Sequence record: MK327931.1 | Strand: one strand, 5' to 3' | Length of the DNA stretch: 64,000 nucleotides | From: Escherichia phage vB_EcoM_G17 | Shown here: in pieces, positions 1-64,000 of the stretch | Numbering within the stretch: the first letter of the stretch is position 1 | Layout: the number at the start of each line of letters is the position of its first letter | Made by a program: the position numbers and the translations under genes | Notes under the pieces: generated by a model | Told to the model about the DNA's origin: nothing | Databases searched by the model: none | What the model saw: only the letters and a program-made list of their open reading frames with translations

Positions 1-269
1 AATTCCAGTAAATTTACACCAATCCAATCAACATCACTATCAGTACTTAATTCCAATCGTAGCTTACCGCTATGACTAACAATATCGCGGAATTTGTATA
101 TTTTATTATCACGAACTATACACAAATCATGGTAATATTCATGTAATTCATCCAAAAACTTTATCCATACCGAACGATAGATTTCACTGTAGAGATATTC
201 TCCAGCATCAACCGTAGCGTATTGGATATACAAAAATTTGTATGTGAATTGTATATCATTTAATAACAT
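1..269 (-). CDS. family C small paralog, 3' end cut by window edge; function unknown
   Basis: ATG at 269 after AGAGG; N-term MLLNDIQFTYKFLY parallels neighbours. Confidence 0.6.
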   Translation of the reverse strand, partial: MLLNDIQFTYKFLYIQYATVDAGEYLYSEIYRSVWIKFLDELHEYYHDLCIVRDNKIYKFRDIVSHSGKLRLELSTDSDVDWIGVNLLE

Positions 270-279
270 ATGTAACCTC

Positions 280-591
280 TTATAAATTCACCAACTTCAC
301 AACTTTAATCTCGATAAATCCCCTATCGGTTATTTCCTGAAATTGAACATGGATTATACCATTATATGATTGCACACCATAGAAATCGAATTTATCATTT
401 CCATCGATAAAAGTACTGTAATTCTTTTTTATATATTCACCTACTGAATCTAAGTACTCAATATATAAATCAATAAATGGTTGTTCTTTGGATCGGTTAT
501 GTGAACCTATGTTGTTACTAACAAGGTATACATCATACAAATCATATAGGATCTTATAAGTGAATTGTATATCATTTAAATTTAATCCCAA
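280..591 (-). CDS. family C small paralog; function unknown
   Basis: N-term LNDIQFTYKILYDLYD; tandem with 582..848 and 845..1120. Confidence 0.7.
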   Translation of the reverse strand: MGLNLNDIQFTYKILYDLYDVYLVSNNIGSHNRSKEQPFIDLYIEYLDSVGEYIKKNYSTFIDGNDKFDFYGVQSYNGIIHVQFQEITDRGFIEIKVVKLVNL

Positions 592-848
592 GGGAATATC
601 TCCAACGGAATACTGGTAAATCCAAAATCAGTGTAGTACTGAACCTCAACTTTACCATCACGTCTAATGATTATATCAGAAAATTCTGCATGGTCATCAC
701 CAATAATAACAGTACTGAATTTTTTTTTAATCTTACCACGAATCGTATGAATCATTTCAGTGCATGTGTCTTCTAGACTAGGGCTATCATTGTCGTGTGC
801 TAAATCTCGAATAATCTTGTATGTTAGTAGGAAATCTTTATAATTCAT
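582..848 (-). CDS. family C small paralog; function unknown
   Basis: N-term MNYKDFLLTYKIIRDL; overlaps neighbours by 4-10 nt. Confidence 0.7.
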   Translation of the reverse strand: MNYKDFLLTYKIIRDLAHDNDSPSLEDTCTEMIHTIRGKIKKKFSTVIIGDDHAEFSDIIIRRDGKVEVQYYTDFGFTSIPLEIFPWD

Positions 849-1120
849 ATGTCCACCAAATCTATACTATATCTTTCATTAGTATTACTATCTATAAATG
901 ATAGTACTAATTTACCACCAAAACTATTAACTTGTTCTATCTTCTGTTTTTTACCACGAATGATTATCTCACTATTAACAAAATATTCACGTATCATTAT
1001 TAAGTGATTAATCCAGATAGTATGAGTGAATGTGTTTTCTCGTATTGTATTGAGATATCTTCCATTGTGATGTAAATCAAACAAAACACTGTATGTATAT
1101 TGTAGAACTTTATAATTCAT
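845..1120 (-). CDS. family C small paralog; function unknown
   Basis: N-term MNYKVLQYTYSVLFDL; ATGA overlap with next gene. Confidence 0.7.
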   Translation of the reverse strand: MNYKVLQYTYSVLFDLHHNGRYLNTIRENTFTHTIWINHLIMIREYFVNSEIIIRGKKQKIEQVNSFGGKLVLSFIDSNTNERYSIDLVDI

Positions 1121-1132
1121 ATATCCCCTTAC

Positions 1133-1160
1133 AAAAATAGCCCGAACTTATGTCGGGCTA
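1133..1160 (-). terminator. rho-independent terminator
   Basis: TAGCCCGA-7nt-TCGGGCTA followed by T5 on minus strand, just after stop of 1167..1853. Confidence 0.75.
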
Positions 1161-1166
1161 TGTACA

Positions 1167-1853
1167 TTATTCATCGTCGTCATCGTCATCTAGATCGATA
1201 TAGATACTATCATCACCATCATCAAAGTACTCCACAATAACTCCTGGAATATTAAGGGCAGTAAACATTGCATCATATTTCTCATCAGATGGAATCAAAA
1301 CAAATTCGTCAATGTTTTGAACTTCTGGCATTTTATCTTCGGGGATACCCATATCAACAAGTGACTGAATAATCTTTTCTTTGAATTCTAAAAACTTCTC
1401 TTCAGATTCAAAATCCATAATAAGCTGTGCAACATATCCTTCATCGTTACCGAATGAAATTGACATTTGTGCATCAGTACCGACATAGCACCAAACACGT
1501 TTACCTGTGTGCTGCTCAATAAAGTTTTGAATCTGTAACACAATGTCATGGCGAGAACTGTTAGCAATGTTGTTAAGATTTTCTACACCAGCATTAATTC
1601 CAGTACTGTCATTTGTTTCTTCAAATTCACCATAATCACCCAATACATACTGTACACCTTCATGATGTAATGCATATGCATAGTCAAGGTCAGCGAGTGA
1701 ATCGCACTTTCCACGGATCGGACGTAGGGAAAGACCTAAGCGAAGATAACGGAAGTATGTATTAGTATTTGTATTTGTCAACGTAATGCTCCTTAACAAT
1801 ATAAAAGTAGTTGCTGTTATTGTCAAAAAAGATAACCATCCCTTTATAGACAT
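1167..1853 (-). CDS. acidic protein with poly-Asp C-terminus; function unknown
   Basis: ORF; C-term DDGDDSIYIDLDDDDDDE; likelier start is TTG at 1781 after AAGGAG, since the upstream part overlaps 1762..2061. Confidence 0.7.
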   Translation of the reverse strand: MSIKGWLSFLTITATTFILLRSITLTNTNTNTYFRYLRLGLSLRPIRGKCDSLADLDYAYALHHEGVQYVLGDYGEFEETNDSTGINAGVENLNNIANSSRHDIVLQIQNFIEQHTGKRVWCYVGTDAQMSISFGNDEGYVAQLIMDFESEEKFLEFKEKIIQSLVDMGIPEDKMPEVQNIDEFVLIPSDEKYDAMFTALNIPGVIVEYFDDGDDSIYIDLDDDDDDE

Positions 1854-2061
1854 TTACACCAATTTTGATTTCACATATGTTATTTGATTTACTCGCTTCA
1901 GTCAATAACATTTTGTGCTCTTTACTGAAAGTGTGGAACAGTGGTTTGACATGCCACATTTCGATACCATCCAGTACTGAAAATTTTTCACTAAATTTAA
2001 TCATTGATTCTTGTAAAAAATATCCTGTAAGATTTATTTCATCACACATGCAAGTTTCCAA
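1762..2061 (-). CDS. hypothetical protein
   Basis: ORF in minus-strand gene train. Confidence 0.6.
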   Translation of the reverse strand: METCMCDEINLTGYFLQESMIKFSEKFSVLDGIEMWHVKPLFHTFSKEHKMLLTEASKSNNICEIKIGVNVYKGMVIFFDNNSNYFYIVKEHYVDKYKY

Positions 2062-2335
2062 GAAAATTAATCACATCTGCATGTGATAATGTATCATTAC
2101 CTTCTAGTACATTAATGATAAACGGCACTTGACGATATAGTTCAGCCAGGAATTGTACCTCATCAGATGTGTAAGAATATCCCATAGGAACAACCTGTGC
2201 AGTCCAGTTTCCTAGAGTTTTGTTAGCAATAATTGCAACTACAGTATTACCTTTGTATTCAACATGGATGGAACGAAATCCTGATTGCTCATTTTGATCC
2301 CAAAGTACTGGATTGGTTTTGAACAGTACTGACAT
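2042..2335 (-). CDS. hypothetical protein
   Basis: ORF in minus-strand gene train. Confidence 0.65.
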   Translation of the reverse strand: MSVLFKTNPVLWDQNEQSGFRSIHVEYKGNTVVAIIANKTLGNWTAQVVPMGYSYTSDEVQFLAELYRQVPFIINVLEGNDTLSHADVINFLGNLHV

Positions 2336-2337
2336 AA

Positions 2338-2871
2338 TTATTTCCTCATGTATTTTATAACGTCTTCAAATAATTGTATTTTTAAGTCCTCGTCATTTCC
2401 AGGTAAAAACTCACGAAAACTATCAAAATCTTCATTTTTTGCGAAGTTACGCATTTGTGTTGAGCTATATTGACTTACATTACGGTCAATACCTGCCTGA
2501 ATTGCTTTTATACTACAAAAATTATACAACTTACCATTGTACATGTCAAGAGTTTTTTGAAAAGAATCAATACGGTCAGAACCACAAATGAAAAGAACAT
2601 CTAAGTACTTTCCATCCAGTTCTCTCATTATATCAAATAGATTGTCTTCTGTGTAGATGTTCTCTTGCACTGAAGGATAGAATCCCTCTGTATAATACAT
2701 TTTTAGTTCAGGTGGGAGTGGGTTTTTTATATTGTCAGTACTGGTGCTTAGATATATTTTTAAATCAGCATTGTACTGTTCTTGTAATGTTTTGGCCTTT
2801 TCAAAAACTAAACCATGTCCACGATGTACAGGATTAATACGACCAAACGTTAATACACATGTTTCTTTCAT
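2338..2871 (-). CDS. HxGH-type nucleotidyltransferase (NMNAT/PPAT/cytidylyltransferase-like fold)
   Basis: N-term FGRINPVHRGH (HxGH motif) and C-terminal SSTQMRN (SxTxxR motif); ~177 aa like archaeal-type NMNAT. Confidence 0.7.
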   Translation of the reverse strand: MKETCVLTFGRINPVHRGHGLVFEKAKTLQEQYNADLKIYLSTSTDNIKNPLPPELKMYYTEGFYPSVQENIYTEDNLFDIMRELDGKYLDVLFICGSDRIDSFQKTLDMYNGKLYNFCSIKAIQAGIDRNVSQYSSTQMRNFAKNEDFDSFREFLPGNDEDLKIQLFEDVIKYMRK

Positions 2872-3389
2872 AAATTCTTCATCACCAATCCGAGAGATTT
2901 AAGATAATTAATTTTAGCAGTGGTTAAGTACTTATCCAGTACTATCAGACACGAAGGAAATGGTGCTGAATCTGTTTTCTTATCGGGTTCTTCTGGTATA
3001 CCAAATCGTAATCTTCCCTTAATAAAACAAATACAATCACATATTTTAGCAGCATAATCCTGAAAAGCAATTGTGTCGGTTCTTGAGGGTACAAGAATAA
3101 CTACAGTTGCCCCGTTATTATATGCATCTACTGCTTTAGATAACCAAGTTTTCAAATCACTGTATGGTGGATTCAACCAAACTATATTATTTCCCCAATC
3201 CTGTGATAGTGAATCATCTTCTGGAGTGAAAAAATTATCACACAATGCAGTCTCATCAACACAAGCAGCATCAAGTGTAAATCCCCATAACTCATCCAAA
3301 TCTTCAAAGAAATCTTTGGGAGTTGTCCAGTTATCTTTTCCAGTACTGAAATGTACTGAATGTTTTTTCGAAGCATCCTTCTTCGACAT
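2868..3389 (-). CDS. dam: phage-type DNA N6-adenine methyltransferase (Dam family)
   Basis: DNWTTPKDFFEDLDELWGFTLDAAC ... VWLNPPYS catalytic NPPY; 4-nt overlap with downstream nucleotidyltransferase. Confidence 0.8.
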   Translation of the reverse strand: MSKKDASKKHSVHFSTGKDNWTTPKDFFEDLDELWGFTLDAACVDETALCDNFFTPEDDSLSQDWGNNIVWLNPPYSDLKTWLSKAVDAYNNGATVVILVPSRTDTIAFQDYAAKICDCICFIKGRLRFGIPEEPDKKTDSAPFPSCLIVLDKYLTTAKINYLKSLGLVMKNL

Positions 3390-3405
3390 TATATAATTCC
3401 TTTTG

Positions 3406-3951
3406 TTAGAGACAGTTGTGTACTATCTTATCAAAAGTACTACTGTCAATGTTATATTCATATAAAAATTTAAAATGTGAACCGTAACGCATCATCAGAT
3501 TAAACTCTTCTTCAGTATTGAACTTGTAATCATGAATAGTCTCAGGGGTACATTTTAAACCCAAGAACTCTATAATTTCAGATGTTACATCATATCCTGA
3601 ATTGAAGTATTTAACCCAAACACATTTTCCTTGTGGGTTGTATTTTCTATATTCTCCTTCTAGTTCTCCTTTAATAATATGAGCCTTAACACTTATTGAA
3701 TTATTACTATATCTTTCTTCAAAATAATTACCATACTGGGCTTTTGATATTGTTGGTTTTTGAGTAGGAAGTAATTTAACTGAAGTTACTTCAATTCCAT
3801 TTTGTAATTCCTTTATATAAGAAATGCATCCTTTTTCTTTAATAACCACATATCCAGTAAAGATATCTTCGTCTTGTGATTGATTAATGCAATCATCAAA
3901 ATTCAAAGTTTTATAAGTAACAGTTTTTTCTTTTCTAATAAATGCCATCAT
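3406..3951 (-). CDS. hypothetical protein (weak MORN/YwqK-like repeat resemblance)
   Basis: ORF trimmed to MMAFIRKEK; GEYRKYNPQGKCVWVKYFNSG-type repeat. Confidence 0.6.
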   Translation of the reverse strand: MMAFIRKEKTVTYKTLNFDDCINQSQDEDIFTGYVVIKEKGCISYIKELQNGIEVTSVKLLPTQKPTISKAQYGNYFEERYSNNSISVKAHIIKGELEGEYRKYNPQGKCVWVKYFNSGYDVTSEIIEFLGLKCTPETIHDYKFNTEEEFNLMMRYGSHFKFLYEYNIDSSTFDKIVHNCL

Positions 3952-4039
3952 TATTCCTATGGAAACATCAATGAATATACGTGACGTTGATTGCATCAAC
4001 ATCAGTAGAATTATCATGCTACGCATGTCTAATTCTACA

Positions 4040-4568
4040 CAAGTACTATTTTCTTTTAATTAATATTGACGGGGTTTGCTTGAGCATATTTCATCCCCCC
4101 GCAGGGGAAAGAACAAAAAAATTTGACGCTGGTGGCCTTCACATAGTTCATATCACGAATTCTCTTACGAGACGAAAGCGGGTTGCTCTGTTTCTCTCTA
4201 TCGCGGTTCTTGTAGCAACGGTCGTCGGTCTTAAACATCCCGACACATAATACAAATACCATATGACCAGTACTTGTATTTGATTTCACAAAATTTGGAC
4301 GCAACTATATTGTATAATTCCGACCGCATATTTCTTATGAAATCTCCCTTAGATAATTGGTAAGGTGCGATCCTTATATGTCTATCGAGGAACTCTCTTT
4401 ATCCTATTGGAGTTCTTTATACAGCCGCATTGCCGTGAGTGGTTCAAACTATGCCATCATCTAACGGGTTTCATCTGCTGTTCGTACTGAAAGGACTACT
4501 CATCTACCCTCTACATTTTCGAGTGGATTAGGCTTTTAATCATTTCCTTATGGGAACCTTTCAGGATT
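4040..4568. other. ORF-poor, GC-richer island; candidate structured RNA
   Basis: ~0.5 kb with no convincing ORF in a dense genome; local hairpins such as TCCCC-CCGCA-GGGGA and GTTGCT..AGCAAC; contains a plus-strand Chi. Confidence 0.25.
4128..4135 (+). other. Chi octamer GCTGGTGG (plus strand)
   Basis: exact match read in gacGCTGGTGGcc. Confidence 0.8.
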
Positions 4569-4601
4569 AAAAAAAGGTGACTAACATATTATGTTGTCAC
4601 C
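4569..4601 (-). terminator. rho-independent terminator
   Basis: GGTGACTAACAT-att-ATGTTgTCACC stem followed by T7 on minus strand, 30 nt after stop of 4632..5486. Confidence 0.8.
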
Positions 4602-4631
4602 TTATATTATATCATTAACTTATCATTTGTC

Positions 4632-5486
4632 TCAGTTATATTCGGTTTTTTCTGTGAAATTTGTTAGTATATCAACACTAAAACTTCGAATAACCTCAAT
4701 CCTGCTTGGCATGAAACGATGTTTATTTTTAATATACAACTCATCATCTTCAATAAAAGACGTAAAAATAAATGTCATATCTTCACGTGGAATTTGTAAA
4801 ATATCACACATTTCATTTGCCGATGCTACTGGTGAATCGTTGTAGTACTGAGAGTATGCACTAGATTGGCGACCGATTATAATAGAATTTCTGATTAGAA
4901 AATTACTACAGTACTGAAAATCTTTGTAGTACTTTTCAATAATGTAAGGCATAAGTGCTTCTTTCACGTCTTCATAACCATTAGTACTATCAATTGCTAT
5001 ACAGTAATCTTCACGTTCTTTTTTCTCATGATGGTAATCATAAACATACTCAAAGAATGAATTTTTATTTAATGAATCATTTAAACCAACTGACCCACTA
5101 TAGTATGATTTTCTATCATTCATTCGATCATCTGGGCATGATGCATACATAGAAGTGTCATGTGATGATGTACCAATATAAATTTTCTTAGTAATATGAT
5201 TATACGCTATGTAATCATAATCTTGAACTCCAGTCAGCATTAACTGGAACATTAAATCATCAGGAACATCAATTAACGGGTACTCAAACTTCGAATATCT
5301 ACTGCGGCAGAAGTTCTTTTCAAATGCTCGGTATGCGATAAAATCTTTTAGATTTTTACAAGATTCATGTTCATGAGCACTACTGCTACGTACATTGACA
5401 TTAGTCGATGTGCAATATCCATCCGAATCTTCGGTGAAGTTACCAGCATAATCCTTATTGTAGTCAACGATTAGATAAAGTTTCAT
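4632..5486 (-). CDS. hypothetical protein
   Basis: 284-aa ORF, own terminator. Confidence 0.75.
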   Translation of the reverse strand: MKLYLIVDYNKDYAGNFTEDSDGYCTSTNVNVRSSSAHEHESCKNLKDFIAYRAFEKNFCRSRYSKFEYPLIDVPDDLMFQLMLTGVQDYDYIAYNHITKKIYIGTSSHDTSMYASCPDDRMNDRKSYYSGSVGLNDSLNKNSFFEYVYDYHHEKKEREDYCIAIDSTNGYEDVKEALMPYIIEKYYKDFQYCSNFLIRNSIIIGRQSSAYSQYYNDSPVASANEMCDILQIPREDMTFIFTSFIEDDELYIKNKHRFMPSRIEVIRSFSVDILTNFTEKTEYN

Positions 5487-5498
5487 ACATCTCCAGAC

Positions 5499-5530
5499 AA
5501 AAAAAAGGACGAGATAACAAATCCCGTCCT
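5499..5530 (-). terminator. rho-independent terminator
   Basis: AGGACG..CGTCCT stem followed by T8 on minus strand after stop of 5539..5844. Confidence 0.75.
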
Positions 5531-5538
5531 TTGGTTTA

Positions 5539-5844
5539 TTAGTGACTTGCCCAGCAGTAAACAGGACGTAGATTTTCCATTGGATTTACTTCAGGCTTCA
5601 GTACTGTTACACGTACTTCATATGGAGTTCCATCTGCGTGATGGAATGTTTCATAATGAATACTTTCAATAAATGTTTCGTATTCTTCTTGTGAACGTGA
5701 ACGTACTGATGATGAATATTTCTTTTTAGAATCTGCTTTAAGTGTAACACTAACTAGTTCTGATTCCTCACCTTCTTCAAGTTTGTTGAAATCGAACTCT
5801 GGTACACCTTCAAACATATCAAATTTCATTCCATTGTCTTCCAT
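5539..5844 (-). CDS. hypothetical protein
   Basis: ORF; the start may be the internal MKFDMF. Confidence 0.7.
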   Translation of the reverse strand: MEDNGMKFDMFEGVPEFDFNKLEEGEESELVSVTLKADSKKKYSSSVRSRSQEEYETFIESIHYETFHHADGTPYEVRVTVLKPEVNPMENLRPVYCWASH

Positions 5845-5893
5845 TTTTAAATTCCTTTTATATAATGTTAATTAGATATTTTTAATAAGCAGA

Positions 5894-6280
5894 TTAGATT
5901 GTGTCATACTGTAGTGTTCCGTGACGGAATTTTTCAAGTCGTGCTAGAACTTCTTTTCGTTCAACAATTTCTGGAACATCTTCTTGTAGTTGATCACAAA
6001 CTTCAACAATGAAGTCCCAATCACTCTCACAACTTTGTCGTACCGCCTCAATTGTTTTCCAATCAGTACTGATATCACCATCAGCATTTTGATATACAGG
6101 CCAAACTTTTCCATAATCAGCAATGGATTTGTCATTTAGAATACGAATGGCATTGAAAATCTGACCAGTACTGAAGTGTTTTGTATTCTTCATATCTTCT
6201 AAACAGCATAGCTTTGGCTCACCTTTTACTTCAATGAGTAAAACACCACCAATTGCTTTTAGGACTGAACTTGTATTCAT
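5894..6280 (-). CDS. hypothetical protein
   Basis: 128-aa ORF. Confidence 0.7.
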   Translation of the reverse strand: MNTSSVLKAIGGVLLIEVKGEPKLCCLEDMKNTKHFSTGQIFNAIRILNDKSIADYGKVWPVYQNADGDISTDWKTIEAVRQSCESDWDFIVEVCDQLQEDVPEIVERKEVLARLEKFRHGTLQYDTI

Positions 6281-6295
6281 CTATATCTCCGTTAT

Positions 6296-6344
6296 CAAAA
6301 AAAAGATGTGAACATTATATCACAAGAATCTAATATGTTCACAT
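6296..6344 (-). terminator. rho-independent terminator
   Basis: 10-bp stem ATGTGAACAT..ATGTTCACAT followed by T8 on minus strand after stop of 6353..6646. Confidence 0.8.
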
Positions 6345-6352
6345 TATTTTCA

Positions 6353-6646
6353 TTAGATTTTAATAATATTGTACCAGTTATCAAAATCCTCAATTGCTAG
6401 AATGAACATATTTTCATCATTGAAATCTAAAATATGTTCATTGTATAGGTAACTAATGTACTTGTTTTTGCATAGTCTAGCATTCATTAGTAACATTTCT
6501 ACTGCACGTTCATAAGAACAAGGAACAAGGTATAACTTAGTACCATCTTGGTGAATAATTTCCTCAGCACCATGTGGTATAAAACGTTCTGCTGTATGTG
6601 GAATATACGGCTTAGTTTTAAAAATAATTTTGAATTTAGTATCCAT
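6353..6646 (-). CDS. hypothetical protein
   Basis: 97-aa ORF. Confidence 0.7.
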   Translation of the reverse strand: MDTKFKIIFKTKPYIPHTAERFIPHGAEEIIHQDGTKLYLVPCSYERAVEMLLMNARLCKNKYISYLYNEHILDFNDENMFILAIEDFDNWYNIIKI

Positions 6647-6662
6647 ACCAAATCCTCCAGAT

Positions 6663-7511
6663 TTATAATGTTTCTTTTATGTTATGTAACATAGTATTAA
6701 CTATGCACATCTTACCACCTAACTTGTAGTAATATTCTAACTTATTAATAATATTACTTTTTAATATATCAAATATTTGATATTCATTTGGATCGAAACT
6801 AAGTTCGAATTGGAATGTATATAAATTGTTAAAGAGGTGAACTAATGATGCATCTGGTGATTCCATTGTAACTGTATATTTTTCACGATAACCAGTACTA
6901 ATCACTACTTCGGATATATCACCTTTCATGTATATGTCAATATTGTACATCATTGGTCTGCCTGTGGCAATATCTTTCATGCGAAAGAATGCAGTACTAC
7001 GATATACAATGCCTTCTGAAACCTGTTCTTGTATAGTGATATTTGAAACTTCACTCTCTTGGAATTTGGACTCGAATGAATGAGTGTAATTTGTTTTTTC
7101 ATTATCCGTGTGCATAGTACATGTGTATTTTCCAAAATCATCTCTAGATGTATATGATTTATCACTGCTAGTTTTATAGAACGAAACACCATTAATATGT
7201 TGTTCTTTATACATCATCGTGTCATGGGATTTGTAGTATGAACAATTAGGTGTTGAAAGAGATTCAAACTTGTTCACGTCATGACAGTAAGAAATAGAAG
7301 AATCGCTATACATTACTACATCACGAATTGCAACTTCTTTTGTAAAACCTTTTTTGACGGAAATTTGAAAGTCATTGTATGGGAAGATTGTATATCCATC
7401 GTATGCATCTGATGTACTGATACCAAATGGTGTAGTAGAATTCAGAAATTCGTTGATATGTTCAAGTACTGAATACTTTTTAAAATTAAGAAAATCTGAA
7501 ATATCTAACAT
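6663..7511 (-). CDS. hypothetical protein
   Basis: ORF trimmed to ATG 7511 after GAGGA (the track start 7517 is TTG). Confidence 0.75.
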   Translation of the reverse strand: MLDISDFLNFKKYSVLEHINEFLNSTTPFGISTSDAYDGYTIFPYNDFQISVKKGFTKEVAIRDVVMYSDSSISYCHDVNKFESLSTPNCSYYKSHDTMMYKEQHINGVSFYKTSSDKSYTSRDDFGKYTCTMHTDNEKTNYTHSFESKFQESEVSNITIQEQVSEGIVYRSTAFFRMKDIATGRPMMYNIDIYMKGDISEVVISTGYREKYTVTMESPDASLVHLFNNLYTFQFELSFDPNEYQIFDILKSNIINKLEYYYKLGGKMCIVNTMLHNIKETL

Positions 7512-7534
7512 ATACAATCCTCATAAATTTAGAC

Positions 7535-7562
7535 AAAAAATTAGTCGAGAATAAATCTCGAC
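7535..7562 (-). terminator. rho-independent terminator
   Basis: GTCGAGA-5nt-TCTCGAC followed by T-run on minus strand, spanning the stop of 7541..7672. Confidence 0.65.
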
Positions 7563-7672
7563 TTGTGTTTTACTTTACCATTTTTCATTTCTTTTTTACG
7601 ATCCACATGTGTCTGAGGCTTGTTAAACTCATTCATGTGTTTCTGTACGAAATTGTTTACTTTCTTAGCCAT
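7541..7672 (-). CDS. small basic protein (43 aa); function unknown
   Basis: below track cutoff; GGAG 6 nt upstream of ATG; MAKKVNNFVQKHMNEFNKPQTHVDRKKEMKNGKVKHKSRFILD. Confidence 0.5.
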   Translation of the reverse strand: MAKKVNNFVQKHMNEFNKPQTHVDRKKEMKNGKVKHKSRFILD

Positions 7673-7674
7673 AC

Positions 7675-8148
7675 TTACTCCAAACTGGGATCTTTAACTG
7701 TTAGACTTTCTATGTCACTCGCATAAAGAACTACATTGGATTGATTTTCAGACACTTTAAAGTCGTGATAACTGTCTTTGACGATAAAATTATCTAATAT
7801 AAACCCTTTACTACAGCACATCATAATTTTATCATCTTTGATTGTGTAGGTGTTTTTCTTTTTACGTACTTCAGATTGTGGCGTAATACTATCGTTATTA
7901 CGAATAACACAATCAATATATTGTTCATTTGTACTCATAGGCATACCCATGATAAACGAGTTTTCAGTACTGATTGTTAGTATAAAAACGTTAGTATTTG
8001 GGTTGTGAAAAAAATCATGCATTGTCTTGCTACACAAAAATAGACATTGAATAATGTCCTTCACATTAAACATTATATCATGAACTTTGAATGCGTCCAA
8101 CTCTAAAATGTCATCAATTTTCCCATTTTCAACAGTTTTAATCTCCAT
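7675..8148 (-). CDS. hypothetical protein
   Basis: 157-aa ORF. Confidence 0.7.
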   Translation of the reverse strand: MEIKTVENGKIDDILELDAFKVHDIMFNVKDIIQCLFLCSKTMHDFFHNPNTNVFILTISTENSFIMGMPMSTNEQYIDCVIRNNDSITPQSEVRKKKNTYTIKDDKIMMCCSKGFILDNFIVKDSYHDFKVSENQSNVVLYASDIESLTVKDPSLE

Positions 8149-8190
8149 GATCTATCCTTGATCTTCTAATGCACTCCATGTGCGTTTTTA

Positions 8191-8688
8191 TTAAGTCACT
8201 GCATTATACTTCTCTATAGCATTAGTAATATTTAATATAGCTTCAGGAACCATTTCTTTATTGTATTCACGTTTTAAATTTTCCATTTTCTTAATAATTT
8301 CCAAGAAAAATGGCAAAATACATGAAGTATCTGTAAAATTACATGAGTACAAAGTACTCATTTGAAATAATTCACCTGAATCAATATTAAGAGATTTGTA
8401 TTCCTTAACAATGTTTTCGTTTGTATTGAAAATATGAAATACTGTTCCCATGTGATGAAGATATACACCATTCTCATTTTGAATATGGCATGGTGTGATT
8501 ACAATAGCAGTGTTGTCAATATTATTTACTATTGATAAACGTAGACTATGTAAACCTAAAATAACAGTACAATCACTTGAACTGCTTTGAATTTGGTCAG
8601 CAGTTTGTGTAACACTTGTAATATTTTCCCCATCAAGACAACTCTTGATTTTATCAAATGAATTTTTCATTGATTTAGTTAGATACAT
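8191..8688 (-). CDS. family A paralog; function unknown
   Basis: core SGELFQMSTLY. Confidence 0.75.
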   Translation of the reverse strand: MYLTKSMKNSFDKIKSCLDGENITSVTQTADQIQSSSSDCTVILGLHSLRLSIVNNIDNTAIVITPCHIQNENGVYLHHMGTVFHIFNTNENIVKEYKSLNIDSGELFQMSTLYSCNFTDTSCILPFFLEIIKKMENLKREYNKEMVPEAILNITNAIEKYNAVT

Positions 8689-9092
8689 TTATGAACACCT
8701 TCGAAATATTTGATTAATGATTTTATCATATCGCTACTAATGCCATGTAAGTCAACACCTAAACACTCGTATTGAAAAAAATCAATATCCTCCAGTGTGT
8801 TTAGATCAATTTCCACCTTATCATGACCCAACGAATTCATAATAACGTTTTTATCATTAATTGTCAAGAAAGTTTTTTTATCTGAACCTAAAAAGATTTT
8901 TACATGTTTTTTTGGCATTACATCATAAGATAAAGATTGTGAACCATAAATGTATATGCCTTCCATTGAACCAATATCTATAAAATATAGACGAATCCCT
9001 TTGTGGTATTTTGACTCCTTAGTGATCGCCTCTATTAGTTCATCTGTGGTTGTTAACCTTGTTTCTTTCTTCTCTAAATTGCTCAAATGCAT
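8679..9092 (-). CDS. family A paralog; function unknown
   Basis: core EDIDFFQYECLG. Confidence 0.7.
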   Translation of the reverse strand: MHLSNLEKKETRLTTTDELIEAITKESKYHKGIRLYFIDIGSMEGIYIYGSQSLSYDVMPKKHVKIFLGSDKKTFLTINDKNVIMNSLGHDKVEIDLNTLEDIDFFQYECLGVDLHGISSDMIKSLIKYFEGVHKCI

Positions 9093-9513
9093 AAAATAAT
9101 ACCTTGATCATTTGTAATGTTTCTGACATTACATCAGCAGAAAATTGAACATCAGTGTATTTTACCATAGTACTTTGAGTAAAGAAAGTAGCTTCAATAT
9201 CTTCAAGGTCAAATGGTTCATCAAATAAATTAGTACTGAACATATCAGTTTTTTTCTTATAAGTCAACATAAACTTAGCACTGTATCTCAATACAATTTC
9301 ATCTTTACTTACTAAAATTCGTGCAATGTTCTGTCTACCCAGTGTTGTAATGTTAACATTAAACGTATTCTTTCGTGCCTCAACAATATCAACGAAATAA
9401 CCATCACCTTGGTAAACGTTATGACGAACTTCTAATCCTTGTTGAACTGTATTGAACAGTGCGTCCTGGATAAAATAATTTGCAGTATCGATGTTTCCTA
9501 AAATATCTAACAT
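9040..9513 (-). CDS. family A paralog (degenerate core); function unknown
   Basis: core EATFFTQSTMV; array position. Confidence 0.6.
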   Translation of the reverse strand: MLDILGNIDTANYFIQDALFNTVQQGLEVRHNVYQGDGYFVDIVEARKNTFNVNITTLGRQNIARILVSKDEIVLRYSAKFMLTYKKKTDMFSTNLFDEPFDLEDIEATFFTQSTMVKYTDVQFSADVMSETLQMIKVLFYAFEQFREERNKVNNHR

Positions 9514-10043
9514 AACTTCTCCTTTATAGCTGTCATATTTAGAAGAAATTCAGTAAGCAATTCCTCCGTAACATGCTCTGTATACCAGAATATCACAATA
9601 TCTTTTGAAAGTCGTGTATTCATAAAAATATCTACTAACTCTTTGTAGAACTCTAGTGTTTCGAGATTTGTGAGAATTAACGAGTACTGAAAGAGTAATT
9701 CTTCCGTTAGATTAAATTCTGGATAAAGTAAATCATTGAACTCATGTGATGCAGTTTGAACTTTAATTTCTTTGAAGTTATTGGTTATACAACCGGAATA
9801 AATATTTCGGTGCAACTCTCTGTACAACGCAGCATAATCTATGAATTTTGCTTTAGGGTTAAAATCAAGAACACTTTCACCTTTATATGACAATCGGTGG
9901 AACGCCGAGAACATAGTCACTTCCCACGGTTGCTTAATATCTAGCTCAGTAATATCAATATTATTGGACAGAAGAACCGTAAAAATCTCACCAATCTTTA
10001 ATAGTAACTTAGTACGTGCCAGTGCTACCATCGGGTCAGTCAT
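9507..10043 (-). CDS. family A paralog; function unknown
   Basis: core TEELLFQYSLIL. Confidence 0.75.
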   Translation of the reverse strand: MTDPMVALARTKLLLKIGEIFTVLLSNNIDITELDIKQPWEVTMFSAFHRLSYKGESVLDFNPKAKFIDYAALYRELHRNIYSGCITNNFKEIKVQTASHEFNDLLYPEFNLTEELLFQYSLILTNLETLEFYKELVDIFMNTRLSKDIVIFWYTEHVTEELLTEFLLNMTAIKEKLC

Positions 10044-10456
10044 TATACACCTTCATATTCATCAAGAAAATCTTCGATAATCATTTCAGCTTCATCCATA
10101 TGCATAGCATCAACTTCAATGATGCGAACTTTAGATGCATCCCAAATCATAAAGCTAGGAACATTATCAGGCTCGTAGTCATTTTTGTACTGAACAGCAT
10201 CATAACCTTGAGCAGTGCAATTCTCAATAAGTGAACGCCACTCATCATCACTGCCTAAATCTTCACACAGAAGCACGTTATCAACATCAACTTCTAAGGT
10301 ATGCAAGTATACTGTACATGCGTCTACTACGTTCAGTGGGCTTCTCAGCTTGCGTAATGCAGCTTCCAAAGCACTGTGTTTACCTCCCATATGAAGACCA
10401 CCATACGGGATATAAAAGTTATCAATTTTTACAGTACTCGCATGATACAGTTTCAT
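10043..10456 (-). CDS. hypothetical protein (not family A)
   Basis: 137-aa ORF, N-term MKLYHASTVKIDNFYIPYGGLHMGG; no FQ core. Confidence 0.7.
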   Translation of the reverse strand: MKLYHASTVKIDNFYIPYGGLHMGGKHSALEAALRKLRSPLNVVDACTVYLHTLEVDVDNVLLCEDLGSDDEWRSLIENCTAQGYDAVQYKNDYEPDNVPSFMIWDASKVRIIEVDAMHMDEAEMIIEDFLDEYEGV

Positions 10457-10465
10457 ATTTCATTC

Positions 10466-11050
10466 CTATTTCAGTACTTTAGTCAATGCTTTCACAGCGG
10501 TTTCGAGTTGAGCATAGTCGTTAATTGTAAGGTAATGAATACCATGTGCCTTCATTTCAGCATCTATTTTACTATATAAATCAAACATGTCAAGGATATG
10601 ATTGTATGCATATGAAGTATTTGAAACACACAATTCTTGGAACAAACGTTCTTCCAAGTCATTCACAACTTCTCCATGAATGTCAAGTACTACACCATCT
10701 TTGTAAGTGTAGTACTCTTCACTCCACTCTTCAGAAAGTCGGAACAGTAACGGATTCCCGCCGAACACTTCCATGTCATAGGAATTTATCTCACTAAGTA
10801 GTGTTTCACCTGGTTCTGGTGTGAAGTCAAAATATGCGAGTGTTGTACCATCATAGTCCTTGAGTGATATACCAGTATGATTTAAGGTTACTTCACCATA
10901 ATTATTATTCTTGAACTTGATTTTGATATTAATCTCAATGTATTTTATTGTCTCATCATCACTGAAATTGTAATCAACTTTATACTTTTTCCAAAGAAGT
11001 TTGATATCTTTGAAGTACTTTAATTTACTTTCAATTTCTTTAAAGTCCAT
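10466..11050 (-). CDS. family A paralog; function unknown
   Basis: core LEERLFQELCVS. Confidence 0.7.
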   Translation of the reverse strand: MDFKEIESKLKYFKDIKLLWKKYKVDYNFSDDETIKYIEINIKIKFKNNNYGEVTLNHTGISLKDYDGTTLAYFDFTPEPGETLLSEINSYDMEVFGGNPLLFRLSEEWSEEYYTYKDGVVLDIHGEVVNDLEERLFQELCVSNTSYAYNHILDMFDLYSKIDAEMKAHGIHYLTINDYAQLETAVKALTKVLK

Positions 11051-11642
11051 CTGGAACCACCATTTCTTGAATGTGCTTACATTTTATATTTGCCATATTG
11101 GTATGTAATATAATGCTGTGTTTACGCAATGATTTTACTTTGTAGCACTCATTGAGTACTGAAATAATTCCCCATAACTCTTCTACACTAATAGTGATAG
11201 GTTCACTTGTACTCAGTTGCATCAGTGCTGCTTGAACATCATCTTTGTTATTAATAGTGAACTGGATTCCTCTTTTGAGAATTTTAGTTTTTGGATTGTA
11301 CTCAGCTAATACATCACCTTCTGGATAACCCTCATGAAGTAATAATGTTGTTTCAAAATCACCGCAGTTGAAGTTAATTTCATCATAATCAGGTACACAA
11401 ATGTTCCCTTCCCCGTACTCATTAGGTTCAGATTCTAGTGTTAAAATACGCTGAGTCTCATTGCTCAGGATGATAGAATCATTCCAGTACTGGGTAGTGA
11501 ATGCTCTACGTTTCTTTTGAAAGCACATACTCGACATTGAACCATACTTCTTGTATATGGACTTCTTGAACTCAATAGCAGCAGGAGCCACCTTGATAAC
11601 TTCACGAATTAAGTCAATAGCTTCTTGATAACTTTTTCTCAT
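11040..11642 (-). CDS. family A paralog (degenerate core); function unknown
   Basis: core-equivalent SVEELWGIISVL; array position. Confidence 0.55.
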   Translation of the reverse strand: MRKSYQEAIDLIREVIKVAPAAIEFKKSIYKKYGSMSSMCFQKKRRAFTTQYWNDSIILSNETQRILTLESEPNEYGEGNICVPDYDEINFNCGDFETTLLLHEGYPEGDVLAEYNPKTKILKRGIQFTINNKDDVQAALMQLSTSEPITISVEELWGIISVLNECYKVKSLRKHSIILHTNMANIKCKHIQEMVVPDGL

Positions 11643-12190
11643 TTATCGTATCCATATAAAATATGATCTAGTGTACTTTGTACTTCTTCATGAAAGAATG
11701 AAGGGTAAACTTGTATCAATTTATCTTTAAGTTCAAGGGAATGGCATAGTTCTAATGTTTTGTAACAATCCTCGTACTGTGCCAGATCATGTAATGTACT
11801 TAACTGAAAATGTTGTTCTTCGGAGTACAATAAATCATAAACCATATTATCGGATAAAAGATTAGATTTGATTGAAGGATCAAGTACTGTCTGGTGGTGA
11901 CCAACCCAAAAGATAGCTTTTGAGTTAATGTTATTACAACCCCATCCTTTCCCCATCTTTTGGTGAATAGCAAATACACAGGAATCATACAAATTAATGC
12001 TCAGACGTTCTTCGTCTGCATGGATAGTTACACCATCAATAGATAGTGTATATTTGAAATCCATAGCCCCCTCACTTCGTGCACGAGAACTAAAGACCAG
12101 ATATCGATGAATTATGGTATTGATTTTATCTGTCCATCCATCAACACATTTGGATGCACATAATGTAAAAAGATCATGATTGTAGTTCAT
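11639..12190 (-). CDS. family A paralog; function unknown
   Basis: core SEEQHFQLSTLHD. Confidence 0.75.
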   Translation of the reverse strand: MNYNHDLFTLCASKCVDGWTDKINTIIHRYLVFSSRARSEGAMDFKYTLSIDGVTIHADEERLSINLYDSCVFAIHQKMGKGWGCNNINSKAIFWVGHHQTVLDPSIKSNLLSDNMVYDLLYSEEQHFQLSTLHDLAQYEDCYKTLELCHSLELKDKLIQVYPSFFHEEVQSTLDHILYGYDK

Positions 12191-12220
12191 AAAATTCTCC
12201 TTTAGGACAATGTATCATAC

Positions 12221-12246
12221 AAAAATACCAGAGTCAACCCCTGGTA
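12221..12246 (-). terminator. rho-independent terminator overlapping a possible promoter
   Basis: TACCAG-9nt-CTGGTA followed by T5 on minus strand; loop carries TTGACT, 17 nt from TACATT. Confidence 0.55.
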
Positions 12247-12251
12247 CGAAT

Positions 12252-12833
12252 TTAATCCATCATAAGTGGGATAATTGCCCATATCTTTTTCATAATCATA
12301 TCTTCAGTAAAAACAAATGTTTTAGGAGCAGTATATGATATTGACACACCAAATGGAAGTTTGATTGCATCATCAATTATATTATGAATATCAAACCATG
12401 TTTTAACATAATCATACGGTGGAAGTTCATGAATTGTACTTAACTGAAAGTAATTCTCTTCACCAAAATCACTATATTCAATTTCACAAATTTTAGTGAA
12501 TTGATGATTCCATTTAGATATAATACTATTTTTATTATTGTACATAGTAGTTCTATGCATAAAACCATTTTTGCTAGTATGATTTGATATTACGTTTTCT
12601 TCAATGTCAGTATCTATTTTAAAATTCATATCAAAGTTGTAGTACGGACTTGACGATTCTTTGAATTTTAAATGTAAATTGCGATTGTTATTAATTTCAA
12701 TTTCAATACAAAACACATCTGAATCAAAACGATTAAACTTGTAATCGTTATCTTCCGGTAGATTCTGTATTTTTTTCATAATACTAAGCATAGGGTGTAC
12801 TACACTTTTAATAAAATCATTTGTTATTTTCAT
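12252..12833 (-). CDS. family A paralog; function unknown
   Basis: core GEENYFQLSTIHE. Confidence 0.75.
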   Translation of the reverse strand: MKITNDFIKSVVHPMLSIMKKIQNLPEDNDYKFNRFDSDVFCIEIEINNNRNLHLKFKESSSPYYNFDMNFKIDTDIEENVISNHTSKNGFMHRTTMYNNKNSIISKWNHQFTKICEIEYSDFGEENYFQLSTIHELPPYDYVKTWFDIHNIIDDAIKLPFGVSISYTAPKTFVFTEDMIMKKIWAIIPLMMD

Positions 12834-13326
12834 AGTATTCCTTTAGAACTTTATATGATTCAACAATACTATCTTGTGTATAATTTGAACTATATACAAC
12901 AGCACTTGTTTTAGTTGACCATAGATATGACATAAAGGTTATAACACTACTACATGGACTTAATGTATTGTTTTGAAATTCAATTTCTTCAATGTTATCA
13001 GTACTGGTATAGATGAATTGGAAAGTACCCATTGATTTATTGGACAGCGATACTATAGTAGAATCCGTACCAGGACTATACATGAATGTCTCATTACTAA
13101 TTGAACTATCATTAGTATATGATGGTTTGGGAATATAAATCAAACGCATGATATCGCGTTCAAGACCTGACTTATTACTTTCCACCAAAGAAATCATATC
13201 TATATTTGATATATGTTCAACACTGACATGGAACTTTTTGTCGAGAATCACATCTCCATGAGAATTTTTATATGAAGACAAAATCTCATACATCTCAACT
13301 AATTCGCGTGCATTTAATAAACTCAT
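12817..13326 (-). CDS. family A paralog; function unknown
   Basis: core IEEIEFQNNTLS. Confidence 0.7.
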   Translation of the reverse strand: MSLLNARELVEMYEILSSYKNSHGDVILDKKFHVSVEHISNIDMISLVESNKSGLERDIMRLIYIPKPSYTNDSSISNETFMYSPGTDSTIVSLSNKSMGTFQFIYTSTDNIEEIEFQNNTLSPCSSVITFMSYLWSTKTSAVVYSSNYTQDSIVESYKVLKEYYENNK

Positions 13327-13751
13327 GTTTTGTCTCTTAATGAAAGAATATCCTTAGTATAAACTGAAACAGAAATATGATTATATTTCATCATTAATTT
13401 ATACACATAAGAAGCTAGTACTAAATCGTAAATTAATTTAGTATTATACAGTACTTGGTATTGTAACGCAAGTGAATCAATATCATCTTTACTTTCAATA
13501 TCCAGAAATGTACCGAAAAATGTAGTACCGTAGAGATGAAAAGTGGAATTAATGCAATCAATGCATTCATTGTCCAATAGAGTAGATGCTGATGCCCTCG
13601 GTGAATCCCAAATAGTCACTGCGTGTATGCCCTCAACGAACAAATCTATCCATATTTTGTGTCGTTGTCTTTTTTTTGTTTTATAATTTTCTGGATTTGA
13701 AAGTGTAGTTTCAATTATATCCCATATGTACAAACAATCATCTCTTGTCAT
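13323..13751 (-). CDS. family A paralog (degenerate core); function unknown
   Basis: core-equivalent DSLALQYQVLYN. Confidence 0.55.
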   Translation of the reverse strand: MTRDDCLYIWDIIETTLSNPENYKTKKRQRHKIWIDLFVEGIHAVTIWDSPRASASTLLDNECIDCINSTFHLYGTTFFGTFLDIESKDDIDSLALQYQVLYNTKLIYDLVLASYVYKLMMKYNHISVSVYTKDILSLRDKT

Positions 13752-14329
13752 TATATAACCTTATCCATTGCTGCATTTAATGCTTTTAAACGATCTACAT
13801 TCAAATTATTGAAGATGTACGTTCCTAACATGTGGAAATCGAACTGGTTCTTTTTGTATTCATGATAAATTAAACTACAAAAAATAATAGTACTAAGAAC
13901 CTCTTCAGGTATAACAGTGCTCATCTGGAACAGTTCTTCTTCAACTGTACTTGAATCTGGATTGATAGATTTTAACACATACTCTTCATCACCGAATAGT
14001 ACTTTAATATTATATAAAACACCAACAGTACTAATATGGAATGGGTGGTGTGAAAAACTTCCATCATCCTTAATTTGTATATCGGTTCTAATCTCACACT
14101 CTTCATTACTTTTACTTTTATTTTTTACAATACAAATATTTCTGGCCCCAGAAATAGTAAGAATACCGTGGTCGTAATATTCATTTGACCAACATTTGGA
14201 TGAAATTGATACATCACGGATGAGATATTGTTTTTCAATTTCTTTCGCACTACCAACAATTGATAGCATTTTTTTACTGATATCATATAATAACTGATGG
14301 CGTTCTGTCATATAACTATAAGCGTTCAT
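13751..14329 (-). CDS. family A paralog; function unknown
   Basis: core EEELFQMSTVIP. Confidence 0.75.
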   Translation of the reverse strand: MNAYSYMTERHQLLYDISKKMLSIVGSAKEIEKQYLIRDVSISSKCWSNEYYDHGILTISGARNICIVKNKSKSNEECEIRTDIQIKDDGSFSHHPFHISTVGVLYNIKVLFGDEEYVLKSINPDSSTVEEELFQMSTVIPEEVLSTIIFCSLIYHEYKKNQFDFHMLGTYIFNNLNVDRLKALNAAMDKVI

Positions 14330-14900
14330 ATTTTTCCTTAACAGATTCTATATTTTGAAGTAGTGTATTCAGAACATCAGTCTTGCAATTGATAAAATCA
14401 TTGTACATAACTAGTTCACCACAATCAAGAATTTTTGCAGTATCGTAACAAAGCATTAAGTACTCGAATTCTTTGTAATTGTCCAACAAGGATTTCTGGA
14501 AAATGAATGCATCTCGAATATCTTCACTTTGGTCTAATTCTGGTGGAACATCCAACCCAATAAATCCATCATCTTCACTGAAATTAGATTCTACAATTTT
14601 ATTCATTTTTTCATGTAATGCATTCGCAAATACCATATTAGAAGAAATAGAACCAATACGTTCACGATTTCTGGATGTGCGAATGTACATAGTAATCGTA
14701 TCCCATGAACTTTTAATTTTTTTAGAAAATTCATAAGTTTTATATACATCCAACTGAACTGATCCAAAACGATGTTTGGATTTGTTTTCAATTTTCAGTC
14801 GATAATCATCAAATTCAACAATTTCTGTAATGTCATGAATCTCTGAAAGTTCTGCAATGTCATGCATGAGTCTCAAAATTTTAGTTCTGATATGGTTCAT
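14316..14900 (-). CDS. family A paralog; function unknown
   Basis: core RDAFIFQKSLLD. Confidence 0.7.
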   Translation of the reverse strand: MNHIRTKILRLMHDIAELSEIHDITEIVEFDDYRLKIENKSKHRFGSVQLDVYKTYEFSKKIKSSWDTITMYIRTSRNRERIGSISSNMVFANALHEKMNKIVESNFSEDDGFIGLDVPPELDQSEDIRDAFIFQKSLLDNYKEFEYLMLCYDTAKILDCGELVMYNDFINCKTDVLNTLLQNIESVKEKYERL

Positions 14901-15463
14901 TGTGCATCCTCGAATTTAACAGGTACATGTTCATTAATGAAATTCTTAAGAGCCTGTACTAAATCCTCTAATTCTTTTGTACTGTATTTTAAAATAGTTT
15001 TAAAGTGAATCAAATCTTTTCTTTCCATGATCTTTGGAATTTTATATGCTAACTCTAAACAGCGTACAGTACTGGCATCATACAAAAGGTTTGCGTTGAA
15101 CATTAGAACATTGTATTCATCAGATGAAATTTTATAATTATATGTATCAATCACTTCATGTGTGTATAAATTCTTATACACAATTTTATTCTCACTGAAG
15201 TTTGAGCAAACACACAGATGATCGTTGTAAAATGAAGAACGATAATCTTGTTTACGTTGTACATCTGCTATGATTTGTAATACTGTATATTTTTCTTCAG
15301 AATCCAACTCAATGTTTGCATAACTGCTCGCAGTTTCAGATACAAGGATATTGATGTTATATTTCTCATTAACTTTAATGTACTGGCGTGAGCCAGTATC
15401 AGGAATGAACTTAAAACAATGCTTCAGAAGTAATGTGACTTCTTTAATTAATTCAGTACTCAT
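14897..15463 (-). CDS. family A paralog (degenerate core); function unknown
   Basis: trimmed to ATG 15463 after GGAGGAA; core-equivalent EYNVLMFNANLLYD. Confidence 0.6.
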   Translation of the reverse strand: MSTELIKEVTLLLKHCFKFIPDTGSRQYIKVNEKYNINILVSETASSYANIELDSEEKYTVLQIIADVQRKQDYRSSFYNDHLCVCSNFSENKIVYKNLYTHEVIDTYNYKISSDEYNVLMFNANLLYDASTVRCLELAYKIPKIMERKDLIHFKTILKYSTKELEDLVQALKNFINEHVPVKFEDAQ

Positions 15464-15490
15464 AGATTCCTCCAACTCTAGTTAAAATCA

Positions 15491-15519
15491 AGTATAACAC
15501 ACCTGAATGCTCTTGTAAA
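15491..15519 (-). promoter_or_regulatory. sigma70-like promoter inside the family A array
   Basis: -35 TTTACA (15514-19), 17-nt spacer, -10 TATACT (15491-96). Confidence 0.6.
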
Positions 15520-15530
15520 GCCATAAACAC

Positions 15531-15550
15531 AAAAAGACCCATACGGGTCT
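15531..15550 (-). terminator. rho-independent terminator
   Basis: AGACCC-4nt-GGGTCT followed by T5 on minus strand directly after stop of 15551..16117. Confidence 0.7.
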
Positions 15551-16117
15551 TTATTTTGGTAAAACACTGTCGATGTACGCTAGAACCTCATCTCGAAGGT
15601 ACGTTCCATCTATAGTTAGGTAATAGTTCATGGGAATATCACTCCCAACCTTCTCATAAATTTTCATACATGATATCACATCTTCATCACAAATGGTACT
15701 CAATTGAAAAATAACTTCATCGGTTAACGGTACGATATCATGTTTAGATAGGGGATTTGTATTTTCATTCAACACAATATTAATCAAGTTAGGAGTATTC
15801 TTTGACGAAATATAACGATGCTTACTACGAATTACCATTCTCGATAGTGAAATACTGGAACTCCATCTTGGATCAACATCTTCATATGATAACGATATTA
15901 ACATCTCGTGAAAATCTTGAAATTTCATTGACGCATAATATGTTTTATCCTCACCGTACATACCAAATGATTTAAATTCAATATCCCCCACTTTGTATGT
16001 ATCGACATCATTATTTGAGAACTTTATTAAACTATTAATTAGTCTAATTAGAATATCATCTTTATCCATTCTTAAATAACTCCAAGTGCATGTCGTATAA
16101 ATCTCTGAAGTCTTCAT
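15551..16117 (-). CDS. family A paralog; function unknown
   Basis: core TDEVIFQLSTICD; start possibly the internal MDKDDIL. Confidence 0.75.
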   Translation of the reverse strand: MKTSEIYTTCTWSYLRMDKDDILIRLINSLIKFSNNDVDTYKVGDIEFKSFGMYGEDKTYYASMKFQDFHEMLISLSYEDVDPRWSSSISLSRMVIRSKHRYISSKNTPNLINIVLNENTNPLSKHDIVPLTDEVIFQLSTICDEDVISCMKIYEKVGSDIPMNYYLTIDGTYLRDEVLAYIDSVLPK

Positions 16118-16625
16118 AGAAATCTTTTTCTTCGAGAATATTCTTTAAACTGGGAATCTCTTCCATAATTTCATCTATATCTGATTCTATGAAAAATCCT
16201 GATGGATTATCGTAGTTTTGTAACAGATAACTGAAAGTAATAATGTAAAGAAGTTCATTAGGATTGTGAATTAAACTTAGCTGGAACATAGCTGATTCTA
16301 AATCTGATTCAGTACTAAGATCAACCCAACGTGAATTTCTATAATCAATTCGTACTTGACTTGTATTTGGATTCCATGTGAAGCAATGTGTACCAATATG
16401 ACCTATACAACCAACCCTTGTACTGTCTCCGGTATCAACACTGATATCAACAAATAGTTCAATACCGATATCGGTTGATGTTACACGACCTTTTTTCAGA
16501 AATAAATCATTATCCTTACGAAATTGTTTGGATGAAAGAGTGTCAATGATGCACATCAATGTTTTTGCAAATGCAACACAATGACGAAATTCAAGCCTAT
16601 GAAATTGGTAATCATTGATATTCAT
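16062..16625 (-). CDS. family A paralog; function unknown
   Basis: core LESAMFQLSLIHN. Confidence 0.75.
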   Translation of the reverse strand: MNINDYQFHRLEFRHCVAFAKTLMCIIDTLSSKQFRKDNDLFLKKGRVTSTDIGIELFVDISVDTGDSTRVGCIGHIGTHCFTWNPNTSQVRIDYRNSRWVDLSTESDLESAMFQLSLIHNPNELLYIITFSYLLQNYDNPSGFFIESDIDEIMEEIPSLKNILEEKDFYEDFRDLYDMHLELFKNG

Positions 16626-17164
16626 AATTCAACCCTCAATATTTTATCAGCAATAGATATAACCTTATCATTGAATACATTACCAATCTCAATCCTTATA
16701 TACATAGCAGGTGGAATCTTTCCTTGTAGTGAATAATATGTTTGTATACCTAAGTACTCATTATCTGATAATGAAAATTTGATTCTCTCCATATCAATGT
16801 CTGTTACTGGTAAATCTATCATTTCATAATGGTAGTCAACGTTTTCATTGTATATTTTATCGAAGTAATTTGAATAATCACTACTAATGTAGATGCTATC
16901 ATCACGAATAATTACTTTATAATCAGAAGGTTCAAATTTATCTTTACAGGAAAAGAATGCATCATCTATTTTCTCTTCTCTTATGCCAAATAACATTCTA
17001 CCATCATATTTTACATCAAGAATACTACCTAGTATATTAATGGTACAATGCTCATCAATATTATGATGTAATGAACGTTTTTTGTATTTTGGGTTAATGA
17101 AAATTTTCATTAATTTTATACAAATTTCAGTAATGCATTTTACATTCTCATTTTCTATGTACAT
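16622..17164 (-). CDS. family A paralog (degenerate core); function unknown
   Basis: core-equivalent MERIKFSLSDNE. Confidence 0.55.
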   Translation of the reverse strand: MYIENENVKCITEICIKLMKIFINPKYKKRSLHHNIDEHCTINILGSILDVKYDGRMLFGIREEKIDDAFFSCKDKFEPSDYKVIIRDDSIYISSDYSNYFDKIYNENVDYHYEMIDLPVTDIDMERIKFSLSDNEYLGIQTYYSLQGKIPPAMYIRIEIGNVFNDKVISIADKILRVEL

Positions 17165-17651
17165 TAAAAGCCCTCTTTAATTCTTTTACATTTTTAATGA
17201 ATACTTTCATTGCAGAAATCTCAAAAGATAATGTATTAAATTTGCAGTACTTTTTAAAGTACGACATAATATATAACATTTTGAGTTCTTTTTCTGTATA
17301 AATTAAACTGTTTTGAAAGTAACTTTCTTCGGAAATGTCCGTAAGAAAAGAATAAAATGTATTTTGCTTGTGCACAATTTTAATACTATCAGACCAAGAT
17401 TTGTATGAAACGTAATCAGTACGTGCAAAATCATATAGTGAATTAGATGTATCTGTGTATGTTTCCGAGAACACAATCTTATATATCTTATCTTGAATTC
17501 GAGAACATATGTACCTATGGTCATCTGTCTCACTGATTGCAATGTATCTATGGAGTAAATCTTTATGAGCATTGATGAACTCAAACACTTCTAAACACTC
17601 CCTAGCGAACTTCATAGTTTCTCTGTACTTTCGGTTCATTAGTCTCTCCAA
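17148..17651 (-). CDS. family A paralog; function unknown
   Basis: core SEESYFQNSLIYT. Confidence 0.75.
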   Translation of the reverse strand: MERLMNRKYRETMKFARECLEVFEFINAHKDLLHRYIAISETDDHRYICSRIQDKIYKIVFSETYTDTSNSLYDFARTDYVSYKSWSDSIKIVHKQNTFYSFLTDISEESYFQNSLIYTEKELKMLYIMSYFKKYCKFNTLSFEISAMKVFIKNVKELKRAFNVHRK

Positions 17652-18052
17652 ACTTTACCAGGGAAGTGTTTCTCGTAGTACTCATCATCACTTAACATAT
17701 AATCAGGAGTTTCTACTTCTATGGTTTTGAAGATTGTTTCTGGAATGTGTGTGACTTTATTGGGTTGTACTTTATGTTCGCGTAAAACCTTCTGTATCGC
17801 TCCTAGACGTTGTAAATCGATACATGTAGGAAAGACTAAGCTGTACTGAAATAACTCATCAGGGGTCATTATAGACACATCTTTAGCTTGTTTGATTTGA
17901 TAATTAGTACTAATGAATATATCAAATCCTTGTACAGCATTATAGCTTACATAGGTTGTTTTATTTTTGTCAATAGGAGCACTTAAACGATATCCATATA
18001 TCCCGTGTTGGTCAACAACACAACGTTGCATAATTTTAATCATTTCTAACAT
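17639..18052 (-). CDS. family A paralog; function unknown
   Basis: core TPDELFQYSLVFP. Confidence 0.75.
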   Translation of the reverse strand: MLEMIKIMQRCVVDQHGIYGYRLSAPIDKNKTTYVSYNAVQGFDIFISTNYQIKQAKDVSIMTPDELFQYSLVFPTCIDLQRLGAIQKVLREHKVQPNKVTHIPETIFKTIEVETPDYMLSDDEYYEKHFPGKVWRD

Positions 18053-18398
18053 AATTTACCTCATATGTATTGTAACACCACGGTTTAACAATATCGATTT
18101 GTATATCATTTGCTTCATGAAAATGTTTAAGTACCTTCTGGTATTCCATTATTTCGTACACATCTTCAGTACTGATAGTGCTCTGCTGAAACAATTCCTC
18201 TTCTGATAAAGTACTATAATCAGGGATTTTTATTTCTGAATATATATCATTTATCTTTCCATTATATTGATAAATCTGGATATAAAATTGATTGTATTCT
18301 GGAATATAGGTCACATAATGGTTGTGGTTGATTACATATCTTGAAACAAAGTATTCAGTACCATCAGTCATGTACTGAATTGTTGTCGTATTTTTCAT
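18036..18398 (-). CDS. family A paralog (short form); function unknown
   Basis: core SEEELFQQSTIST. Confidence 0.75.
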   Translation of the reverse strand: MKNTTTIQYMTDGTEYFVSRYVINHNHYVTYIPEYNQFYIQIYQYNGKINDIYSEIKIPDYSTLSEEELFQQSTISTEDVYEIMEYQKVLKHFHEANDIQIDIVKPWCYNTYEVNYVRND

Positions 18399-18858
18399 TC
18401 AAATAATCCACGCATTTATAGTATACTACTAAATCTAAAAAGAATCGTTGTTTGTATTTGTAATGATGAAGTAGTGCACCATAAAATAACATAGCATTAA
18501 GTACTTTTACATCATGAATACAAGAACCCTGAAAGTACATTTCCTCTGACATGAACACTAAATCATCATACTTAACAAATACTGCTTCTCTATAATTGTC
18601 AATATTAATCTTCAAATCAGACCCAGGGCAATATGAAATGTATCCGGCTTTGTAATGAAAGTCATTGTCATCAAAGTACTCGGCATAGATTTGATTACCT
18701 CTTTCATTAGTAAACGCAAGTCTTCCTTTGGATGAACTAAACTCATCGTATTCGAACATACCACCAAATGGGTCAGGACTTCTGAACTCCTTTGCAATGC
18801 GATAGATATTTTCTGCAAATTCTAAAACACCATCGTAATCATATTCTGTAGTAATCAT
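18364..18858 (-). CDS. family A paralog; function unknown
   Basis: core SEEMYFQGSCIHD. Confidence 0.75.
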   Translation of the reverse strand: MITTEYDYDGVLEFAENIYRIAKEFRSPDPFGGMFEYDEFSSSKGRLAFTNERGNQIYAEYFDDNDFHYKAGYISYCPGSDLKINIDNYREAVFVKYDDLVFMSEEMYFQGSCIHDVKVLNAMLFYGALLHHYKYKQRFFLDLVVYYKCVDYLNEKYDNNSVHD

Positions 18859-19331
18859 AAACCATTTTTCTCCAGGTACTCAATAATACAATCGAGATTG
18901 TTCAGGTCCAAGTAGAAATGATCACTATCTGAATTTAGTTCATTTTTAAGGGCAGTGTAAATCACTGAACTGAAAACAATCCTCTCTGGATACACAGTAC
19001 TGTACTGGAAGAACTCTTCTTCAGTGTTAATTTCAGCCGTATCAAATCCTTCATTTATAAGATGATGATTGTAGTATTTGAAATTATCTGAACTTGGGAA
19101 ATGGTATGAAATAAAATCACCACTTGGTACTTCATCAAGCACTCTAATACTACAAGTTGATTCATCTGAACTATAGAGTAACCCATCCATAAAGGAAAGG
19201 TATCCATTTCGTTTTTTGACTGTATGTTTGCCTACGGAAAAATCTTCAGTAACATTTGTAAGGAATTTATAAACCCTGATAATGTCTTTTGCTATTTTTT
19301 GTGCATTGCTAAATGATAGGTCTTTGGACAT
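18855..19331 (-). CDS. family A paralog; function unknown
   Basis: core TEEEFFQYSTVYP. Confidence 0.75.
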   Translation of the reverse strand: MSKDLSFSNAQKIAKDIIRVYKFLTNVTEDFSVGKHTVKKRNGYLSFMDGLLYSSDESTCSIRVLDEVPSGDFISYHFPSSDNFKYYNHHLINEGFDTAEINTEEEFFQYSTVYPERIVFSSVIYTALKNELNSDSDHFYLDLNNLDCIIEYLEKNGL

Positions 19332-19364
19332 TGTGATATAACCCTTTACAATTAATATAAAGAG

Positions 19365-19394
19365 ATTATATCACAAAGAATCGGAGGGTGTCAA
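19365..19394 (-). promoter_or_regulatory. sigma70-like promoter inside the family A array
   Basis: -35 TTGACA (19389-94, overlapping the stop of the upstream gene), 18-nt spacer, -10 TATAAT (19365-70). Confidence 0.6.
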
Positions 19395-19927
19395 GATGGG
19401 TTGCGAAGTTCTACCATTTCTTTCCAAACTAATTGGTAATCTTCTAAGTCCAGATAGAAGTCTTCATTCCAGTGCTCATGAAAGTACTTATACATGAATA
19501 GAACTCCTAAATCGTATGCAGGAAACAATAATGATAGTTGAAAGTAGTATTCCTGATTTAAAACTATATCAATAAACTCTAATGTACGTATGCCACCTTT
19601 CGATGAACGTATCTCAATGTGTGAGGTATCCTTCATACTGTAACACATGAAACCACCTCTAAATTCTGGATCATATTCACATTCGAACTGCTCACTGTTG
19701 TTATAGAAATCTCTCCCACTTTCTTGATCTTTCGGTCTACGTACTGATACATGAATATTTTTATCACGGTACATTGAACGATTTAGTATTTTCAAACATT
19801 TGAACTTATCTTCTTTAATGAACTTGATAATATCAATTATATCTTGTGCTGTACTGATAGCTGATTCGAATGTATCCAACTTAAGATGATTATATTGGGT
19901 TCCAGAGTTCATTTTTTTATCTAACAT
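19391..19927 (-). CDS. family A paralog; function unknown
   Basis: trimmed to MLDKKMN after GAGG; core NQEYYFQLSLLFP. Confidence 0.7.
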   Translation of the reverse strand: MLDKKMNSGTQYNHLKLDTFESAISTAQDIIDIIKFIKEDKFKCLKILNRSMYRDKNIHVSVRRPKDQESGRDFYNNSEQFECEYDPEFRGGFMCYSMKDTSHIEIRSSKGGIRTLEFIDIVLNQEYYFQLSLLFPAYDLGVLFMYKYFHEHWNEDFYLDLEDYQLVWKEMVELRNPS

Positions 19928-19934
19928 ATAAACC

Positions 19935-20276
19935 TCATAATTCATACATTTTTGATTTGAACTGCATATGACCACCTATTTCACATGGATAACAATTCAT
20001 AATTTTGTTCAATAGAATCTGGTATTTTTTAATAACTTCTATATCAATTTTTATATTACTATTAAAAACTAATGATTCTTGAAATAATTCCCCCTCGTCA
20101 AGTGAAGTAAAATCATTTATCTTCAAGGGTATATTGTTGCATCGCAAGGAGAATGTATTTTCATCACGAATTAAAGTATAGAAATCATTATGTTTTTTAT
20201 TATAATCAAATTTAACAAGTAGTAGTTTAATATGAGTAGCGTACATTACTTTAACTAATTCAGATTCACGTCGCAT
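19935..20276 (-). CDS. family A paralog (short form); function unknown
   Basis: core DEGELFQESLVFN. Confidence 0.75.
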   Translation of the reverse strand: MRRESELVKVMYATHIKLLLVKFDYNKKHNDFYTLIRDENTFSLRCNNIPLKINDFTSLDEGELFQESLVFNSNIKIDIEVIKKYQILLNKIMNCYPCEIGGHMQFKSKMYEL

Positions 20277-20632
20277 ACAATACCTCTCTTATGATGCAAA
20301 CATTCTTGCATAATGTGTTGTATTTTTCGTAACAGAAACACATCCAGTTCATTAAAAACAGTACTGTACTGGAACATCTCTTCTTCCCCGTACTCAGTTA
20401 AATCATCAATTTCATCTCTAGAAACAGCTACAATATTAAAACCACGTGTACTACAATAACCCTTAGTAAGATAATATATGTACTTGTACTCTCCGTTGAT
20501 ATCTAAGAGATCTTGTGTGATACAGAAGCTTTTGGGTGACAGTTTATCATCAGGAACCATATGCCTTGCTTGTACATAGCAACGGATACCATCACCTATA
20601 CTATATGTAATAACTTCAAATTCAATCTTCAT
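20255..20632 (-). CDS. family A paralog; function unknown
   Basis: core GEEEMFQYSTVFN; trimmed to MKIEFEV (the track start 20698 overlaps the upstream gene by 77 nt). Confidence 0.65.
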   Translation of the reverse strand: MKIEFEVITYSIGDGIRCYVQARHMVPDDKLSPKSFCITQDLLDINGEYKYIYYLTKGYCSTRGFNIVAVSRDEIDDLTEYGEEEMFQYSTVFNELDVFLLRKIQHIMQECLHHKRGIVCDVNLN

Positions 20633-20984
20633 AGGTGAATATAATCCTTTTATATTGCTCAGGTGCAGTACTGAAACGTTTGATTGGATAATTATCAAAG
20701 ATTCTTTTCATTTCTTTCTGGATTAAACATAAGAAATCAAAGTTACAATCGTACTTATTATCCCATACTAAACTTTCTTGGAATAACTCATCCTCTTGCA
20801 TTAGTGTAGTGTCAATTACATCTTCACGGACATAGCTATATACTTCATAGCTCTTGAAGCCATCTTCTGATAATTCTAATTCATATGCAGCCATATCAAA
20901 CATATCATCATGGTTTGTCTTCAAAGATATTAAACAAGTAACTAATTTTTTAGTTGTATAGTATGTAATACTTAATGTGTTCAT
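20622..20984 (-). CDS. family A paralog (short form); function unknown
   Basis: core QEDELFQESLVWD. Confidence 0.75.
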   Translation of the reverse strand: MNTLSITYYTTKKLVTCLISLKTNHDDMFDMAAYELELSEDGFKSYEVYSYVREDVIDTTLMQEDELFQESLVWDNKYDCNFDFLCLIQKEMKRIFDNYPIKRFSTAPEQYKRIIFTYED

Positions 20985-20989
20985 TTGTT

Positions 20990-21592
20990 TTATACCTCAG
21001 TATATAGCTTACAATAGCTTTCATCGAAATTACAAACACTTCTCAAGTACTGACACAGGTCATTGAAAATATTTACATTTGATATATATACATTATCAAA
21101 TTCTGTTCGTTGAAAGAATGTATACATAGAATTTGTAATATATCGCATTGCATCTTCACGTCCCATAGTTATATCATTTGTGAACATTGCATCTTCATCA
21201 GTACTGATGTGTTCTATTTTAAATGATTTCATAAATGGAATACTCTTTCCTAGGGCATAACCATCACCATATGATGCTTCTACTGCACCTTTAGAATAAA
21301 GGAATTGATATAAGTCCGAATCACGATTATAAAAAGTACGACATACGGAGGAACATAATTTATTATCTATATGAAATAAAAATCTTTTAGCATTTTTGTC
21401 TAATACTATTCGCAATGCATCACTCTCTAGAAATATATCACCATCAAGCATAAATGAGAACTGTACTAATGCTTTTTCTAAATCCGCTCGTTTGTGATAA
21501 ATCATTTCCTGCATATATATAATATCATTTGCTAATTTCTTAAAAAACAAATGCACATCTGCACTACAACATTTATTTGCATTTATTGACAT
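20990..21592 (-). CDS. family A paralog (degenerate core); function unknown
   Basis: core-equivalent TDEDAMFTNDIT. Confidence 0.55.
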   Translation of the reverse strand: MSINANKCCSADVHLFFKKLANDIIYMQEMIYHKRADLEKALVQFSFMLDGDIFLESDALRIVLDKNAKRFLFHIDNKLCSSVCRTFYNRDSDLYQFLYSKGAVEASYGDGYALGKSIPFMKSFKIEHISTDEDAMFTNDITMGREDAMRYITNSMYTFFQRTEFDNVYISNVNIFNDLCQYLRSVCNFDESYCKLYTEV

Positions 21593-22143
21593 AATAGTTC
21601 CTTATACATATGATGTACTTTACAAATCTCATTATAGTATTTCATATCAATGTCATTTGTATTAAAAACGGAAACAGACAATACTGCTAACTTATCAATT
21701 AAGTAATTATTATCGGCGTACTGTTTTAACTTATTGAACATATAGATGCATTTTATACTTAATTCATCATGCAACACACTGTTCTGAAAAATATTCTCTT
21801 CAGTATTAGGAGATAAGTAATCTTCAATTATATACGATAAACTACTATCGCAATCTTTATAGATTGAAATTGATGGATGTAATGTGTCATACATTACACT
21901 AAACAGATCACCGTCATATGTGGATATTAAACTATTATTGGAAACAGTAGGATGATAATATTTCAGTACTGAAAACTTTGAACAATCAGTGCAGTAAAAA
22001 TGATCCATCCCTCGACGACTTTCGTATGAGAATAGTTTACTTGTATATTCAATCCCTTTGGTGCGACGGATTGTTTCATGCATTTCTGCACATTGCATTA
22101 AAATTACCATACGTTCAAACGCAAGATCTAAATCATCGTACAT
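21583..22143 (-). CDS. family A paralog; function unknown
   Basis: core TEENIFQNSVLHD. Confidence 0.75.
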   Translation of the reverse strand: MYDDLDLAFERMVILMQCAEMHETIRRTKGIEYTSKLFSYESRRGMDHFYCTDCSKFSVLKYYHPTVSNNSLISTYDGDLFSVMYDTLHPSISIYKDCDSSLSYIIEDYLSPNTEENIFQNSVLHDELSIKCIYMFNKLKQYADNNYLIDKLAVLSVSVFNTNDIDMKYYNEICKVHHMYKELLCQ

Positions 22144-22324
22144 AACGGATATCCTTCTTCAACGAATTAATATATTCCAAAATAACTTGTTCCTGATATT
22201 GGGTTCCCAAGTACATCAGTACTTTCAACTCTTTGAATTCAGTACTATATGAGTCTGTTTGCATCATTCTAGTAGAATATATATTGAATAGTTTAGCAAT
22301 ATCATCTTGGTCTATTATTTTCAT
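22133..22324 (-). CDS. family B small paralog embedded in the family A array
   Basis: core YLGTQYQEQVILEYINSL. Confidence 0.7.
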   Translation of the reverse strand: MKIIDQDDIAKLFNIYSTRMMQTDSYSTEFKELKVLMYLGTQYQEQVILEYINSLKKDIRYVR

Positions 22325-22520
22325 TAACCCTCTTCTGTATTAGTTCCTGTAAGTGCTGAATATAACCCTTCATTGCAACATCCTGTTTGTTAGAGCCAAC
22401 GAAGAACAAGAGCTTAAAGTCATGGTAATCCATTTTTGGTTTAGTAGTGAACCATATGTCCCACACTGCACTCACAGTTCTCATGTATTCAATTCGATTA
22501 AATGTTTTTGAATACTTCAT
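22302..22520 (-). CDS. family B small paralog embedded in the family A array
   Basis: core FVGSNKQDVAMKGYIQHL. Confidence 0.65.
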   Translation of the reverse strand: MKYSKTFNRIEYMRTVSAVWDIWFTTKPKMDYHDFKLLFFVGSNKQDVAMKGYIQHLQELIQKRVNENNRPR

Positions 22521-23034
22521 CGATGTTCATTGCCAATAAGTTAATATACAAATTACTGTTAAATGCTATCTGCAATTCCATATAGAACTGAATGATTGCA
22601 TAGTCAGGGTCAGTACACGATAGTTGAAAACACTGTTCGTCGAATGCATTGTAATTGTACTTAGGGATGTGAATTTCACGCTTCAAATCAGGTTGCCCCC
22701 ACTTCATCGCGTACACACCAATGTTATTGTTCTTTTTCCTTTTCTTAAATGTTAATTGTTGAATATTTCCTGCGTTATCCAGGAAAATAGAATTATTCGA
22801 CACAGGTGCACCAATAGAAAACAATGATGTATCAATTACGTGTTTCTCACGTACATCACACTTCTGAAATGCACCTGTACCCTGTAATACACGATGAAAA
22901 TTGTACTTCTCATTAACAACAGTACTAGGATCAATTAAACCAGTACTGCATTTTTTGAGTACTGGTACGATGATACGAATCTTTTTTGATAAATCTTGTA
23001 ATGCATCAAAGTCATTGATGTTAACTTTCATCAC
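22498..23034 (-). CDS. family A paralog; function unknown
   Basis: core FDEQCFQLSCTDP. Confidence 0.7.
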   Translation of the reverse strand: MMKVNINDFDALQDLSKKIRIIVPVLKKCSTGLIDPSTVVNEKYNFHRVLQGTGAFQKCDVREKHVIDTSLFSIGAPVSNNSIFLDNAGNIQQLTFKKRKKNNNIGVYAMKWGQPDLKREIHIPKYNYNAFDEQCFQLSCTDPDYAIIQFYMELQIAFNSNLYINLLAMNIDEVFKNI

Positions 23035-23480
23035 TCAAATGTGGCCTCTTCAGTAGTAACAAAATTGATTAGTGTATCCAGTTCAGCAGTGTCAAGATAA
23101 AATACATCCAGTACTGATTTCTGATATATTACACTGAATGTGCATAGATTGTCAAGCGTTCCTTGTTCATAAACAGTACTACCCTGGAAGTACCCTTCTT
23201 CAGTACTCAGGGATAAAATGTCTGAAATTTTAAAAGATTCTTCAGTCGCATGTCTTTCTATATTAACTAAATGTCCGTTTCGGTTCAATGAAATATAATC
23301 GTATGCTAACTCAATTAGACTATAATTATCCGCATTAGTGTCAAATAAAGCGACAATTTTTCGTCTCAATCTCTCATCGTGATCATGGTTTTCATCAGCT
23401 AAGTATTCAGGATTTTCTTTGAAGAACTGAACAACTTTTAGAATATCATTTGCTTTCTTGATTGCACTTTCGTAACTCAT
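23031..23480 (-). CDS. family A paralog; function unknown
   Basis: core STEEGYFQGSTVYE. Confidence 0.75.
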   Translation of the reverse strand: MSYESAIKKANDILKVVQFFKENPEYLADENHDHDERLRRKIVALFDTNADNYSLIELAYDYISLNRNGHLVNIERHATEESFKISDILSLSTEEGYFQGSTVYEQGTLDNLCTFSVIYQKSVLDVFYLDTAELDTLINFVTTEEATFE

Positions 23481-23785
23481 AATAATTCAACCACTCCATC
23501 TCTAAAGTACATATAACTACCACCATTGGATACCTTGAATTCTATTGTCCCCAATAATATATTATATTTTTTTATTTCACATGTAGTACTGGTAGTGTAA
23601 GGCTCACCATCTCCTAAGTACATTGACATATGACATAGAACTTTTCTACCTGCATATTTCTCTTCAAACGATTGTTCAAAACTATGCATAATTTGATTTA
23701 AAGCTGAAATGTAATTAATAAAGTCAGGTATTTCTGTCAATGAATTATAAACCGTACAAAGTGAATCAAATTCATTTTTAGTCAT
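23477..23785 (-). CDS. hypothetical protein (no FQ core)
   Basis: 102-aa ORF, 4-nt overlap with the upstream gene. Confidence 0.65.
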   Translation of the reverse strand: MTKNEFDSLCTVYNSLTEIPDFINYISALNQIMHSFEQSFEEKYAGRKVLCHMSMYLGDGEPYTTSTTCEIKKYNILLGTIEFKVSNGGSYMYFRDGVVELL

Positions 23786-24099
23786 TATATTTCTATCTCA
23801 ATGTAATCCTGTGTGATTAAGTAATCCCAATGATACTTCACCTGCTTTTGTAATTCAATTAACGTAAAGAAGTTGATCGATTTATCCCATACGAGCGATT
23901 CCTGGAAAATAAATGATTCATGTTCATCGTAATAATCACACTCTAAAAAATCAGGTATATATTCACTATCGTGAATGTATTCAACAAACGAACTAGCTTG
24001 GCATTTCTTTACTACTAGTAATAATGAATTATCATGATCAAACAGATACAATAAACTAATTTCACCAGGGACGTACTGAACACTGAATAAGTTTTTCAT
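23785..24099 (-). CDS. family A paralog (short form); function unknown
   Basis: core HESFIFQESLVWD. Confidence 0.75.
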   Translation of the reverse strand: MKNLFSVQYVPGEISLLYLFDHDNSLLLVVKKCQASSFVEYIHDSEYIPDFLECDYYDEHESFIFQESLVWDKSINFFTLIELQKQVKYHWDYLITQDYIEIEI

Positions 24100-24548
24100 T
24101 CTATACCTTCTGGATCTTTACGAAGTTCTTCGAAATCCAAATAAAATCGAGGACAGTTAACACTCTTTAAGTACCACATAATAACTAATGCTTCAAGTAC
24201 TTCATCATCGTAAACAGTACTGTTTTGGAAGTAATACTCTTCACTATCCCACGGACCATCCAGTACTTCATAATTCAAAATTAATGGTTTTTTGCGATTA
24301 ATAAAACGAATGCTACCATTTTCAACATAACTAATAAATTCTGCATCTCTATTGTATTCAGAAAACGATATAGGACTATTGGAATTCAACCCAAGAATAA
24401 CCCTTACACCCACGGAGTTATTATACATTTCATCTTTGTAGTAGTTGCCGTTCTCGGCTTTGTACACTTCTTTGAACTTTCCTGCCTTTATATCGTCAAA
24501 GTATCCATGTAGTTCTTTTGCTTTTTCAAGAGCACTTTGTAATGACAT
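24096..24548 (-). CDS. family A paralog, MSLQSAL subgroup
   Basis: N-term MSLQSALEKAKELH; core VLDGPWDSEEYYFQNSTVYD. Confidence 0.8.
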   Translation of the reverse strand: MSLQSALEKAKELHGYFDDIKAGKFKEVYKAENGNYYKDEMYNNSVGVRVILGLNSNSPISFSEYNRDAEFISYVENGSIRFINRKKPLILNYEVLDGPWDSEEYYFQNSTVYDDEVLEALVIMWYLKSVNCPRFYLDFEELRKDPEGIE

Positions 24549-25014
24549 TACCTTCTCCTACAGTATTCTCTACATATTCATAATCAAAATAGAAACTACT
24601 GGAGTCAATACTTTTGAAATACCACATAATTACAATAACATCTAATTCTTCTTCATTGTACAACGTACTATTCTGGAAGTAATATTCTTCACTATCCCAC
24701 GGTCCTTCCAGTACTGAATAAGGAATGATAGTGTCATCAGCATCACTATCTGTGTTGTAGATGGTAATATCTTCATTACGGCAATAACTAATGTACTGAT
24801 TGTACATATGATATTCACAGTTATCACTGTCACCAGTATCAGTGTGCAGTACTAATGTTTCTGCACATATCTCGGACTCGTCATAATCGTCACGGTCTTT
24901 TACAAAAAATTCAGTATCAGATGTTTTATATACACCTGGTACTGAACCTTCCTGTACCATAATCATGTACTCATGAATCTTCTTTGCTTCTTTCAATGCA
25001 CTTTGTAATGACAT
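24526..25014 (-). CDS. family A paralog, MSLQSAL subgroup
   Basis: N-term MSLQSALKEAKKIH; core VLEGPWDSEEYYFQNSTLYN. Confidence 0.8.
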   Translation of the reverse strand: MSLQSALKEAKKIHEYMIMVQEGSVPGVYKTSDTEFFVKDRDDYDESEICAETLVLHTDTGDSDNCEYHMYNQYISYCRNEDITIYNTDSDADDTIIPYSVLEGPWDSEEYYFQNSTLYNEEELDVIVIMWYFKSIDSSSFYFDYEYVENTVGEGNVITKCS

Positions 25015-25457
25015 TACAAATCCCCTGTACTTAAATATTCACATGCTCCCCAGTCAAGAAAGAATGGTTCAAAATTCAATTCCTTAAAGTACCACAACAC
25101 AACCAAGGAATCAAGAATTTCTTGGTTAAAAATGAGACTCTGTTGGAAGTAATACTCTTCAGTACCCCACGGGCCATCAAGTACCCCGAAGTCAACAGGT
25201 GTATTTGTTGTGTCAAAAGTAATCTTAGTACCTGGAATATATACAAAAAAATTAGTATATTGACTACATGAAGAGTACTGTATAGTATTGTCTTTATCCT
25301 GTCCCATAAGTAAAATATCATCAGAGTATGTCTTTATACCTGATAGATAATACTCATCACCAAATGCACTTACTTTATCACCATAGAACCCACTTTTTAT
25401 GTTATCGTGGAAGTGATGTATTCTGTGTGCTAGTTCAAGTGCACTTGCTAAACTCAT
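25014..25457 (-). CDS. family A paralog, MSLQSAL subgroup
   Basis: N-term MSLASALELAHRIH; core VLDGPWGTEEYYFQQSLIFN. Confidence 0.8.
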   Translation of the reverse strand: MSLASALELAHRIHHFHDNIKSGFYGDKVSAFGDEYYLSGIKTYSDDILLMGQDKDNTIQYSSCSQYTNFFVYIPGTKITFDTTNTPVDFGVLDGPWGTEEYYFQQSLIFNQEILDSLVVLWYFKELNFEPFFLDWGACEYLSTGDL

Positions 25458-25924
25458 ATATCCTCTTTAATAACTCGTAGTAGATCCAAGTCCAAATAGA
25501 AGCTAGGACAATCTGTATTATTAAAGTACCACAGAATGACAAGCTTGTCAAGTACATCTTCCTCGTAGATAGTATTCTGCTGGAAGTAGTACTCTTCACT
25601 TCCCCAGTCATTATCCAGTACTGAATACGGAAGATGTTTCTCTGCTGCACCAGATATAATGTCAGAATCTTGTATTAAAATATCAGCATCACGACAGAAG
25701 TACATGTAATTATCTTCCAAATTAACATCACACCCATTGAGTGTTGTTTCAGAAGAATCTAAGTTTTCTTCATACATGTGAATGTACTCACTACTGTCAT
25801 CGTATCTCATTCGACAATATGATTTACCTTCCTTGAATAGATATCCATTAAGACAATTTGCTACAATTTCTTTGCTGCATAAATCAATTAACTTCGCAAT
25901 CTCTAATGCTCTTTCTAAACTCAT
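25454..25924 (-). CDS. family A paralog, MSLQSAL subgroup
   Basis: N-term MSLERALEIAKLID; core VLDNDWGSEEYYFQQNTIYE. Confidence 0.8.
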   Translation of the reverse strand: MSLERALEIAKLIDLCSKEIVANCLNGYLFKEGKSYCRMRYDDSSEYIHMYEENLDSSETTLNGCDVNLEDNYMYFCRDADILIQDSDIISGAAEKHLPYSVLDNDWGSEEYYFQQNTIYEEDVLDKLVILWYFNNTDCPSFYLDLDLLRVIKEDI

Positions 25925-25925
25925 T

Positions 25926-26417
25926 TCAACCCCTGTTAATACCGTTATCTACAGTTTTCTTTACGTATTTGTAATCGAAATAGAAGTTCCCAGAACCAAT
26001 ACTTTTAAAGTACCACATAATTATAATAACATCAAGTACTTCATTATCATATACAGTACTTTGTTGGAAGTAATACTCTTCACTATCCCACGGACCTTCC
26101 AGTACTTCACTCGGAATTATAATGTCATTGGAATCGCTGTCAGTACTGTTGATGGTATCTGTATCATTAATATAGACCATGTACTCATTATGCATATTAA
26201 TGAAGCATTCATAATCATTAGGGTCGGTATCTAGTATGCACGTTTCTGTATCCAGTACGCACGTTTCTGTATCTGAGCAGTCATTATAAAGGAGGTTATC
26301 CGGTACATAATATTGAGTACTTGTGTCTTTGAAAACACCGTAAACTGAACCTTCTTTTGCCATATTCATGTACTCATGAATCTTCTTTGCTTTTTCCAAT
26401 GAACTCTGTAATGTCAT
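25926..26417 (-). CDS. family A paralog, MSLQSAL subgroup
   Basis: N-term MTLQSSLEKAKKIH; core VLEGPWDSEEYYFQQSTVYD. Confidence 0.8.
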   Translation of the reverse strand: MTLQSSLEKAKKIHEYMNMAKEGSVYGVFKDTSTQYYVPDNLLYNDCSDTETCVLDTETCILDTDPNDYECFINMHNEYMVYINDTDTINSTDSDSNDIIIPSEVLEGPWDSEEYYFQQSTVYDNEVLDVIIIMWYFKSIGSGNFYFDYKYVKKTVDNGINRG

Positions 26418-26426
26418 TTTATAATC

Positions 26427-26786
26427 TCATATATTGAAATAATAATTATTCGTTCTTGATGGGGATGGATTAAATACGTTTTCTTTTTCAAATCTCTTCA
26501 TTTCATTTTGCAAAGAAACCATTTCTTCAAATGTACAGGAGTACTTATTCTTATCAAACACTAATGCAGCCTGAAATAGTTCCCCATCGTCCAGTACTGT
26601 ATAATCTATAAGACTCTCAGATTCATAGTCATAGTCGTCATGTGATACATGAATAAATTTAAAACAAGAATCTTTGTAATGCATATATAAACTCAACTCA
26701 TGTTCCGAGTCGCCCTTAATAAGATTACAGCACAAGTCCCATCCTTTAGGTAACTTATAATAGTACATAGAATAATCATATGTCAT
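26427..26786 (-). CDS. family A paralog (short form)
   Basis: core DYTVLDDGELFQAALVFDK. Confidence 0.75.
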   Translation of the reverse strand: MTYDYSMYYYKLPKGWDLCCNLIKGDSEHELSLYMHYKDSCFKFIHVSHDDYDYESESLIDYTVLDDGELFQAALVFDKNKYSCTFEEMVSLQNEMKRFEKENVFNPSPSRTNNYYFNI

Positions 26787-27139
26787 TCTTGAATTCCTAA
26801 ATTGAATTTGTATTCTTGATTAATACTTGCATTGGGTTTATGCAAAGCAGCATACTCTTTCATTTCATTTTGTATTGCAATAACTTCTTCAAATGTACAC
26901 AAGTACTTCTTATCAAATACTAATGATTCTTGGAATAGTTCTGCGGTATCCATTAATGTATAGTCCGGCATATCTTGGTGTGGATACTGTAATGAACTGT
27001 AATCAATGAATGTAAATTTACCCTGAGTGTAATGAATATACTCATTTGCACTGTGCATTAAATCACCTTTGTTTAAATTACAAAAGTACTGATAACTGTG
27101 CTTGAAAGTATGTACTGATATTAAAAAATCAAATTCCAT
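26783..27139 (-). CDS. family A paralog (short form)
   Basis: core DYTLMDTAELFQESLVFDKKY. Confidence 0.75.
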   Translation of the reverse strand: MEFDFLISVHTFKHSYQYFCNLNKGDLMHSANEYIHYTQGKFTFIDYSSLQYPHQDMPDYTLMDTAELFQESLVFDKKYLCTFEEVIAIQNEMKEYAALHKPNASINQEYKFNLGIQE

Positions 27140-27510
27140 CAGTACTCAACCTCTACATAAATAGATTCAGGAAACTTAGTCATATAATCTTCTGGATAGT
27201 TCTGCATTACTTTGATCATTTCTGCCTGTGTAGCACGGACGTATTCAATTGGTGCTCCTGGTAAATTCCAGACAGTACTTTCCTGAAAGAATTCCTCTTC
27301 TGACAGTACTGTCAGATTTACAAAATCATTACGGTAATTTTTTGAATCATCATATGTGAAGATTTTAAAAGACCCATTTTCATATAGTACAAGAACAAAA
27401 TGGGAGAATTTTTGTAATGCACCACCAAGGCTTTCCACGACCGCATGATTCAGTGTACAGATGACCTCTTTTTTCCTCATACCGAATTGAATTCTAATTT
27501 CTTTTTTCAT
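27139..27510 (-). CDS. family A paralog (short form)
   Basis: core NLTVLSEEEFFQESTVWN. Confidence 0.75.
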   Translation of the reverse strand: MKKEIRIQFGMRKKEVICTLNHAVVESLGGALQKFSHFVLVLYENGSFKIFTYDDSKNYRNDFVNLTVLSEEEFFQESTVWNLPGAPIEYVRATQAEMIKVMQNYPEDYMTKFPESIYVEVEY

Positions 27511-27668
27511 AAAATCTCCTTCAGATTAGTACTGAATTTGTACAGAATATTAGAACTGTATACAGCCTCTGTATCTGTATCCATAATCAAATCACCTTTG
27601 TTTAAATTACAAAAGTACTGATAACTGTGCTTAAAAGAATGTACTGATATTAAAAAATCAAATTCCAT
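27507..27668 (-). pseudogene. truncated family A copy (N-terminal fragment, 53-codon ORF)
   Basis: first ~80 nt almost identical to the 5' end of 26783..27139 (MEFDFLISVH.FKHSYQYFCNLNKGDL), then diverges; lacks the FQ core; ATGA junctions on both sides. Confidence 0.6.
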
Positions 27669-28045
27669 CACACTTCCCCTAGATTGAAATGATTACAAAA
27701 ATCATCTTCACCAGTACTGCACCAGATATCTATACATTCCCTGTGAATACATTTAATTCTACGCTGTAATTCAATCATCTCTTCTAATGTACAGATGTAC
27801 TTCTTATCAAATACTAATGCCGCCTGAAACAGTGCAGCATCATCAAGTACTGTATAGTCCAACATCTCGGTTGCTTTACCCCTAAACCCAGTACTAAAAT
27901 CCATCAAATAAAAGTCAGCATTCCAGTACTTTAAAATCTTGTCCCTAGCGTAGTTTAAATCACCCTTGTATAAGTTAGAGTGCGTAACTAACTCACCAGT
28001 GTACATCCATGTCCTTGCACAAAATTCATTATATTTTATTTCCAT
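27668..28045 (-). CDS. family A paralog (short form)
   Basis: trimmed to MEIKYNEF; core DYTVLDDAALFQAALVFDKKY. Confidence 0.7.
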   Translation of the reverse strand: MEIKYNEFCARTWMYTGELVTHSNLYKGDLNYARDKILKYWNADFYLMDFSTGFRGKATEMLDYTVLDDAALFQAALVFDKKYICTLEEMIELQRRIKCIHRECIDIWCSTGEDDFCNHFNLGEV

Positions 28046-28243
28046 CTTAATCTCTACTATAATTAATAAGGTAAACTCCAATATAAGGAGAACGTTCGGC
28101 GGCGGGGTATTTTTTGTTTCAAGAAACATGAACTGTACTCTGAAAAACACAATATAAAACTTTATATTAAACATATACCTTAGCATGTTTTTCAGCGGAA
28201 ATTTTTTTGACCCCCCCCTGCGGCCTGTCAAAATGAAACGTCT

Positions 28244-28468
28244 CTATTTATTCAGCCTAGAAACCTTGATTTCTTCAATCCTTTTCATTGCACAAAGCCT
28301 TCGACTCGTCCTCTCGTATATATTCAATACTCGCTGTAATGCATTATCTGTATTATCTGCAACTGCAATCTGAACCAAATATGTATCCTTCAAAATAGAA
28401 TCCATCATGAATTCAAAACCTTTCACACTAAAGCAATATGCCACTTCCGGCTCTTCAAACGTAATCAT
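28244..28468 (-). CDS. hypothetical small protein
   Basis: 74-aa ORF. Confidence 0.55.
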   Translation of the reverse strand: MITFEEPEVAYCFSVKGFEFMMDSILKDTYLVQIAVADNTDNALQRVLNIYERTSRRLCAMKRIEEIKVSRLNK

Positions 28469-28685
28469 AATTCCAATCCCCTATTCCCTCTAACCTTCTA
28501 AGATATCTTGCGTAAATTATTTCGAAATATCTGTGCAACGAAATTACGGATTGCTCATAATCATCATTCCTGTACATTGTGCATGTCAGAAAATCATTTA
28601 ACCCAAAATCTAAACTGCACTTGAACTTCTCCTTTGCAATATCACTATTACTTGCACTTTTCATAATAAACCCTTTGTACCGCAT
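28455..28685 (-). CDS. hypothetical small protein
   Basis: ORF; the start may be the internal MKSASNS at 28664. Confidence 0.55.
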   Translation of the reverse strand: MRYKGFIMKSASNSDIAKEKFKCSLDFGLNDFLTCTMYRNDDYEQSVISLHRYFEIIYARYLRRLEGIGDWNYDYV

Positions 28686-28824
28686 TGGTGTACTGTGAAC
28701 TCAGCACCACTAATAGGTAATCTATATTGTAAGCACGATTTCCTCGTTGACTAGCACGGCTGGAATAAAGAATATTATCCACATATGTATTGAACTGATC
28801 TTCAAATAACTCTTTCATCAGCAT
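28648..28824 (-). CDS. possible small protein (58 aa)
   Basis: below track cutoff; fills a gap; no clear SD. Confidence 0.3.
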   Translation of the reverse strand: MLMKELFEDQFNTYVDNILYSSRASQRGNRAYNIDYLLVVLSSQYTNAVQRVYYEKCK

Positions 28825-28846
28825 TATACCATCACATAATCATACA

Positions 28847-29398
28847 TCATACATTAACAACTTTATCGATGTAATCTTCTAACATATCAATATATCTGGT
28901 ATTGGTTCTAACTAAAAGGTATGCAAATCCAGAAAACTCCTGTGTATAATGCTTTACAGCGTACATACAACGAAGCTTATCATTGTCATACATTGTACTG
29001 TACTGAAACAAACTCTCGTCTGATAGCTCTAATAACGCTTGGGCTTCACTTCTCGTGAACTTCATAGGGTCATGTACTGCATCACAAAAACAAACCTGTG
29101 TCTCGCTATTGAAACCCTGTGATAGATATATACCTTCACACTCTGAACGCACCGATACTGCATTATAACTATGTGTTGCCCCCATCATATCTGAACTCAA
29201 AACTAAAATCAACCCATTTTTATTTTTAATCAACAAATCTGACTTAAGGGATTTGATCTCCGTATGGGAAATATCACCAAATCTTCCTGGGACTTCAAAC
29301 TTATCAACGTTGTATACAATCTTTTGTACTTGCTCTTTTAAACGCTTAATTGCACTTCTGTCTTTTTCTAATGTATCTAATAAACTCATTGAACTCAT
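28847..29398 (-). CDS. family A paralog; function unknown
   Basis: trimmed to MSSMSLLD after AAGGAAAG; core SDESLFQYSTMYD. Confidence 0.75.
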   Translation of the reverse strand: MSSMSLLDTLEKDRSAIKRLKEQVQKIVYNVDKFEVPGRFGDISHTEIKSLKSDLLIKNKNGLILVLSSDMMGATHSYNAVSVRSECEGIYLSQGFNSETQVCFCDAVHDPMKFTRSEAQALLELSDESLFQYSTMYDNDKLRCMYAVKHYTQEFSGFAYLLVRTNTRYIDMLEDYIDKVVNV

Positions 29399-29408
29399 TG
29401 TACTTTCC

Positions 29409-38192: not shown

Positions 38193-38400
38193 AATCTCTT
38201 TTTGCTTTCCTCGCCAAAAGGTACATATACGATTCTTCGTATTGTGCTTGGTAGTTTGTGTTTAAGAGTCGAAACAACTTCTGTTCTGCTAGAACTAGTT
38301 GCTTATCTTCATAACAACGGTAGCGTATCAACTTTTTGTATTCGATGTTGATTACATCCATTACTATAAGCCCATGTTCATCATCTGTCAAGTGTTTCAT
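38170..38400 (-). CDS. family B small paralog
   Basis: core LLNTNYQAQYEESYMYLL. Confidence 0.7.
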   Translation of the reverse strand: MKHLTDDEHGLIVMDVINIEYKKLIRYRCYEDKQLVLAEQKLFRLLNTNYQAQYEESYMYLLARKAKRDYENFKQR

Positions 38401-38639
38401 GCATTTTTTCTTTTTCTTATATGTTTAGTTAAAAGGTATATTAGTTTTCTGATGTATTCTTCTTGATAGTTTGTTCCTAAGAGTGCAAGAAGTTTTGCTT
38501 CAACTAAAGCTAGTTGTCGTTCTTCGAATGTGTGTTCCAGTATGTACTTGGGGTTTGATTTTTTAGCGTAAGCACTATTAGTCTTCATTACAATCTTATG
38601 ATATTCATTAGCTGTTAGGATTTTTAAATACTTGATCAT
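38397..38639 (-). CDS. family B small paralog
   Basis: core LLGTNYQEEYIRKLIYLL. Confidence 0.75.
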   Translation of the reverse strand: MIKYLKILTANEYHKIVMKTNSAYAKKSNPKYILEHTFEERQLALVEAKLLALLGTNYQEEYIRKLIYLLTKHIRKRKNA

Positions 38640-38859
38640 GTATCTTTTCCTTTATAGAGAATTTAAGATATCGAAGCATACTTTCAATGTAATACTCTTG
38701 TCTGTCAGTGCCAAGAAAGTACATGAGTTGAATGTATAAAACTTCTGCACTCCTTTCCGCTGGAGACTTGTTTGTGTCGTTTGGAAGTTGATTTGTATGT
38801 TTTCTTGATTTAATTAGTCGTTCTTTTAACTCATCGTCTGTTAAGTATTTCATTTTCAT
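38608..38859 (-). CDS. family B small paralog
   Basis: core FLGTDRQEYYIESMLRYL. Confidence 0.75.
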   Translation of the reverse strand: MKMKYLTDDELKERLIKSRKHTNQLPNDTNKSPAERSAEVLYIQLMYFLGTDRQEYYIESMLRYLKFSIKEKIHDQVFKNPNS

Positions 38860-39085
38860 TTACTTTTTCCTTAATAGTGATTTTAAGATATCTAATCATA
38901 CGTGCAACATATTCCTCTTGTCTATCAGTTCCCAGAAGATATGGTAGTGATTGGAATAATACTTCTGCACTCCTTTCTGCTGGGGTTTGGTTTAGGTCAA
39001 TTGGACGTTTATTGGTATATCTCTTGGCACGAACTAATCTCTCGACGTATTCATTATAGGTTAAGTATATCATTTCATTTTGCAT
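38831..39085 (-). CDS. family B small paralog
   Basis: core LLGTDRQEEYVARMIRYL. Confidence 0.75.
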   Translation of the reverse strand: MQNEMIYLTYNEYVERLVRAKRYTNKRPIDLNQTPAERSAEVLFQSLPYLLGTDRQEEYVARMIRYLKITIKEKVNENEILNRR

Positions 39086-39305
39086 TTACTTTTTCCTTAA
39101 TACTCATTATAAGATGTTCAATCATATTTTGAACCATAAATTCTTGTTTATCAGTTCCAAGAACGTATGGTAGCTTCTGAAACAATACATTTGCAGATAC
39201 TTCAGATATTGATTGATTTGGAACGAACTTAAGAGTAATGTTTTTGGTTTTTAACATCTTCTCTTGAAATTCTTCATTCGTTAAGTATATCATTTCATTT
39301 TGCAT
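39075..39305 (-). CDS. family B small paralog
   Basis: core VLGTDKQEFMVQNMIEHL; N-term MQNEMIYLT shared with 38831..39085. Confidence 0.75.
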   Translation of the reverse strand: MQNEMIYLTNEEFQEKMLKTKNITLKFVPNQSISEVSANVLFQKLPYVLGTDKQEFMVQNMIEHLIMSIKEKVNAK

Positions 39306-39521
39306 TTACATTCTCTCATATATATTTTGGGTTAAAAGGTCAATCCAGATTTCCACATATCGTTGTTGGTGTTGCGTCCCTAACAGTACACCCAACTTAG
39401 CTTCACACTCTAATAACAATCTGGTTTTGTATGGTAGACTTTGGAATCCTATAGTAGCATCTAATTTGGTAATTGCATAGTTGATTCGGATGAATCTTTC
39501 TTGCAATGTGATGTTGTTCAT
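39306..39521 (-). CDS. family B small paralog
   Basis: core LLGTQHQQRYVEIWIDLL. Confidence 0.75.
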   Translation of the reverse strand: MNNITLQERFIRINYAITKLDATIGFQSLPYKTRLLLECEAKLGVLLGTQHQQRYVEIWIDLLTQNIYERM

Positions 39522-39808
39522 TTCTTAGTACACCTCAGTGGTTGGGTCATTTGATAAAAGTACAGCTTACCTTTGATTTCCAGTAGTAACTCCGCGATTA
39601 AGCGATTTACTTCTGTATCTTGATAGTTTGTTCCTAAGAATACACCCATCTTTAACTCACGCATCATAATCATTTTCTTACTGTGTTGAATTTCTGGGTT
39701 GTGATAGATTGTATTACGTTTGTGCGTAATTTTTGTCATACGCTCGGTATATTCATCTTTACTTAAATTGATCATTTGCATGTTCATCAACCTCACATTT
39801 ATTTTCAA
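39518..39808 (-). CDS. family B small paralog
   Basis: core FLGTNYQDTEVNRLIAEL. Confidence 0.75.
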   Translation of the reverse strand: MKINVRLMNMQMINLSKDEYTERMTKITHKRNTIYHNPEIQHSKKMIMMRELKMGVFLGTNYQDTEVNRLIAELLLEIKGKLYFYQMTQPLRCTKK

Positions 39809-39810
39809 TA

Positions 39811-40077
39811 CTATTCTTTAGTTTGTAGATATAGTTTTCTTCCAATGTATCTCTTAAGTGCGATTATGTATTCATCTACATAATACTCCTGATAGTTTGT
39901 TCCTATGAATGCACCCACCTTTAACTCAAGTTTCATAATCATCTTATTTCCGTGTTTAATGACTTCTCCGTGATGGATTTCATTAAGTCCAGGTGCAATT
40001 TTCACCAGGCGTTCTTTATATTTTGCTTGAGATAATTTAATCATTTTCATGTTAATTACCCTTACATTTATTTTCAA
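39811..40077 (-). CDS. family B small paralog
   Basis: core FIGTNYQEYYVDEYIIAL. Confidence 0.75.
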   Translation of the reverse strand: MKINVRVINMKMIKLSQAKYKERLVKIAPGLNEIHHGEVIKHGNKMIMKLELKVGAFIGTNYQEYYVDEYIIALKRYIGRKLYLQTKE

Positions 40078-40282
40078 TACTATTCATGAGTTCTATAAGA
40101 TAGTTTTCTACCTTACCTTCCTGATAGTTAGTCCCTAGGAAGTTGCACAACACGGCTTCTATGATTTTGATTTTCCTGATATCAGGCTTCAATCTTTTGT
40201 TATTGAATATTTGAATCCTTATATCTCTGGATGCATTTAAACGTTTTTGATATTCATGGTAAGTTAAATGAATCATTTTCAT
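40052..40282 (-). CDS. family B small paralog
   Basis: core FLGTNYQEGKVENYLIEL. Confidence 0.75.
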   Translation of the reverse strand: MKMIHLTYHEYQKRLNASRDIRIQIFNNKRLKPDIRKIKIIEAVLCNFLGTNYQEGKVENYLIELMNSIENKCKGN

Positions 40283-40497
40283 TTACGTTTAACCTCTCGC
40301 TGGAGGGCATCAATTAACATCAGTACAGCATTCTCTTGATAGTTTGTTCCTAAGACTGAAAGCATCTTTATCTCATTTACTAAAATCAACTTCTTTGAGG
40401 GTTCAATAATGTGACTATCATAAACGGCCTTACGTGCTGGATAAGTTTTCGCCAGTATAACATAAAATTCGTCTTTACTTAAATTAATCATTTGCAT
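40279..40497 (-). CDS. family B small paralog
   Basis: core VLGTNYQENAVLMLIDAL. Confidence 0.75.
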   Translation of the reverse strand: MQMINLSKDEFYVILAKTYPARKAVYDSHIIEPSKKLILVNEIKMLSVLGTNYQENAVLMLIDALQREVKRK

Positions 40498-40706
40498 TTA
40501 CTTTTAACCTCTTTCTGTAGAGCGTCAATCCATAGATCTACATACATTTGTTGATAGTTTGTGCCTAAGAGTGCACCTACATAGAGTTCAGTTACTAGTG
40601 CGTGCTTAAGGTTAGCTTGGATGCTCTTATCGCTTGATATCATTCTCCTTCTGCTTCCACATGTTTTCAGGAGTCTGATGTATTCAAAGCCTTGTAAATT
40701 TCTCAT
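40488..40706 (-). CDS. family B small paralog
   Basis: core LLGTNYQQMYVDLWIDAL. Confidence 0.75.
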   Translation of the reverse strand: MRNLQGFEYIRLLKTCGSRRRMISSDKSIQANLKHALVTELYVGALLGTNYQQMYVDLWIDALQKEVKSKCK

Positions 40707-40918
40707 ATTTTGGATACCACCTTGTTACGTAAGGAACTTAATAATACGTCAGTGTAGATGTTTTGATAGTTTGTCCCTACGAATACACCCAACTTCATTT
40801 CAGCTATTATAACACATTTGTCCTCTTGTGCAATAGATTTGTTTAACACAATACTATACACTTTTGATTTGATAGTTTGTAACCTCCAATGATACTGATA
40901 CTCATTAAGGATTATCAT
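40703..40918 (-). CDS. family B small paralog
   Basis: core FVGTNYQNIYTDVLLSSL. Confidence 0.75.
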   Translation of the reverse strand: MIILNEYQYHWRLQTIKSKVYSIVLNKSIAQEDKCVIIAEMKLGVFVGTNYQNIYTDVLLSSLRNKVVSKI

Positions 40919-41165
40919 TCTCTTTCCTCCAGATTTCGGTTCTCATGTGTTGGCAGTGTGCATCAATATATTGCTCTATCGATCTGGCGATTGCTGTTTT
41001 ATCAGTGCCTGTCATCAGTACAAGCATCTCGGCCTCACAGTGAAGTAAACGCATGATATCATAGGGTAATATTTCAGATACCGTGTCATAGTGTTTCTGT
41101 GCCAGTGTCTGCAATAGTTTACAATACATTTTGTGATTTAGTCTTTGTCGCATTGTTTCTTCCAT
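40905..41165 (-). CDS. family B small paralog (divergent core)
   Basis: core-equivalent LMTGTDKTAIARSIEQYIDA. Confidence 0.6.
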   Translation of the reverse strand: MEETMRQRLNHKMYCKLLQTLAQKHYDTVSEILPYDIMRLLHCEAEMLVLMTGTDKTAIARSIEQYIDAHCQHMRTEIWRKENDNP

Positions 41166-41410
41166 TCTCTTCTGGCTTGGCGGGTTTTATCTGATATTTC
41201 GTTTCTCAATGCAGAGATATATCGTAGAGTGAACAGTTCTTGATAGTTAGTCCCTATGAATTTATTAAGATATACATCAGCGTTGACGATATCAGCTTCA
41301 CGGGAATTATAAAGTTTATTGTTAGTGCGAAGGGTGTTTAGAAGAGAGAAGAGGGCAGTCTGATACTCAGTGCTTGATAAAGTTTTCATATTTTTCCACA
41401 ATTCGTTCAT
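41138..41410 (-). CDS. family B small paralog
   Basis: core FIGTNYQELFTLRYISAL. Confidence 0.75.
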   Translation of the reverse strand: MNELWKNMKTLSSTEYQTALFSLLNTLRTNNKLYNSREADIVNADVYLNKFIGTNYQELFTLRYISALRNEISDKTRQARREWKKQCDKD

Positions 41411-41624
41411 TTAGTTTTATCTGTATAAGATCCATTAGTTGTTCAAGATAATCGGTACAATATTTCTCTTGATATTGGGTTCCCACAAAGTACAGCAACC
41501 ATAGCTCATGAACTTTAACTTTCATCTCGTTCCATGAAAGTGCATCGTCATCGTAGATTACTCTTGCTTCTGGGGTGAGCTTTCGAATTCTAAGTGAATA
41601 TTCATCGTCCGTCAAGTGTTTCAT
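41367..41624 (-). CDS. family B small paralog
   Basis: core FVGTQYQEKYCTDYLEQL. Confidence 0.75.
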   Translation of the reverse strand: MKHLTDDEYSLRIRKLTPEARVIYDDDALSWNEMKVKVHELWLLYFVGTQYQEKYCTDYLEQLMDLIQIKLNERIVEKYENFIKH

Positions 41625-41779
41625 TTACATTTATCCCTTATTAGATTTGTGAGTGCAACTATGTGTTCATGGATATAAAAATTTTGATGAGAAGTTCCAA
41701 GAAAGTACAGCATCCATCCCTCACTCTGCTCGACTTCTAGTTTAGTATCGAGTTGGTCAGATATGTTAATGAAAACCAT
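41621..41779 (-). CDS. family B small paralog (52 aa, N-terminally short)
   Basis: below track cutoff; core FLGTSHQNFYIHEHIVAL; TAATG and ATGA junctions. Confidence 0.6.
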   Translation of the reverse strand: MVFINISDQLDTKLEVEQSEGWMLYFLGTSHQNFYIHEHIVALTNLIRDKCK

Positions 41780-42036
41780 TAGTTCTTTTCCTTTCTTTCT
41801 ATTTGTTTCATAAGAACATCGATATACTCACCCGCAAACCTATTCTGATACTGCGTCCCCATGAATTCCAACATCCATACTTCAGCAACCTTTTCTTCAA
41901 TTTCAGTCCATTGTAAGTACATCATAGTGAAGTAAATGGTGTTCTCTTTTTTTCTGGCACTCTTAGCACGGGCCTCGTATTCAAAGTTATTAATGATGTT
42001 CATTACATTTGTCCATAATGTAATTCTTGAGTGCAA
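41779..42036 (-). CDS. family B small paralog
   Basis: core FMGTQYQNRFAGEYIDVL. Confidence 0.75.
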   Translation of the reverse strand: MHSRITLWTNVMNIINNFEYEARAKSARKKENTIYFTMMYLQWTEIEEKVAEVWMLEFMGTQYQNRFAGEYIDVLMKQIERKEKN

Positions 42037-42217
42037 CTATGTGTGCAATAACATACTCTTCCTGGAAGTTCGTCCCCAGTACAGCCAACATGCGTACATC
42101 GGTGGTGTTTATCTTGTGTTCCAATCGAGTTAAACCTTTTATTTGTAAAAGGGTATCGTATTTGTTTAATGCATCAATGATAATTCTCATCTTCTCAATA
42201 TTACTTAAATGTTTCAT
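41990..42217 (-). CDS. family B small paralog
   Basis: core VLGTNFQEEYVIAHIVAL. Confidence 0.75.
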   Translation of the reverse strand: MKHLSNIEKMRIIIDALNKYDTLLQIKGLTRLEHKINTTDVRMLAVLGTNFQEEYVIAHIVALKNYIMDKCNEHH

Positions 42218-42426
42218 AGTTTACTCTTAATGTAGTTCTGAAGTTCAATTAAGTATTTCCCTACATAATACTCCTGAAAGTCTGTATCCAAAAATGCACC
42301 CAAAAGTAAATCCTTCTCCATTGCCCTTGATAAGTTAAGGTCTGCATTTGAAAGGTATATAAGTAATATTTCAGTCTGGACAGAATTAAAACGTTTCTTA
42401 TATTCTTCAGGTGTTAATATAATCAT
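42214..42426 (-). CDS. family B small paralog
   Basis: core FLDTDFQEYYVGKYLIEL. Confidence 0.75.
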   Translation of the reverse strand: MIILTPEEYKKRFNSVQTEILLIYLSNADLNLSRAMEKDLLLGAFLDTDFQEYYVGKYLIELQNYIKSKL

Positions 42427-42638
42427 AATTTGCTCCTGATGTATTTCTCAAGAGATGACAAATACTTTTCCTCATAATACTCCTGATAGTCTGTTCCCAA
42501 GAATGCACCCATAAGTATTTCATTTTCCAATACCTCGGCTAAGTTTAAATCAGACGTCTCTTCGTATATTATGAGGATTTCAAGTTGTCTGGCAGCGATG
42601 CGTTCAGTATATTGATATGAGTTTTCTATAATAATCAT
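42423..42638 (-). CDS. family B small paralog
   Basis: core FLGTDYQEYYEEKYLSSL. Confidence 0.75.
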   Translation of the reverse strand: MIIIENSYQYTERIAARQLEILIIYEETSDLNLAEVLENEILMGAFLGTDYQEYYEEKYLSSLEKYIRSKL

Positions 42639-42844
42639 ATTTTACTCTTAATATCTTCTATTAAAAATCGAATCCATTCTTCAACATAATCTTCCTGATG
42701 GTTTGTGTTCAGTACAGCCAACATGCGGATCTCTGCTCTTGCAACTTCAATTTCAGTTTTAGGCAGGTCTTTGCTGATATCCACCATTAAGTCCATGTAT
42801 TTCAAGATAAGACCGTATGATTGGGTTCGTGTTATAGTTTTCAT
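42635..42844 (-). CDS. family B small paralog
   Basis: core VLNTNHQEDYVEEWIRFL. Confidence 0.75.
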   Translation of the reverse strand: MKTITRTQSYGLILKYMDLMVDISKDLPKTEIEVARAEIRMLAVLNTNHQEDYVEEWIRFLIEDIKSKI

Positions 42845-43041
42845 TGTTTCCTCGTGGACAATATTTTATTTTTCAATGTATCCATATATTGCCACACCCA
42901 TCTACCCTGATAGTTTGTTCCCAATGTAATCAAAAGGTATAACTCCATTCGTTCTACGTGTGTGTCTGTGTTGTAAATCTTTACGTAGTTTTTACGTAAC
43001 AGTGATTGATATTCTTCTTTATTTAAAATACGCATTTTCAT
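42841..43041 (-). CDS. family B small paralog
   Basis: core TLGTNYQGRWVWQYMDTL. Confidence 0.75.
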   Translation of the reverse strand: MKMRILNKEEYQSLLRKNYVKIYNTDTHVERMELYLLITLGTNYQGRWVWQYMDTLKNKILSTRKQ

Positions 43042-43235
43042 AGTTTACTCGTTATATCTTCAATTAAATACCAAATCCAATCGTTGACATACCTTTCCTG
43101 AAAGTTAGTTCCAATGAATAGTGCCATAATTAATTCACGCTTATAGGCAATACCACGGTCATGGGACTTATACATTATCATAGCCATGTTATTGATAAGT
43201 CTTTCGTGGTGCTGTTCTTTAGTTAAAATACGCAT
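43038..43235 (-). CDS. family B small paralog (first gene of the array)
   Basis: trimmed to MRILTKEQ after AAGGGAG; core FIGTNFQERYVNDWIWYL. Confidence 0.75.
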   Translation of the reverse strand: MRILTKEQHHERLINNMAMIMYKSHDRGIAYKRELIMALFIGTNFQERYVNDWIWYLIEDITSKL

Positions 43236-43265
43236 AGGGACTCCCTTAAAATTAATATCAATCAT

Positions 43266-43293
43266 ATTTTATACGATTCATATAAAAAGTCAA
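43266..43293 (-). promoter_or_regulatory. sigma70-like promoter at the head of the family B array
   Basis: -35 TTGACT (43288-93), 16-nt spacer, -10 TAAAAT (43266-71). Confidence 0.5.
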
Positions 43294-43390
43294 TAACATT
43301 TTATTCGTAATACCCCTTTATCGAAGTCGCTAAGGTTACCCGCCCTTTAGCCCCCTACGCATTTTGCCATAGTCCAATCCCTTTTATTTC

Positions 43391-43456
43391 AAAAAAGTCA
43401 AGGGATTACCTATGCATTTTTTTAACGCATAATTTTAAAAACGCCTTGACTTTTTT
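43391..43456 (-). terminator. large inverted repeat, terminator-like module boundary
   Basis: 13-bp arms AAAAAAGTCAAGG / CCTTGACTTTTTT with a ~40-nt loop; U-run after the stem on both strands. Confidence 0.5.
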
Positions 43457-43484
43457 CTGAATCAGTACTAGATCCCTTTACGCA

Positions 43485-43694
43485 TTAATCCTTCGTTACG
43501 CTAACGATTATCTGTGTATCCCCGTAGTCCTGCCATACTTCCACGCCATCGGTCGCCCTGGTTAGTCGTGCTGTCATCTGCTTAATGGTCTTAGGCTTTA
43601 GTGGAACCTGTTGCAGTACTGTACGCATAGCATCATTGACGTTATCATGTACGCCTGCAATAGTACCTAGAACGCTGTATACTGTATAGAACAT
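43485..43694 (-). CDS. hypothetical small protein
   Basis: 69-aa ORF, AGGAGGG SD. Confidence 0.7.
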   Translation of the reverse strand: MFYTVYSVLGTIAGVHDNVNDAMRTVLQQVPLKPKTIKQMTARLTRATDGVEVWQDYGDTQIIVSVTKD

Positions 43695-43762
43695 ATGTAT
43701 GCCCTCCTGATATAGTTAAGGCCGCTACAAGGCGGCCTATGATGTTTGGTGATGTGTAACGC

Positions 43763-44164
43763 TTACAGTCCTAAGATAGTGCGTGCTTCGTTACGTTCCG
43801 TACACAGCTGCATGATGTGAGCAAGTAAGTCCTTGCTAATGTATCCGGTGTTCATAGCTTCACGAATAGATACATCATACGCACCGAACCCCGTGCGAAC
43901 GATACGCACATCATTCAGGTTAGTATTATAGATACCGCCGAGATCAACGGCTTCGAATACTACATCAACAGAATATTCATTGTTGCCATCGTGGAAGTTT
44001 TCCAGTGCAATAGTATTGGATACCGCCCAACGTTTGCAGTTTCCAATGATGCGGCACTGTTCCGGTTGGATAGTACCATTACTTACAGCGTACTCCAGTG
44101 CATCTTTACCAAAAGTCCGAGCCAGTACTAAAACGTCAGCGAAGGAATTGATTGAGAAGGTCAT
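43763..44164 (-). CDS. hypothetical protein
   Basis: trimmed to MTFSINSF after AAGGAG (the track N-term runs through the leader hairpin). Confidence 0.75.
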   Translation of the reverse strand: MTFSINSFADVLVLARTFGKDALEYAVSNGTIQPEQCRIIGNCKRWAVSNTIALENFHDGNNEYSVDVVFEAVDLGGIYNTNLNDVRIVRTGFGAYDVSIREAMNTGYISKDLLAHIMQLCTERNEARTILGL

Positions 44165-44184
44165 GATAAAACTCCTTAATTTAG

Positions 44185-44246
44185 GAGGGAGAACCATTTC
44201 CCCCTCTCTATGTAAAACATTATACTTGATTCTAAGTACTATGCAA
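44185..44246 (-). promoter_or_regulatory. promoter + 5' leader hairpin cassette
   Basis: -35 TTGCAT 44241-46, 16-nt spacer, -10 TATAAT 44219-24; hairpin GAGGGGGAA/UUCUCCCUC 44185-44206. Confidence 0.75.
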
Positions 44247-44253
44247 GTACTTT

Positions 44254-44586
44254 TTACATTTTAATACCTGGATTCAGGTAGCGGTGAGATCCATATTCTG
44301 GATCGGTTTCGGTCCAGTACTGTAAATCGATAGTACCTTTCGCGTTAATCTTGTCTACCAGCTTATTCATCTTAGTGTATACTACGTCAGCATCGATGCG
44401 TTTAAAGCCAGTAGCTTTAGTGAAGTAGTAGTGATTTGCTTCACTATCATTAAGGATATACCGAGCACCGTTTGCAGTCTGTGCGATAATGATTGAGTAT
44501 TCTACTTCCCGATCCAGACCGTCGATGAATACAGATGAAACATTGGTACGGATGAAAGCTTTAACGATAGCGATTGAAGTACTCAT
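44254..44586 (-). CDS. hypothetical protein
   Basis: 110-aa ORF, AGGAG SD. Confidence 0.75.
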   Translation of the reverse strand: MSTSIAIVKAFIRTNVSSVFIDGLDREVEYSIIIAQTANGARYILNDSEANHYYFTKATGFKRIDADVVYTKMNKLVDKINAKGTIDLQYWTETDPEYGSHRYLNPGIKM

Positions 44587-44639
44587 TTTGAATCTCCTAA
44601 CTTTGTGGGCCGTCGCACCATTGCCGCCCTACGAGATAC

Positions 44640-44668
44640 ATTATTGCAGTACTGATATACTTTGTCAA
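44640..44668 (-). promoter_or_regulatory. sigma70-like promoter
   Basis: -35 TTGACA 44663-68, 17-nt spacer, -10 AATAAT 44640-45. Confidence 0.65.
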
Positions 44669-44694
44669 TACTTTTTTTATTAATAGTTTTCACC

Positions 44695-44702
44695 CCACCA
44701 GC
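44695..44702 (-). other. Chi octamer GCTGGTGG on minus strand (intergenic)
   Basis: plus strand reads CCACCAGC. Confidence 0.85.
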
Positions 44703-44737
44703 AGATAGTTACTCACCGTTATTAACTATATATTTTA

Positions 44738-44814
44738 GATACACTCCTGCACCCAGTGGGCTAGTTTTTGTCTATGCGTATATAATAGCAAAGGGACTGA
44801 CCGGAGTCAATCCC
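44738..44814 (-). repeat. terminator/promoter/box module, copy 1
   Basis: hairpin GGGACTGAC..GTCAATCCC 44793-814 carrying -35 TTGACT 44805-10; 17-nt spacer; -10 TATTAT 44782-87; box AGCCCACTGGGTGCAGGAGTGTATC 44738-62. Confidence 0.65.
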
Positions 44815-44832
44815 TTTTTTTATTCTTTTTTG

Positions 44833-45033
44833 TTAGATGATTCTCCAATCTTCTACGATCATGGTAAGATAACGGACCATCGATTCAAGTGATTCGAATT
44901 CCCGATAGTCTGCCGCTCCACCAGCGGTACAAGTACAGCCGATTAAACCATTTTGTAATTCCTTAATCTGTACATCGATAAGGTTGGCTTTAGCTTCTTT
45001 CAGTACTTCAACCAGGGCGATAGCGATAGACAT
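44833..45033 (-). CDS. hypothetical small protein
   Basis: 66-aa ORF; contains a coding Chi at 44918-25. Confidence 0.7.
   Translation of the reverse strand: MSIAIALVEVLKEAKANLIDVQIKELQNGLIGCTCTAGGAADYREFESLESMVRYLTMIVEDWRII
44918..44925 (-). other. Chi octamer on minus strand (coding, A-G-G codons)
   Basis: plus strand reads CCACCAGC. Confidence 0.85.
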
Positions 45034-45056
45034 AATGTTTTACTCCAAACTATTGA

Positions 45057-45116
45057 CGGGAGAACTATTCCCCCGCTCTATGTAAAACATTATACATTAC
45101 TGGTTAGTACTGTCAA
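45057..45116 (-). promoter_or_regulatory. promoter + 5' leader hairpin cassette
   Basis: -35 TTGACA 45111-16, 16-nt spacer, -10 TATAAT 45089-94; hairpin CGGGAGAAC..TTCCCCCG 45057-75. Confidence 0.75.
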
Positions 45117-45122
45117 ATAGTT

Positions 45123-45380
45123 TTATGAAATATCTTCGATGTAGTCGGCCCATTTCATTTTTTCAGTACTGTCAATGGCTACCGGATTATTTGGATCAAA
45201 CCATTCACCATTCCCGCAATACATACCCACGGCAACGGTTTTATATCCATCCTGTGCAGTACTCCACGACATAGCACGATAGATATGGCCTTTAACTGGT
45301 TGCAATACTGGTAATGTTTTATGGTCTTCTACGTAGGCCATAGCTTGAGGATTTACCCGATATTGTGTGAACTGTTCCAT
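45123..45380 (-). CDS. hypothetical small protein
   Basis: 85-aa ORF. Confidence 0.7.
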   Translation of the reverse strand: MEQFTQYRVNPQAMAYVEDHKTLPVLQPVKGHIYRAMSWSTAQDGYKTVAVGMYCGNGEWFDPNNPVAIDSTEKMKWADYIEDIS

Positions 45381-45408
45381 TATGTTTCCCCTTGTAGTTA
45401 GTAAAGTT

Positions 45409-45437
45409 ATTACATCAGTACTATCAAGCTATGTCAA
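45409..45437 (-). promoter_or_regulatory. sigma70-like promoter
   Basis: -35 TTGACA 45432-37, 17-nt spacer, -10 TGTAAT 45409-14. Confidence 0.6.
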
Positions 45438-45456
45438 TAGTACTGAAATAAAACTT

Positions 45457-45681
45457 TTAGATTAGATTATTGATGCCGTTGATGGTAGACTCGCTTTCTT
45501 CTTTCTCCCATTGGCGGTAGTACTTCCATGCTTCATGATATGTGGCGATTAGTTCATCTTTTTGATCCTGAGTACATGCCAGTACTGAATCACGGTGAGC
45601 GGTTTTATAGATAGAATCGAATGATTTCTTCTCTTCTGCCAGGTTAGCTACTTCCCGCATCAGTTCATCAAAGTTAGCCAT
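45457..45681 (-). CDS. hypothetical small protein
   Basis: 74-aa ORF, AGGAG SD. Confidence 0.7.
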   Translation of the reverse strand: MANFDELMREVANLAEEKKSFDSIYKTAHRDSVLACTQDQKDELIATYHEAWKYYRQWEKEESESTINGINNLI

Positions 45682-45699
45682 TTTATTACTCCTTTTAGT

Positions 45700-45756
45700 G
45701 GGGGAGGATATCTCCCCCTATGCAAAACATTATACTTTGTTTTAGTTATTATGCAA
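45700..45756 (-). promoter_or_regulatory. promoter + 5' leader hairpin cassette
   Basis: -35 TTGCAT 45751-56, 16-nt spacer, -10 TATAAT 45729-34; hairpin GGGGGAG-gatat-CTCCCCC 45700-17. Confidence 0.75.
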
Positions 45757-46012
45757 GTACTTTTTTCATATAAAGATTATATTCTACACCGCCGTAACCT
45801 TCTACGATGATATGTTTTGCGTTATCACGTTTGCACATAGTGAAACCGTTGTTGATGTGTTCTGCATTTTCCAGGGCGACATCACCGATAGCGGCACATA
45901 CGGCACTAATAACAGTATTCCGCAAAGTACTGGTATCATTAGCGGTCATAGTAGTTTGCAGTACTACGTTGTCGTATACGTGTGCATTGATAGTGATTTC
46001 GATAGTGTTCAT
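45749..46012 (-). CDS. hypothetical small protein
   Basis: 87-aa ORF. Confidence 0.7.
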   Translation of the reverse strand: MNTIEITINAHVYDNVVLQTTMTANDTSTLRNTVISAVCAAIGDVALENAEHINNGFTMCKRDNAKHIIVEGYGGVEYNLYMKKVLA

Positions 46013-46030
46013 GGTGTATCTCCTGGACTG

Positions 46031-46091
46031 GCGGGAGAACTATTCCCCCGCTCTATGTAAAACATTATACGTTAATCTAACTACAATGCAA
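46031..46091 (-). promoter_or_regulatory. promoter + 5' leader hairpin cassette
   Basis: -35 TTGCAT 46086-91, 16-nt spacer, -10 TATAAT 46064-69; hairpin 46031-51. Confidence 0.75.
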
Positions 46092-46098
46092 GTACTTT

Positions 46099-46290
46099 TT
46101 AAATTTTATTTCCGATATAGTCCGGTCTATTCTTTTCGGTCATACGCTTTGCTAATGTTTGCATATGGCTTATTGCGTTTAATGTGTCTTCCTCCAGGGA
46201 TGAATCAACATAATCAGGATCATTCTTCACCTTGCAATGATTATGATAGCGTAGTACTGCCAGTACTTTTTTAACTTCTTCTACTGTCAT
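46099..46290 (-). CDS. hypothetical small protein
   Basis: 63-aa ORF, ATGA-coupled to 46287..46559. Confidence 0.65.
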   Translation of the reverse strand: MTVEEVKKVLAVLRYHNHCKVKNDPDYVDSSLEEDTLNAISHMQTLAKRMTEKNRPDYIGNKI

Positions 46291-46559
46291 AATAAGTACC
46301 CCACTTCGTTAGCTTTCAGGTTAGTATCAATCATCAGTGGATTTTTGTAGTTCACAAAACGATTAGTTTTCTCGATAGCGAATCCCATATAATCCAGCTT
46401 ACTAACAGTACATTCATTCTTAAAAACTTCTTTCGCTGCATCGATGGCTGATTGCATGGATAACCGACCATCTAAATTAATGTTTCCAAATGATCCACCA
46501 GCAGAAGTAGGATTACCGTTCATATCTTTAATGATCATAGTAGCGGAGTAGCTGGACAT
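46287..46559 (-). CDS. hypothetical small protein
   Basis: 90-aa ORF; contains a coding Chi at 46495-502. Confidence 0.7.
   Translation of the reverse strand: MSSYSATMIIKDMNGNPTSAGGSFGNINLDGRLSMQSAIDAAKEVFKNECTVSKLDYMGFAIEKTNRFVNYKNPLMIDTNLKANEVGYLL
46495..46502 (-). other. Chi octamer on minus strand (coding, A-G-G codons)
   Basis: plus strand reads CCACCAGC. Confidence 0.85.
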
Positions 46560-46581
46560 AATTTTGTTTCCTTTTAGTATC

Positions 46582-46640
46582 GGGGAGAACTATTCTCCCC
46601 TTGATGTAAACTATTATACAGTACTGATATACTTTGTCAA
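46582..46640 (-). promoter_or_regulatory. promoter + 5' leader hairpin cassette
   Basis: -35 TTGACA 46635-40, 16-nt spacer, TGnTATAAT -10 at 46613-18; perfect hairpin GGGGAGAA-cta-TTCTCCCC 46582-600. Confidence 0.8.
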
Positions 46641-46646
46641 ATACTT

Positions 46647-47054
46647 TTATTCGCCCATATAGATTAAGTTATCATCGCCTACATAGGGATCGCAAACGTT
46701 GATTTCTTCGCAGTACTTCGTGAATACATCGCCATAGTGACCTAAACCACGATCCCAAAAACCAGTTCCGTGACCTTCGCGGGTAAGGAACAGATCATGA
46801 CCAGCTTGCTCATAACCGTAATCAATAAACATACCGCGAACTACTTCCAGATCATTACCGTGTTTCTCAATGAAGCGAGAACATGCAATCACCGCCGCTT
46901 GACGTGCTTCATCAGATAACTCATAATCTTCCAGGTAATCGCCGTTATCATTATGTACAGTACTGAATTGCATAGCTTCAATGTAAGCTACAACCATTGC
47001 AGCATGATTTTTATCGTTAGTGATGTTCCGAGCGAGATTAGTAGTAGTAGACAT
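46647..47054 (-). CDS. hypothetical protein
   Basis: 135-aa ORF; motif AGHDLFLTREGHGTGFWDRG, family not identified. Confidence 0.75.
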   Translation of the reverse strand: MSTTTNLARNITNDKNHAAMVVAYIEAMQFSTVHNDNGDYLEDYELSDEARQAAVIACSRFIEKHGNDLEVVRGMFIDYGYEQAGHDLFLTREGHGTGFWDRGLGHYGDVFTKYCEEINVCDPYVGDDNLIYMGE

Positions 47055-47075
47055 GATTTTATTCCTTATTGTATT

Positions 47076-47134
47076 GGGGAGAACTATTCTCCCCTTGATG
47101 TAAACTATTATACAGTACTGATATACTTTGTCAA
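47076..47134 (-). promoter_or_regulatory. promoter + 5' leader hairpin cassette
   Basis: near-identical copy of 46582-46640: -35 TTGACA 47129-34, -10 TATAAT 47107-12, hairpin 47076-94. Confidence 0.8.
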
Positions 47135-47137
47135 TAC

Positions 47138-47359
47138 TTAATTACGTTTAAAATGATATGTGCCTTTATCATCCTGTACGCCCCACACTGATTTACCATC
47201 AACACCAGTGAAACCGGATTGTAATTCAATATGGAAACCATTATTATCAACTACAAAAACTTTTTTATTTTCATCCCGATAACATTGATATTCTGAATCA
47301 ACATTAAAGGCCGCATCATTCAGAAGATTGGAAGCGTAAATGCAAGTCATTGTAGTCAT
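47138..47359 (-). CDS. hypothetical small protein
   Basis: trimmed to MTTMTCIY (the track N-term crosses hairpin and promoter). Confidence 0.7.
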   Translation of the reverse strand: MTTMTCIYASNLLNDAAFNVDSEYQCYRDENKKVFVVDNNGFHIELQSGFTGVDGKSVWGVQDDKGTYHFKRN

Positions 47360-47379
47360 GATTTTATTCCTTATTACCA

Positions 47380-47439
47380 GGGAGAACCATTTCCCCCTCT
47401 CTATGTAAAACATTATACTTGATTCTAAGTACAATGCAA
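47380..47439 (-). promoter_or_regulatory. promoter + 5' leader hairpin cassette
   Basis: -35 TTGCAT 47434-39, 16-nt spacer, -10 TATAAT 47412-17; hairpin 47380-97; near-identical to 44185-44246. Confidence 0.75.
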
Positions 47440-47484
47440 GTACTTTTTATCAAATAGTTTTCAGTACTGAATACTTATATAATA

Positions 47485-47566
47485 GATACACTTCCGCACC
47501 CTATGGGTCAGTGAGTTATCTCTCAATGAATATATAATAGCAAAGGGACTGACCGGAGTCAATCCC
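47485..47566 (-). repeat. terminator/promoter/box module, copy 2
   Basis: hairpin 47545-66 with -35 TTGACT 47557-62; 17-nt spacer; -10 TATTAT 47534-39; box GACCCATAGGGTGCGGAAGTGTATC 47485-509. Confidence 0.65.
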
Positions 47567-47580
47567 TTTTTTAATCTTTT

Positions 47581-48165
47581 TTATCGTGTTACCTTACTTG
47601 CTTCTACATCACGCTTTTTATAGTACTGATTCCAGATATTGCGGGTTAAACCGTAATCAAGTACTTTAATAAGGCCATTACGATCCTGGCCGATATTCTG
47701 TTTTCTGATATCTCTTATCGTTAGTGTTGATAATGTATCATCAACGTGTTGTAGTGCATCAGCAAAGCGGTGCTGGCGTTCAATGGCATTACGTTTAATA
47801 TTGTACTTTAATTCATTGCACGCGTTTACGTGCTTTACACTGCCTTTACTTGCAGTACTCAACCGATCCATAACGATAAACATATTATCAGGATCGCATA
47901 AATGCATATGCACCTTTGCAAAGTACTGTTTCAATTGAGGGCGGTCATAATCTAAAAAATTCCATACCTTACATTCAGTTTCATTTTGTTCTACACCCGC
48001 ATCACAATTCGCGACCTTGATCACTAACCGATCATTTAAAGCGAATACAATACGGGAAGAACCCGCACCGATGATCTCCAGACCAGCTAACCGACAAGCT
48101 GAAAGGATCTCTTTGTTGGTTTCCATTTCTGACAGGGTACGGATGAATTTAGTATAATTACGCAT
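47581..48165 (-). CDS. protein kinase-like protein (eukaryotic-like kinase fold)
   Basis: trimmed to MRNYTKF after AAGGAGAA; GAGSSRIVF (Gly loop), VIKV (Lys), RDIRKQNIG (D-x4-N catalytic loop), LDYG (DFG-like). Confidence 0.6.
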   Translation of the reverse strand: MRNYTKFIRTLSEMETNKEILSACRLAGLEIIGAGSSRIVFALNDRLVIKVANCDAGVEQNETECKVWNFLDYDRPQLKQYFAKVHMHLCDPDNMFIVMDRLSTASKGSVKHVNACNELKYNIKRNAIERQHRFADALQHVDDTLSTLTIRDIRKQNIGQDRNGLIKVLDYGLTRNIWNQYYKKRDVEASKVTR

Positions 48166-48196
48166 TGCATGTTCTCCTTGAGTTAATGAAACTATC

Positions 48197-48439
48197 TTAC
48201 AGTACTTTACTATCAATGGCAACTACTTTTTTAACATTAACGGCGTGGATCACCTCCTTAGTGTTTTTAGTACTGAATACTTTCGCCGCCCCATTCACGA
48301 CCGTGATACGATAGCGACCATTAACATCAACCATATTAATAAAGTCCGGCGTGCTGAATGGTGTTGTTTTACATTTGAGTACTGTTAACAATTCCACCAG
48401 CGATGTAGTTTCTTTGATACGTTTTTCTAAAGTAATCAT
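48197..48439 (-). CDS. hypothetical small protein
   Basis: 80-aa ORF; contains a coding Chi at 48394-401. Confidence 0.7.
   Translation of the reverse strand: MITLEKRIKETTSLVELLTVLKCKTTPFSTPDFINMVDVNGRYRITVVNGAAKVFSTKNTKEVIHAVNVKKVVAIDSKVL
48394..48401 (-). other. Chi octamer on minus strand (coding)
   Basis: plus strand reads CCACCAGC. Confidence 0.85.
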
Positions 48440-48468
48440 TTTGTTTTTCCCCGTGTTGGTATGTACAT

Positions 48469-48497
48469 ATAGTACTAAAACATTTGAGTACTGTCAA
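48469..48497 (-). promoter_or_regulatory. sigma70-like promoter
   Basis: -35 TTGACA 48492-97, 17-nt spacer, -10 TACTAT 48469-74. Confidence 0.65.
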
Positions 48498-48716
48498 TTA
48501 GATAATATTATATTTCTTAAAATAAAATGCGTCCTGTGTTGGTTGATACTCAATGCCATTGCCGTTATTGACTTCAACTAATAAACCTTTGTCAATAAGT
48601 TTTTTAATAGTACGATACCCTTGTTGAAAATTGGTAAAATGTGAATCATTACGAAAGGTATAACCGTGCTTAACTGCTTCATCAATAGTTTTCTTTTCGA
48701 TTTTAGATAATTTCAT
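48498..48716 (-). CDS. hypothetical small protein (possible winged-helix-like)
   Basis: trimmed to MKLSKIEKK; YRTIKKLIDKGLLVEV helix-like segment, weak. Confidence 0.65.
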   Translation of the reverse strand: MKLSKIEKKTIDEAVKHGYTFRNDSHFTNFQQGYRTIKKLIDKGLLVEVNNGNGIEYQPTQDAFYFKKYNII

Positions 48717-48744
48717 TTTGTTTCTCCCGTGTTGGTATATGTAC

Positions 48745-48773
48745 ATAGTACTAAAACATTTGAGTACTGTCAA
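48745..48773 (-). promoter_or_regulatory. sigma70-like promoter (paralog of 48469-48497)
   Basis: -35 TTGACA 48768-73, 17-nt spacer, -10 TACTAT 48745-50. Confidence 0.65.
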
Positions 48774-49024
48774 CGTGATATTAGTTTTATTTTCTTATTA
48801 TATTGTTGGTGTTCATATAGGTTTATCTTTCCTGTGTTCTCAATTACTATTCTGTTGTTAGTGTCCACATCGATTACACGCAGTTTCCCGTTGCTTAACT
48901 TCCTTGGTAATAGGTTACCATTAATAAACTCATTAGCAAGCTGTACGGCCTTTGTGATGATTCTCTTCGGTGCTTTATAGTGTACCCGTAAGATGTTATC
49001 TTTATATAGTTGAACCTTAATCAT
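48770..49024 (-). CDS. hypothetical small protein
   Basis: 84-aa ORF. Confidence 0.65.
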   Translation of the reverse strand: MIKVQLYKDNILRVHYKAPKRIITKAVQLANEFINGNLLPRKLSNGKLRVIDVDTNNRIVIENTGKINLYEHQQYNKKIKLISR

Positions 49025-49038
49025 TTTGTTTGTCCTAT

Positions 49039-49063
49039 AAAAAAGGCGGGAACTGATCCCGCC
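49039..49063 (-). terminator. rho-independent terminator
   Basis: GGCGGGA-5nt-TCCCGCC followed by T6 on minus strand after 49086..49490. Confidence 0.8.
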
Positions 49064-49085
49064 GTGTTGTTAGTACTGCAAGTTA

Positions 49086-49490
49086 TTAGATAACCTGGCG
49101 GCGTTTACTGAATACTGTTACACGATTACCCTTACGGTCGTGTCGGATCTCTTTCTGGTTGCGAATCAGTTCACTTGGACGCTTAAGGTTTGCCAGGTGA
49201 TCCGCGTGAGTCCATGCGGTGTGGTTTACCTGTACTTTGATATCAGAATCAGCGATAAACTCATCTTGTGCGTCAAGTATTGCCGCCAGCATATCCGCTC
49301 GTTTTAGTTCTGCTGCTGTCAGTACTGGCTCAGGTGAATTCACAATATCAGAGATTTCTTTGAACTGTACGGCCCAGCGTTGACCTTTCGGTGCATCTTT
49401 GCCCATGTCTTTAAATGCTGCTCCTTCCTCGCGTGCAACAATACGGGCAGCTTCACGGGTAGCGTAGAATTTAGTAATCATGGTATACAT
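49086..49490 (-). CDS. hypothetical protein, paralog of 61268..61534
   Basis: shared FYATREAARI..GA.FKDMG..G.RWA and C-term DRKGNRVTV. Confidence 0.75.
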   Translation of the reverse strand: MYTMITKFYATREAARIVAREEGAAFKDMGKDAPKGQRWAVQFKEISDIVNSPEPVLTAAELKRADMLAAILDAQDEFIADSDIKVQVNHTAWTHADHLANLKRPSELIRNQKEIRHDRKGNRVTVFSKRRQVI

Positions 49491-49525
49491 CCTATTAGTT
49501 GAGATAGTACTACAAGTTAGAGTCT

Positions 49526-49554
49526 ATTATAAAGTACTATCTGGGCAATGTCAA
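49526..49554 (-). promoter_or_regulatory. sigma70 consensus promoter
   Basis: -35 TTGACA 49549-54, 17-nt spacer, -10 TATAAT 49526-31. Confidence 0.75.
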
Positions 49555-49576
49555 ATAGTACTTTAAATGGATTCTA

Positions 49577-49900
49577 TTACATGTCTTTCTTACGTTTTAC
49601 ATCGTAGTATCGAACTGTAATTTCTTTGTTGATCTCTTCCTCGATGCGGTGAATAACTTTTTCTTTCGGGTTGAAACCTATAACGGTTTCTTTAATGATC
49701 TCCAAGCCCGTGTATTCGCCTTGTGTACCGTAACCGTATGTAAAGGTTTCGTGTCCCAGGTCTTCCCAGCGGTCGCCAATTAACGCTGACACGTAGCAAG
49801 AGTGGTAAGTATTGCCGTTCCGATCAGTCCAGCGATTAACTTTAATGTCAAAGGAGGTTACAATTTTCAGTTCTACTTTCTGGGTAAGGATCATAGCCAT
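49577..49900 (-). CDS. hypothetical protein, paralog of 55695..56018
   Basis: shared RWTD..GNTYHSC.VS...FTYGY...VKRKKD. Confidence 0.75.
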   Translation of the reverse strand: MAMILTQKVELKIVTSFDIKVNRWTDRNGNTYHSCYVSALIGDRWEDLGHETFTYGYGTQGEYTGLEIIKETVIGFNPKEKVIHRIEEEINKEITVRYYDVKRKKDM

Positions 49901-49923
49901 TTTTATTTCTCTCTCTTTGTTAG

Positions 49924-49984
49924 GAGGGGAACCATTCCCCTCGCTTGATGTAAACTATTATACAGTACTAAGATACTTTGTCAA
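49924..49984 (-). promoter_or_regulatory. promoter + 5' leader hairpin cassette
   Basis: -35 TTGACA 49979-84, 16-nt spacer, -10 TATAAT 49957-62; hairpin GAGGGGAA..TTCCCCTC 49924-42. Confidence 0.8.
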
Positions 49985-49987
49985 TAC

Positions 49988-50170
49988 TTATTTTTTGGAA
50001 AGTTTACGCATTAATTCTACGCTTTCTTGTGAACGTTTTGCTACCTGGCAAGCTGTATGGGCAGTAAACATTTTTGTATAGTCTGACGCTTTGCCACCAA
50101 ACCGAGCGGCACGTTCACGGGCACTTGGAACTAATACTATTTCTTTCTTGCAGATAGTGCACTTAGCCAT
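49988..50170 (-). CDS. small Cys-containing protein (possible zinc ribbon)
   Basis: trimmed to MAKCTICKKE; C-x2-C ... H-x2-C. Confidence 0.65.
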   Translation of the reverse strand: MAKCTICKKEIVLVPSARERAARFGGKASDYTKMFTAHTACQVAKRSQESVELMRKLSKK

Positions 50171-50193
50171 TTTTATTTCTCTCTCTTTGTTAG

Positions 50194-50255
50194 GAGGGGA
50201 ACCGTTTCCCCTCACTTGATGTAAACTATTATACAGTACTAAGATACTTTATCAA
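50194..50255 (-). promoter_or_regulatory. promoter + 5' leader hairpin cassette (~85-bp duplicate of 49903-49985)
   Basis: -35 TTGATA 50250-55, 16-nt spacer, -10 TATAAT 50228-33; hairpin 50194-213. Confidence 0.75.
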
Positions 50256-50258
50256 TAC

Positions 50259-50534
50259 TTAAGTATTGTAAATGTCGTGAATAGTGATAAAGTTTTTACG
50301 ACCGTAAACCTGCAAATCAATATCAATGTAGTGCTTATCTAGTACATCCTCGACGCTTAACGCGGTGTCGTGGATATCTTCGTAGAATTGAGGATCTACA
50401 ATCTTGCTTAAGTCATCCGGCGTTAACTTATCGTTAAGCCATTGAACCGCCTGGATATCTGCTTCACGTTTCCAGTCTTCCAGGTTAGTAGTCAGTACTT
50501 GTTCGATTTCGTTAGCTGTCAGTAGAATCCGCAT
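50259..50534 (-). CDS. hypothetical small protein
   Basis: 91-aa ORF. Confidence 0.7.
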   Translation of the reverse strand: MRILLTANEIEQVLTTNLEDWKREADIQAVQWLNDKLTPDDLSKIVDPQFYEDIHDTALSVEDVLDKHYIDIDLQVYGRKNFITIHDIYNT

Positions 50535-50567
50535 TTTTATGTTTCCTTATCAGTGGTTGATGTAAGT

Positions 50568-50595
50568 ATTATACTCGTTTACTTTCTATTGTCAA
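50568..50595 (-). promoter_or_regulatory. sigma70-like promoter (proximal of a tandem pair)
   Basis: -35 TTGACA 50590-95, 16-nt spacer, -10 TATAAT 50568-73. Confidence 0.7.
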
Positions 50596-50605
50596 ACTAT
50601 TTTAT

Positions 50606-50674
50606 CAGGGGAGTTTTTCGTATGTCTTACTCCTGGACTACTTAACAGGGTTACTTATTTCGTTCCCCGTCCTG
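50606..50674 (-). promoter_or_regulatory. conserved ~70-nt leader element, copy 1
   Basis: CAGGGGAGTTTTTCG..CTTACTCCTGG.CTACTTAAC..CGTTCCCCGTCCTG; complementary ends; copies at 60594-60664 and (diverged) 57590-57647. Confidence 0.45.
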
Positions 50675-50683
50675 ATGTAAAAC

Positions 50684-50711
50684 ATTATACTTGATTCTAA
50701 GTACAATGCAA
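50684..50711 (-). promoter_or_regulatory. sigma70-like promoter (distal of a tandem pair)
   Basis: -35 TTGCAT 50706-11, 16-nt spacer, -10 TATAAT 50684-89. Confidence 0.7.
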
Positions 50712-50742
50712 GTACTTTTTTAAAAATAGTTTTCAGTACTAG

Positions 50743-50750
50743 CCACCAGC
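50743..50750 (-). other. Chi octamer on minus strand (intergenic)
   Basis: plus strand reads CCACCAGC. Confidence 0.85.
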
Positions 50751-50758
50751 AAACAATA

Positions 50759-50835
50759 GATACATTTATGCACCCTGTGGGCTGATTTGTTTCTATGCGT
50801 ATATAATAGCAAAGGGACTGACCGGAGTCAATCCC
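50759..50835 (-). repeat. terminator/promoter/box module, copy 3
   Basis: hairpin 50814-35 with -35 TTGACT 50826-31; 17-nt spacer; -10 TATTAT 50803-08; box AGCCCACAGGGTGCATAAATGTATC 50759-83. Confidence 0.65.
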
Positions 50836-50849
50836 TTTTTCAAATATTT

Positions 50850-50999
50850 TTAAACTTCTTTCGGGTTGCGATAGGTGATAGCGTTCGGGTACATTTGTTT
50901 AATGTTATTCCATGCCTGGTTAACATTATAACCACTTGAGCGAATCAGTTGGTTACTACCGACACCTTGAAACACTACTTCGAATAAGAATTCTTTCAT
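50850..50999 (-). CDS. small protein (49 aa)
   Basis: below track cutoff; ATGA-coupled to the upstream ORF; MKEFLFEVVFQGVGSNQLIRSSG... Confidence 0.5.
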   Translation of the reverse strand: MKEFLFEVVFQGVGSNQLIRSSGYNVNQAWNNIKQMYPNAITYRNPKEV

Positions 51000-51169
51000 G
51001 CTTTCACCTCGCTATCTGCTTTACCTTTACGCCAGGACATTACTAATTGTTCGCGTTGCCATAAGTCGAGTGATACAAAAAGTTTTGCGGTATCACTTTT
51101 AGGATACTCGCCAGTAGTACCTAACCGATAAAACAGATCTTTCAGTACTGATAATTCTACTTGAATCAT
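50996..51169 (-). CDS. small protein (57 aa)
   Basis: below track cutoff; ATGA-coupled on both sides. Confidence 0.5.
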   Translation of the reverse strand: MIQVELSVLKDLFYRLGTTGEYPKSDTAKLFVSLDLWQREQLVMSWRKGKADSEVKA

Positions 51170-51258
51170 TTTATTACTCCTGATTGCGTTAATACTTCTA
51201 CTATTGCATGAATGATCATAAGTACAGCTAACACAATAATCATCGGATTCATTTGCAT
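51166..51258 (-). CDS. hydrophobic micro-protein (30 aa)
   Basis: MQMNPMIIVLAVLMIIHAIVEVLTQSGVIK; ATGA-coupled to the next ORF. Confidence 0.4.
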   Translation of the reverse strand: MQMNPMIIVLAVLMIIHAIVEVLTQSGVIK

Positions 51259-51275
51259 AAGCTGTACTCCTTATA

Positions 51276-51488
51276 TTAATCTTTCAGCCAATGATCTTGA
51301 ATGAATTTTTCACCGTATCCCTGTTTCATGGATTCTAACAGGCGTTCGCGGTGAGCGGCGGCATATTGCTCAGTACTATGCGTTACGCCAGGCTGATAAC
51401 GTGATACCCCATCCGGTCCGATGTATTGTACATCCCACGGTTTTTCGTTAGTATCAGACCATTTACGAACGATTAGTTGACCTTGCAT
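51276..51488 (-). CDS. hypothetical small protein
   Basis: 70-aa ORF, first gene of a 4-gene mini-operon. Confidence 0.7.
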   Translation of the reverse strand: MQGQLIVRKWSDTNEKPWDVQYIGPDGVSRYQPGVTHSTEQYAAAHRERLLESMKQGYGEKFIQDHWLKD

Positions 51489-51505
51489 TTTTCTTTCCTC
51501 TCAGT

Positions 51506-51565
51506 GGGGAGAATCATTTCTCCCCTTCATGTAACTTATTATACAGTACTAGATTATCTTGTCAA
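51506..51565 (-). promoter_or_regulatory. promoter + 5' leader hairpin cassette
   Basis: -35 TTGACA 51560-65, 16-nt spacer, -10 TATAAT 51538-43; hairpin GGGGAGAA-tcat-TTCTCCCC 51506-25. Confidence 0.8.
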
Positions 51566-51571
51566 TAGTTT

Positions 51572-51895
51572 TTATTCACCTTGTTTGAATTTAGTTTTCT
51601 CCATTGATTCCATGATTGCAACCAATACGCTGTGGATCTCGCTTAACGCGGAATCACTGAAAGCATTAATGAATAGTCGATCATTCTCGCGAATATTTTT
51701 AATGTACTTTTCAGCAGTAGTTGCGAATTCATTCAACGGTAGATCAAATGCTTTATCCCATGATGGATGGCGTAATTGTAACAGTACTGGATTATCACGA
51801 TCACCAGGGGAAAACGTACCAGTGATGAAACATACGCCCGGAATACTTTCGAACTGGCAACGGACTTCCTTTGTGATAGTAGTATGAATGTACAT
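51572..51895 (-). CDS. hypothetical protein
   Basis: 107-aa ORF. Confidence 0.7.
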   Translation of the reverse strand: MYIHTTITKEVRCQFESIPGVCFITGTFSPGDRDNPVLLQLRHPSWDKAFDLPLNEFATTAEKYIKNIRENDRLFINAFSDSALSEIHSVLVAIMESMEKTKFKQGE

Positions 51896-51922
51896 TTATT
51901 GTTATCCTCTATTAAATTAATA

Positions 51923-52117
51923 TTACAGTTTATGAATCAATTCTTTATCTAAGCGATAGCGTACATTATTAATAGTAACGGCATTGTTTTTAATGCTACG
52001 CTGTACAGGTCCACCAGCAATAACAAATGTTGCTTTATTACCCCGAACAATGATAGCACTTCCAGGATTACCGAAATCATCTTGTACTAAAATACTTGAT
52101 AAGTTTTCCATTTTCAT
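51923..52117 (-). CDS. hypothetical small protein
   Basis: 64-aa ORF; contains a coding Chi at 52011-18. Confidence 0.7.
   Translation of the reverse strand: MKMENLSSILVQDDFGNPGSAIIVRGNKATFVIAGGPVQRSIKNNAVTINNVRYRLDKELIHKL
52011..52018 (-). other. Chi octamer on minus strand (coding, A-G-G codons)
   Basis: plus strand reads CCACCAGC. Confidence 0.85.
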
Positions 52118-52129
52118 TTCCTCTTAGTA

Positions 52130-52186
52130 GGGGAAGATGTTTCCCCTTGATGTAAGTACTATAACACTACTGGATAGTACTGTCAA
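52130..52186 (-). promoter_or_regulatory. promoter + 5' leader hairpin cassette
   Basis: -35 TTGACA 52181-86, 17-nt spacer, -10 TATAGT 52158-63; hairpin GGGGAA..TTCCCC 52130-46. Confidence 0.75.
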
Positions 52187-52192
52187 TACTTT

Positions 52193-52450
52193 TTATCTCA
52201 TAGATCTATGCCAACAATTACGCGGGGGACGTTTAAAAGTACTATCATGATCCTCCTGGCAAGTTATGCAGTACTTACATCCCTTAACAGCCTGGCGGCG
52301 ATTCTCAGGGATTTTATCGCCACAGTCGAGGCAATGTATCAGTGATTCTATTTGTGCGTTAATTTGCTTTCTAGCGTGGTTTACGGCGGCCTGAATCACT
52401 GCGTTAATCTCGTCTTGTTCGGCCCCGTCTTTCGCGAATCCTACAGCCAT
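52193..52450 (-). CDS. TraR/DksA-family C4 zinc-finger protein
   Basis: CLDCGDKIPENRRQAVKGCKYCITCQ matches the C-x2-C-x17-C-x2-C TraR/DksA signature with IP..RR. Confidence 0.75.
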   Translation of the reverse strand: MAVGFAKDGAEQDEINAVIQAAVNHARKQINAQIESLIHCLDCGDKIPENRRQAVKGCKYCITCQEDHDSTFKRPPRNCWHRSMR

Positions 52451-52647
52451 TATTTTAACCTTTTTCTATCATTAATTAATGCTTTCAGTACTATACTAAT
52501 AACTTGCAATGATTCATCAATGACTATAAAATTATTTTCTTTCATTAGATGATAGTTACCATTGATATTATATTCTAACGAGTACTGTTTACGTTTAATT
52601 TTTGATAATGTTTCTATTTGTTTTTGTACTGATTTCATGCTAATCAT
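52450..52647 (-). CDS. hypothetical small protein
   Basis: 65-aa ORF, 1-nt overlap with the TraR-like gene. Confidence 0.65.
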   Translation of the reverse strand: MISMKSVQKQIETLSKIKRKQYSLEYNINGNYHLMKENNFIVIDESLQVISIVLKALINDRKRLK

Positions 52648-52723
52648 TGTTAAACGTCCTGTAACGCATTCTAACGAGATAAACGGTTTAGTACTGGCAT
52701 TGTATAGGGTAATGAATTAAAGC

Positions 52724-52731
52724 CCACCAGC
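52724..52731 (-). other. Chi octamer on minus strand (intergenic, inside hairpin AGCCCAC..GTGGGCT)
   Basis: plus strand reads CCACCAGC. Confidence 0.85.
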
Positions 52732-52752
52732 GTTAACCAGTGGGCTATAATC

Positions 52753-52896
52753 TTACATCTTGCGGATAATCTTAACAGTATCTTTCACCGATTTACCGTC
52801 TTGCTGGCATTGCTCGATCATTGCGTATTGTTCTGCGGTCAGATCCTCGCCAGTTTTTGCCAGTACTGCGTCGATGAATGAATCCAGTGCGATCAT
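52753..52896 (-). CDS. small protein (47 aa), paralog of 56635..56787
   Basis: below track cutoff; own promoter; C-term CQQDGKSVKDTVKIIRKM vs CAKHGKTINETASIIDKL. Confidence 0.55.
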   Translation of the reverse strand: MIALDSFIDAVLAKTGEDLTAEQYAMIEQCQQDGKSVKDTVKIIRKM

Positions 52897-52940
52897 TTTA
52901 TTTCTCTCTTAGGTTAAGTTAACTACTGTTTATAAAACTT

Positions 52941-52968
52941 ATTATACAGTACTATCAAACGTTGTCAA
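52941..52968 (-). promoter_or_regulatory. sigma70 consensus promoter
   Basis: -35 TTGACA 52963-68, 16-nt spacer, -10 TATAAT 52941-46. Confidence 0.7.
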
Positions 52969-52995
52969 TATATTTAATAGTACTGGTAATATATT

Positions 52996-53175
52996 TTAGC
53001 GGTAATCGTCGTATGCTTTATTCACCTGGCGAATGTAACTTTCAAAGGCTTCGTCTACCGTTTCATACTCCCGAACATAATCACCATAGGAAACTACATA
53101 CATACCTTTTTGATCTTCAAACGTCATGATGATAGAATCCAGACCAACGATTTCAGTTTTTGCGATGATAGCCAT
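52996..53175 (-). CDS. small protein (59 aa)
   Basis: below track cutoff; AAGGAAT SD region; own promoter. Confidence 0.55.
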   Translation of the reverse strand: MAIIAKTEIVGLDSIIMTFEDQKGMYVVSYGDYVREYETVDEAFESYIRQVNKAYDDYR

Positions 53176-53211
53176 TTTTTTAATTCCTTAGTAGTGTAGT
53201 TGATAAAACTT

Positions 53212-53240
53212 ATTATGCCAGTACTATCAATCATTGTCAA
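53212..53240 (-). promoter_or_regulatory. sigma70-like promoter (duplicate of 56060-56088)
   Basis: -35 TTGACA 53235-40, 17-nt spacer, -10 CATAAT 53212-17. Confidence 0.7.
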
Positions 53241-53268
53241 TAGCTTTGATAGTACTGTGATAATATTT

Positions 53269-53481
53269 TTAGTTAATGATAGTCAGTGTAAAATTGTAAT
53301 CACCACAGCGATATAGCACGTTATTCCCAAATGTTCCAACTAATCGCACATCACACAAAACGCCGGTTTTTTCTTTTACTTCCTTGATACTTGTAACTCC
53401 TGTAATATCTTTATTAAAGTATTCATGATCTGAAAATAAAACTTGTTTTGCATTTTTTAATTTCGACCGGATATTAGCCAT
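53269..53481 (-). CDS. hypothetical small protein
   Basis: 70-aa ORF. Confidence 0.7.
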   Translation of the reverse strand: MANIRSKLKNAKQVLFSDHEYFNKDITGVTSIKEVKEKTGVLCDVRLVGTFGNNVLYRCGDYNFTLTIIN

Positions 53482-53501
53482 TTTGTTTTCTCTCTGTTAG
53501 T

Positions 53502-53561
53502 GGGGAGAAGTTTTTCTCCCCTTGATGTAAACTATTATACAGTACTATAATCTATTGTCAA
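53502..53561 (-). promoter_or_regulatory. promoter + 5' leader hairpin cassette
   Basis: -35 TTGACA 53556-61, 16-nt spacer, -10 TATAAT 53534-39; hairpin GGGGAGAA-gttt-TTCTCCCC 53502-21. Confidence 0.8.
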
Positions 53562-53576
53562 ACTATTTTTTTTATA

Positions 53577-53918
53577 TTATTCGAAATCTTCTGGACCGGA
53601 CTGATAATCATCTTCACCGTATGCACTTTCTAACTTCTCGCCAGTGTGGTCATCAGTTAGTGAGTCATCCTCATAGTTCACGTCTACGCCAGTGATGTAA
53701 AACTGGCTATCGTCTGGATCATTGAAATTAATTTTCTGTATGTTTACAATAACTGTATTGATGCCCAGGACACCGCCATCAGCCGTTACAAAGTACTGAT
53801 ATTTTTCACAACCGCCTGAATTGAAACCGTAATTAATTTCGGCCCGACCATCATTTAAACGCAGTGCCTGAGCGATGATTTCATTTTCAAAGTTAGATTG
53901 AGCAATTGAGATAGTCAT
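53577..53918 (-). CDS. hypothetical acidic protein
   Basis: 113-aa ORF. Confidence 0.7.
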   Translation of the reverse strand: MTISIAQSNFENEIIAQALRLNDGRAEINYGFNSGGCEKYQYFVTADGGVLGINTVIVNIQKINFNDPDDSQFYITGVDVNYEDDSLTDDHTGEKLESAYGEDDYQSGPEDFE

Positions 53919-53938
53919 GATTTGTTTCCTTATTACCA

Positions 53939-53997
53939 GGGGAAACCGTTTCCCCTTTCGATGTAAAACATTATACGCTTATTGAGATAGTTTGCAA
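53939..53997 (-). promoter_or_regulatory. promoter + 5' leader hairpin cassette
   Basis: -35 TTGCAA 53992-97, 16-nt spacer, -10 TATAAT 53970-75; hairpin GGGGAAAC-cg-TTTCCCC 53939-55. Confidence 0.75.
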
Positions 53998-54041
53998 GTA
54001 CTTTTTAAAAATAGTTTTCAGTACTCAAACATTATACAATA

Positions 54042-54122
54042 GATACACTCCTGCACCCTGTGGGCTAGTGAGCTATCTCTCAATGAATATATAATAGCAA
54101 AATGGCTGACCGAAGTCAACCA
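54042..54122 (-). repeat. terminator/promoter/box module, copy 4
   Basis: hairpin TGGCTGAC..GTCAACCA 54103-22 (compensatory changes vs other copies), -35 TTGACT 54114-19; 17-nt spacer; -10 TATTAT 54091-96; box 54042-66. Confidence 0.65.
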
Positions 54123-54128
54123 CTTTTT

Positions 54129-54266
54129 TCATTTATTTTTAGCTTTTAGAATCGCCGCCTTTCGTGTCATTCCTTGTTTGATGTACTCCTTTACTTTCGC
54201 TTTTTTAGCGTTTACCTTGTCTGCTTTCGTTTTAGGAGTACTGTAAATTATACCGTTAGGATTCAT
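54129..54266 (-). CDS. small basic protein (45 aa)
   Basis: below track cutoff; directly follows the stop of the upstream micro-ORF. Confidence 0.45.
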   Translation of the reverse strand: MNPNGIIYSTPKTKADKVNAKKAKVKEYIKQGMTRKAAILKAKNK

Positions 54267-54356
54267 TTAAATCACCATAAAGAATAGATAGGTTACTAAC
54301 AACGCCGCGATCAATGCACCGACCAGGGCCGAACTATAGTAAGCTAATGTTTTCAT
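54267..54356 (-). CDS. hydrophobic micro-protein (29 aa)
   Basis: MKTLAYYSSALVGALIAALLVTYLFFMVI; ATGA-coupled upstream. Confidence 0.4.
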   Translation of the reverse strand: MKTLAYYSSALVGALIAALLVTYLFFMVI

Positions 54357-54505
54357 TTTTTAGCCTGAAAATAATGTTTAATTTGTGCGGCGGTCAATGC
54401 ACAATTACGCAGGAAGTTTTCTGTATAACTGCGGCGAGTACTGAAAGAGAATTGACCTTTGCCGTTGCCGATAGTAACATCAAACCGAGCGTTGTATTGT
54501 TTCAT
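54353..54505 (-). CDS. small protein (50 aa)
   Basis: below track cutoff; AAGGAGAA SD; cassette upstream. Confidence 0.55.
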   Translation of the reverse strand: MKQYNARFDVTIGNGKGQFSFSTRRSYTENFLRNCALTAAQIKHYFQAKK

Positions 54506-54524
54506 TTTGATTCTCCTTGTATCA

Positions 54525-54586
54525 GGGGAGAACCATTTCCCCCCCCTCTATGTAAACAATTATACAGTACTGGAAACTAATTGCAA
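54525..54586 (-). promoter_or_regulatory. promoter + 5' leader hairpin cassette
   Basis: -35 TTGCAA 54581-86, 16-nt spacer, -10 TATAAT 54559-64; hairpin from 54525. Confidence 0.75.
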
Positions 54587-54589
54587 GTA

Positions 54590-54736
54590 CTATTTTTTAG
54601 ATTTACGCAAACTTTCTACCATCTCAGGAGTAAGGCCCGGCGGGTAGGAAACCACTTCATCCACAAAACGCAAAGGGAATACCCCAGCGAAAGGTGAACG
54701 TGCTTTCTTGTTAGTACTCTTTTTTGATGCTTTCAT
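54590..54736 (-). CDS. small protein (48 aa)
   Basis: below track cutoff; cassette upstream; MKASKKSTNKKARSPFAG... Confidence 0.5.
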   Translation of the reverse strand: MKASKKSTNKKARSPFAGVFPLRFVDEVVSYPPGLTPEMVESLRKSKK

Positions 54737-54755
54737 TTCATATTCCTTAATTAGT

Positions 54756-54815
54756 GGGGAGAATCATTTCTCCCCTTCATGTAAAACATTATACAGTACT
54801 GAAAACTAATTGCAA
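54756..54815 (-). promoter_or_regulatory. promoter + 5' leader hairpin cassette
   Basis: -35 TTGCAA 54810-15, 16-nt spacer, -10 TATAAT 54788-93; hairpin GGGGAGAA-tcat-TTCTCCCC 54756-75. Confidence 0.8.
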
Positions 54816-55015
54816 GTACTATTTGAAAGTAAATGCTCATACGCTGCATTAACTACGTTTTCAATAACCGACTGTACAGAAAGATCCCCCACGTCCCGGC
54901 TATAGTAGAAATCGCTTACAGTGGTGTCATCGTATGCAAATACTTTACCAGGTACGGCATCAATCACATACATATTAACCTTTAAGATGTCGATCTTATC
55001 CTGTACAGTAAGCAT
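54806..55015 (-). CDS. hypothetical small protein
   Basis: 69-aa ORF. Confidence 0.65.
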   Translation of the reverse strand: MLTVQDKIDILKVNMYVIDAVPGKVFAYDDTTVSDFYYSRDVGDLSVQSVIENVVNAAYEHLLSNSTCN

Positions 55016-55020
55016 ATTAA

Positions 55021-55293
55021 TTAACCTTTTAAGTACTGGCTTAAGTAGTCTTGTTGATCTTCGGTGATTGCAGCCATCTTCCCTAGTACTGGATTGATGA
55101 TATAATCCCCTGTAACGTCCTGTAACGCATTCTCAGGCGGTTTAACGGCTGGGGTAGCCATAGCCATTGCCTGGACTTGTTCGACGCTGTAACGCTCATA
55201 AAGGCGGCATTCTTCCGGTGTTAACATAGCATCAGTACGCTTCATCGGTTTAATGATGCTTTCGATCTCATTCAGTACTTGATTAACGTTCAT
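55021..55293 (-). CDS. hypothetical small protein
   Basis: 90-aa ORF. Confidence 0.7.
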   Translation of the reverse strand: MNVNQVLNEIESIIKPMKRTDAMLTPEECRLYERYSVEQVQAMAMATPAVKPPENALQDVTGDYIINPVLGKMAAITEDQQDYLSQYLKG

Positions 55294-55344
55294 GGTATAA
55301 TCCCCAATATAAGCGGCCTGAATCGACCGCTAACGATGTTTTGA

Positions 55345-55614
55345 TTAATAGGTGTATGGTTGACGTTCAAACAATGATTGCACGTTGTACGCCCCACTAA
55401 TGGGCTTTGCTGGTAAATCAATTTTATATTGTTCACGCTTAAAGATAATAAAACGGCAATTGTTTTTTACATCAAAATTGATTGAACGTTCCAGGAGTTT
55501 TCCATCGTGTACAAATACAAGATAACCGCTTGCTACTTGTTTTGTAGTACTGGTTGCAACCATAGACCGACGAACATGCGTACCTGCATCGATTAAAGTA
55601 CTGATATTTTTCAT
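55345..55614 (-). CDS. hypothetical small protein
   Basis: 89-aa ORF. Confidence 0.7.
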   Translation of the reverse strand: MKNISTLIDAGTHVRRSMVATSTTKQVASGYLVFVHDGKLLERSINFDVKNNCRFIIFKREQYKIDLPAKPISGAYNVQSLFERQPYTY

Positions 55615-55652
55615 TATACGATCCTCTTAAGTTAATTTAATTTCTTTCCCCT

Positions 55653-55689
55653 ATGCAGACACTATATCAAAGTATCTGCATAAAGTAAA
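55653..55689 (-). promoter_or_regulatory. promoter bracketed by a palindromic operator-like repeat
   Basis: -35 TTTACT 55684-89, 17-nt spacer, -10 TATAGT 55661-66; 7-bp arms ATGCAGA (55653-59) / TCTGCAT (55675-81) flank the -10. Confidence 0.55.
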
Positions 55690-55694
55690 GCTAA

Positions 55695-56018
55695 TTAAAG
55701 ATCTTTTTTGCGTTTAACATTCTGTACAGTACAATGCAACGGGATATTAAGATCATTGCACACACGAGTAAGGGAGGTTTCATCAGTATTAAGCCCGTCT
55801 ACTGATTCCTTTAAGAGAGATAACGCCGTTTGTTGATATGCATCTTCATAGCCATAAGTAAATGATTCAACCGCCAGATCATTCAAACCGTTATCCAGTT
55901 CAACGCTTACATGACAAGAATGATAAGTATTGCCATATGAATCAGTCCAACGTTTACCGTCAACATTGATTGCACGGATTGCAGCCAGGGAAACGGTGTT
56001 AATGATAGTTTTAGCCAT
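55695..56018 (-). CDS. hypothetical protein, paralog of 49577..49900
   Basis: shared RWTDSYGNTYHSCHVS...FTYGY...VKRKKDL. Confidence 0.75.
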   Translation of the reverse strand: MAKTIINTVSLAAIRAINVDGKRWTDSYGNTYHSCHVSVELDNGLNDLAVESFTYGYEDAYQQTALSLLKESVDGLNTDETSLTRVCNDLNIPLHCTVQNVKRKKDL

Positions 56019-56059
56019 TTTTGTATTCCTTAAATTAATATGTTGTCTTGATAAAATCT

Positions 56060-56088
56060 ATTATGCCAGTACTATCAAACTATGTCAA
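56060..56088 (-). promoter_or_regulatory. sigma70-like promoter
   Basis: -35 TTGACA 56083-88, 17-nt spacer, -10 CATAAT 56060-65. Confidence 0.7.
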
Positions 56089-56107
56089 TAGTACTGTGAT
56101 AATATTT

Positions 56108-56251
56108 TTACTTACTTTTTGCTTTCTTTGCTGCTTCCACCTGGTCGGCCCATTCTTTACCCCATACTTGTAAATTATAATGGTACTGGCAAAGAGCAAC
56201 GCCCCGCTTTAAACCCGTAATAGATTTCTGACCACATTGACAAGTTTTCAT
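56108..56251 (-). CDS. small Cys-rich protein (47 aa)
   Basis: below track cutoff; MKTCQCGQKS...CQYH; cassette upstream. Confidence 0.55.
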   Translation of the reverse strand: MKTCQCGQKSITGLKRGVALCQYHYNLQVWGKEWADQVEAAKKAKSK

Positions 56252-56268
56252 TTTAGTTTCCTTGTAGT

Positions 56269-56328
56269 GGGGAGAACCATTTCTCCCCTTGATGTAATGT
56301 ATTATACTTTATTCGATTTACTTTGCAA
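56269..56328 (-). promoter_or_regulatory. promoter + 5' leader hairpin cassette
   Basis: -35 TTGCAA 56323-28, 16-nt spacer, -10 TATAAT 56301-06; hairpin GGGGAGAA-ccat-TTCTCCCC 56269-88. Confidence 0.8.
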
Positions 56329-56337
56329 GTACTTTTT

Positions 56338-56565
56338 TTAATTTAATTCATCCAGGCAAAGGATACGCTCAACGCCCAAATCAGTTAAACTAATCGACGG
56401 CACTTGATAGGTTTCAATGTATGCTACACTTGCCCACTGACCGAACTCATTAACGGCCCAGGTATTCATTGCATTTTGCAATTCCGCACCTTCCTTGTTG
56501 GTAATTACAGCAACAGTAGAAGAATTACCAGTAGTACCAGATACGCGAGTGATTACGATAGCCAT
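56338..56565 (-). CDS. hypothetical small protein
   Basis: 75-aa ORF. Confidence 0.7.
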   Translation of the reverse strand: MAIVITRVSGTTGNSSTVAVITNKEGAELQNAMNTWAVNEFGQWASVAYIETYQVPSISLTDLGVERILCLDELN

Positions 56566-56597
56566 TTTTTAATTCCTATTCAGTAGTTGATGTATGT

Positions 56598-56626
56598 ATT
56601 ATGTCAGTACTTAAAACTATTGTCAA
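56598..56626 (-). promoter_or_regulatory. sigma70-like promoter
   Basis: -35 TTGACA 56621-26, 17-nt spacer, -10 CATAAT 56598-603. Confidence 0.7.
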
Positions 56627-56634
56627 ACTATTTT

Positions 56635-56787
56635 TTAAAGTTTATCAATGATTGATGCCGTTTCATTGATAGTCTTGCCGTGTTTTGCACACGCGATAAC
56701 TGCTTTAAATTCCTTTGATGACCAATCTTTCTTGCTGCATACTGACATTACTTGTAAAGTAAAACAATCCAGTTCATAAGTATTCAT
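56635..56787 (-). CDS. small protein (50 aa), paralog of 52753..52896
   Basis: below track cutoff; own promoter. Confidence 0.55.
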   Translation of the reverse strand: MNTYELDCFTLQVMSVCSKKDWSSKEFKAVIACAKHGKTINETASIIDKL

Positions 56788-56832
56788 CTTTAAATCCTCA
56801 GTTAGTTAAGGTGTCTCGCCTTGATGTAATTA

Positions 56833-56860
56833 ATTATACGCTAATCTCTTAATCGTGCAA
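56833..56860 (-). promoter_or_regulatory. sigma70-like promoter
   Basis: -35 TTGCAC 56855-60, 16-nt spacer, -10 TATAAT 56833-38. Confidence 0.65.
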
Positions 56861-56925
56861 GTACTTTTTATTACTTTTTGCAAAATACTTTAAACGCTCT
56901 CAATCGCATTCTAACGACCTTAACT

Positions 56926-56933
56926 CCACCAGC
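56926..56933 (-). other. Chi octamer on minus strand (intergenic)
   Basis: plus strand reads CCACCAGC. Confidence 0.85.
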
Positions 56934-57002
56934 TAGGGCGATGTATCAGATAATCAGTTTAATGCGTTAGGCGGTGCTAGTGGACTGGAATACTATAGAC
57001 AC

Positions 57003-57029
57003 AAAAAAGCCCACTGTTTAAGGTGGGCT
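57003..57029 (-). terminator. rho-independent terminator (copy 1 of an identical ~40-bp repeat)
   Basis: AGCCCAC-8nt-GTGGGCT followed by T6 on minus strand after 57051..57533. Confidence 0.85.
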
Positions 57030-57050
57030 AGTGATTCAGTACTTTAATTT

Positions 57051-57533
57051 TTATGCTTCAACTTTGCGATGAGCTTCGATCCATTCCTCGCGAGTCATAC
57101 CGCTTTCTTTGATAGCGTCCAGTACTACCGCAATGCAGTTACCGCGTACAGGAATCAAATGTTCTTCCCCGTTATCAAGTACTACCGCTACACGTTCCTG
57201 AATCCATTTTTTAGGCTTAGATTCCGGCTTATCTTCACCATACTTAACCGCCAGGGCTTTATGTGCCATTTCCACAACCACTTCCAGATCCAATCCAGAC
57301 ACTGCCGCCTGAATACTTTCAATTGTTGCTTGTAGTTCTGCTTCACGGGCTTTTTTCTGTTCTTCCAGTTCTGCTACCTTTTTGGCTTGCAGTTCTTTCG
57401 CAGTACTGTACGCAATGTTAAAATTGTTGCGTACCGCTTTCATGGTATCGCTATCCAGTTCAGCCAGGATTTCTGCCGCTACGTTAGTTTCATTTGCTAC
57501 CAGTGCTTTGATGAATGATTTTACATTAGCCAT
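57051..57533 (-). CDS. hypothetical protein with a central coiled-coil-like segment
   Basis: trimmed to MANVKSF; KELQAKKVAELEEQKKAREAELQATIESIQ. Confidence 0.75.
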   Translation of the reverse strand: MANVKSFIKALVANETNVAAEILAELDSDTMKAVRNNFNIAYSTAKELQAKKVAELEEQKKAREAELQATIESIQAAVSGLDLEVVVEMAHKALAVKYGEDKPESKPKKWIQERVAVVLDNGEEHLIPVRGNCIAVVLDAIKESGMTREEWIEAHRKVEA

Positions 57534-57589
57534 TTTATAAATCCTCAATTAAAGTTTAGTTTACGTTAGATAGTGTATCAAAGTTTTCT

Positions 57590-57647
57590 CGACGTGTCCA
57601 GTTTTTCGTTCGACTTACTGGCGGTCTACTTAGTGCTCCCCGTCTTG
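57590..57647 (-). promoter_or_regulatory. conserved leader element, diverged copy 3
   Basis: shares GTTTTTCG, CTTACT, CTACTTA and CCCCGTCTTGATG blocks with 50606-50674 and 60594-60664. Confidence 0.35.
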
Positions 57648-57656
57648 ATGTAATAC

Positions 57657-57684
57657 ATTCTACGCTTTTCTGTGGTAATGTCAA
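57657..57684 (-). promoter_or_regulatory. sigma70-like promoter
   Basis: -35 TTGACA 57679-84, 16-nt spacer, -10 TAGAAT 57657-62. Confidence 0.65.
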
Positions 57685-57738
57685 CTACTTTTTTAAAACT
57701 ATTTTTAAAGTATCTCAGTACTACGATACTACAAAAAC

Positions 57739-57765
57739 AAAAAAGCCCACTGTTTAAGGTGGGCT
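57739..57765 (-). terminator. rho-independent terminator (copy 2 of an identical repeat)
   Basis: same AGCCCAC..GTGGGCT stem followed by T6 after 57783..58082. Confidence 0.85.
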
Positions 57766-57782
57766 AGTGATTCAGTACTAGA

Positions 57783-58082
57783 TTATAAACAGTTAATTAC
57801 TCCGGTGTGCGTTACTTTCTCAGTATCCATAACCGTGACCGATCCACGCTTAGTACTGGCATCATAATAAATTGTGGTGCTACCGTTTTCGTCTTCTTCA
57901 TGGAACGGGCCGTTTTTAAATGCTTCCGGCTGGATCTCTAAATCCTTTAATACAATCTCGCCAGTTCTTTCATCGGTCATTGCAACAGTGCACTGAATGA
58001 ATTTTTCATTACTTACATCTAATGACGCATTAACAGCGAAAGAGGAAACAGATAAAGCCAGGGCGATGATTGCAATTTTCAT
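57783..58082 (-). CDS. secreted/periplasmic small protein
   Basis: N-term signal peptide MKIAIIALALSVSSFAVNA. Confidence 0.75.
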   Translation of the reverse strand: MKIAIIALALSVSSFAVNASLDVSNEKFIQCTVAMTDERTGEIVLKDLEIQPEAFKNGPFHEEDENGSTTIYYDASTKRGSVTVMDTEKVTHTGVINCL

Positions 58083-58102
58083 TTGATTATCCTTAGTTAC
58101 CA

Positions 58103-58161
58103 GGGGGAACCGCTCCCCCTTGCTATGTAAAATATTATACAGTACTAAAAACTAATTGCAA
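58103..58161 (-). promoter_or_regulatory. promoter + 5' leader hairpin cassette
   Basis: -35 TTGCAA 58156-61, 16-nt spacer, -10 TATAAT 58134-39; hairpin GGGGGAA-ccg-CTCCCCC 58103-19. Confidence 0.75.
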
Positions 58162-58166
58162 GTACT

Positions 58167-58403
58167 TTATGATTTTTTATAAAACATTTCGGCAGTGATA
58201 TTTTTACCCGTTGGCTGTACTTTATCCAGAATTTTTTGATGCCCTGGCCGTCCAAATGAATATGATCCGTAAACCGTAAACCAGTAGTTACCCTCAGTGT
58301 TTACATGTACAGCACAATAGGGAACGCCCCGCGATTCATCACTAGTAAAGTGTGCTACCGTTCCCGTTACATTCGAAGTCGTTGATTTGATTTGTTCAAG
58401 CAT
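58167..58403 (-). CDS. hypothetical small protein
   Basis: 78-aa ORF. Confidence 0.7.
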   Translation of the reverse strand: MLEQIKSTTSNVTGTVAHFTSDESRGVPYCAVHVNTEGNYWFTVYGSYSFGRPGHQKILDKVQPTGKNITAEMFYKKS

Positions 58404-58424
58404 TTTCTTATTCCTTAGTTACCA

Positions 58425-58477
58425 GGGGAACCGCTCCCCTATGCAAAACATTATACGCGTTTAAAAACTAATAGCAA
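58425..58477 (-). promoter_or_regulatory. promoter + 5' leader hairpin cassette
   Basis: -35 TTGCTA 58472-77, 16-nt spacer, -10 TATAAT 58450-55; hairpin 58425-39. Confidence 0.7.
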
Positions 58478-58510
58478 GTATTTTAATAAAAAGTATTTGG
58501 AAAATAATTG

Positions 58511-58539
58511 TTGACAAGTGCATCCAGTACTGGCATAAT
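58511..58539 (+). promoter_or_regulatory. plus-strand sigma70 promoter, divergent from 58450-58477
   Basis: -35 TTGACA 58511-16, 17-nt spacer, -10 CATAAT 58534-39. Confidence 0.65.
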
Positions 58540-58545
58540 TACTAC

Positions 58546-58654
58546 ATCAAGACGAAACAGTCACTAACCCACCGGGTGCATAGATCCGTCTATTAAATGA
58601 TTCAGTACTGAAAAAGTAACGGGGAGTTATTATCTCCCCGCGTTGTTATTTTGT
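58546..58654 (+). ncRNA. candidate ~110-nt plus-strand small RNA
   Basis: own promoter; hairpin GAC-gaaaca-GTC; box AACCCACCGGGTGCATAG 58566-83; ATAGA-tccg-TCTAT; terminal hairpin CGGGGAG-7nt-CTCCCCG 58620-40 followed by a U-rich tail; no ORF. Confidence 0.4.
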
Positions 58655-58867
58655 AAGGTATAAACAGAAGTCACCTTTATTTGCTACGCCGCCAGTGTAA
58701 CGCGATGAATAGTTAGAAATATCTTGTACTTCTGCTATTACCAGTGTATCATCATTCATTTCGTCGCAGAAGCAAACGGCTGGATCTTTTACGCCGATAT
58801 TGTCGGCATGTTCCCGCATAGATTTAACCAGTGCTTCCAGTTGAGAAAGAGTAGTGATATTAGCCAT
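58646..58867 (-). CDS. hypothetical small protein
   Basis: trimmed to MANITTLSQ. Confidence 0.7.
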   Translation of the reverse strand: MANITTLSQLEALVKSMREHADNIGVKDPAVCFCDEMNDDTLVIAEVQDISNYSSRYTGGVANKGDFCLYLTK

Positions 58868-58886
58868 TGTATTTTCCTCATTACCA

Positions 58887-58945
58887 GGGAGAACCATTTC
58901 TCCCCTCTATGTAAACTATTATACAGTACTGAAAACTAATTGCAA
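58887..58945 (-). promoter_or_regulatory. promoter + 5' leader hairpin cassette
   Basis: -35 TTGCAA 58940-45, 16-nt spacer, -10 TATAAT 58918-23; hairpin 58887-904. Confidence 0.75.
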
Positions 58946-58953
58946 GTACTTTT

Positions 58954-59157
58954 TTAATTTAATTGCTTTAAAACATACTCAAAGACACCACGCACATCAT
59001 TGATCATCGCCTGGCGGTTAGCAGGTAACGCATCAGGATCGCCACTATCCCAGGCATTGATAAAACTCCCCAAATCATGATAGATTTTATTCTGTAAGCC
59101 GATTAACTGTAATTCTTTTTCTTCAAGCTCTTTGATGCGGTCGATTAAATCACTCAT
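58954..59157 (-). CDS. hypothetical small protein
   Basis: trimmed to MSDLIDRIKE after GAGGA. Confidence 0.65.
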   Translation of the reverse strand: MSDLIDRIKELEEKELQLIGLQNKIYHDLGSFINAWDSGDPDALPANRQAMINDVRGVFEYVLKQLN

Positions 59158-59174
59158 TAGATAATCCTCAGTAC

Positions 59175-59459
59175 TTAACTGTAAGATCCGCAACGGTCGC
59201 AGTAGTGCCCGTCCTCGTCATCGTCAACGAATTGACCGACGAAATGATCTACTTTCGCTTTCAGGTTATTATAATCGTTTTCTACTTCATTTAAACGCTT
59301 CTGGTAGTATTCCAGTGCTTTAAGATATGCCGCATCAGCAGTTTTCTCCTGCATAGCTAAATTCATGCCACGCGTTTCATCGTACAGCCAAAAACCATCG
59401 GTGCACTGGCTAATAGATAATGACTTGCTTAGTACTGTATAGTTAATTACTTTACCCAT
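59175..59459 (-). CDS. hypothetical small protein
   Basis: 94-aa ORF; C-term HYCDRCGSYS. Confidence 0.7.
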   Translation of the reverse strand: MGKVINYTVLSKSLSISQCTDGFWLYDETRGMNLAMQEKTADAAYLKALEYYQKRLNEVENDYNNLKAKVDHFVGQFVDDDEDGHYCDRCGSYS

Positions 59460-59477
59460 TAGATAATCCTCAGTAAA

Positions 59478-59537
59478 GGCGGGAACTATTCCCCGCCTCG
59501 ATATAAAGTATTATACGTTAATCTAACTACAATGCAA
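59478..59537 (-). promoter_or_regulatory. promoter + 5' leader hairpin cassette
   Basis: -35 TTGCAT 59532-37, 16-nt spacer, -10 TATAAT 59510-15; hairpin GGCGGGAA-cta-TTCCCCGCC 59478-97. Confidence 0.75.
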
Positions 59538-59551
59538 GTACTTTTTAAATT

Positions 59552-59818
59552 TTATAATCCTTTTACTGCATCAGGTGCGACTACTCCATCAATGTATTGA
59601 ACATCGTTTTCAACTTCACGGGCGGCATCATTCAGCAGATCAAAATTAAATTCCATTTCTTCCAGATCATCGAAATCAGGCTCATAACCATTAATTGTTG
59701 AATAAGTCCAAGTACCTTTTTCATAAGTTACGACACTTACATCAGGGAAGAAATCTTGCACATGATCCATCGCATCCCGAACCAATTGATGTGCAGTTGT
59801 GATATTTAAAGTTTTCAT
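59552..59818 (-). CDS. hypothetical small protein
   Basis: 88-aa ORF. Confidence 0.7.
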   Translation of the reverse strand: MKTLNITTAHQLVRDAMDHVQDFFPDVSVVTYEKGTWTYSTINGYEPDFDDLEEMEFNFDLLNDAAREVENDVQYIDGVVAPDAVKGL

Positions 59819-59839
59819 TTTGTTGCCCTTTTAGTGTGA

Positions 59840-59899
59840 GCGGGGAACCACTCCCCGCCTCGATGTAAAGTATTATACGCTTTTAAACTTAGTTTGCAA
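59840..59899 (-). promoter_or_regulatory. promoter + 5' leader hairpin cassette
   Basis: -35 TTGCAA 59894-99, 16-nt spacer, -10 TATAAT 59872-77; hairpin GCGGGGAA-cca-CTCCCCGC 59840-58. Confidence 0.75.
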
Positions 59900-59911
59900 G
59901 TACTTTTTAAA

Positions 59912-60523
59912 TTAATATGCGATTGATTCTACTACGTCATCAATAACATTGAATTGATATTCGTTACCCTCAATCAGTGCCGTAATGTTTTCAGTAGTGA
60001 ATTGATCCTCATATGCATTCTCTAAATCACGGTACAACTTGCGGGATAATTCACGAATAGTTTCAGTGAGTAGTTCCTCAAGCTCATTAACTAACGTTTC
60101 TTGTTTTGCGGTTAAATCAGTGTAAGCCGATTCAATGTACCCGCTTACAGTATTCTCATGCGAGTAGTGGGAGTGAGAACGCTTTACACTCATCGCCAAA
60201 TCATCTTCATTCAGCAGGTGACGGATTGAGCGATACTTAGTTAATGCTCTTACCTTGCGTAAAAACTTCACTGCGTCAACGTGGTCAGTACTGATTGATG
60301 CACCGTCACCCTGGGACCAAAAACCACTGAATTGTATTTCAGCTTCATTAATGCCATATTCCGGTAGTACTGTTTCTTTATAGTATTCAATTTCACTTTC
60401 AGAAAAATAATTGTCGTTTGAGTTTTTTTCACGTTCCCGAACCAGTTCGATAGCTGACGTTTTTTGTTCTGCGTTCAATTCAGAAAAATCCATAACGAAA
60501 GTAGTAGTAGTGATAGTTTTCAT
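59912..60523 (-). CDS. hypothetical protein
   Basis: 203-aa ORF; motif FSGFWSQGDGASIS, family not identified. Confidence 0.75.
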   Translation of the reverse strand: MKTITTTTFVMDFSELNAEQKTSAIELVREREKNSNDNYFSESEIEYYKETVLPEYGINEAEIQFSGFWSQGDGASISTDHVDAVKFLRKVRALTKYRSIRHLLNEDDLAMSVKRSHSHYSHENTVSGYIESAYTDLTAKQETLVNELEELLTETIRELSRKLYRDLENAYEDQFTTENITALIEGNEYQFNVIDDVVESIAY

Positions 60524-60555
60524 TTTGTAACCCTCATTCAGTAGTTGATGTAAGT

Positions 60556-60583
60556 ATTATACGCTTTTAAAAACATTTGTCAA
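60556..60583 (-). promoter_or_regulatory. sigma70-like promoter (proximal of a tandem pair)
   Basis: -35 TTGACA 60578-83, 16-nt spacer, -10 TATAAT 60556-61. Confidence 0.7.
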
Positions 60584-60593
60584 ACTATTTTAT

Positions 60594-60664
60594 CAGGGGA
60601 GTTTTTCGTGTGCCTTACTCCTGGGCTACTTAACGGGAAGTTACTTATTTCGTTCCCCGTCCTG
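60594..60664 (-). promoter_or_regulatory. conserved ~70-nt leader element, copy 2
   Basis: near-copy of 50606-50674. Confidence 0.45.
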
Positions 60665-60673
60665 ATGTAAAAC

Positions 60674-60701
60674 ATTATACGCCTTTAAACATAGTTTGCA
60701 A
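60674..60701 (-). promoter_or_regulatory. sigma70-like promoter (distal of a tandem pair)
   Basis: -35 TTGCAA 60696-701, 16-nt spacer, -10 TATAAT 60674-79. Confidence 0.7.
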
Positions 60702-60746
60702 GTACTTTTTAAAAATAGTTTTCAGTACTGAATATTTAAAAAAGTA

Positions 60747-60810
60747 TTGACAGCATTATCAAGTACTGGCATAATATACCCCATGACAACAGCTAACCCA
60801 CCGGGTGCAC
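60747..60810 (+). promoter_or_regulatory. plus-strand promoter followed by a box (plus sense)
   Basis: -35 TTGACA 60747-52, 17-nt spacer, -10 CATAAT 60770-75; box AACCCACCGGGTGCAC 60795-810. Confidence 0.6.
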
Positions 60811-60842
60811 AATTGTAACTATACTAAACTACTTTTTCTATA

Positions 60843-60919
60843 GATACACTCCCGCACCCTATGGGCTACGGCTTATCTGCCAATGAATACATTATGCCAG
60901 TACTGACAAAATAAGTCAA
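60843..60919 (-). promoter_or_regulatory. minus-strand promoter followed by a box, convergent with 60747-60810
   Basis: -35 TTGACT 60914-19, 17-nt spacer, -10 CATAAT 60891-96; box AGCCCATAGGGTGCGGGAGTGTATC 60843-67. Confidence 0.6.
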
Positions 60920-60949
60920 TACCGGCAATTGTAAAGATTTGTAAACTGC

Positions 60950-61180
60950 TTATACTGCAATCGCGTCCAGGCTATAATAATAATAAGTGCCGTATTGGTG
61001 TACTTTATTACCTTTTATTTCAGTACTGAATGAATCCGAACGGTTTGCATATGATGTTAATTTAAAGTACTTTGATTTGCTGATACGTTGCCATACACCG
61101 CAGATCCGCTGTAAGTAAGTAGTTTTATTCGTGGTAGTATCTTTTACAGTTTTAACTTCAGTCATATACATATTAGTCAT
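60950..61180 (-). CDS. hypothetical small protein
   Basis: 76-aa ORF. Confidence 0.7.
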   Translation of the reverse strand: MTNMYMTEVKTVKDTTTNKTTYLQRICGVWQRISKSKYFKLTSYANRSDSFSTEIKGNKVHQYGTYYYYSLDAIAV

Positions 61181-61201
61181 TTTTATTACTCCAGGTTATA
61201 G

Positions 61202-61260
61202 GCGGGAAGAGTTCCCGCTCTCGATGTAAAACATTATACGCCATTAAACATAGTTTGCAA
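61202..61260 (-). promoter_or_regulatory. promoter + 5' leader hairpin cassette
   Basis: -35 TTGCAA 61255-60, 16-nt spacer, -10 TATAAT 61233-38; hairpin GCGGGAA-gag-TTCCCGC 61202-18. Confidence 0.75.
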
Positions 61261-61267
61261 GTACTTT

Positions 61268-61534
61268 TTATTCAAGTACTGCAATCTTTTTAGTACGGTA
61301 CACGGTCACGCGGTTGCCCTTTCGGTCGAGCTTTATTTCTACCACTCGACGCGATACACTATCAGGACTTTTCAACGCCGCTAACCAGTACTGTAATGAT
61401 CTGGCGGTACTACGCTTTATAATGGCCCAACGTTTACCACGTTCCGATTGTACGCCCATATCTTTAAACGTTGCCCCGTCCTGGCGTGCGGCGATCCGAG
61501 CTTGTTCACGCGTCGCAAAATACTTAATATTCAT
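61268..61534 (-). CDS. hypothetical protein, paralog of 49086..49490
   Basis: trimmed to MNIKYFATREQARIAARQDGATFKDMG; C-term DRKGNRVTVYRTKK. Confidence 0.75.
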   Translation of the reverse strand: MNIKYFATREQARIAARQDGATFKDMGVQSERGKRWAIIKRSTARSLQYWLAALKSPDSVSRRVVEIKLDRKGNRVTVYRTKKIAVLE

Positions 61535-61619
61535 GCTGTTGCCCTTATCGTTGGTGTATGAATAAAACACTATTATAAAGTACTATCGCAAAAAATGATA
61601 GTACTTTAAATAAATTCTA

Positions 61620-61859
61620 TTACATTCCAACCATTGCAGCACGGATCGCAGTAGTGCTATATTTGAATCCGTCCGGCGTTTTATCTTGTCCAGTCTGTTC
61701 TAAAAATAACATCATATGACGGGCCGCATCATTACGATTAGTATTGGCGGCAATAAAGTCCTGGGCCAACCGGTATAATGATTCATCGTTATTAATCCAA
61801 AGGCTTACATTCCAATGAGTTTTGTTTTTGTGACCTAAGAACATTTTTGATTTAGCCAT
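61620..61859 (-). CDS. hypothetical small protein
   Basis: trimmed to MAKSKMFLGHK. Confidence 0.7.
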   Translation of the reverse strand: MAKSKMFLGHKNKTHWNVSLWINNDESLYRLAQDFIAANTNRNDAARHMMLFLEQTGQDKTPDGFKYSTTAIRAAMVGM

Positions 61860-61879
61860 TTTTTTAATCCTCTTATATA

Positions 61880-61938
61880 GTGGGGAACTATTCCCCACCT
61901 GATGTAAAACATTATACGCTTTTAAACATAGTTTGCAA
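61880..61938 (-). promoter_or_regulatory. promoter + 5' leader hairpin cassette
   Basis: -35 TTGCAA 61933-38, 16-nt spacer, -10 TATAAT 61911-16; hairpin GTGGGGAA-cta-TTCCCCAC 61880-97. Confidence 0.75.
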
Positions 61939-61952
61939 GTACTTTATTAAAC

Positions 61953-62315
61953 TTATTCGTAAATTTTGCCACTGTCAGCCCATACCAGGAAACGAGGCAT
62001 ATTATCCCATGCATCTTGTTTTAAATTTAAACCGTGTAATACTTCTGTACTTTCCATTCCTGGTACTGGTTTACTATACACCGCGAAATTTTCGCCCATA
62101 TACTGATAAACCATCGTCAAATCACTGGCGATCATCTTATGGATCATCGCATCAAGCATCACGGTAGCGGCGTATTGTTCACGCTTAAGCGGCAACATTG
62201 TAATAAGTTCCCGATAAGCTGAAATGTGAATTTTTACCGTTTCAGCCGGAAGACCTTTCATCTCTTCACGGAAGTTGACCAGGTTAGAAATAATTTTATT
62301 GATTTGGGTCGCCAT
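61953..62315 (-). CDS. hypothetical protein
   Basis: trimmed to MATQINKII. Confidence 0.7.
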   Translation of the reverse strand: MATQINKIISNLVNFREEMKGLPAETVKIHISAYRELITMLPLKREQYAATVMLDAMIHKMIASDLTMVYQYMGENFAVYSKPVPGMESTEVLHGLNLKQDAWDNMPRFLVWADSGKIYE

Positions 62316-62339
62316 CGTATTAATCTCTTTTAAAGTGTA

Positions 62340-62398
62340 GCGGGAAGTGTTCCCGCTCTCGATGTAAAACATTATACGCCTTTAAACATAGTTTGCAA
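62340..62398 (-). promoter_or_regulatory. promoter + 5' leader hairpin cassette (rightmost protein-coding unit)
   Basis: -35 TTGCAA 62393-98, 16-nt spacer, -10 TATAAT 62371-76; hairpin GCGGGAA-gtg-TTCCCGC 62340-56. Confidence 0.75.
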
Positions 62399-62634
62399 GT
62401 ACTTTCTACATGTACTTTTAAAATAGTTTTCTTTCTATATAGGGGAACTATCATTCAGTACTATTATTCAGTACTGAATCAACCAAATCACTACTACACC
62501 CCATAAAACGGCCTCAGACGCATTCTAACGCATTAATACACCTAAGCTATACATTTGCACCATTCCAATCATTCCAGGGCTTTACGGGCCGTTTAAACGC
62601 GTTAAATTATTTTCAATTATTTTGTTTTTAGCTA

Positions 62635-62720
62635 TTGACTCAGTACAGAAAAAGCGTATAATTACTACATAGACGCGAGAAAGCGGAAACCCCAGAGGGT
62701 GCGGAATTACGCCCAAAATT
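62635..62720 (+). promoter_or_regulatory. plus-strand promoter followed by a box
   Basis: -35 TTGACT 62635-40, 16-nt spacer, -10 TATAAT 62657-62; hairpin CGC-gagaaa-GCG; box ACCCCAGAGGGTGCGGAATTACGCCCAAAATTC. Confidence 0.55.
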
Positions 62721-62736
62721 CAAGATATAAAAAAAG

Positions 62737-62816
62737 GATACACTCCCGCACCCTAGCAGGTAAACGCACTTTCTCAGTACTGAAATATAGTACCATAGTC
62801 CGGCCCAGGATAGCAA
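62737..62816 (-). promoter_or_regulatory. minus-strand promoter followed by a box, convergent with 62635-62720
   Basis: -35 TTGCTA 62811-16, 18-nt spacer, -10 TACTAT 62787-92; box CCTGCTAGGGTGCGGGAGTGTATCC 62737-60. Confidence 0.5.
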
Positions 62817-62850
62817 GCAAATTAATTAAAACTTTTTTGCTTCCAGGGTA

Positions 62851-62936
62851 TTGCTTTATTTTTTCAGTACTGTATAATAGTTCCATCAAGTCGAGAAAGA
62901 CTCAAGCCCACCGGGTGCATAGTTACGCCCAAAATT
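62851..62936 (+). promoter_or_regulatory. plus-strand promoter followed by a box
   Basis: -35 TTGCTT 62851-56, 16-nt spacer, TGnTATAAT 62873-78; hairpin GTC-gagaaa-GAC; box AGCCCACCGGGTGCATAGTTACGCCCAAAATTC 62905-36. Confidence 0.55.
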
Positions 62937-62974
62937 CAGTACTGAAAAAATTTTTAAAAATATCCGTCCAGGCC

Positions 62975-63003
62975 GTTGACATTGCCCCCAGTTTATAAGA
63001 TAA
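62975..63003 (+). promoter_or_regulatory. plus-strand sigma70-like promoter
   Basis: -35 TTGACA, 17-nt spacer, -10 GATAAT; followed by GGGGAAACTATCCCC hairpin near 63041-55. Confidence 0.45.
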
Positions 63004-63101
63004 TGATTCCAGATTCAGAAAAATCTAACTCCAGATACTGCGGGGAAACTATCCCCACGCGGTAGGGGAACTATTGGAAAAAACAAAATAAAATTTTGAT
63101 T

Positions 63102-63215
63102 TAGCCGTCTATACTTCCAGACGTGTAACCATCTAGCCGTTTAGCCGTCCAAACGTCTAGCCATCCAGAAATCTAGCCGTCTAGATGGATAGCCATCTTT
63201 ACTTCCAGACTTCTG
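63102..63215. repeat. iteron-like short direct repeats plus small palindromes
   Basis: (C)TAGCC(G/A)T(C/T) at ~63102, 63133, 63142, 63157, 63173, 63190; ACTTCCAGAC twice; palindromes AGATGG-atag-CCATCT and CCAGA-ct-TCTGG. Confidence 0.6.
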
Positions 63216-63395
63216 GAGGGCTAGACATATCTACGCCCAAAATCCATCCAGGGTAACTACACCCAAAATCCGTCAGTACTATACCATAGATCTATCTTTT
63301 GAAAGGGAGTATTCAGTACTGCCATCATAGCCCTCACTATGTTACCCTAGGAGGATGAAGACCATCATGTAGTACTGAATACTGTTAGAGGGAAT

Positions 63396-63415
63396 CCACC
63401 AGCACAAGCTGGTGG
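63396..63415. other. palindromic Chi pair (one Chi on each strand)
   Basis: CCACCAGC-acaa-GCTGGTGG, exact. Confidence 0.85.
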
Positions 63416-63607
63416 TATAATGCTTTAGATTAAAATCAGTACTGACACCATTCTGTTAATATCAGTACTGTTATTACGATTTTCATATGAGGTTCAAAAA
63501 GATGTACCACCACAGGAGGAACTATCTTTTCTGTACTGTCTCACGACAGGAGGTAGAGTAAATGAATTGTTCGCAGCAACTCATCACCCCTTGAAGCTAT
63601 GTAGAAC

Positions 63608-63635
63608 ATTATACAGTACTGAATCATAATGTCAA
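63608..63635 (-). promoter_or_regulatory. sigma70 consensus promoter with no ORF downstream
   Basis: -35 TTGACA 63630-35, 16-nt spacer, TGnTATAAT 63608-13; leftward transcript has no ORF above ~20 aa. Confidence 0.6.
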
Positions 63636-64000
63636 TAGCTTTCTTTCATTATTCAGTACTGATATTCTTGAGAACTACCCGACTACAAACATCATTATAT
63701 CCCACAAATCATAAACGTCCCAACGTAAATTTCAACTTTCGAAGATCCAACTTTTATTTCATAGGTACTCCAAAATTTTTAGGATCGAGATTTAGGATGG
63801 AGTACTAACCAACTTTTTGCTGGAGCCTCAAGGGGTAATTGAATTTTACCCCGAAGGGTAAAAGGGTAATTGTAATTAAGGTGAAAGTAATAATTCAGTA
63901 CTAATCATTGCGTGATTACTTTTGATTACATTTGATGTAATTTGCAAAATGGAAAAGGAGCTTGGAAACTACAAAGTACGGCAGACTTCCTCTGCCTACT

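Follow-up and report, generated by a model that had tools for sequence, protein, structure and literature searches.

Why does one stretch of a giant E. coli phage genome repeat the same unit of promoter, hairpin, Shine-Dalgarno (SD) sequence and small gene, and what does the hairpin contribute to it?

A Direct Terminal Repeat Organised as a Probable Early Module

The 64,000-nucleotide window analysed is 100% identical to OR545507, from the giant E. coli phage Sharanji (Asteriusvirus, 350 kb). The annotated direct terminal repeat (DTR) of vB_Ec-M-J (locus L001, 11571-33095) falls at window position ~43334, and the Sharanji DTR is 20,668 bp long (PMC11895373). Since 43334 plus 20668 gives ~64000, the stretch in question is the ~20.7-kb DTR of Sharanji. 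The DTR of fEgEco12 has been confirmed with restriction digests (PMC13070987).

43334..64000 (-): direct terminal repeat of Sharanji; ~55 small genes, putative early-gene module

All DTR genes lie on the minus strand and are transcribed inward from the genome end, with each promoter driving 1-4 small genes of unknown function. This layout is that of a putative early module of the host-takeover type, expression being presumed to come early in infection. A sequence-only reading had located a cassette array at 43,763-62,398; the array is present but extends slightly further: it starts at ~43,334, reaches the end of the window and has its last promoter at 63,635. The motifs given in that reading are in sense orientation, cassettes and genes all being on the minus strand.

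Promoters and Hairpin Cassettes

A strict scan of the minus strand from 43.3 to 64 kb, requiring a TTG-type -35, a 16-18 nt spacer and at least 5/6 matches to TATAAT, returned 42 sigma70 promoters, compared with a mean of 2.0 and a maximum of 5 in shuffled sequences; a few further sites with weaker hexamers bring the total to ~45-47. With at most one mismatch allowed, TATAATNNTTTACAT has 29 matches where 0.96 are expected, 27 of them being minus-strand sites located from 44.2 to 63.6 kb. A generic promoter scanner was less discriminating (97 found, 66 expected), and all of its 12-of-12 matches fall on the minus strand within the DTR. Upstream of the -35, the near-consensus promoters of the DTR carry an A-tract. 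The repeated unit claimed earlier is thus borne out far above chance, and the division of its promoters into two types is accurate.

A hairpin follows about half of these promoters. Exact coordinates were obtained for 24 leader hairpins, in agreement with the ~22 previously counted, and 2-3 more have an expanded loop or long leader (50689, 60679, 57662). The 24 hairpin cassettes are as follows.

44162..44246 (-): -35 TTGCAT 44246; -10 44224-44219; stem-loop 44206-44185 GAGGGGGAA-atgg-TTCTCCCTC, one G.U; ATG 44164
45031..45116 (-): -35 TTGACA 45116; -10 45094; stem-loop 45075-45057 CGGGGGAA-tag-TTCTCCCG; ATG 45033
45679..45756 (-): -10 45734; stem-loop 45718-45700 GGGGGAG-atatc-CTCCCCC; ATG 45681
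46010..46091 (-): -10 46069; stem-loop 46051-46031 GCGGGGGAA-tag-TTCTCCCGC; ATG 46012
46557..46640 (-): -10 46618; stem-loop 46600-46582 GGGGAGAA-tag-TTCTCCCC; ATG 46559
47052..47134 (-): near-identical to 46557-46640; stem-loop 47094-47076; ATG 47054
47357..47439 (-): near-identical to 44162-44246; stem-loop 47398-47379 AGGGGGAA-atgg-TTCTCCCT; ATG 47359
49898..49984 (-): stem-loop 49942-49924 GAGGGGAA-tgg-TTCCCCTC; ATG 49900
50168..50255 (-): duplicate of 49898-49984; stem-loop 50213-50194 GAGGGGAA-acgg-TTCCCCTC; ATG 50170
51486..51565 (-): stem-loop 51525-51506 GGGGAGAA-atga-TTCTCCCC; ATG 51488
52109..52186 (-): -10 TATAGT 52163; stem-loop 52147-52129 AGGGGAA-acatc-TTCCCCT; ATG 52117 or 52111
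53479..53561 (-): stem-loop 53521-53502 GGGGAGAA-aaac-TTCTCCCC; ATG 53481
53916..53997 (-): stem-loop 53956-53938 AGGGGAAA-cgg-TTTCCCCT; ATG 53918
54503..54586 (-): stem-loop 54545-54524 GGGGGGGAA-atgg-TTCTCCCCT, two G.U; ATG 54505
54734..54815 (-): stem-loop 54775-54756 GGGGAGAA-atga-TTCTCCCC; ATG 54736; query for cross-phage search
56249..56328 (-): stem-loop 56288-56269 GGGGAGAA-atgg-TTCTCCCC; ATG 56251; cassette and gene also in Vequintavirinae phage A7_1
58080..58161 (-): stem-loop 58120-58102 AGGGGGAG-cgg-TTCCCCCT, closing G.U; ATG 58082
58401..58477 (-): -35 TTGCTA; stem-loop 58440-58424 AGGGGAG-cgg-TTCCCCT; ATG 58403
58865..58945 (-): stem-loop 58905-58886 GGGGAGAA-atgg-TTCTCCCT, G.U; ATG 58867
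59457..59537 (-): stem-loop 59498-59477 AGGCGGGGA-atag-TTCCCGCCT; ATG 59459; replacement breakpoint relative to related phages at 59497
59816..59899 (-): stem-loop 59858-59840 GCGGGGAG-tgg-TTCCCCGC; ATG 59818; breakpoints relative to related phages at 59834, 59843
61178..61260 (-): stem-loop 61218-61202 GCGGGAA-ctc-TTCCCGC; ATG 61180
61857..61938 (-): stem-loop 61898-61880 GTGGGGAA-tag-TTCCCCAC; ATG 61859
62313..62398 (-): stem-loop 62357-62339 AGCGGGAA-cac-TTCCCGCT; ATG 62315

In these copies the stem begins 9-14 nt past the -10 (mode 12), which agrees with the earlier placement of the hairpin downstream of the predicted start, and the pairs then named as duplicates (46582/47076, 44185/47380, 49903/50172) are indeed near-identical. 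The stem is 7-9 bp long and closed by a loop of 3-5 nt, its 5′ arm being G-rich and its 3′ arm C-rich; the ATG follows 17-23 nt after the stem, with the SD in between. Taking the A of CAT as the predicted start leaves an unpaired 5′ end of 3-7 nt, in most cases 5. When folded, hairpin-cassette leaders form no structure other than the hairpin and their SD remains unpaired, while the leaders of hairpin-less promoters have 0 kcal/mol of structure. The 9 nt that lie 3′ of a leader hairpin contain 2 T on average and form no U-tract. The DTR region holds 39 of the window's 45 GC-rich hairpins, and the 6 outside it are terminator-like. Within the region the hairpins go together with promoters and all point the same way.

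Variant cassettes, promoters lacking the hairpin and intrinsic terminators make up the remaining features.

50596..50711 (-): long-leader variant; type-1 promoter, ~85-nt structured leader, first hairpin the usual G-rich stem with 13-nt loop
60584..60701 (-): long-leader variant, second copy; structured leader, then promoter 60583-60556
57556..57684 (-): long-leader variant, diverged third copy; promoter TTGACA-16-TAGAAT
44700..44817 (-): hairpin-over--35 class; 12-bp hairpin across -35 (AAAGGGATTGACTCCGGTCAGTCCCTTT), T-rich tail, TATTAT -10, then conserved CCCAYNGGGTGC
47450-47569, 50720-50838, 54005-54126 (-): further copies of this class
60805-60919 (-): hairpin-less relative of this class
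50568..50595 (-): promoter without hairpin, the second promoter after long leader 50596..50711; unstructured leader ACAUCAACCACUGAUAAGGAAAC; ATG 50534
60556-60583 (-): consensus promoter without hairpin, following long-leader copy 60584..60701
44640-44668, 49526-49554, 52941-52968, 53212-53240 (-): consensus promoters without hairpin
56060-56088, 56598-56626, 56833-56860, 63608-63635 (-): consensus promoters without hairpin
49045..49063 (-): canonical intrinsic terminator, GGCGGGATCAGTTCCCGCC then T6, in contrast to the leader hairpins
57008-57029, 57744-57765 (-): other intrinsic terminators

Judging from its sequence, the hairpin-over--35 class resembles a terminator that overlaps with a promoter.

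Selection on Pairing in the Sense Strand

Pairing of the hairpin is under selection, and this selection acts on the sense strand. In the covariation set, 88% of stem cells are paired compared with 76% in shuffles, a level reached by 0 of 500 shuffles, although this measure is inflated because the set was picked for pairing ability. The same set contains 63 double-change cells against 23.6 in shuffles, and its covariation score reaches 0.435, compared with 0.208 in shuffles, with slid controls scoring lower; the compensatory base changes reported from sequence alone are thereby confirmed. Double changes occur at 8 of 9 stem positions, while the loops vary freely. Stem position 4 is GC in 34 cases, AU in 8, GU in 8 and A.C in 0, and the sense strand has more G.T than A.C both overall (15 vs 6) and at this position (8 vs 0). 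Furthermore, in 18 of the 24 copies the sense RNA has a more stable fold than its antisense counterpart. Changes between orthologous stems include CG to AT, GC to AT, GU to AU and AU to GU. Within the genus, the stems are not clearly better conserved than coding sequence (2-5% of arm positions changed, 4.5% for coding sequence), and pairing is lost through 6 of the 15 changes. The polarity of the arms, G-first and C-second, is conserved even across phage families.

Distribution and Sharing of Cassettes

fENko-Kae01 and Alcyoneusvirus Muenster have this layout too, with stems that differ in sequence, and the hairpin is rare in Eneladusvirus relatives. The unrelated Vequintavirinae coliphage A7_1 has at least 10 small genes and their cassettes in common with Sharanji, in shuffled order. 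Indel and replacement breakpoints relative to related phages fall at cassettes. Other promoters in this phage group feature palindromes centred on the -10.

Proposed Function and Alternatives

The interpretation preferred here, held tentatively and given not quite an even chance, is that the DTR is an early module whose leader stem-loops, of the promoter-early stem-loop (PeSL) type, raise and standardise early expression. Because it lacks a U-tract, the leader hairpin is probably a stabiliser or insulator and not a terminator. Host RNA polymerase would initiate 7-8 nt downstream of the -10, on the A of a conserved CAT, and the nucleotides from ~+4 to +8 through +25 would form a hairpin with 7-9 bp and a folding energy of -11 to -17 kcal/mol. 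Beyond it come a single-stranded, A-rich spacer, then the SD and, 17-23 nt downstream of the hairpin, the ATG, all predicted to be unpaired. Such a hairpin could hinder access of RppH and RNase E to the 5′ end, both enzymes being blocked by 5′ structures (PMC3997798). In primary and read-through transcripts alike, it may also insulate the ribosome-binding site from upstream RNA. Unpaired 5′ nucleotides reportedly weaken 5′-end protection, as in the 1992 ompA work of Emory, Bouvet and Belasco. The 3-7 nt unpaired here would lie at or beyond the length still protective in ompA, and the case for 5′-end protection is weaker than the sequence-only reading put it. Since about half of the promoters lack a hairpin and Eneladusvirus rarely has one, the element is dispensable for early expression. 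In a secondary, evolutionary role, the repeated cassettes may serve as homology patches through which promoter-plus-gene modules would be duplicated, lost or replaced, and traded with other phages, unrelated coliphages among them.

The PeSL authors read their stem-loop as a terminator or attenuator and also as a recombination module, and an RB49 PeSL stem-loop placed between promoter and lacZ cut expression about as much as rrnB T1 (Arbiol et al., PMC2839356). That the Sharanji stem-loops likewise damp upstream transcription, isolating each cassette and preventing downstream over-expression, is unlikely, even though over 40 strong promoters point the same way in the array, with few canonical terminators among them, and the hairpin-over--35 class with its T-rich tail (44817, 47569, 50838, 54126) scores as terminator-like. 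Each of the 24 leader hairpins comes after its own predicted start and would also terminate the transcript that it belongs to; these hairpins carry ~2 T where true terminators in the region carry T6, and some directly follow terminator-like elements (47439, 53997, 58477), where little read-through is expected. Similarly doubtful, and weaker than the sequence-only reading put it, is a recognition or processing site, at which a phage or host protein (an endoribonuclease, translational repressor or antitermination factor) would bind the G-rich stem and time early-regulon shut-off, decay or translation. Polarity and a GGGRA start of the 5′ arm are kept in Asteriusvirus, fENko-Kae01, Alcyoneusvirus and Krischvirus phi1 while the remaining stem differs, a constraint that exceeds the need of stability alone, and many 5′ arms contain GGAG or GAGG. 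However, loops differing in sequence and length (UAG, AUGG, CGG, CAC, ACAUC) argue against a loop-reading protein, the stem covaries freely at 8 of 9 positions and differs in length and composition between genera, no candidate protein has been identified, and polarity could reflect common descent of oriented cassettes.

Less probable still is a role at the DNA level, with the inverted repeat serving as the operator of a dimeric regulator or as a recombination site folded as single strand or cruciform. Breakpoints between relatives lie in or beside hairpins and promoters, some with overlapping homology; this reading would also accommodate the shuffled cassettes of the unrelated phage and the -10-centred palindromes, and Arbiol et al. 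speculated that GGGG...CCCC is the target of a recombination protein and detected mini-circles (PMC2839356). Yet covarying half-sites whose distance from each other differs by 1-2 bp do not resemble the operator of a dimeric regulator, and the excess of G.T over A.C is not predicted by double-stranded recognition, folding of one specific DNA strand being still compatible with it; intergenic breakpoints are expected anyway, since selection removes gene-disrupting events. An equally slim chance is given to the proposal that the purine-rich stretch from +4 to +15 aids escape of RNA polymerase from very strong promoters, with the C-rich 3′ arm mainly sequestering the SD-like purine run from ribosomes or other pairing. 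In every copy the purines are concentrated in the 5′ arm, which begins a few nucleotides after the predicted start, the GGAG or GAGG of many arms is SD-like, and T5 N25 has an initial transcribed sequence (AUAAAUUUGAGAGAGGAG) that is likewise rich in purines and favours efficient escape. Against this, consensus promoters in the same array have A/U-rich, non-purine leaders, and the G-then-C stem of phi1 lies upstream of the start.

Comparison With Known Systems

In its proposed mode of action, the Sharanji leader hairpin would resemble the 5′ stem-loop of T7 gene 10, which is followed by an A/U-rich spacer and SD; placed upstream of the SD, that stem-loop increases expression 1.5-3.6-fold and also raises the mRNA level (PMC6146998). 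The closest known elements are the PeSL cassettes of the T4-like phages RB49 and phi1 (Arbiol et al., 2010; PMC2839356). While the Sharanji stem-loop is almost always in the transcribed leader and lacks a U-tract, the equivalent G-run/C-run stem of phi1 and RB49 usually falls within the promoter itself, either in the spacer or across the -10. In that position it cannot serve as a 5′ leader element. Any single function shared by every PeSL would need to operate on DNA or on read-through RNA. Ultimately, the array is a real and tidy example of the known PeSL design, and not a new kind of element.

The Array and the Terminal Repeat

Escherichia phage Sharanji (OR545507), an Asteriusvirus jumbo phage of 350 kb, matches the segment at 43,763-53,763 with 100% identity, and ~100 related records match it at 80-97%. 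Sharanji has a direct terminal repeat (DTR) of 20,668 bp, whose promoters and hairpins go unmentioned in the Sharanji paper (PMC11895373); the 20,993-bp DTR of fEgEco12 was confirmed by restriction digests (PMC13070987). In phage vB_Ec-M-J, the annotated DTR (record 1-21,525) is exactly the stretch with genes 60-100 nt apart, outside of which genes overlap tightly, and its boundary maps to ~43,334 in the window. Because this boundary plus 20,668 bp reaches the window end, the array of cassettes, each running from a sigma70 promoter through a leader hairpin with a G-rich arm to the SD sequence and ATG of a small gene, is by this mapping the DTR itself. No account of these promoters or hairpins was found in the literature on Sharanji, Asteriusvirus, fEgEco12, fENko-Kae01, and ph0011.

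All DTR genes lie on the minus strand and are transcribed inward from the genome end, and the DNA of the array is probably expressed first in infection. The ORFs behind the cassettes encode 47-135 aa, and Pfam hits were obtained for only 2 of 10 larger DTR proteins:

52193-52450 and 47581-48222, minus strand: the only two recognizable DTR proteins, one of them a DksA/TraR-type C4 zinc finger protein, E = 1e-11
The other of the two: weak, sub-threshold protein-kinase match, with relatives annotated as kinase

Members of the DksA/TraR-type zinc-finger family are RNA polymerase binders, and the zinc finger and kinase-like proteins would fit a host-takeover role.

Gene organization switches abruptly just inside the DTR boundary, at 43038-43334 and leftwards (39,800-43,300), where ~70-aa genes form an overlapping array without intergenic promoters and with almost no sites of the palindrome AGTACT. 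One promoter sits at the boundary:

43293-43271: promoter at the DTR boundary

The terminus-proximal ~1.6 kb (62400-64000) is non-coding and holds several promoters on both strands, ~5 copies of a 16-bp unit (TCCAGACGTCTAGCCA) at 63102-63197, and other short repeats. Lying at the physical end of the genome, these repeats may be signals for packaging, for recognition of the end, or for replication. A tRNA/tmRNA scan of the window found none, Rfam gave 0 gathering-score hits over the window, and at E up to 1 over the DTR its sole match was a chance-level Trp_leader.

Promoters and Leader Hairpins

A strict promoter scan (TTG-type -35, spacer of 16-18 nt, at least 5/6 of TATAAT), compared with shuffles, found 42 promoters on the DTR minus strand (20.7 kb) against a mean of 2.0 in shuffles, and the total including weaker hexamers is about 45-47. 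With a stem behind 24 of the promoters, this bears out the repeated promoter-hairpin array described in the sequence-only reading, as well as its two promoter types, AAAAGTACTTGCA(A/T)-N16-TATAAT (type 1) and TTGACA-N16/17-TATAAT (type 2), and its three duplicate cassette pairs, which are near-identical. That reading was sound in its observation and its structural claim, and missed both the DTR context and the precedent of the promoter-early stem-loops (PeSLs), a cassette class of T4-like phages. A-tracts precede the -35 in the DTR promoters, and the extended -10 motif of that reading (TATAATNNTTTACAT, at most 1 mismatch) occurs 29 times against 0.96 expected, with 27 occurrences on the minus strand at 44.2-63.6 kb. 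When IMG/VR was scanned for the type-1 pattern (AGTACTTGCA-N16-TATAAT), 56 contigs had 1 match each, which is the chance level; the scan thus recovered no related contigs, and these loci were set aside.

The 24 stems are 7-9 bp long, with a G-rich 5′ arm, a C-rich 3′ arm, a loop of 3-5 nt, and energies of -10 to -17 kcal/mol; at least 9 of them contain G.U pairs. They start 9-14 nt past the -10 (mode 12) and end 17-23 nt ahead of the ATG, and their distances to the start and to the ATG are similarly tight (standard deviations of 2.6 and 2.8 nt). Promoter geometry places the predicted start so that the stem would fall within the transcript, preceded by a predicted 3-7 unpaired nucleotides (mode 5). 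In a further 2-3 promoters, this stem has an expanded loop and forms part of a structured leader of ~85 nt. Across the window, 39 of 45 GC-rich hairpins fall within the DTR, and near promoters the purine arm is always 5′ on the coding strand.

Folding of the leaders from the predicted start gives this hairpin only (-11 to -16 kcal/mol), leaving the A-rich spacer, SD sequence, and ATG unpaired, and gives zero structure for the hairpin-less leaders of the array. Since the hairpin-less leader (ACAUCAA-CYACUGAAUAAGGAA) equals the hairpin leader minus the stem, the stem behaves as an optional inserted module.

Selection on Pairing

Pairs were counted in a set of 50 distinct stems, drawn from Sharanji and three other Asteriusviruses, from a Salmonella relative, and from the Klebsiella phage fENko-Kae01. 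MAFFT misaligned raw hairpins with 3-nt loops against those with 4-nt loops, so register was enforced before counting by N-padding of the loops and by artificial constant anchors, whose unpaired columns were excluded from the counts. In this set, which was picked for pairing ability and includes many duplication-related copies, 88% of cells are paired compared with 76% in column shuffles, and 0 of 500 shuffles were as high. Both sides have changed at 8 of the 9 stem pairs. The compensatory changes that had been proposed from the sequence hold up in this count, with 63 double-change cells against 23.6 in shuffles and a covariation score of 0.435 against 0.208, and slid controls were all lower. 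Among orthologous cassettes, pairing is kept by only 9 of 15 changes, and stem conservation is not clearly above that of coding DNA.

The changes also show a strand bias. Stem position 4 is GC in 34 stems, AU in 8, GU in 8, and A.C in 0, a classic wobble path on the sense strand, and G.T outnumbers A.C by 15 to 6 in stems overall. Furthermore, the sense RNA is more stable than the antisense in 18 of 24 copies (-13.1 against -12.0 kcal/mol). Because loop length varies, the half-sites covary, and wobble is biased, these comparisons favor a structure made by the sense strand, most simply as RNA, over a double-stranded operator. A dimeric DNA operator was rejected on the same grounds, namely the variable spacing of the half-sites, their covariation, and the sense-strand wobble bias.

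Several other candidates were dropped on the form of the element. Lambda-type nut/boxB hairpins have a conserved loop sequence that is read by the antiterminator protein. Loops of the Sharanji copies differ in both sequence and length (UAG, AUGG, UGG, ACGG, AUGA, AAAC, CGG, CUC, CAC, ACAUC), and an antitermination site of this type is ruled out by their lack of conservation. An N4-type hairpin promoter does not apply to a stem downstream of a complete sigma70 promoter, nor does a G-quadruplex to an element with just one or two G-runs.

Distribution Among Phages and Module Exchange

A blastn search with a 91-nt cassette matched Asteriusvirus, the Munch/7t3/fENko-Kae01 group, Alcyoneusvirus (RaK2, K64-1, Muenster), and Eneladusvirus, and unexpectedly also 140-150-kb Vequintavirinae-type coliphages; no Krischvirus record was among the matches listed. 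The DTR of fENko-Kae01 has the same layout, with stems that are mostly GGGGGAA-ACAUC-UUCCCCC along with other G.U variants. The layout is also kept in the DTR of Muenster, where the stems are longer and different yet start with GGGRA. In Eneladusvirus the promoters are present and leader stems are almost absent.

In the 145-kb Vequintavirinae phage A7_1 (OP795442), the region at 75-82 kb contains homologs of at least 10 small DTR genes from window 52999-61862, with 38-87% amino-acid identity and a different gene order. Each homolog sits behind a near-identical or similar promoter-hairpin cassette. Because at least 10 cassette-borne DTR genes are shared in shuffled order, the comparison indicates that whole modules have been exchanged between unrelated coliphages. 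Breakpoints of indels and replacements between relatives coincide with promoters and hairpins, with overlapping homology at some. Compared with four relatives, one breakpoint lies at 52164-52176, inside a promoter and with overlapping homology, and others at 58952, 59497, 59834, and 59843 (at hairpins), and at 46646 and 47353.

Other Repeated Elements in the Window

The palindrome AGTACT occurs 251 times in the whole window against 21 expected, CAGTACTG 63 times against 0.6, and TCAGTACTGA 17 times against 0.07. It forms part of the DTR promoters (AAAAGTACTTGCA; CAGTACTGTATAAT) and is almost missing from 28,000-36,000 and 40,000-44,000. Because AGTACT is found in all three reading frames of genes (59/36/47), selection on it acts at the DNA level. 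Enrichment is seen also in fENko-Kae01 (129 against 8 expected), Muenster (173 against 9), and fHe-Yen9-03 (111 against 6), and not in the Vequintavirinae phage A7_1 (6 against 4); a 35-kb phi1 stretch has no AGTACT at all (0 against 11). No paper on this enrichment was found.

A second repeated unit, with its own promoter, runs in either orientation, and its conservation extends to fENko-Kae01 and Muenster:

44700-44817, 47450-47569, 50720-50838, 54005-54126, 60805-60919, minus strand: second repeated unit with its own promoter
58511-58650, 60747-60860, 62635-62750, 62865-62965, plus strand: second repeated unit

All copies have an invariant CCCAYNGGGTGC motif ~20-25 nt past the start, the 3′ half of which forms a weak G.U-rich hairpin (GGGUGCR-NNNN-YRUAUCU) with GU-to-GC changes among copies. 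The unit may encode a small RNA or be bound by a protein. On the minus strand, 4-5 copies have a TTGACT -35 within a 12-bp hairpin followed by a T-rich tail, which is terminator-like, and the minus-strand copies split the DTR into ~3-kb blocks.

The ~85-nt structured leader, or small RNA, runs from a type-1 promoter to a second promoter at three sites:

50596-50689, minus strand: ~85-nt structured leader or small RNA
60584-60679, minus strand: ~85-nt structured leader or small RNA
57556-57662, minus strand: ~85-nt structured leader or small RNA

Two hairpins sit within an outer stem (AUCAGG/CCUGAU). The element has no Rfam match. In the unrelated A7_1, where it lies under an annotated opposite-strand ORF, it is 91% identical, above the conservation of the shared genes.

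Possible Functions of the Leader Hairpin

The T7 gene 10 (phi10) leader consists of a 5′ stem-loop (GGGAGACCACAACGGUUUCCC), an A/U-rich spacer, and then the SD sequence. Both it and the Sharanji leader have a stem of ~8 bp that includes a G.U pair, a G-rich 5′ arm, and a U/C-rich 3′ arm, followed by an A/U-rich single-stranded spacer and a strong SD sequence. However, the two share no sequence homology, and the T7 stem begins at +1 of a T7 RNA polymerase transcript, whereas Sharanji depends on the host sigma70 polymerase and has 3-7 unpaired nucleotides first. The T7 gene 10 stem-loop ahead of the SD sequence raises the mRNA level and increases expression 1.5-3.6-fold (PMC6146998), and 5′ stem-loop structures hinder RppH and the RNase E 5′ sensor (review PMC3997798). 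Because the T7 gene 10 layout is shared and 5′ structures impede RppH and RNase E, the leader hairpin is tentatively read, in preference to the alternatives, as a stabilizer or insulator, which we consider quite possible. The stem, A/U-rich spacer, and SD sequence would then act as a T7 gene 10-like leader that raises mRNA level and expression, the stem would hinder RppH and RNase E, and cassette homology would drive gene shuffling as a by-product. The mRNA-stabilizing role suggested in the sequence-only reading is plausible.

The stabilizer or insulator reading has three weak points, of which the predicted 5′ overhang (3-7 nt, mostly 5) is one. The stabilizer stem-loops of ompA and papA are, like those of Sharanji, near the mRNA 5′ end. 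Emory, Bouvet and Belasco are said to have found in 1992 that protection demands very few unpaired 5′ nucleotides, and most Sharanji copies differ from ompA and papA in being predicted to have 5. Also, half of the promoters manage without the stem, and Eneladusvirus too can dispense with it. Finally, the homologous stem of phage phi1 usually lies outside the transcript; given this position, any function shared by all PeSLs would have to act on read-through RNA or on DNA.

The authors who described PeSLs read the stem as a terminator or attenuator (PMC2839356). For the leader class this is unlikely: the stem is downstream of its own start and is not followed by a U-tract, and elsewhere the phage has proper terminators. 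The 9 nt past the stem contain a mean of 2 T in A-rich tails (e.g. ACUAAUUAAGG), T6 is found at the three canonical terminators of this region, and a terminator scan did not call the leader hairpins. With no U-tract behind the hairpin, an intrinsic terminator was rejected for this class, and the missing U-tract argues against the published terminator reading here. A protein-binding or processing site is judged improbable to a similar degree. Less credit still is given to a promoter-escape element that also masks the SD sequence, and to a recombination or operator site acting at the DNA level. A long shot is that the oriented G-run/C-run stem is more than a leader structure, namely a single-strand-folded recognition site, in the manner of integron attC, for active cassette exchange. 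If this were true, promoter-plus-ORFan modules would be moved within and between unrelated virulent phages, and Rak2-like jumbo, Vequintavirinae, and T4-like phages would share an early-gene pool with a common regulatory grammar. With the stem in the leader, the readings as stabilizer or insulator, as terminator, and as recombination site can be put to a direct test.

The array also amounts to a dense, clean natural library of ~45 strong sigma70 promoters, some with a defined leader hairpin and some lacking one, and the set of cassettes provides ready-made parts for expression design.

Comparison With Known Systems

The SPO1 host-takeover module and the T5 pre-early region are terminal redundancies with many small early genes. 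The DTR resembles them in being packed with small genes, all or nearly all of which follow a strong host-type early promoter and a strong SD sequence; leader hairpins are, to our knowledge, no described feature of these modules. The likeness is one of layout. The only recognizable products are the DksA/TraR zinc finger and the weak kinase-like protein. Within the same broad phage group, phage CBB (Rak2-like) was predicted to have 18 RpoD-like promoters with an UP element, and stem-loops were not mentioned (PMC5259590). Like those of Sharanji, its sigma70-type promoters cluster before short hypothetical early genes, some in the terminal repeat.

The closest likeness is to the PeSLs, known from the T4-like phages RB49, phi1, PST, and nt-1 (Arbiol et al. 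2010, PMC2839356; Comeau et al. 2014, PMC4122927). In RB49 and phi1, a PeSL combines an early promoter of the sigma70 consensus, AT-rich upstream, with a G-run/loop/C-run stem that includes G.T pairs, and also carries an SD sequence and ATG (PMC2839356). PeSLs flank small ORFans in hyperplastic regions and fall into 5 subclasses by stem position (PMC2839356; PMC4122927). Recombination between PeSLs is described as producing mini-circles (PMC2839356). Sharanji shares the consensus early promoter and AT-rich upstream region, the adjacent stem with G.T pairs ahead of the SD sequence and ATG of a small ORFan, the dense repetition in a variable region, and the indels and replacements bounded by the elements. 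Judged by sequence, the Sharanji cassettes thus have the features that define PeSLs.

Stem position varies between the systems. In Sharanji, the stem lies downstream of the -10 in 24 cases, covers the -35 in 4-5, and covers the -10 in 1; these positions all fall within the published subclasses, so that stem-over--35 and stem-over--10 forms occur here as well. However, 24 of ~30 Sharanji stems lie in the transcribed leader, 9-14 nt past the -10, whereas those of phi1 are mostly in the spacer or over the -10. The leader position is the rarest phi1 subclass, published as just before the start site (PMC2839356); when phi1 elements were examined directly, a single stem was found 12 nt past the -10, as in Sharanji. 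The promoters with a -10 at the center of a palindrome share the design of the commonest phi1 PeSL subclass:

55640-55690, minus strand, Sharanji: -10 at the palindrome center, ATGCAGATACT-TTGATAT-AGTGTCTGCAT
Upstream of 6340, 8650, 11760, 16886, and 17945, fENko-Kae01: -10 at the palindrome center, GGGAGTATTATATAATACTCCC

The fENko-Kae01 stem over the -10 (GGGAGTATTATATAATACTCCC) closely resembles a phi1 stem (GGGAGTAGTAAGATACTCCC). The Sharanji array differs from the PeSLs of T4-like phages in filling a DTR, and the phages that carry such cassettes here are Rak2-like jumbo phages and a Vequintavirinae coliphage rather than the Straboviridae of the known PeSLs. The array is not a new kind of element. 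With it, the range of PeSL-type cassettes grows from T4-like phages to include Rak2-like jumbo phages and a Vequintavirinae coliphage, and the cassettes are shown to travel with their small genes between unrelated phages.

Follow-up and report, generated by a model that had tools for sequence, protein, structure and literature searches.

Why does the genome of a giant lytic phage carry the recombination octamer of its host, Chi, in a dense and almost uniformly oriented series next to its ends? The DNA that raises this question (a stretch of 64,000 nucleotides, called the window; all coordinates, with or without the prefix w, refer to it) comes from Escherichia phage Sharanji, a virulent, RaK2-like jumbo coliphage of the genus Asteriusvirus with a linear genome of 350 kb. 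It is recorded with E. coli K-12 MG1655 as its host, in agreement with the enterobacterial host proposed in a preliminary description of the sequence. Chi acts when RecBCD approaches from the 3′ side of GCTGGTGG, and this is the sequence that K-12 RecBCD recognises. An exact scan of the window returned 11 copies of the octamer, nine on the minus strand and two on the plus strand, at precisely the positions first reported for them.

Chi sites and the direct terminal repeat

Ten of the 11 copies (nine sense and one antisense) lie in the direct terminal repeat (DTR), which is present at both genome ends. At its left edge (w43333) the virion DNA has its left physical end, and the window terminates at the right one (w64000). 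These termini are experimentally supported: PhageTerm gives a DTR of 20,668 bp (Sharanji paper), and restriction digests confirmed the DTR of fEgEco12 (fEgEco12 paper). The annotated DTR of vB_Ec-M-J maps onto the window with its inner boundary at w43334 and its outer end at w64000, and the records of CRJP21 and E9.1 begin at the equivalent of w64000. The DTR contains about 50 small genes, each with its own promoter and all on the minus strand, has a G-rich sense strand and is mosaic among relatives. It matches none of 5,426 complete E. coli genomes and is therefore not host DNA. The preliminary description had been made without knowledge that the cluster coincides with a 20,668-bp DTR or that the window reaches a physical terminus. 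It had placed the cluster in an AT-rich early region, which does not hold, as the G+C content of the DTR (38.4%) is the highest in the window; the arrays have 30-35%, and the remaining genome averages 33.8%. It had also noticed no Chi in the paralog arrays, and rightly so: the exact scan of w1-43332 gives only the copy at 4128. The features are the following.

43333-64000, no strand: DTR, 20,668 bp (20.7 kb), at both genome ends
4128, plus: Chi outside the DTR
44695-44702, minus: Chi 1, intergenic, lying 1,362 bp inside the left physical end; intact in 5/5 relatives
44918-44925, minus: Chi 2, coding, GCT-GGT-GG (Ala-Gly-Gly) within an ORF of 66 aa; intact in each relative that aligns here (4/4)
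46495-46502, minus: Chi 3, coding, GCT-GGT-GG in a 90-aa ORF; intact in 5/5 relatives
48394-48401, minus: Chi 4, coding, G-CTG-GTG-G (Leu-Val) in an 80-aa ORF
50743-50750, minus: Chi 5, intergenic, with a terminator-like hairpin upstream and a promoter downstream; intact in 5/5 relatives
52011-52018, minus: Chi 6, coding, GCT-GGT-GG in a 64-aa ORF; intact in 5/5 relatives
52724-52731, minus: Chi 7, intergenic, overlapping the 3′ arm of the hairpin AGCCCAC-n12-GTGGGCT; intact in 5/5 relatives
56926-56933, minus: Chi 8, intergenic; intact in 5/5 relatives, with flanks 88-94% identical
56976-56983, plus: decayed antisense Chi, GCTAGTGG in Sharanji
62373-64000, no strand: non-coding terminal 1.6 kb with the Chi pair, TAGCC(A/G)TC iterons, CAGTACTG palindromes and promoter-like sites
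63396-63403, minus: Chi 9, forming the left half of the palindromic pair within the terminal non-coding DNA; kept in 4/5 relatives, A4 having lost it
63408-63415, plus: antisense Chi, forming the right half of the palindromic pair at a distance of 586-593 bp from the right physical end

The pair at 63396-63415 reads CCACCAGC-acaa-GCTGGTGG and forms a perfect 8-bp hairpin (-10 kcal/mol, z = -3.4); the surrounding terminal region (w62373-64000) is partly colinear with the beginning of the XbC2 record. Of the ten DTR copies, six fall between genes and four are coding. The five intergenic copies counted in the preliminary description are the minus-strand ones, and the plus-strand partner at 63408 brings the total to six. 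Chi 1 is located about 30 bp upstream of a TTGACA promoter.

Could the octamer instead be bound or processed by a factor of the phage or the host that has nothing to do with RecBCD, serving for instance as a signal for transcription or packaging, so that its identity with Chi is coincidental? The DTR is rich in other regulatory words (CAGTACTG occurs 33 times, besides promoter and terminator modules and iterons), five Chi lie between a terminator and a promoter, one is a hairpin arm and two make up the palindrome. However, four Chi lie within unrelated ORFs, the palindrome has no T-run and is thus not an intrinsic terminator, and the distance to promoters or start codons is not fixed. The claim that several sites are built into repeated regulatory modules shrinks to 44695 and 50743, which alone share a flanking module (2 of 9), while the flanks of the other sites are unrelated. 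Moreover, the word is the host's exact 8-bp Chi, and one-off variants of it are nearly absent. We consider a role for such a factor very unlikely.

Enrichment and specificity of the octamer

The 11 copies in the window compare with 0.41 ± 0.60 in 100 dinucleotide-preserving shuffles (maximum 3), which bears out the earlier statement that Chi is far above expectation. In a scan of the whole genome, 29 Chi were found in 350 kb, ten in the DTR and 19 in the other 329 kb. Nine of the 19 minus-strand copies and one plus-strand copy are thus placed in 5.9% of the genome (binomial p = 4.7e-7), and the next-best 20.7-kb window of the genome holds four. On the sense strand of the DTR, nine copies are observed vs. 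0.11-0.33 expected under Markov models of order 0-4, an excess of approximately 27-80-fold. Because the DTR has many other over-represented octamers, over-representation by itself is not diagnostic. The excess is, however, restricted to the precise octamer: none of the other 167 permutations of the same composition occurs more than twice in the DTR (mean 0.28), so that Chi with its nine copies ranks 1 of 168, and all 24 one-mismatch neighbours of Chi together occur three times. Each GCTGGTG and CTGGTGG heptamer of the DTR sits within a Chi.

The density of Chi in the DTR is 0.83 per kb in non-coding and 0.30 per kb in coding DNA. Only one of the four coding sites is in the CTG-GTG frame, the other three being read as GCT-GGT-GG. 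Together with the six intergenic sites of ten, this indicates that the array is not codon-driven. Non-coding density and reading frame are the same criteria that were used to argue for selection in phage P1 (Subramaniam & Smith, bioRxiv 10.1101/2021.07.08.451572; Zheng et al. 2025, PMC12315714).

A further explanation is that the cluster is a compositional or historical by-product of GC-rich, mosaic DNA with a G-rich sense strand, or of horizontally acquired Chi-rich DNA. The higher G+C content, the strand composition and the mosaicism of the DTR agree with it, as does the mild enrichment of Chi genome-wide (9-10 per strand vs. 0.7-5 expected). Composition, however, predicts a density in the DTR that is only about 1.7-fold higher, whereas about 14-fold is observed, and neither the same-composition permutations (maximum 2) nor the scarce one-mismatch neighbours share the excess. 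A donor is not seen among the E. coli genomes, and Chi is denser in the DTR (1 per 2.1 kb) than in E. coli itself (1 per 4.6 kb), despite a G+C content 12 points lower. Already disfavoured on these grounds, the by-product explanation is extremely improbable in our view, the more so as Chi is kept above the rate of its flanks and as arrays recur independently, as described below.

Conservation and recurrence in other genera

In five relatives, 47 of the 49 aligned site-genome pairs are intact, compared to 77.5% for random octamers of the DTR, although this test is weakened by the fact that the lineages belong to one genus and are not independent. Chi 4 is kept in phage A4 despite flanks that are just 77% identical. 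No Chi was found in the relatives in 12-20 kb of flanking arrays or in the 13 kb past the right end. At the homologue of 56976, about 7 kb from the right end, vB_Ec-M-J, CRJP21, BF17 and SD-1_S14 have an exact plus-strand Chi. Phage A4, on the other hand, has no exact Chi that faces the right end, and Sharanji has one; two-end protection is therefore not universal.

RaK2 (Klebsiella, Alcyoneusvirus) carries eight sense Chi and one antisense Chi in a syntenic block of elevated G+C, and XbC2 (Mimasvirus) carries seven sense and two antisense Chi, one of them 216 bp from the start of the record; the DTR boundaries of both were inferred from synteny, G+C content and gene spacing. All of their positions are non-homologous to those of Sharanji. 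Counted from the same end, each of the three genera has its first co-oriented Chi at 1.1-1.5 kb, and the pooled sites are skewed toward the end that they face (mean fractional position 0.368, p = 0.012). Judging from this comparison of sequences, the array arose independently in three genera. The recurrence of GCTGGTGG at non-homologous positions in two other genera, whose regulatory sequences have diverged, also speaks against a site for a factor unrelated to RecBCD.

Orientation toward the ends and the proposed role

The cluster coincides with the DTR, and once the physical termini are considered the orientations gain meaning: the nine minus-strand Chi are directed at the left physical end (w43333), and the plus-strand arm of the palindrome is directed at the right one (w64000). 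The orientation logic of the preliminary description, in which minus-strand Chi act on RecBCD travelling toward higher coordinates, was correct. RecBCD starting at the left end would encounter nine active Chi, of which the first lies at 1.36 kb and seven lie in the first 9.4 kb. An enzyme starting at the right end would encounter one, at 0.59 kb (two in most relatives), and 63408 is the sole exact Chi of the DTR active on RecBCD entering there. The genome-wide scan upheld the concentration in the DTR (10 of 29 Chi), but the bias in orientation, whose absence the preliminary description had named as a ground for refutation, is weak evidence. By coordinates, nine plus-strand and ten minus-strand Chi outside the DTR show no strand bias, and coding Chi there favour the sense strand 12:5. 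Because all DTR genes are on the minus strand, the ratio of 9:1 does not depart significantly from this baseline (p = 0.16; p = 0.054 pooled over three genera), and the strand bias in the DTR may simply follow gene orientation.

We hypothesize that the cluster is a host Chi array kept by selection in the 20.7-kb DTR, where the switch of RecBCD to RecA loading would protect the DNA and promote DTR-by-DTR recombination; on the present analysis we consider this likely. In line with established knowledge of RecBCD and by analogy with P1 and the lambdoid phage LLS, the virion DNA would arrive in the cell linear and double-stranded, and RecBCD would load at one of its two free ends to unwind and degrade inward. 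On meeting a correctly oriented Chi, it would cease to degrade the 3′-ended strand and load RecA onto it. At an assumed 30-40% recognition per site, escape past all nine left-end Chi would be about 1-4%. With this geometry, every RecA filament formed would consist of DTR sequence and would find its homologue in the opposite DTR copy or in a sister genome. The incoming genome would survive, and DTR-by-DTR recombination would yield circular DNA, concatemers or replication primed by recombination at a time when the phage has yet to make recombination proteins of its own. From the identity of the octamer as Chi, its enrichment and confinement to the DTR, its geometry relative to the ends, its conservation and its recurrence in three genera, we infer an action of RecBCD on these ends in vivo, its recognition of Chi there, and the benefit under selection (protection or recombination).

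Might the selected benefit instead lie in limiting CRISPR adaptation? The products of RecBCD at a free DNA end are the substrate for spacer capture by Cas1-Cas2, and Chi bounds the capture zone. Chi reportedly limits RecBCD-dependent spacer acquisition. Here the molecular event would be the same, attenuation of RecBCD by Chi, but the advantage would differ from recombination, with Chi near the injected end confining spacer capture to the first 1-1.5 kb. The geometry is as in our main model, since all three genera have their first Chi at 1.1-1.5 kb. Against this, one or two Chi would suffice to bound acquisition, nine Chi over 20 kb and exactly within the repeat better match homology-directed exchange, and CRISPR adaptation is silent in many E. 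coli strains. We therefore regard this alternative as unlikely. A Chi-based strategy to evade RecBCD or to stimulate recombination, as suggested at the outset, is the best-supported reading.

The closest parallels to the proposed recombinational role come from P1 and LLS. In P1 (as in P7 and D6) Chi is concentrated where the terminal redundancy must recombine, and circularisation of the injected DNA needs RecBCD and RecA (Subramaniam & Smith, bioRxiv 10.1101/2021.07.08.451572; Zheng et al. 2025, PMC12315714). P1 and Sharanji both have Chi far above expectation within terminally redundant DNA, as dense or denser in non-coding regions and not mainly in the CTG-GTG frame, and for both RecBCD-Chi-RecA recombination of the terminal repeats of a linear injected genome is proposed. 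P1 is, however, temperate, with headful packaging, variable ends, Cre-lox and about 50 Chi in nearly random orientation over wide end zones, whereas Sharanji is virulent, with 350 kb, fixed ends and a 9:1 array limited to the exact 20.7-kb DTR. In LLS, 20 of 23 terminally clustered Chi are co-oriented to face the end entered by RecBCD, which was interpreted as selection for using host RecBCD (Zheng et al., Genome Res 2025, PMC12315714). The terminal clustering and strong co-orientation toward that end are shared with Sharanji, but LLS is a 43-kb cos phage with neither its own recombinase nor a RecBCD inhibitor, and its Chi enrichment is genome-wide rather than local to the DTR. Dependence on RecBCD was demonstrated for P1 and growth enhancement by RecBCD was measured for LLS, while the role in Sharanji is proposed from sequence.

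Like the Chi-exploiting phages of the P1 and LLS type, Sharanji has Chi at a density above expectation and above related words, near its ends and not coding-driven, and the sites themselves have the exact sequence, a host whose RecBCD recognises it and an orientation toward the available ends. For LLS and other lambdoid phages, a "no Rec module, high Chi" rule has been described (Zheng et al., Genome Res 2025, PMC12315714, with Bobay et al. 2013 as cited there). Sharanji, annotated with a recombinase A (gp334), an SbcD-like exonuclease (gp367), a RecD-like helicase (gp297) and ExoX, breaks this rule by its own RecA-like recombinase, SbcD-like nuclease and RecD-like helicase, which counts against the proposed role. 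The lambdoid combination of lacking both a recombination module and a RecBCD inhibitor thus does not describe it, but the rule is stated for lambdoid phages only.

T5, like Sharanji, has a long exact DTR (10.2 kb in T5); in both it carries pre-early host-takeover genes, and genes at the leading end are transcribed toward that end. This likeness to the left repeat and first-step transfer of T5 supports the Sharanji DTR as the first DNA exposed in the cell. The T5 DTR, however, has two Chi (8127 and 8689) and no array, both oriented against the right end rather than against the left end, which is injected first; T5 depends on other solutions. That a classic long-DTR coliphage lacks a Chi array counts against the proposed role.

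The T4 gp2 DNA-end protector and the lambda Gam-type inhibitors address the same problem that Sharanji would face, the destruction of a linear phage genome by RecBCD. A gp2-type end protector was not detectable in Sharanji (gp4, the positive control, was found), and no Gam-type inhibitor was recognisable among the DTR proteins. Chi use is known for P1 and LLS but is unreported in giant lytic phages, and none of the papers found on these phages mentions Chi. The array probably lets incoming DNA survive and join its ends; if this reading is true, the solution to RecBCD in Sharanji would be based on sequence rather than, as with gp2 and Gam, on protein.

Chi sites of the terminal repeat

The window matches Escherichia phage Sharanji (OR545507.1) with 100% identity; this phage is an Asteriusvirus with a genome of 350,079 bp whose host of record is E. 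coli K-12 MG1655, in agreement with the enterobacterial host proposed in the preliminary description. The assembly in OR545507.1 was collapsed into a circle, and an identical overlap of 77 bp between the record ends (w27556-27632) is an assembler artefact; the record start is arbitrary. It contains a single collapsed copy of the direct terminal repeat (DTR); the window crosses the record junction, and its end is the true terminus. PhageTerm yielded a DTR of 20,668 bp for Sharanji in a report that does not mention Chi (PMC11895373). The annotated 21,525-bp DTR of vB_Ec-M-J aligns with w43334 at its inner boundary and with w64000 at its outer physical end, the records of CRJP21 and E9.1 start at the equivalent of w64000, and the DTR of fEgEco12 (roughly 21 kb) was confirmed by restriction digestion (PMC13070987). 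Based on the PhageTerm length and the boundaries in the relatives, we place the Sharanji DTR at w43333-64000, exactly 20,668 bp, with the window end as the physical genome end.

The DTR has a G+C content of 38.4%, compared to 33.8% in the remaining genome, and was therefore wrongly described as an AT-rich early region. It is 65% coding, with about 50 small genes, all on the minus strand and each with its own promoter. The function of their products is almost entirely unassigned: PHROGs and Pfam scans of 49 proteins recognised a DksA/TraR zinc finger, a ParE-like toxin domain, a weak kinase-like match and a few DUFs. In relatives the DTR is mosaic (31-78% coverage), while the other DNA of the window is 96-99% identical. 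The region w1-43332 contains long arrays of overlapping, tightly packed small paralogous ORFs with 30-35% G+C, which stop abruptly at the DTR boundary, where G+C, gene spacing and promoter usage all shift.

An exact scan of the window for the host octamer Chi, GCTGGTGG, recovers all eleven positions reported previously.

Chi sites in the window (distances from the left end, w43333, for sites active on RecBCD entering there)
44695, minus strand, Chi, 1.36 kb
44918, minus strand, Chi, 1.59 kb
46495, minus strand, Chi, 3.16 kb
48394, minus strand, Chi, 5.06 kb
50743, minus strand, Chi, 7.41 kb
52011, minus strand, Chi, 8.68 kb
52724, minus strand, Chi, 9.39 kb
56926, minus strand, Chi, 13.6 kb
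63396, minus strand, Chi, 20.1 kb
63408, plus strand, Chi
4128, plus strand, Chi

The cluster at 44695-63415 lies wholly inside the DTR and covers most of it. Dinucleotide-preserving shuffles of the window predict 0.41 +/- 0.60 Chi against the 11 found, although over-representation alone is not diagnostic because the DTR is rich in other over-represented words (promoter, terminator and operator-like modules). The whole-genome scan for which the preliminary description had called finds 29 sites (10 on the plus and 19 on the minus strand), not at or below expectation and concentrated in the DTR, which holds 10 in 5.9% of the genome (p = 3.6e-6; minus strand by itself, p = 4.7e-7); the runner-up genome window of this size has four. 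Markov models of orders 0-4 predict 0.11-0.33 Chi on the sense (minus) strand of the DTR, well below one per 20 kb per strand as had been estimated, and nine are observed. Among 168 same-letter permutations in the DTR, Chi occurs nine times and every other word at most twice (mean 0.28), and the 24 one-mismatch neighbours add up to three copies. The heptamers GCTGGTG and CTGGTGG fall within Chi in all of their occurrences (9/9 each). Together, the shuffles, the Markov models, the permutations and the neighbours rule out chance or composition.

Six of the ten DTR sites are intergenic (0.83 per kb in non-coding versus 0.30 per kb in coding DNA), and the intergenic placement that had been noted for five minus-strand sites is thus upheld, with the total for the DTR now at six. 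The four coding sites are read as GCT-GGT-GG in three cases and as CTG-GTG in one. This intergenic excess and these frames are the opposite of a codon-usage origin, and the coding/non-coding pattern matches the criteria by which direct selection on Chi was argued for P1. A flanking module is common only to 44695 and 50743, and the remaining flanks are unrelated; the statement that several sites are built into repeated regulatory modules is not borne out, and inheritance of Chi with a single such module is ruled out. Host-derived DNA can also be dismissed, since megablast of 5,426 complete E. coli genomes gave zero matches to the DTR. We therefore reject the explanation of the cluster as a by-product of composition or horizontal transfer, which is countered by the genome count and by the Markov, permutation, neighbour, coding/non-coding and host-DNA tests.

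The pair at 63396-63415 is, as described, a hairpin, in which two perfectly complementary 8-bp arms enclose a loop of 4 nt. Its identity as an intrinsic terminator is ruled out by the absence of a T-run on both strands and by a terminator scan that made no call.

A mild enrichment of Chi is also seen in the genome outside the DTR (record 36446-350002 and 1-15777), with 9 plus-strand and 10 minus-strand sites against 0.7-5 expected per strand, a rank of 1-3 among the 168 permutations and no strand bias. Small groups occur at record positions 49764, 50022 and 52297 in RCC1-like paralogs and at 233506 and 233527 in gp387.

Chi arrays in related phages

Five further Asteriusvirus genomes, one of them isolated on Salmonella, each have 8-9 co-oriented Chi at homologous positions, all in the DTR, and zero Chi in the 12-20 kb of adjoining paralog arrays or in the 13 kb past the right end. 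Of the 49 site-genome pairs that align, 47 have kept Chi unchanged, compared to 77.5% of pairs for random DTR octamers, and Chi 48394 is kept in phage A4 despite a flank identity of 77%. This excess of conservation is supportive but not decisive, as the lineages are non-independent. In four of the five relatives the palindromic pair lies 585-607 bp from the end, and another antisense (plus-strand) Chi follows at about 7 kb from the end; the latter has decayed in Sharanji to GCTAGTGG at 56976. Phage A4 has zero antisense Chi.

The trait extends to other genera. Within the 100 kb scanned of Klebsiella phage RaK2 (Alcyoneusvirus), eight sense and one antisense Chi occupy about 224.7-245.1 kb, a GC-elevated, loosely packed block syntenic with the DTR, and the following 20 kb have none. 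Phage XbC2 (Mimasvirus) has seven sense and two antisense Chi in its first 17.5 kb (OP292654.1 1-17500), including one at 216 bp from the record start, which is colinear with the Sharanji terminal region; the remaining 77 kb sampled hold five. In both phages the DTR limits are inferred from gene spacing, synteny and G+C. No homologous site position is shared between RaK2, XbC2 and Sharanji. The trait persists with different sites in each genus, and this is the best argument that Chi itself is under selection. It is unlikely that the octamer serves a factor unrelated to RecBCD, since some sites are ORF-internal, the flanks are unrelated, the word is exactly the host Chi and it recurs in other genera.

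XbC2 had been chosen as a negative control, being a relative labelled with a non-enteric host; it failed as such and became a third positive case. Its deposited host is Xanthomonas vesicatoria, and its capsid protein is 89% identical to that of Sharanji. The E. coli-type array in the terminal block raises some doubt about the host label or about the Chi specificity of that host.

Other elements near the physical end

The palindrome CAGTACTG has 33 copies in the 20.7-kb DTR and 30 in the other 43 kb of the window. It is often paired and intergenic, and AGTACT is also enriched in the DTR-like block of RaK2. We consider it a candidate operator at which the early genes could be controlled by a phage or host regulator.

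Elements in the DTR outside Chi
62457, 62471, 63314, 63437 and 63463, examples of CAGTACTG
62709, 62925 and 63233, three copies of ACGCCCAAAAT
63102-63197, five spaced TAGCC(A/G)TC iterons, 16-40 bp apart, in the non-coding terminal 1.6 kb
63635-63608, minus strand, perfect sigma-70 consensus promoter, TTGACA-16-TATAAT
63470-63437, minus strand, terminator-like hairpin with two CAGTACTG arms, about 140 nt downstream of the promoter

The iteron stretch is partly conserved in XbC2 (positions 648-819), and the iterons and ACGCCCAAAAT copies near the physical end are candidate terminase (pac) or origin iterons. The promoter-hairpin unit (w63635-63437, minus strand) adjoins the Chi palindrome, is without an ORF and could encode a small RNA.

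Orientation toward the genome ends and its possible use

For recognition of Chi, RecBCD has to reach GCTGGTGG from its 3' side (bioRxiv 10.1101/2021.07.08.451572), and the orientation logic put forward earlier is correct: the minus-strand sites act on RecBCD moving rightward, and 63408 and 4128 on RecBCD moving leftward. RecBCD that enters at the left end (w43333) and moves rightward encounters nine active Chi. From the right end (w64000) it encounters a single active Chi, 0.59 kb in, and the next one past the DTR is w4128-4135 (plus strand), about 39 kb beyond the DTR inner edge. This last site is isolated and lies in the intergenic DNA that separates gp543 from gp544 of the record. The distance of the first co-oriented Chi from the same end is 1.1-1.5 kb in each of the three genera, with the site positions biased toward that end (pooled mean fractional position 0.368, p = 0.012). 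Under an assumed recognition of 30-40% per encounter, the calculated RecBCD escape is about 1-4% for nine sites and 60-70% for one. The orientation bias noted earlier is present in the DTR at 9:1, but it is not independent evidence: coding Chi outside the DTR already prefer the sense strand (12:5), the DTR genes all have minus-strand orientation, and 9:1 does not differ significantly from this preference (p = 0.16; three genera pooled, 0.054).

The cluster is best explained as a selected Chi array that would act on RecBCD entering at the ends. RecBCD would be switched within the DTR from nuclease to RecA loader. This would save the incoming DNA, and any RecA filament formed would find its homologue in the other DTR copy, which would promote circularisation, concatemer formation or recombination-primed replication. 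From the presence of the sites and their facing the ends we infer that RecBCD acts on them, with such a benefit. The model has been proposed for the terminal redundancy of P1 (bioRxiv 10.1101/2021.07.08.451572) and for the terminally clustered, co-oriented LLS Chi (PMC12315714), and the authors of fEgEco12 speculated on circularisation through the DTR without mention of Chi or RecBCD (PMC13070987). A T4 gp2-type end protector was found neither by phmmer nor by tblastn, a weak negative consistent with the model, as is the absence of a Gam-type or other RecBCD inhibitor among the top families listed in the PHROGs and Pfam scans of the 49 DTR proteins. Against it stand the phage's own RecA-like, SbcD-like and RecD-like genes and the thin Chi coverage of the right end, which in A4 is uncovered. 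A further point against it is T5, the classic long-DTR coliphage (NC_005859.1 1-50000), in which the only two Chi, at 8127 and 8689, are both on the plus strand inside the 10.2-kb terminal repeat, followed by 40 kb with none. These face the right end and not the first-injected left end, whereas nine face the left end in Sharanji, and T5 is therefore ruled out as a parallel case. It is also possible that the same RecBCD-Chi event was selected for limiting CRISPR spacer capture.

A full-text literature search on jumbo phages and Asteriusvirus terminal repeats found no publication that describes Chi in these phages. The principle has precedents in P1, LLS and lambdoid phages, and the novelty lies in the setting, namely virulent jumbo phages with fixed 20-kb DTRs, their own recombination genes and an enrichment confined to the repeat. 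To our knowledge, nearly nothing has been established for giant non-nucleus-forming phages on how a 350-kb linear genome fares against RecBCD, or on how 20-kb terminal repeats are used. The Chi array offers a concrete sequence-level hypothesis, readily testable since Sharanji plates on K-12. It extends the idea from P1 and LLS, that Chi is selected where ends must recombine, to virulent jumbo phages with their own recombinases, and these phages refine the rule "no Rec module, high Chi". As practical markers, the array can show where the DTR lies in a collapsed assembly and which polarity it has, and the Chi type can flag the true host group, as for XbC2 with its Xanthomonas label.

Could the one-sided array be a built-in polarity device of RaK2-like jumbo phages? 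We raise this tentatively, as a less likely possibility: the DTR end that faces nine Chi would lead at injection and be exposed to RecBCD, and the host RecBCD-Chi-RecA pathway would be recruited for invading the other DTR copy, starting the first recombination-dependent replication or circularisation before phage protein synthesis. In that case, even a virulent phage that encodes recombination machinery of its own would rely on host Chi at the very start, and the Chi sequence of the host would be among the determinants of host range for the whole group.

Follow-up and report, generated by a model that had tools for sequence, protein, structure and literature searches.

The DNA analyzed here, a 64,000-nt stretch of the genome of Escherichia phage vB_EcoM_G17 (MK327931.1) that is referred to as the window, belongs to a 350-kb jumbo phage of E. 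coli. Position 1 of phage fEgEco12 aligns with window position ~64,000, and the region leading up to it, a direct terminal repeat (DTR) of ~21 kb, is annotated as such in relatives. The initial annotation had placed in this region four copies of a module in which a terminator hairpin carries the −35 element of a promoter and is followed by a conserved box and then by the ordinary promoter of a gene. All four modules were found on the minus strand, at 44738–44814, 47485–47566, 50759–50835, and 54042–54122, and exact TTGACTYCGGTCAGYCMYTTTGCTATTAT matches occur four times in the window against 0 expected. As had been noted, each hairpin follows a stop codon, the distance being 3–16 nt; upstream of copy 4, the ORF concerned is unannotated and encodes 45 aa (54129–54266). 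The promoter scan located TTGACT-17-TATTAT with a TG extended −10 in all four copies (44782–44810, 47534–47562, 50803–50831, and 54091–54119 for copies 1–4, respectively), with the −35 TTGACT lying within the 5′ arm of the terminator hairpin in each. The hairpin reads AAAGGGATTGAC-TCCG-GTCAGTCCCTTT in copy 1 (44790–44817), and the scan placed those of copies 2 and 3 at 47542–47569 and 50811–50838; the folding energy in the sense RNA is −19.5 kcal/mol for copies 1–3. In copy 4 (54099–54126; −15.9 kcal/mol), the hairpin is AAAGTGGTTGAC-TTCG-GTCAGCCATTTT, which differs from copies 1–3 by two both-sided, compensatory changes, G-C to U-A and A-U to G-C. On the plus strand, where the initial annotation expected the same hairpin to stop antisense transcription, the T-run is better, but the stem is weaker (−13.3 and −6.4 kcal/mol) because its G-U pairs become A-C.

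Each of these promoters is followed by a box unit, which starts ~2 nt 3′ of the inferred start site of the σ70 promoter and consists of a hairpin P1, CUA, a hairpin P2 (RCCC-N3-4-GGGU), GC, and a conserved tail (RGARRU-SURUCUAU). The unit of copy 1 (44733–44783; covariance model score 39.4 bits, E 5e-7) has a weak 3-bp P1 (UAG/CUA), P2 GCCC-ACU-GGGU, GC, and the tail AGGAGUGUAUCUAA. Copy 2 (47480–47535; 72 bits) shows P1 UGAG-AGAUAA-CUCA, P2 ACCC-AUA-GGGU, and the tail GGAAGUGUAUCUAU. P1 is degenerate in copy 3 (50754–50804; 40.4 bits), with P2 GCCC-ACA-GGGU and the tail AUAAAUGUAUCUAU, while copy 4 (54037–54092; 65.9 bits) carries P1 UGAG-AGAUAG-CUCA, P2 GCCC-ACA-GGGU, and the tail AGGAGUGUAUCUAU. 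The gap between TATTAT and AGCCCA, given as about 15 nt in the initial annotation, actually amounts to 19 nt in copies 1 and 3 and to 24 nt in copies 2 and 4, and it is not a mere spacer, as it contains P1. An ordinary promoter of the TTGCAx/TTGACA-16/17-TATAAT type is indeed present downstream of each copy, namely, TTGACA-17-AATAAT at 44640–44668 ahead of ORF 44254–44586 (copy 1), the early promoters TTGCAT-16-TATAAT at 47412–47439, followed by a 5′ UTR hairpin (copy 2), and TTGCAT-16-TATAAT at 50684–50711 (copy 3), and the early promoter TTGCAA-16-TATAAT found by the promoter scan at 53970–53997 (copy 4), all on the minus strand.

Each of the four modules is made up of two separable parts, a PeSL-type cassette and a promoter-coupled box RNA. 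The front half is a PeSL-type composite terminator/promoter, comparable to the PeSL (promoter-early stem-loop) cassettes of T4-like phages (Arbiol et al., 2010, PMC2839356; Comeau et al., 2014, PMC4122927). The likeness extends to the intergenic position right after a stop codon, to a hairpin of A-run, G-run, loop, C-run, and T-run (consensus A3-4G3-loop-C3T3-4 in nt-1/KVP40) that overlaps a σ70 early promoter (TTGYVH-N17-TAWWAT), and to its frequent occurrence among small early ORFs whose sequences are unrelated. The hairpin-plus-promoter design is hence not special to these modules, and a near-identical hairpin, AAAAAAAGGGTTGACTTCGGTCAGCCCTTTTGTGTATTAT, occurs in Vibrio phage ValKK3 without the box. 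A classical PeSL ends in the Shine-Dalgarno sequence and start codon of the next gene, whereas in these modules a structured RNA of 50 nt and an additional promoter of the ordinary kind come before the next gene. No prior description of PeSLs in RaK2-like jumbo phages was found in the searchable literature. The genes flanking the modules are not paralogues, so the modules recur as cassettes rather than through segmental duplication. As RNA, the hairpin would terminate the upstream early operon; as DNA, the cassette would provide the σ70 promoter with its −35 (5′ arm), its 17-bp spacer (loop, 3′ arm, and U-tract), and an extended −10, so that it could serve as a compaction and insulation device. 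The hairpin-plus-promoter part of the four copies is an already known regulatory cassette of T4 type; what is new is the box.

The box also recurs outside the four modules to which the initial annotation had confined it: ten units were found, each linked to a promoter of the strong host type; six are encoded by the minus strand and four by the plus strand, and six of the ten lack the hairpin. The full box has five matches in the window against 0 expected, and its core nine against 0.46. All ten units lie within 44.7–62.9 kb, i.e., in the DTR, and the covariance model found none in window positions 1–44,700 except for one match at E = 0.86. Unit 5, on the plus strand and antisense to early genes, spans 58511–58655 with the layout promoter, ~105 nt, terminator: its promoter TTGACA-17-CATAAT with TG (58511–58539) is followed by the RNA domain (58541–58595; P1 GAC-GAAACA-GUC, P2 ACCC-ACC-GGGU; 36.8 bits) and by a bidirectional terminator hairpin (58620–58640) that closes a predicted RNA of ~105 nt and lies directly 3′ of the stop of the minus-strand ORF 58646–58897. 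Unit 6, on the minus strand, has the promoter TTGACT-17-CATAAT without the hairpin (60891–60919) and an RNA domain at 60838–60892 (P1 UGGC-AGAUAA-GCCG, P2 GCCC-AUA-GGGU; 55.1 bits). It converges on the plus-strand unit 7 (promoter TTGACA-17-CATAAT, 60747–60775; RNA domain 60774–60824, 31.2 bits), and its box, in reverse complement, appears 45 nt after the GGGUGC of unit 7. A second convergent pair is formed by unit 8 (plus strand; TTGACT-16-TATAAT, 62635–62662; RNA domain 62661–62718, P1 CGC-GAGAAA-GCG, P2 ACCC-CAGA-GGGU, 24.8 bits) and the degenerate minus-strand unit 9 (approximately 62735–62816), which the covariance model missed and which has a promoter-like TTGCTA-18-TACTAT, P1 ACU-GAGAA-AGU, ACCUGCUAGGGUGC, and the tail GGGAGUGUAUCC followed by a U-run. 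Unit 10, on the plus strand, has a promoter that reads TTGCTT-16-TATAAT with TG when the sequence is inspected directly (62851–62878), and an RNA domain at 62879–62934 (P1 AGUC-GAGAAA-GACU, P2 GCCC-ACC-GGGU; 45.6 bits), with a further plus-strand promoter downstream (62976–63004).

The search of related phages proposed in the initial annotation showed that the box is kept. Approximately 90 distinct copies were found in RaK2-like jumbo phages with hosts in Escherichia, Klebsiella, Cronobacter, Yersinia, Erwinia, Serratia, and Xanthomonas, i.e., in Asteriusvirus, RaK2/K64-1, GAP32, Yersinia fHe-Yen9-03/-04, Serratia BF, Erwinia phages, fENko-Kae01, and Xanthomonas XbC2. Across genera, the motif retains 75% overall identity, while neither the spacers of the promoters nor the flanks are related. 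Even close relatives differ in how many units they have and in where these lie, 121Q having an extra unit (L007 3705). The arrangement in which the box is carried on the longer of two tandem transcripts holds for the four modules but not for the family as a whole, since it fits only ~29 of 92 members; a further 29 have no ORF within 300 nt, 27 are in convergent pairs with fixed spacings of 45, 56, or 63 nt, and about one, in a relative (L012 +12616), is a direct 5′ UTR. In several genera, a terminator follows the box at a fixed offset of 39–41 nt. No database or paper covered by the literature and database search describes the box RNA, and we read it, from its sequence, as a new early non-coding RNA family.

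Covariation, the check proposed in the initial annotation, was seen in P1. In the alignment fitted to the covariance model, 92.7% of P1 cells are paired, all four pairs show both-sided changes (29–35 sequences each), and the covariation score is 0.405, with shuffled partners giving 0.13 and slid partners no more than 0.05. In a model-free check, a hairpin of at least 3 bp was present in 68 of 77 units, with a mean score of 8.9, whereas shuffled sequence gave a mean of 6.7 and, over 200 shuffles, no more than 7.6; a plain MAFFT + RNAalifold run recovered only P2 and not P1. P2 has invariant CCC/GGG halves and a loop of 3 to 5 nt. It never covaries in the aligned units, and its pairing is therefore deduced solely from the variation in loop length and from A-U alternating with G-U. 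There are 48 G-U/U-G pairs but only 2 A-C/C-A pairs, which argues that the element works as sense-strand RNA; on this comparative evidence, the box would act as RNA and not as DNA. The promoter pattern TTGNNN-N16-18-NANNNT is present in 82 of 90 distinct units from the window and relatives. Of these 82, 71 have a −10 whose end falls on one and the same model position, and 54 have a TG extended −10.

Since most units are stand-alone transcription units, the short RNA is read as the product, and an even chance is given to the box RNA itself being an abundant immediate-early small non-coding RNA. Start sites, RNA 3′ ends, and expression itself are inferred here from the sequence. Host RNA polymerase would start at a conserved CA 7 nt after the −10, and the first 45–50 nt would fold as 5′-AU, P1 (3–5 bp with a purine-rich loop of 6–8 nt), CUA, P2 (RCCC-N3-4-GGGU), GC, and RGARRU-SURUCUAU, a structure indicated by the covariation and the G-U bias. 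Most units would be non-coding and stand alone: the antisense-oriented ones would stop at the hairpin 39–41 nt 3′ of the box and others would face a convergent partner, while the sense-oriented ones, including the four modules, would run on into the next early promoter. The 5′-terminal hairpin may shield the 5′ end, and the invariant P2, GC, and tail may offer a handle for one conserved partner, possibly a factor common to γ-proteobacteria or a protein conserved in the phage clade; Pfam searches detected no RNA-binding domain among the 20 largest DTR ORFs. In the four modules, the RNA gene would be inserted between the PeSL terminator and the own promoter of the next gene. The promoter/terminator scan found no terminator between box and next promoter there, so the box in these modules would be a leader unless processed. 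Comparable non-coding units transcribed from early on, some antisense to early genes, are known from terminal repeats, namely, the early small RNAs snc001-003 in the long terminal repeat of phage K (PMC9241854) and the pair ncRNA001/002 of PA5oct, abundant throughout infection (PMC7318152), with the expression of the box RNA being predicted. They have no sequence or structure in common with the box RNA, and the box covariance model had no match in the PA5oct LTR (7–23.5 kb, both ncRNAs included); moreover, they were defined by RNA-seq and the box RNA family by comparative structure only.

The antitermination role suggested in the initial annotation remains a live rival, although not the lead, and is considered possible but rather doubtful. 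Here, the nascent P1-P2-tail would stay with its own RNA polymerase, unaided or helped by a Nus or phage factor, and make it read through PeSL and bidirectional terminators; antisense units would yield short RNAs early in infection and, after the factor has appeared, long antisense transcripts. Like λ nut (boxA + boxB) and HK022 put, the box would be a promoter-proximal element of nascent early transcripts with small hairpins, sequence-conserved loops, variable stems, and terminators downstream. It lies directly 3′ of early σ70 promoters and has two adjacent hairpins as in HK022 put, although these are much smaller; P1 resembles boxB in its short covarying stem and conserved purine-rich loop, and promoter, element, and terminator within 40–60 nt is also the λ layout. 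That the motif is invariant in phages infecting many hosts would fit a universal partner, for example, RNA polymerase. Where two units converge, the box is predicted to be sequestered in a long hairpin with the antisense copy of its partner (−44.7 and −28.8 kcal/mol), and the free fold would exist only during transcription; by this folding estimate, a co-transcriptional cis role fits better than a stable free RNA. Against such a role, no boxA-like sequence lies beside the hairpins in the aligned units, no sequence similarity to nut or put exists, and the DTR showed no N-like ORF rich in arginine, which is a weak test. The strict coupling of P1 to the very 5′ end is not a nut or put feature, ten copies per repeat in both orientations are far above the one or two per operon of known systems, and ~60% of units have nothing downstream to express. 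Each 3-kb block also has promoters of its own, 300–800 bp apart, and internal terminators are nearly absent, so that the early genes would hardly depend on read-through.

A 5′ stabilizer or processing leader, in which P1 protects from 5′-end-dependent decay, P2 and tail are an RNase cleavage or binding site, and the element only tunes half-life, is unlikely. In most copies, the inferred 5′ end does lie only 2–3 nt ahead of P1, a conserved 5′ UTR hairpin is also present in the ordinary early genes of the region, and the L012 copy is a direct 5′ UTR; however, such a leader would need no P2, GC, and tail invariant across genera, most units precede no gene, and the gene downstream of tandem units has its own promoter and 5′ hairpin. 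It is still less probable that the box is a functionless passenger of a PeSL-like mobile unit whose copies stay similar through gene conversion and shuffling. PeSLs are documented shuffling substrates (PMC2839356, PMC4122927), and the unrelated flanking genes and variable copy number and position agree with this, but gene conversion yields neither compensatory P1 changes nor the G-U excess, and would not explain a motif kept across genera amid unrelated spacers and flanks. Least probable, and very much so, is a double-stranded DNA operator or roadblock, with a dimeric regulator on CCC-N3-GGGTGC past the start site shutting the promoters off. The core, which is in part a palindrome, invariably occupies about +20 to +35, and the convergent pairs with their fixed spacings resemble inverted operator repeats. 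Nevertheless, the half-site spacing varies from 3 to 5 nt, and the adjacent covarying P1 has no DNA-level explanation; pairing is kept through G-U on one strand only, and these strand-specific pairs disfavor placing on DNA the regulator-binding site that the initial annotation had offered as its other possibility.

The window from 44,000 to 55,000 was found to be 100% identical to Escherichia phage Sharanji (OR545507.1, Asteriusvirus, 350 kb), positions in the Sharanji record being converted to window positions by adding 27,555. Related records with determined termini begin where the window stops, and position 1 of fEgEco12 aligned at approximately window position 64,000. The direct terminal repeat (DTR) measures 20,993 bp in fEgEco12, as confirmed by restriction digests (PMC13070987), and 20,668 bp in Sharanji (PMC11895373). 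The position of the fEgEco12 terminus and these lengths therefore place the DTR, in reverse, at ~43.3-64.0 kb of the window, with its small early genes on the minus strand. The ~20-kb terminal repeat of RaK2-like phages is a cluster of host-type early promoters and is annotated almost entirely as "hypothetical protein."

The initial annotation had recognized four copies of the box, but ten promoter-linked units are present in the window. The core CCCANNGGGTGC occurred nine times against 0.46 expected, and one degenerate copy completed the ten. Six units are on the minus strand (GGGTGC at 44754, 47501, 50775, 54058, 60859, and 62753) and four on the plus strand (58574, 60803, 62697, and 62913), each with a sigma70 -10 element in its own orientation 27-34 nt upstream. 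All ten lie inside the DTR. Covariance-model scans covered ~77 kb of Sharanji and pieces of 16-39 kb from its relatives; they gave no convincing hit in window 1-44,700 or over the 13.5 kb past the window, and no match in the ~100 kb of non-repeat sequence of Sharanji and relatives. A search of related phages, named as a check in the initial annotation, showed the box to be conserved across the whole RaK2-like group, with ~90 distinct units gathered from the window and relatives. The box was found in Asteriusvirus of E. coli and Salmonella, Klebsiella phages RaK2, K64-1, Muenster, KP13-7, and fENko-Kae01, Cronobacter GAP32, Yersinia fHe-Yen9-03 and -04, Serratia BF, Erwinia pEa_SNUABM phages, Pectobacterium CBB, Salmonella Munch-like phages, and Xanthomonas XbC2 and XaC1. 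The units of annotated relatives are likewise located in the terminal repeat, and in the fHe-Yen9-03 record, -35/-10 signals are already annotated at one unit. The box is nowhere mentioned in the literature on Sharanji, phAPEC6, CBB, fEgEco12, and other RaK2-like phages, which describes RpoD-like promoters at most; where promoters of RaK2-like phages are discussed, they are given only as RpoD-like with UP elements (PMC11895373 and PMC13070987 among them).

Alignment of the units showed a promoter of the form TTGNNN-N16-18-NANNNT in 82 of 90, the end of the -10 element falling at the same model position in 71 of these 82, and a TG at -15/-14 in 54 of the 90 examined. A nearly invariant CA located 7 nt past the -10 is likely to be the start site. 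We infer where transcription starts, where the RNAs end, and what the units do; an RNA beginning at this start would read 5'-AU, hairpin P1, CUA, hairpin P2, GC, and tail, the unit consensus being AUAUnnnCAU-P1-CUA-P2-GC-RGARRUSURUCUAU. P1 consists of a 3-5 bp stem closed by a purine-rich loop of 6-8 nt (AGAUAA, GCGAAA, GAGAAA, AGAACAA), and more than 25 different stem sequences were observed, e.g., UGAG/CUCA, GGAG/CUCC, GCCA/UGGC, GACG/CGUC, AGACA/UGUCU, and CGC/GCG. In the model-based alignment, both-sided changes occurred at all four pairs in 29-35 of 87 sequences each, 92.7% of the cells were paired, and the covariation score was 0.405 compared with 0.13 for shuffled and ≤0.05 for slid partners, statistics that lean on the model-fitted alignment. 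The hairpin was also evident in a model-free comparison (mean score 8.9 vs. 6.7 shuffled; maximum 7.6 in 200 shuffles). Plain MAFFT followed by RNAalifold on 55 units recovered P2 and not P1, and recovery of P1 needs a structure-aware alignment. P1 is weak (2-3 bp) in ~15 units, copies 1 and 3 among them.

P2 has the form RCCC-N3-5-GGGU with an essentially invariant CCC/GGG and a closing pair that is either A-U (49) or G-U (32). Over P1 and P2 together, 48 G-U/U-G combinations were counted against 2 A-C/C-A; thus, pairing has been selected on the strand transcribed from the adjacent promoter, which argues against a duplex-DNA site. This bias and the covariation of P1 uphold the proposal that the box acts at the RNA level. 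The tail is conserved as R-G-A-R-R-U-S-U-R-U-C-U-A-U, with the first U in 65 and the C in 64 of 68 sequences. A third helix in the tail was ruled out by a mutual-information scan, which showed no Watson-Crick covariation. An attenuator-like alternative pairing of the tail with the P1 region, as in the minimum free energy fold of copy 4, was rejected with cognate and non-cognate energies of -5.07 and -4.91 kcal/mol (p = 0.27). Roles of the tail as a Shine-Dalgarno sequence (GGAG, GAGG, or AGGA in only about a quarter of tails) or as a mini-ORF (G at the possible AUG/GUG position in only 57%) were discarded as well. Inspection by eye for sigma70-dependent or consensus pause elements revealed no -10-like hexamer and a partial match to G-11 G-10 / Y-1 G+1.

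The four minus-strand modules at 44738-44814, 47485-47566, 50759-50835, and 54042-54122 carry, ahead of the box, a hairpin and promoter (part A) and proved to be real, the hairpin/promoter string occurring exactly four times against none expected in the window. The promoter scan identified TTGACT-17-TATTAT with a TG extended -10 and an A-run ahead in all four copies, i.e., a sigma70-like early promoter with AT-rich upstream sequence. As had been stated, the hairpin follows the upstream stop codon in every copy, 3-16 nt past the stops of the ORFs at 44833-45033 (copy 1), 47581-48222 (copy 2), and ~50850-50999 (copy 3) and of the unannotated 45-aa ORF at 54129-54266 (copy 4), the range being that over the four copies. 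A 12-bp stem spanning the -35 is followed by UUUGCUAUUAU, and the sense RNA is predicted to be a terminator (-19.5 kcal/mol for copies 1-3 and -15.9 for copy 4); two both-sided changes keep the stem in copy 4, in agreement with the compensatory changes noted initially. The suggestion that the hairpin also stops antisense transcription held in part: the plus strand does carry the longer T-run, but the stem is weaker there (-13.3 and -6.4 kcal/mol) because G-U pairs turn into A-C, so that antisense termination, while plausible for copies 1-3, is doubtful for copy 4. The four copies are flanked by unrelated genes; hence, the copies are cassettes, and segmental duplication was ruled out as their origin.

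The hairpin-plus-promoter design is not special to these modules, since it is already known from the promoter-early stem-loops (PeSLs) of T4-like phages (PMC2839356, PMC4122927). These are intergenic and combine a strong sigma70 early promoter with a G-run/C-run stem-loop beside or over the promoter elements; their promoter and terminator activity has been experimentally shown, and a role in gene shuffling is described (PMC2839356, PMC4122927), with termination demonstrated for the RB49 PeSLs (PMC2839356). The hairpin and promoter of the four modules match the nt-1/KVP40 consensus A3-4G3-loop-C3T3-4 with TTGYVH-N17-TAWWAT (PMC2839356, PMC4122927), and the modules share with PeSLs the intergenic position from the upstream stop codon on, the sigma70-like early promoter, and the stem-loop over the -35. 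They differ at the 3' end, where PeSLs have a Shine-Dalgarno (SD) sequence and a start codon: in the modules, the box RNA and then a second promoter precede the next ORF. Apart from lacking this SD and ATG, part A is of the PeSL kind. With copy 4 as query, a distant BLAST search matched KVP40-like Vibrio phages. ValKK3 has AAAAAAAGGGTTGACTTCGGTCAGCCCTTTTGTGTATTAT after the rIIB stop, with SD and ATG immediately behind it and the box absent, and the cassette of phage D482 is similarly followed at once by SD and ATG. In related jumbo phages, 29 of 90 box units have such a hairpin across the -35, and its stem varies in a compensatory manner, e.g., GGGGTTGAC/GTTAACCC and GGCTTGAC/GTTAAGCC. With regard to indels and gene shuffling between close relatives, which characterize PeSLs, alignments to relatives broke into many pieces, 121Q has one extra unit, and the flanking genes are unrelated.

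Sorted by context, 92 units comprise 29 with an ordinary promoter and then an ORF behind them, 29 without any ORF within 300 nt, 27 in convergent pairs, and about one that forms a direct 5' UTR. The tandem-promoter arrangement, in which the longer transcript carries the box, thus describes the four window modules but only 29 of the 92 members of the family. In several genera, antisense units terminate in an end hairpin beginning 39-41 nt past GGGUGC with AGUACUG and an A-rich run ahead of it. Antisense unit 5 (58511-58655, plus strand) is predicted to give a ~105-nt RNA, and its terminator doubles for the convergent ORF. In convergent pairs, the reverse-complement box of the partner is located exactly 45, 56, or 63 nt past GGGUGC. 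The window contains two such pairs with 45-nt spacing, at 60.8 and 62.7 kb, in which read-through is predicted to form a long box/anti-box hairpin (-44.7 kcal/mol, z = -4.7, and -28.8 kcal/mol, z = -4.0). The 3-kb blocks between the four modules hold five to eight ordinary promoters, and internal terminators are almost absent from them. These ordinary early promoters form a repeat family of their own (window 44200-62414, minus strand, at least 24 copies, e.g., 47392-47461, 50664-50733, and 53950-54019), composed of AAAAAGTACTTGCA-N16-TATAATG and a conserved 5' UTR hairpin of the GGGGAGAAC-CATT-TCTCCCC type just ahead of the Shine-Dalgarno sequence, and nearly every small early gene has its own copy. 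Two identical intrinsic terminators on the minus strand (57008-57029 and 57744-57765) consist of AGCCCACCTTAAACAGTGGGCT and a T-run; they have the heptamer AGCCCAC in common with the box, which may be chance or common origin.

Searches for known RNAs gave no match to Rfam 15 at the gathering score in the whole window, three unrelated weak matches at E ≤ 5 in 44-64 kb, none of them at a box, and no tRNA or tmRNA gene in the window with ARAGORN. The box RNA is a new RNA family, matching no Rfam entry and with no description found in the literature, of a general kind already known, i.e., phage early non-coding or promoter-proximal RNA. On comparative sequence evidence, it is characterized as a promoter-coupled, strand-specific, structured domain that is multi-copy, DTR-restricted, and conserved over a large phage clade. 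We rank first the reading that the short early RNA would itself be the product, a reading given roughly even chances, since ~60% of the copies have nothing downstream to regulate and one subfamily has a conserved full-length promoter-to-terminator architecture. P1 would guard the 5' end, and P2, GC, and tail would form a handle for a conserved partner. Phage K (PMC9241854) and PA5oct (PMC7318152) offer precedents for early ncRNAs encoded in long terminal repeats, the latter phage lacking the box motif in the sequence around its RNA-seq-defined ncRNAs. No similarity was found in 5,426 E. coli genomes searched for host mimicry, where short matches would miss the E-value limit at that database size.

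The main rival, which the initial annotation had raised and we consider doubtful, is elongation control of the nut/put type. A lambda-type nut site mediates read-through of downstream terminators; in it, boxA (CGCTCTTA or TGCTCTTTAACAA-like) adjoins a hairpin, boxB, with a 5-bp stem and a GNRA-like pentaloop bound by the arginine-rich N protein. The stem of P1 covaries and measures 3-5 bp, its conserved purine-rich loop has 6-8 nt rather than 5, no boxA-like sequence was seen by eye in the aligned leaders, linkers, and tails of 55-90 units, and no arginine-rich N-like protein was obvious among the DTR ORFs. The 20 largest of these contained no RNA-binding domain, only a weak kinase match, DUF7247, and DUF1033. 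HK022 put comprises two stem-loops, ~70 nt in total, just past the early promoters and acts in cis on RNA polymerase with no protein factor. The box RNA resembles it in position and in its two-hairpin layout and differs in having a ~35-nt domain plus tail. Elongation control of this type would account for the promoter-proximal two-hairpin layout, the terminators near by, and a fold only transiently available in convergent pairs. It is a poor match for the number of copies, for the shortage of internal terminators, for the missing boxA, and for the fixed placement at the 5' terminus. An extended form, which we regard as unlikely, would turn the box RNA into an autonomous switch acting on the transcribing polymerase, either put-like or requiring a phage factor, in ten placements and both orientations across the terminal repeat. 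Antisense units would abort at their own terminators early in infection; once the switch was on, box-marked polymerases would pass PeSL and bidirectional terminators, sense units would join the early blocks into long transcripts, and antisense units would silence early genes by convergent transcription. If true, this would be a new RNA-encoded timing of early-gene shut-off in a T4-related jumbo phage. The remaining readings explain less: a pure stabilizer is distinctly improbable, a cassette serving recombination only is very unlikely, and a DNA operator, against which the strand-specific pairing speaks, is the least probable of all.

RaK2-like jumbo phages are under development against E. coli, Klebsiella, Cronobacter, Erwinia, and Xanthomonas. 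With ten copies per repeat and twenty per virion DNA, the box RNA would likely be among the most abundant early products, and its conservation across all these hosts indicates a conserved target, be it in the host or in the phage takeover programme. The question is directly testable owing to the small size of the motif (two hairpins and a 14-nt tail) and its clear mutational handles. The box model also lets annotators mark the units and tell them from the PeSL cassettes that shape T4-like gene shuffling.

Other motifs were noted around the units. The palindrome CAGTACTG occurred 63 times in the window against 0.8 expected (e.g., 44647, 47462, 58525, 58603, 60723, and 62865), just ahead of the -10 in many early promoters and ~20 nt past most boxes; it also lies centrally in the convergent box pairs of Yersinia and Erwinia relatives and within repeats in coding sequence at 13-27 kb, and may serve as an operator or modification site. 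In relatives, the central palindrome of the 56- or 63-nt convergent pairs contains AATGATAATCATT (sequence pieces L002 ~8080-8110, L004 ~340, L010 ~3120, L012 ~6100, L015 ~800, and L016 ~1040 and ~7320), which is the core of the E. coli Fur-box consensus; no exact copy was present in the window.

The end of the window (63990-64000) is the apparent physical left terminus of the phage genome, or very near it; position 1 of several records with determined termini fell exactly at the query end. Just past it, Sharanji (L001, 36711-40714, minus strand) has ~18 head-to-tail ORFs of 59-81 aa broken by one of 223 aa, the record listing four genes there and leaving most ORFs unannotated. In window 36969-43147 and 13914-36309, a repeat search revealed repeat families within coding sequence, e.g., TTGATAGTTTGTTCCTAAGA...CACCCA in ten small minus-strand ORFs and ACAGTACTGTACTGGAAGAACTCTTCTTC at 13 places, which suggests large paralogous gene families beside the terminal repeat. 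The window contains 11 sites of the E. coli Chi sequence GCTGGTGG, where 0.41 would be expected; the terminal repeat (44695-63415) accounts for ten of them, at 44695, 44918, 46495, 48394, 50743, 52011, 52724, 56926, and 63396 on the minus strand and 63408 on the plus strand. Two sites fall inside modules 1 and 3. Nine of the ten are on the early-gene strand, and an inverted pair lies ~0.6 kb from the physical end. Chi enrichment was not seen in the PA5oct piece. Comparison with relatives (L013-L016 and L019) showed both the strand-biased enrichment and the inverted pair near the end again in fENko-Kae01 (12 sites on the gene strand and 2 opposite), GAP32, and Yersinia, Erwinia, and Xanthomonas relatives, and the orientation would suit RecBCD entry via the right-end copy of the repeat.
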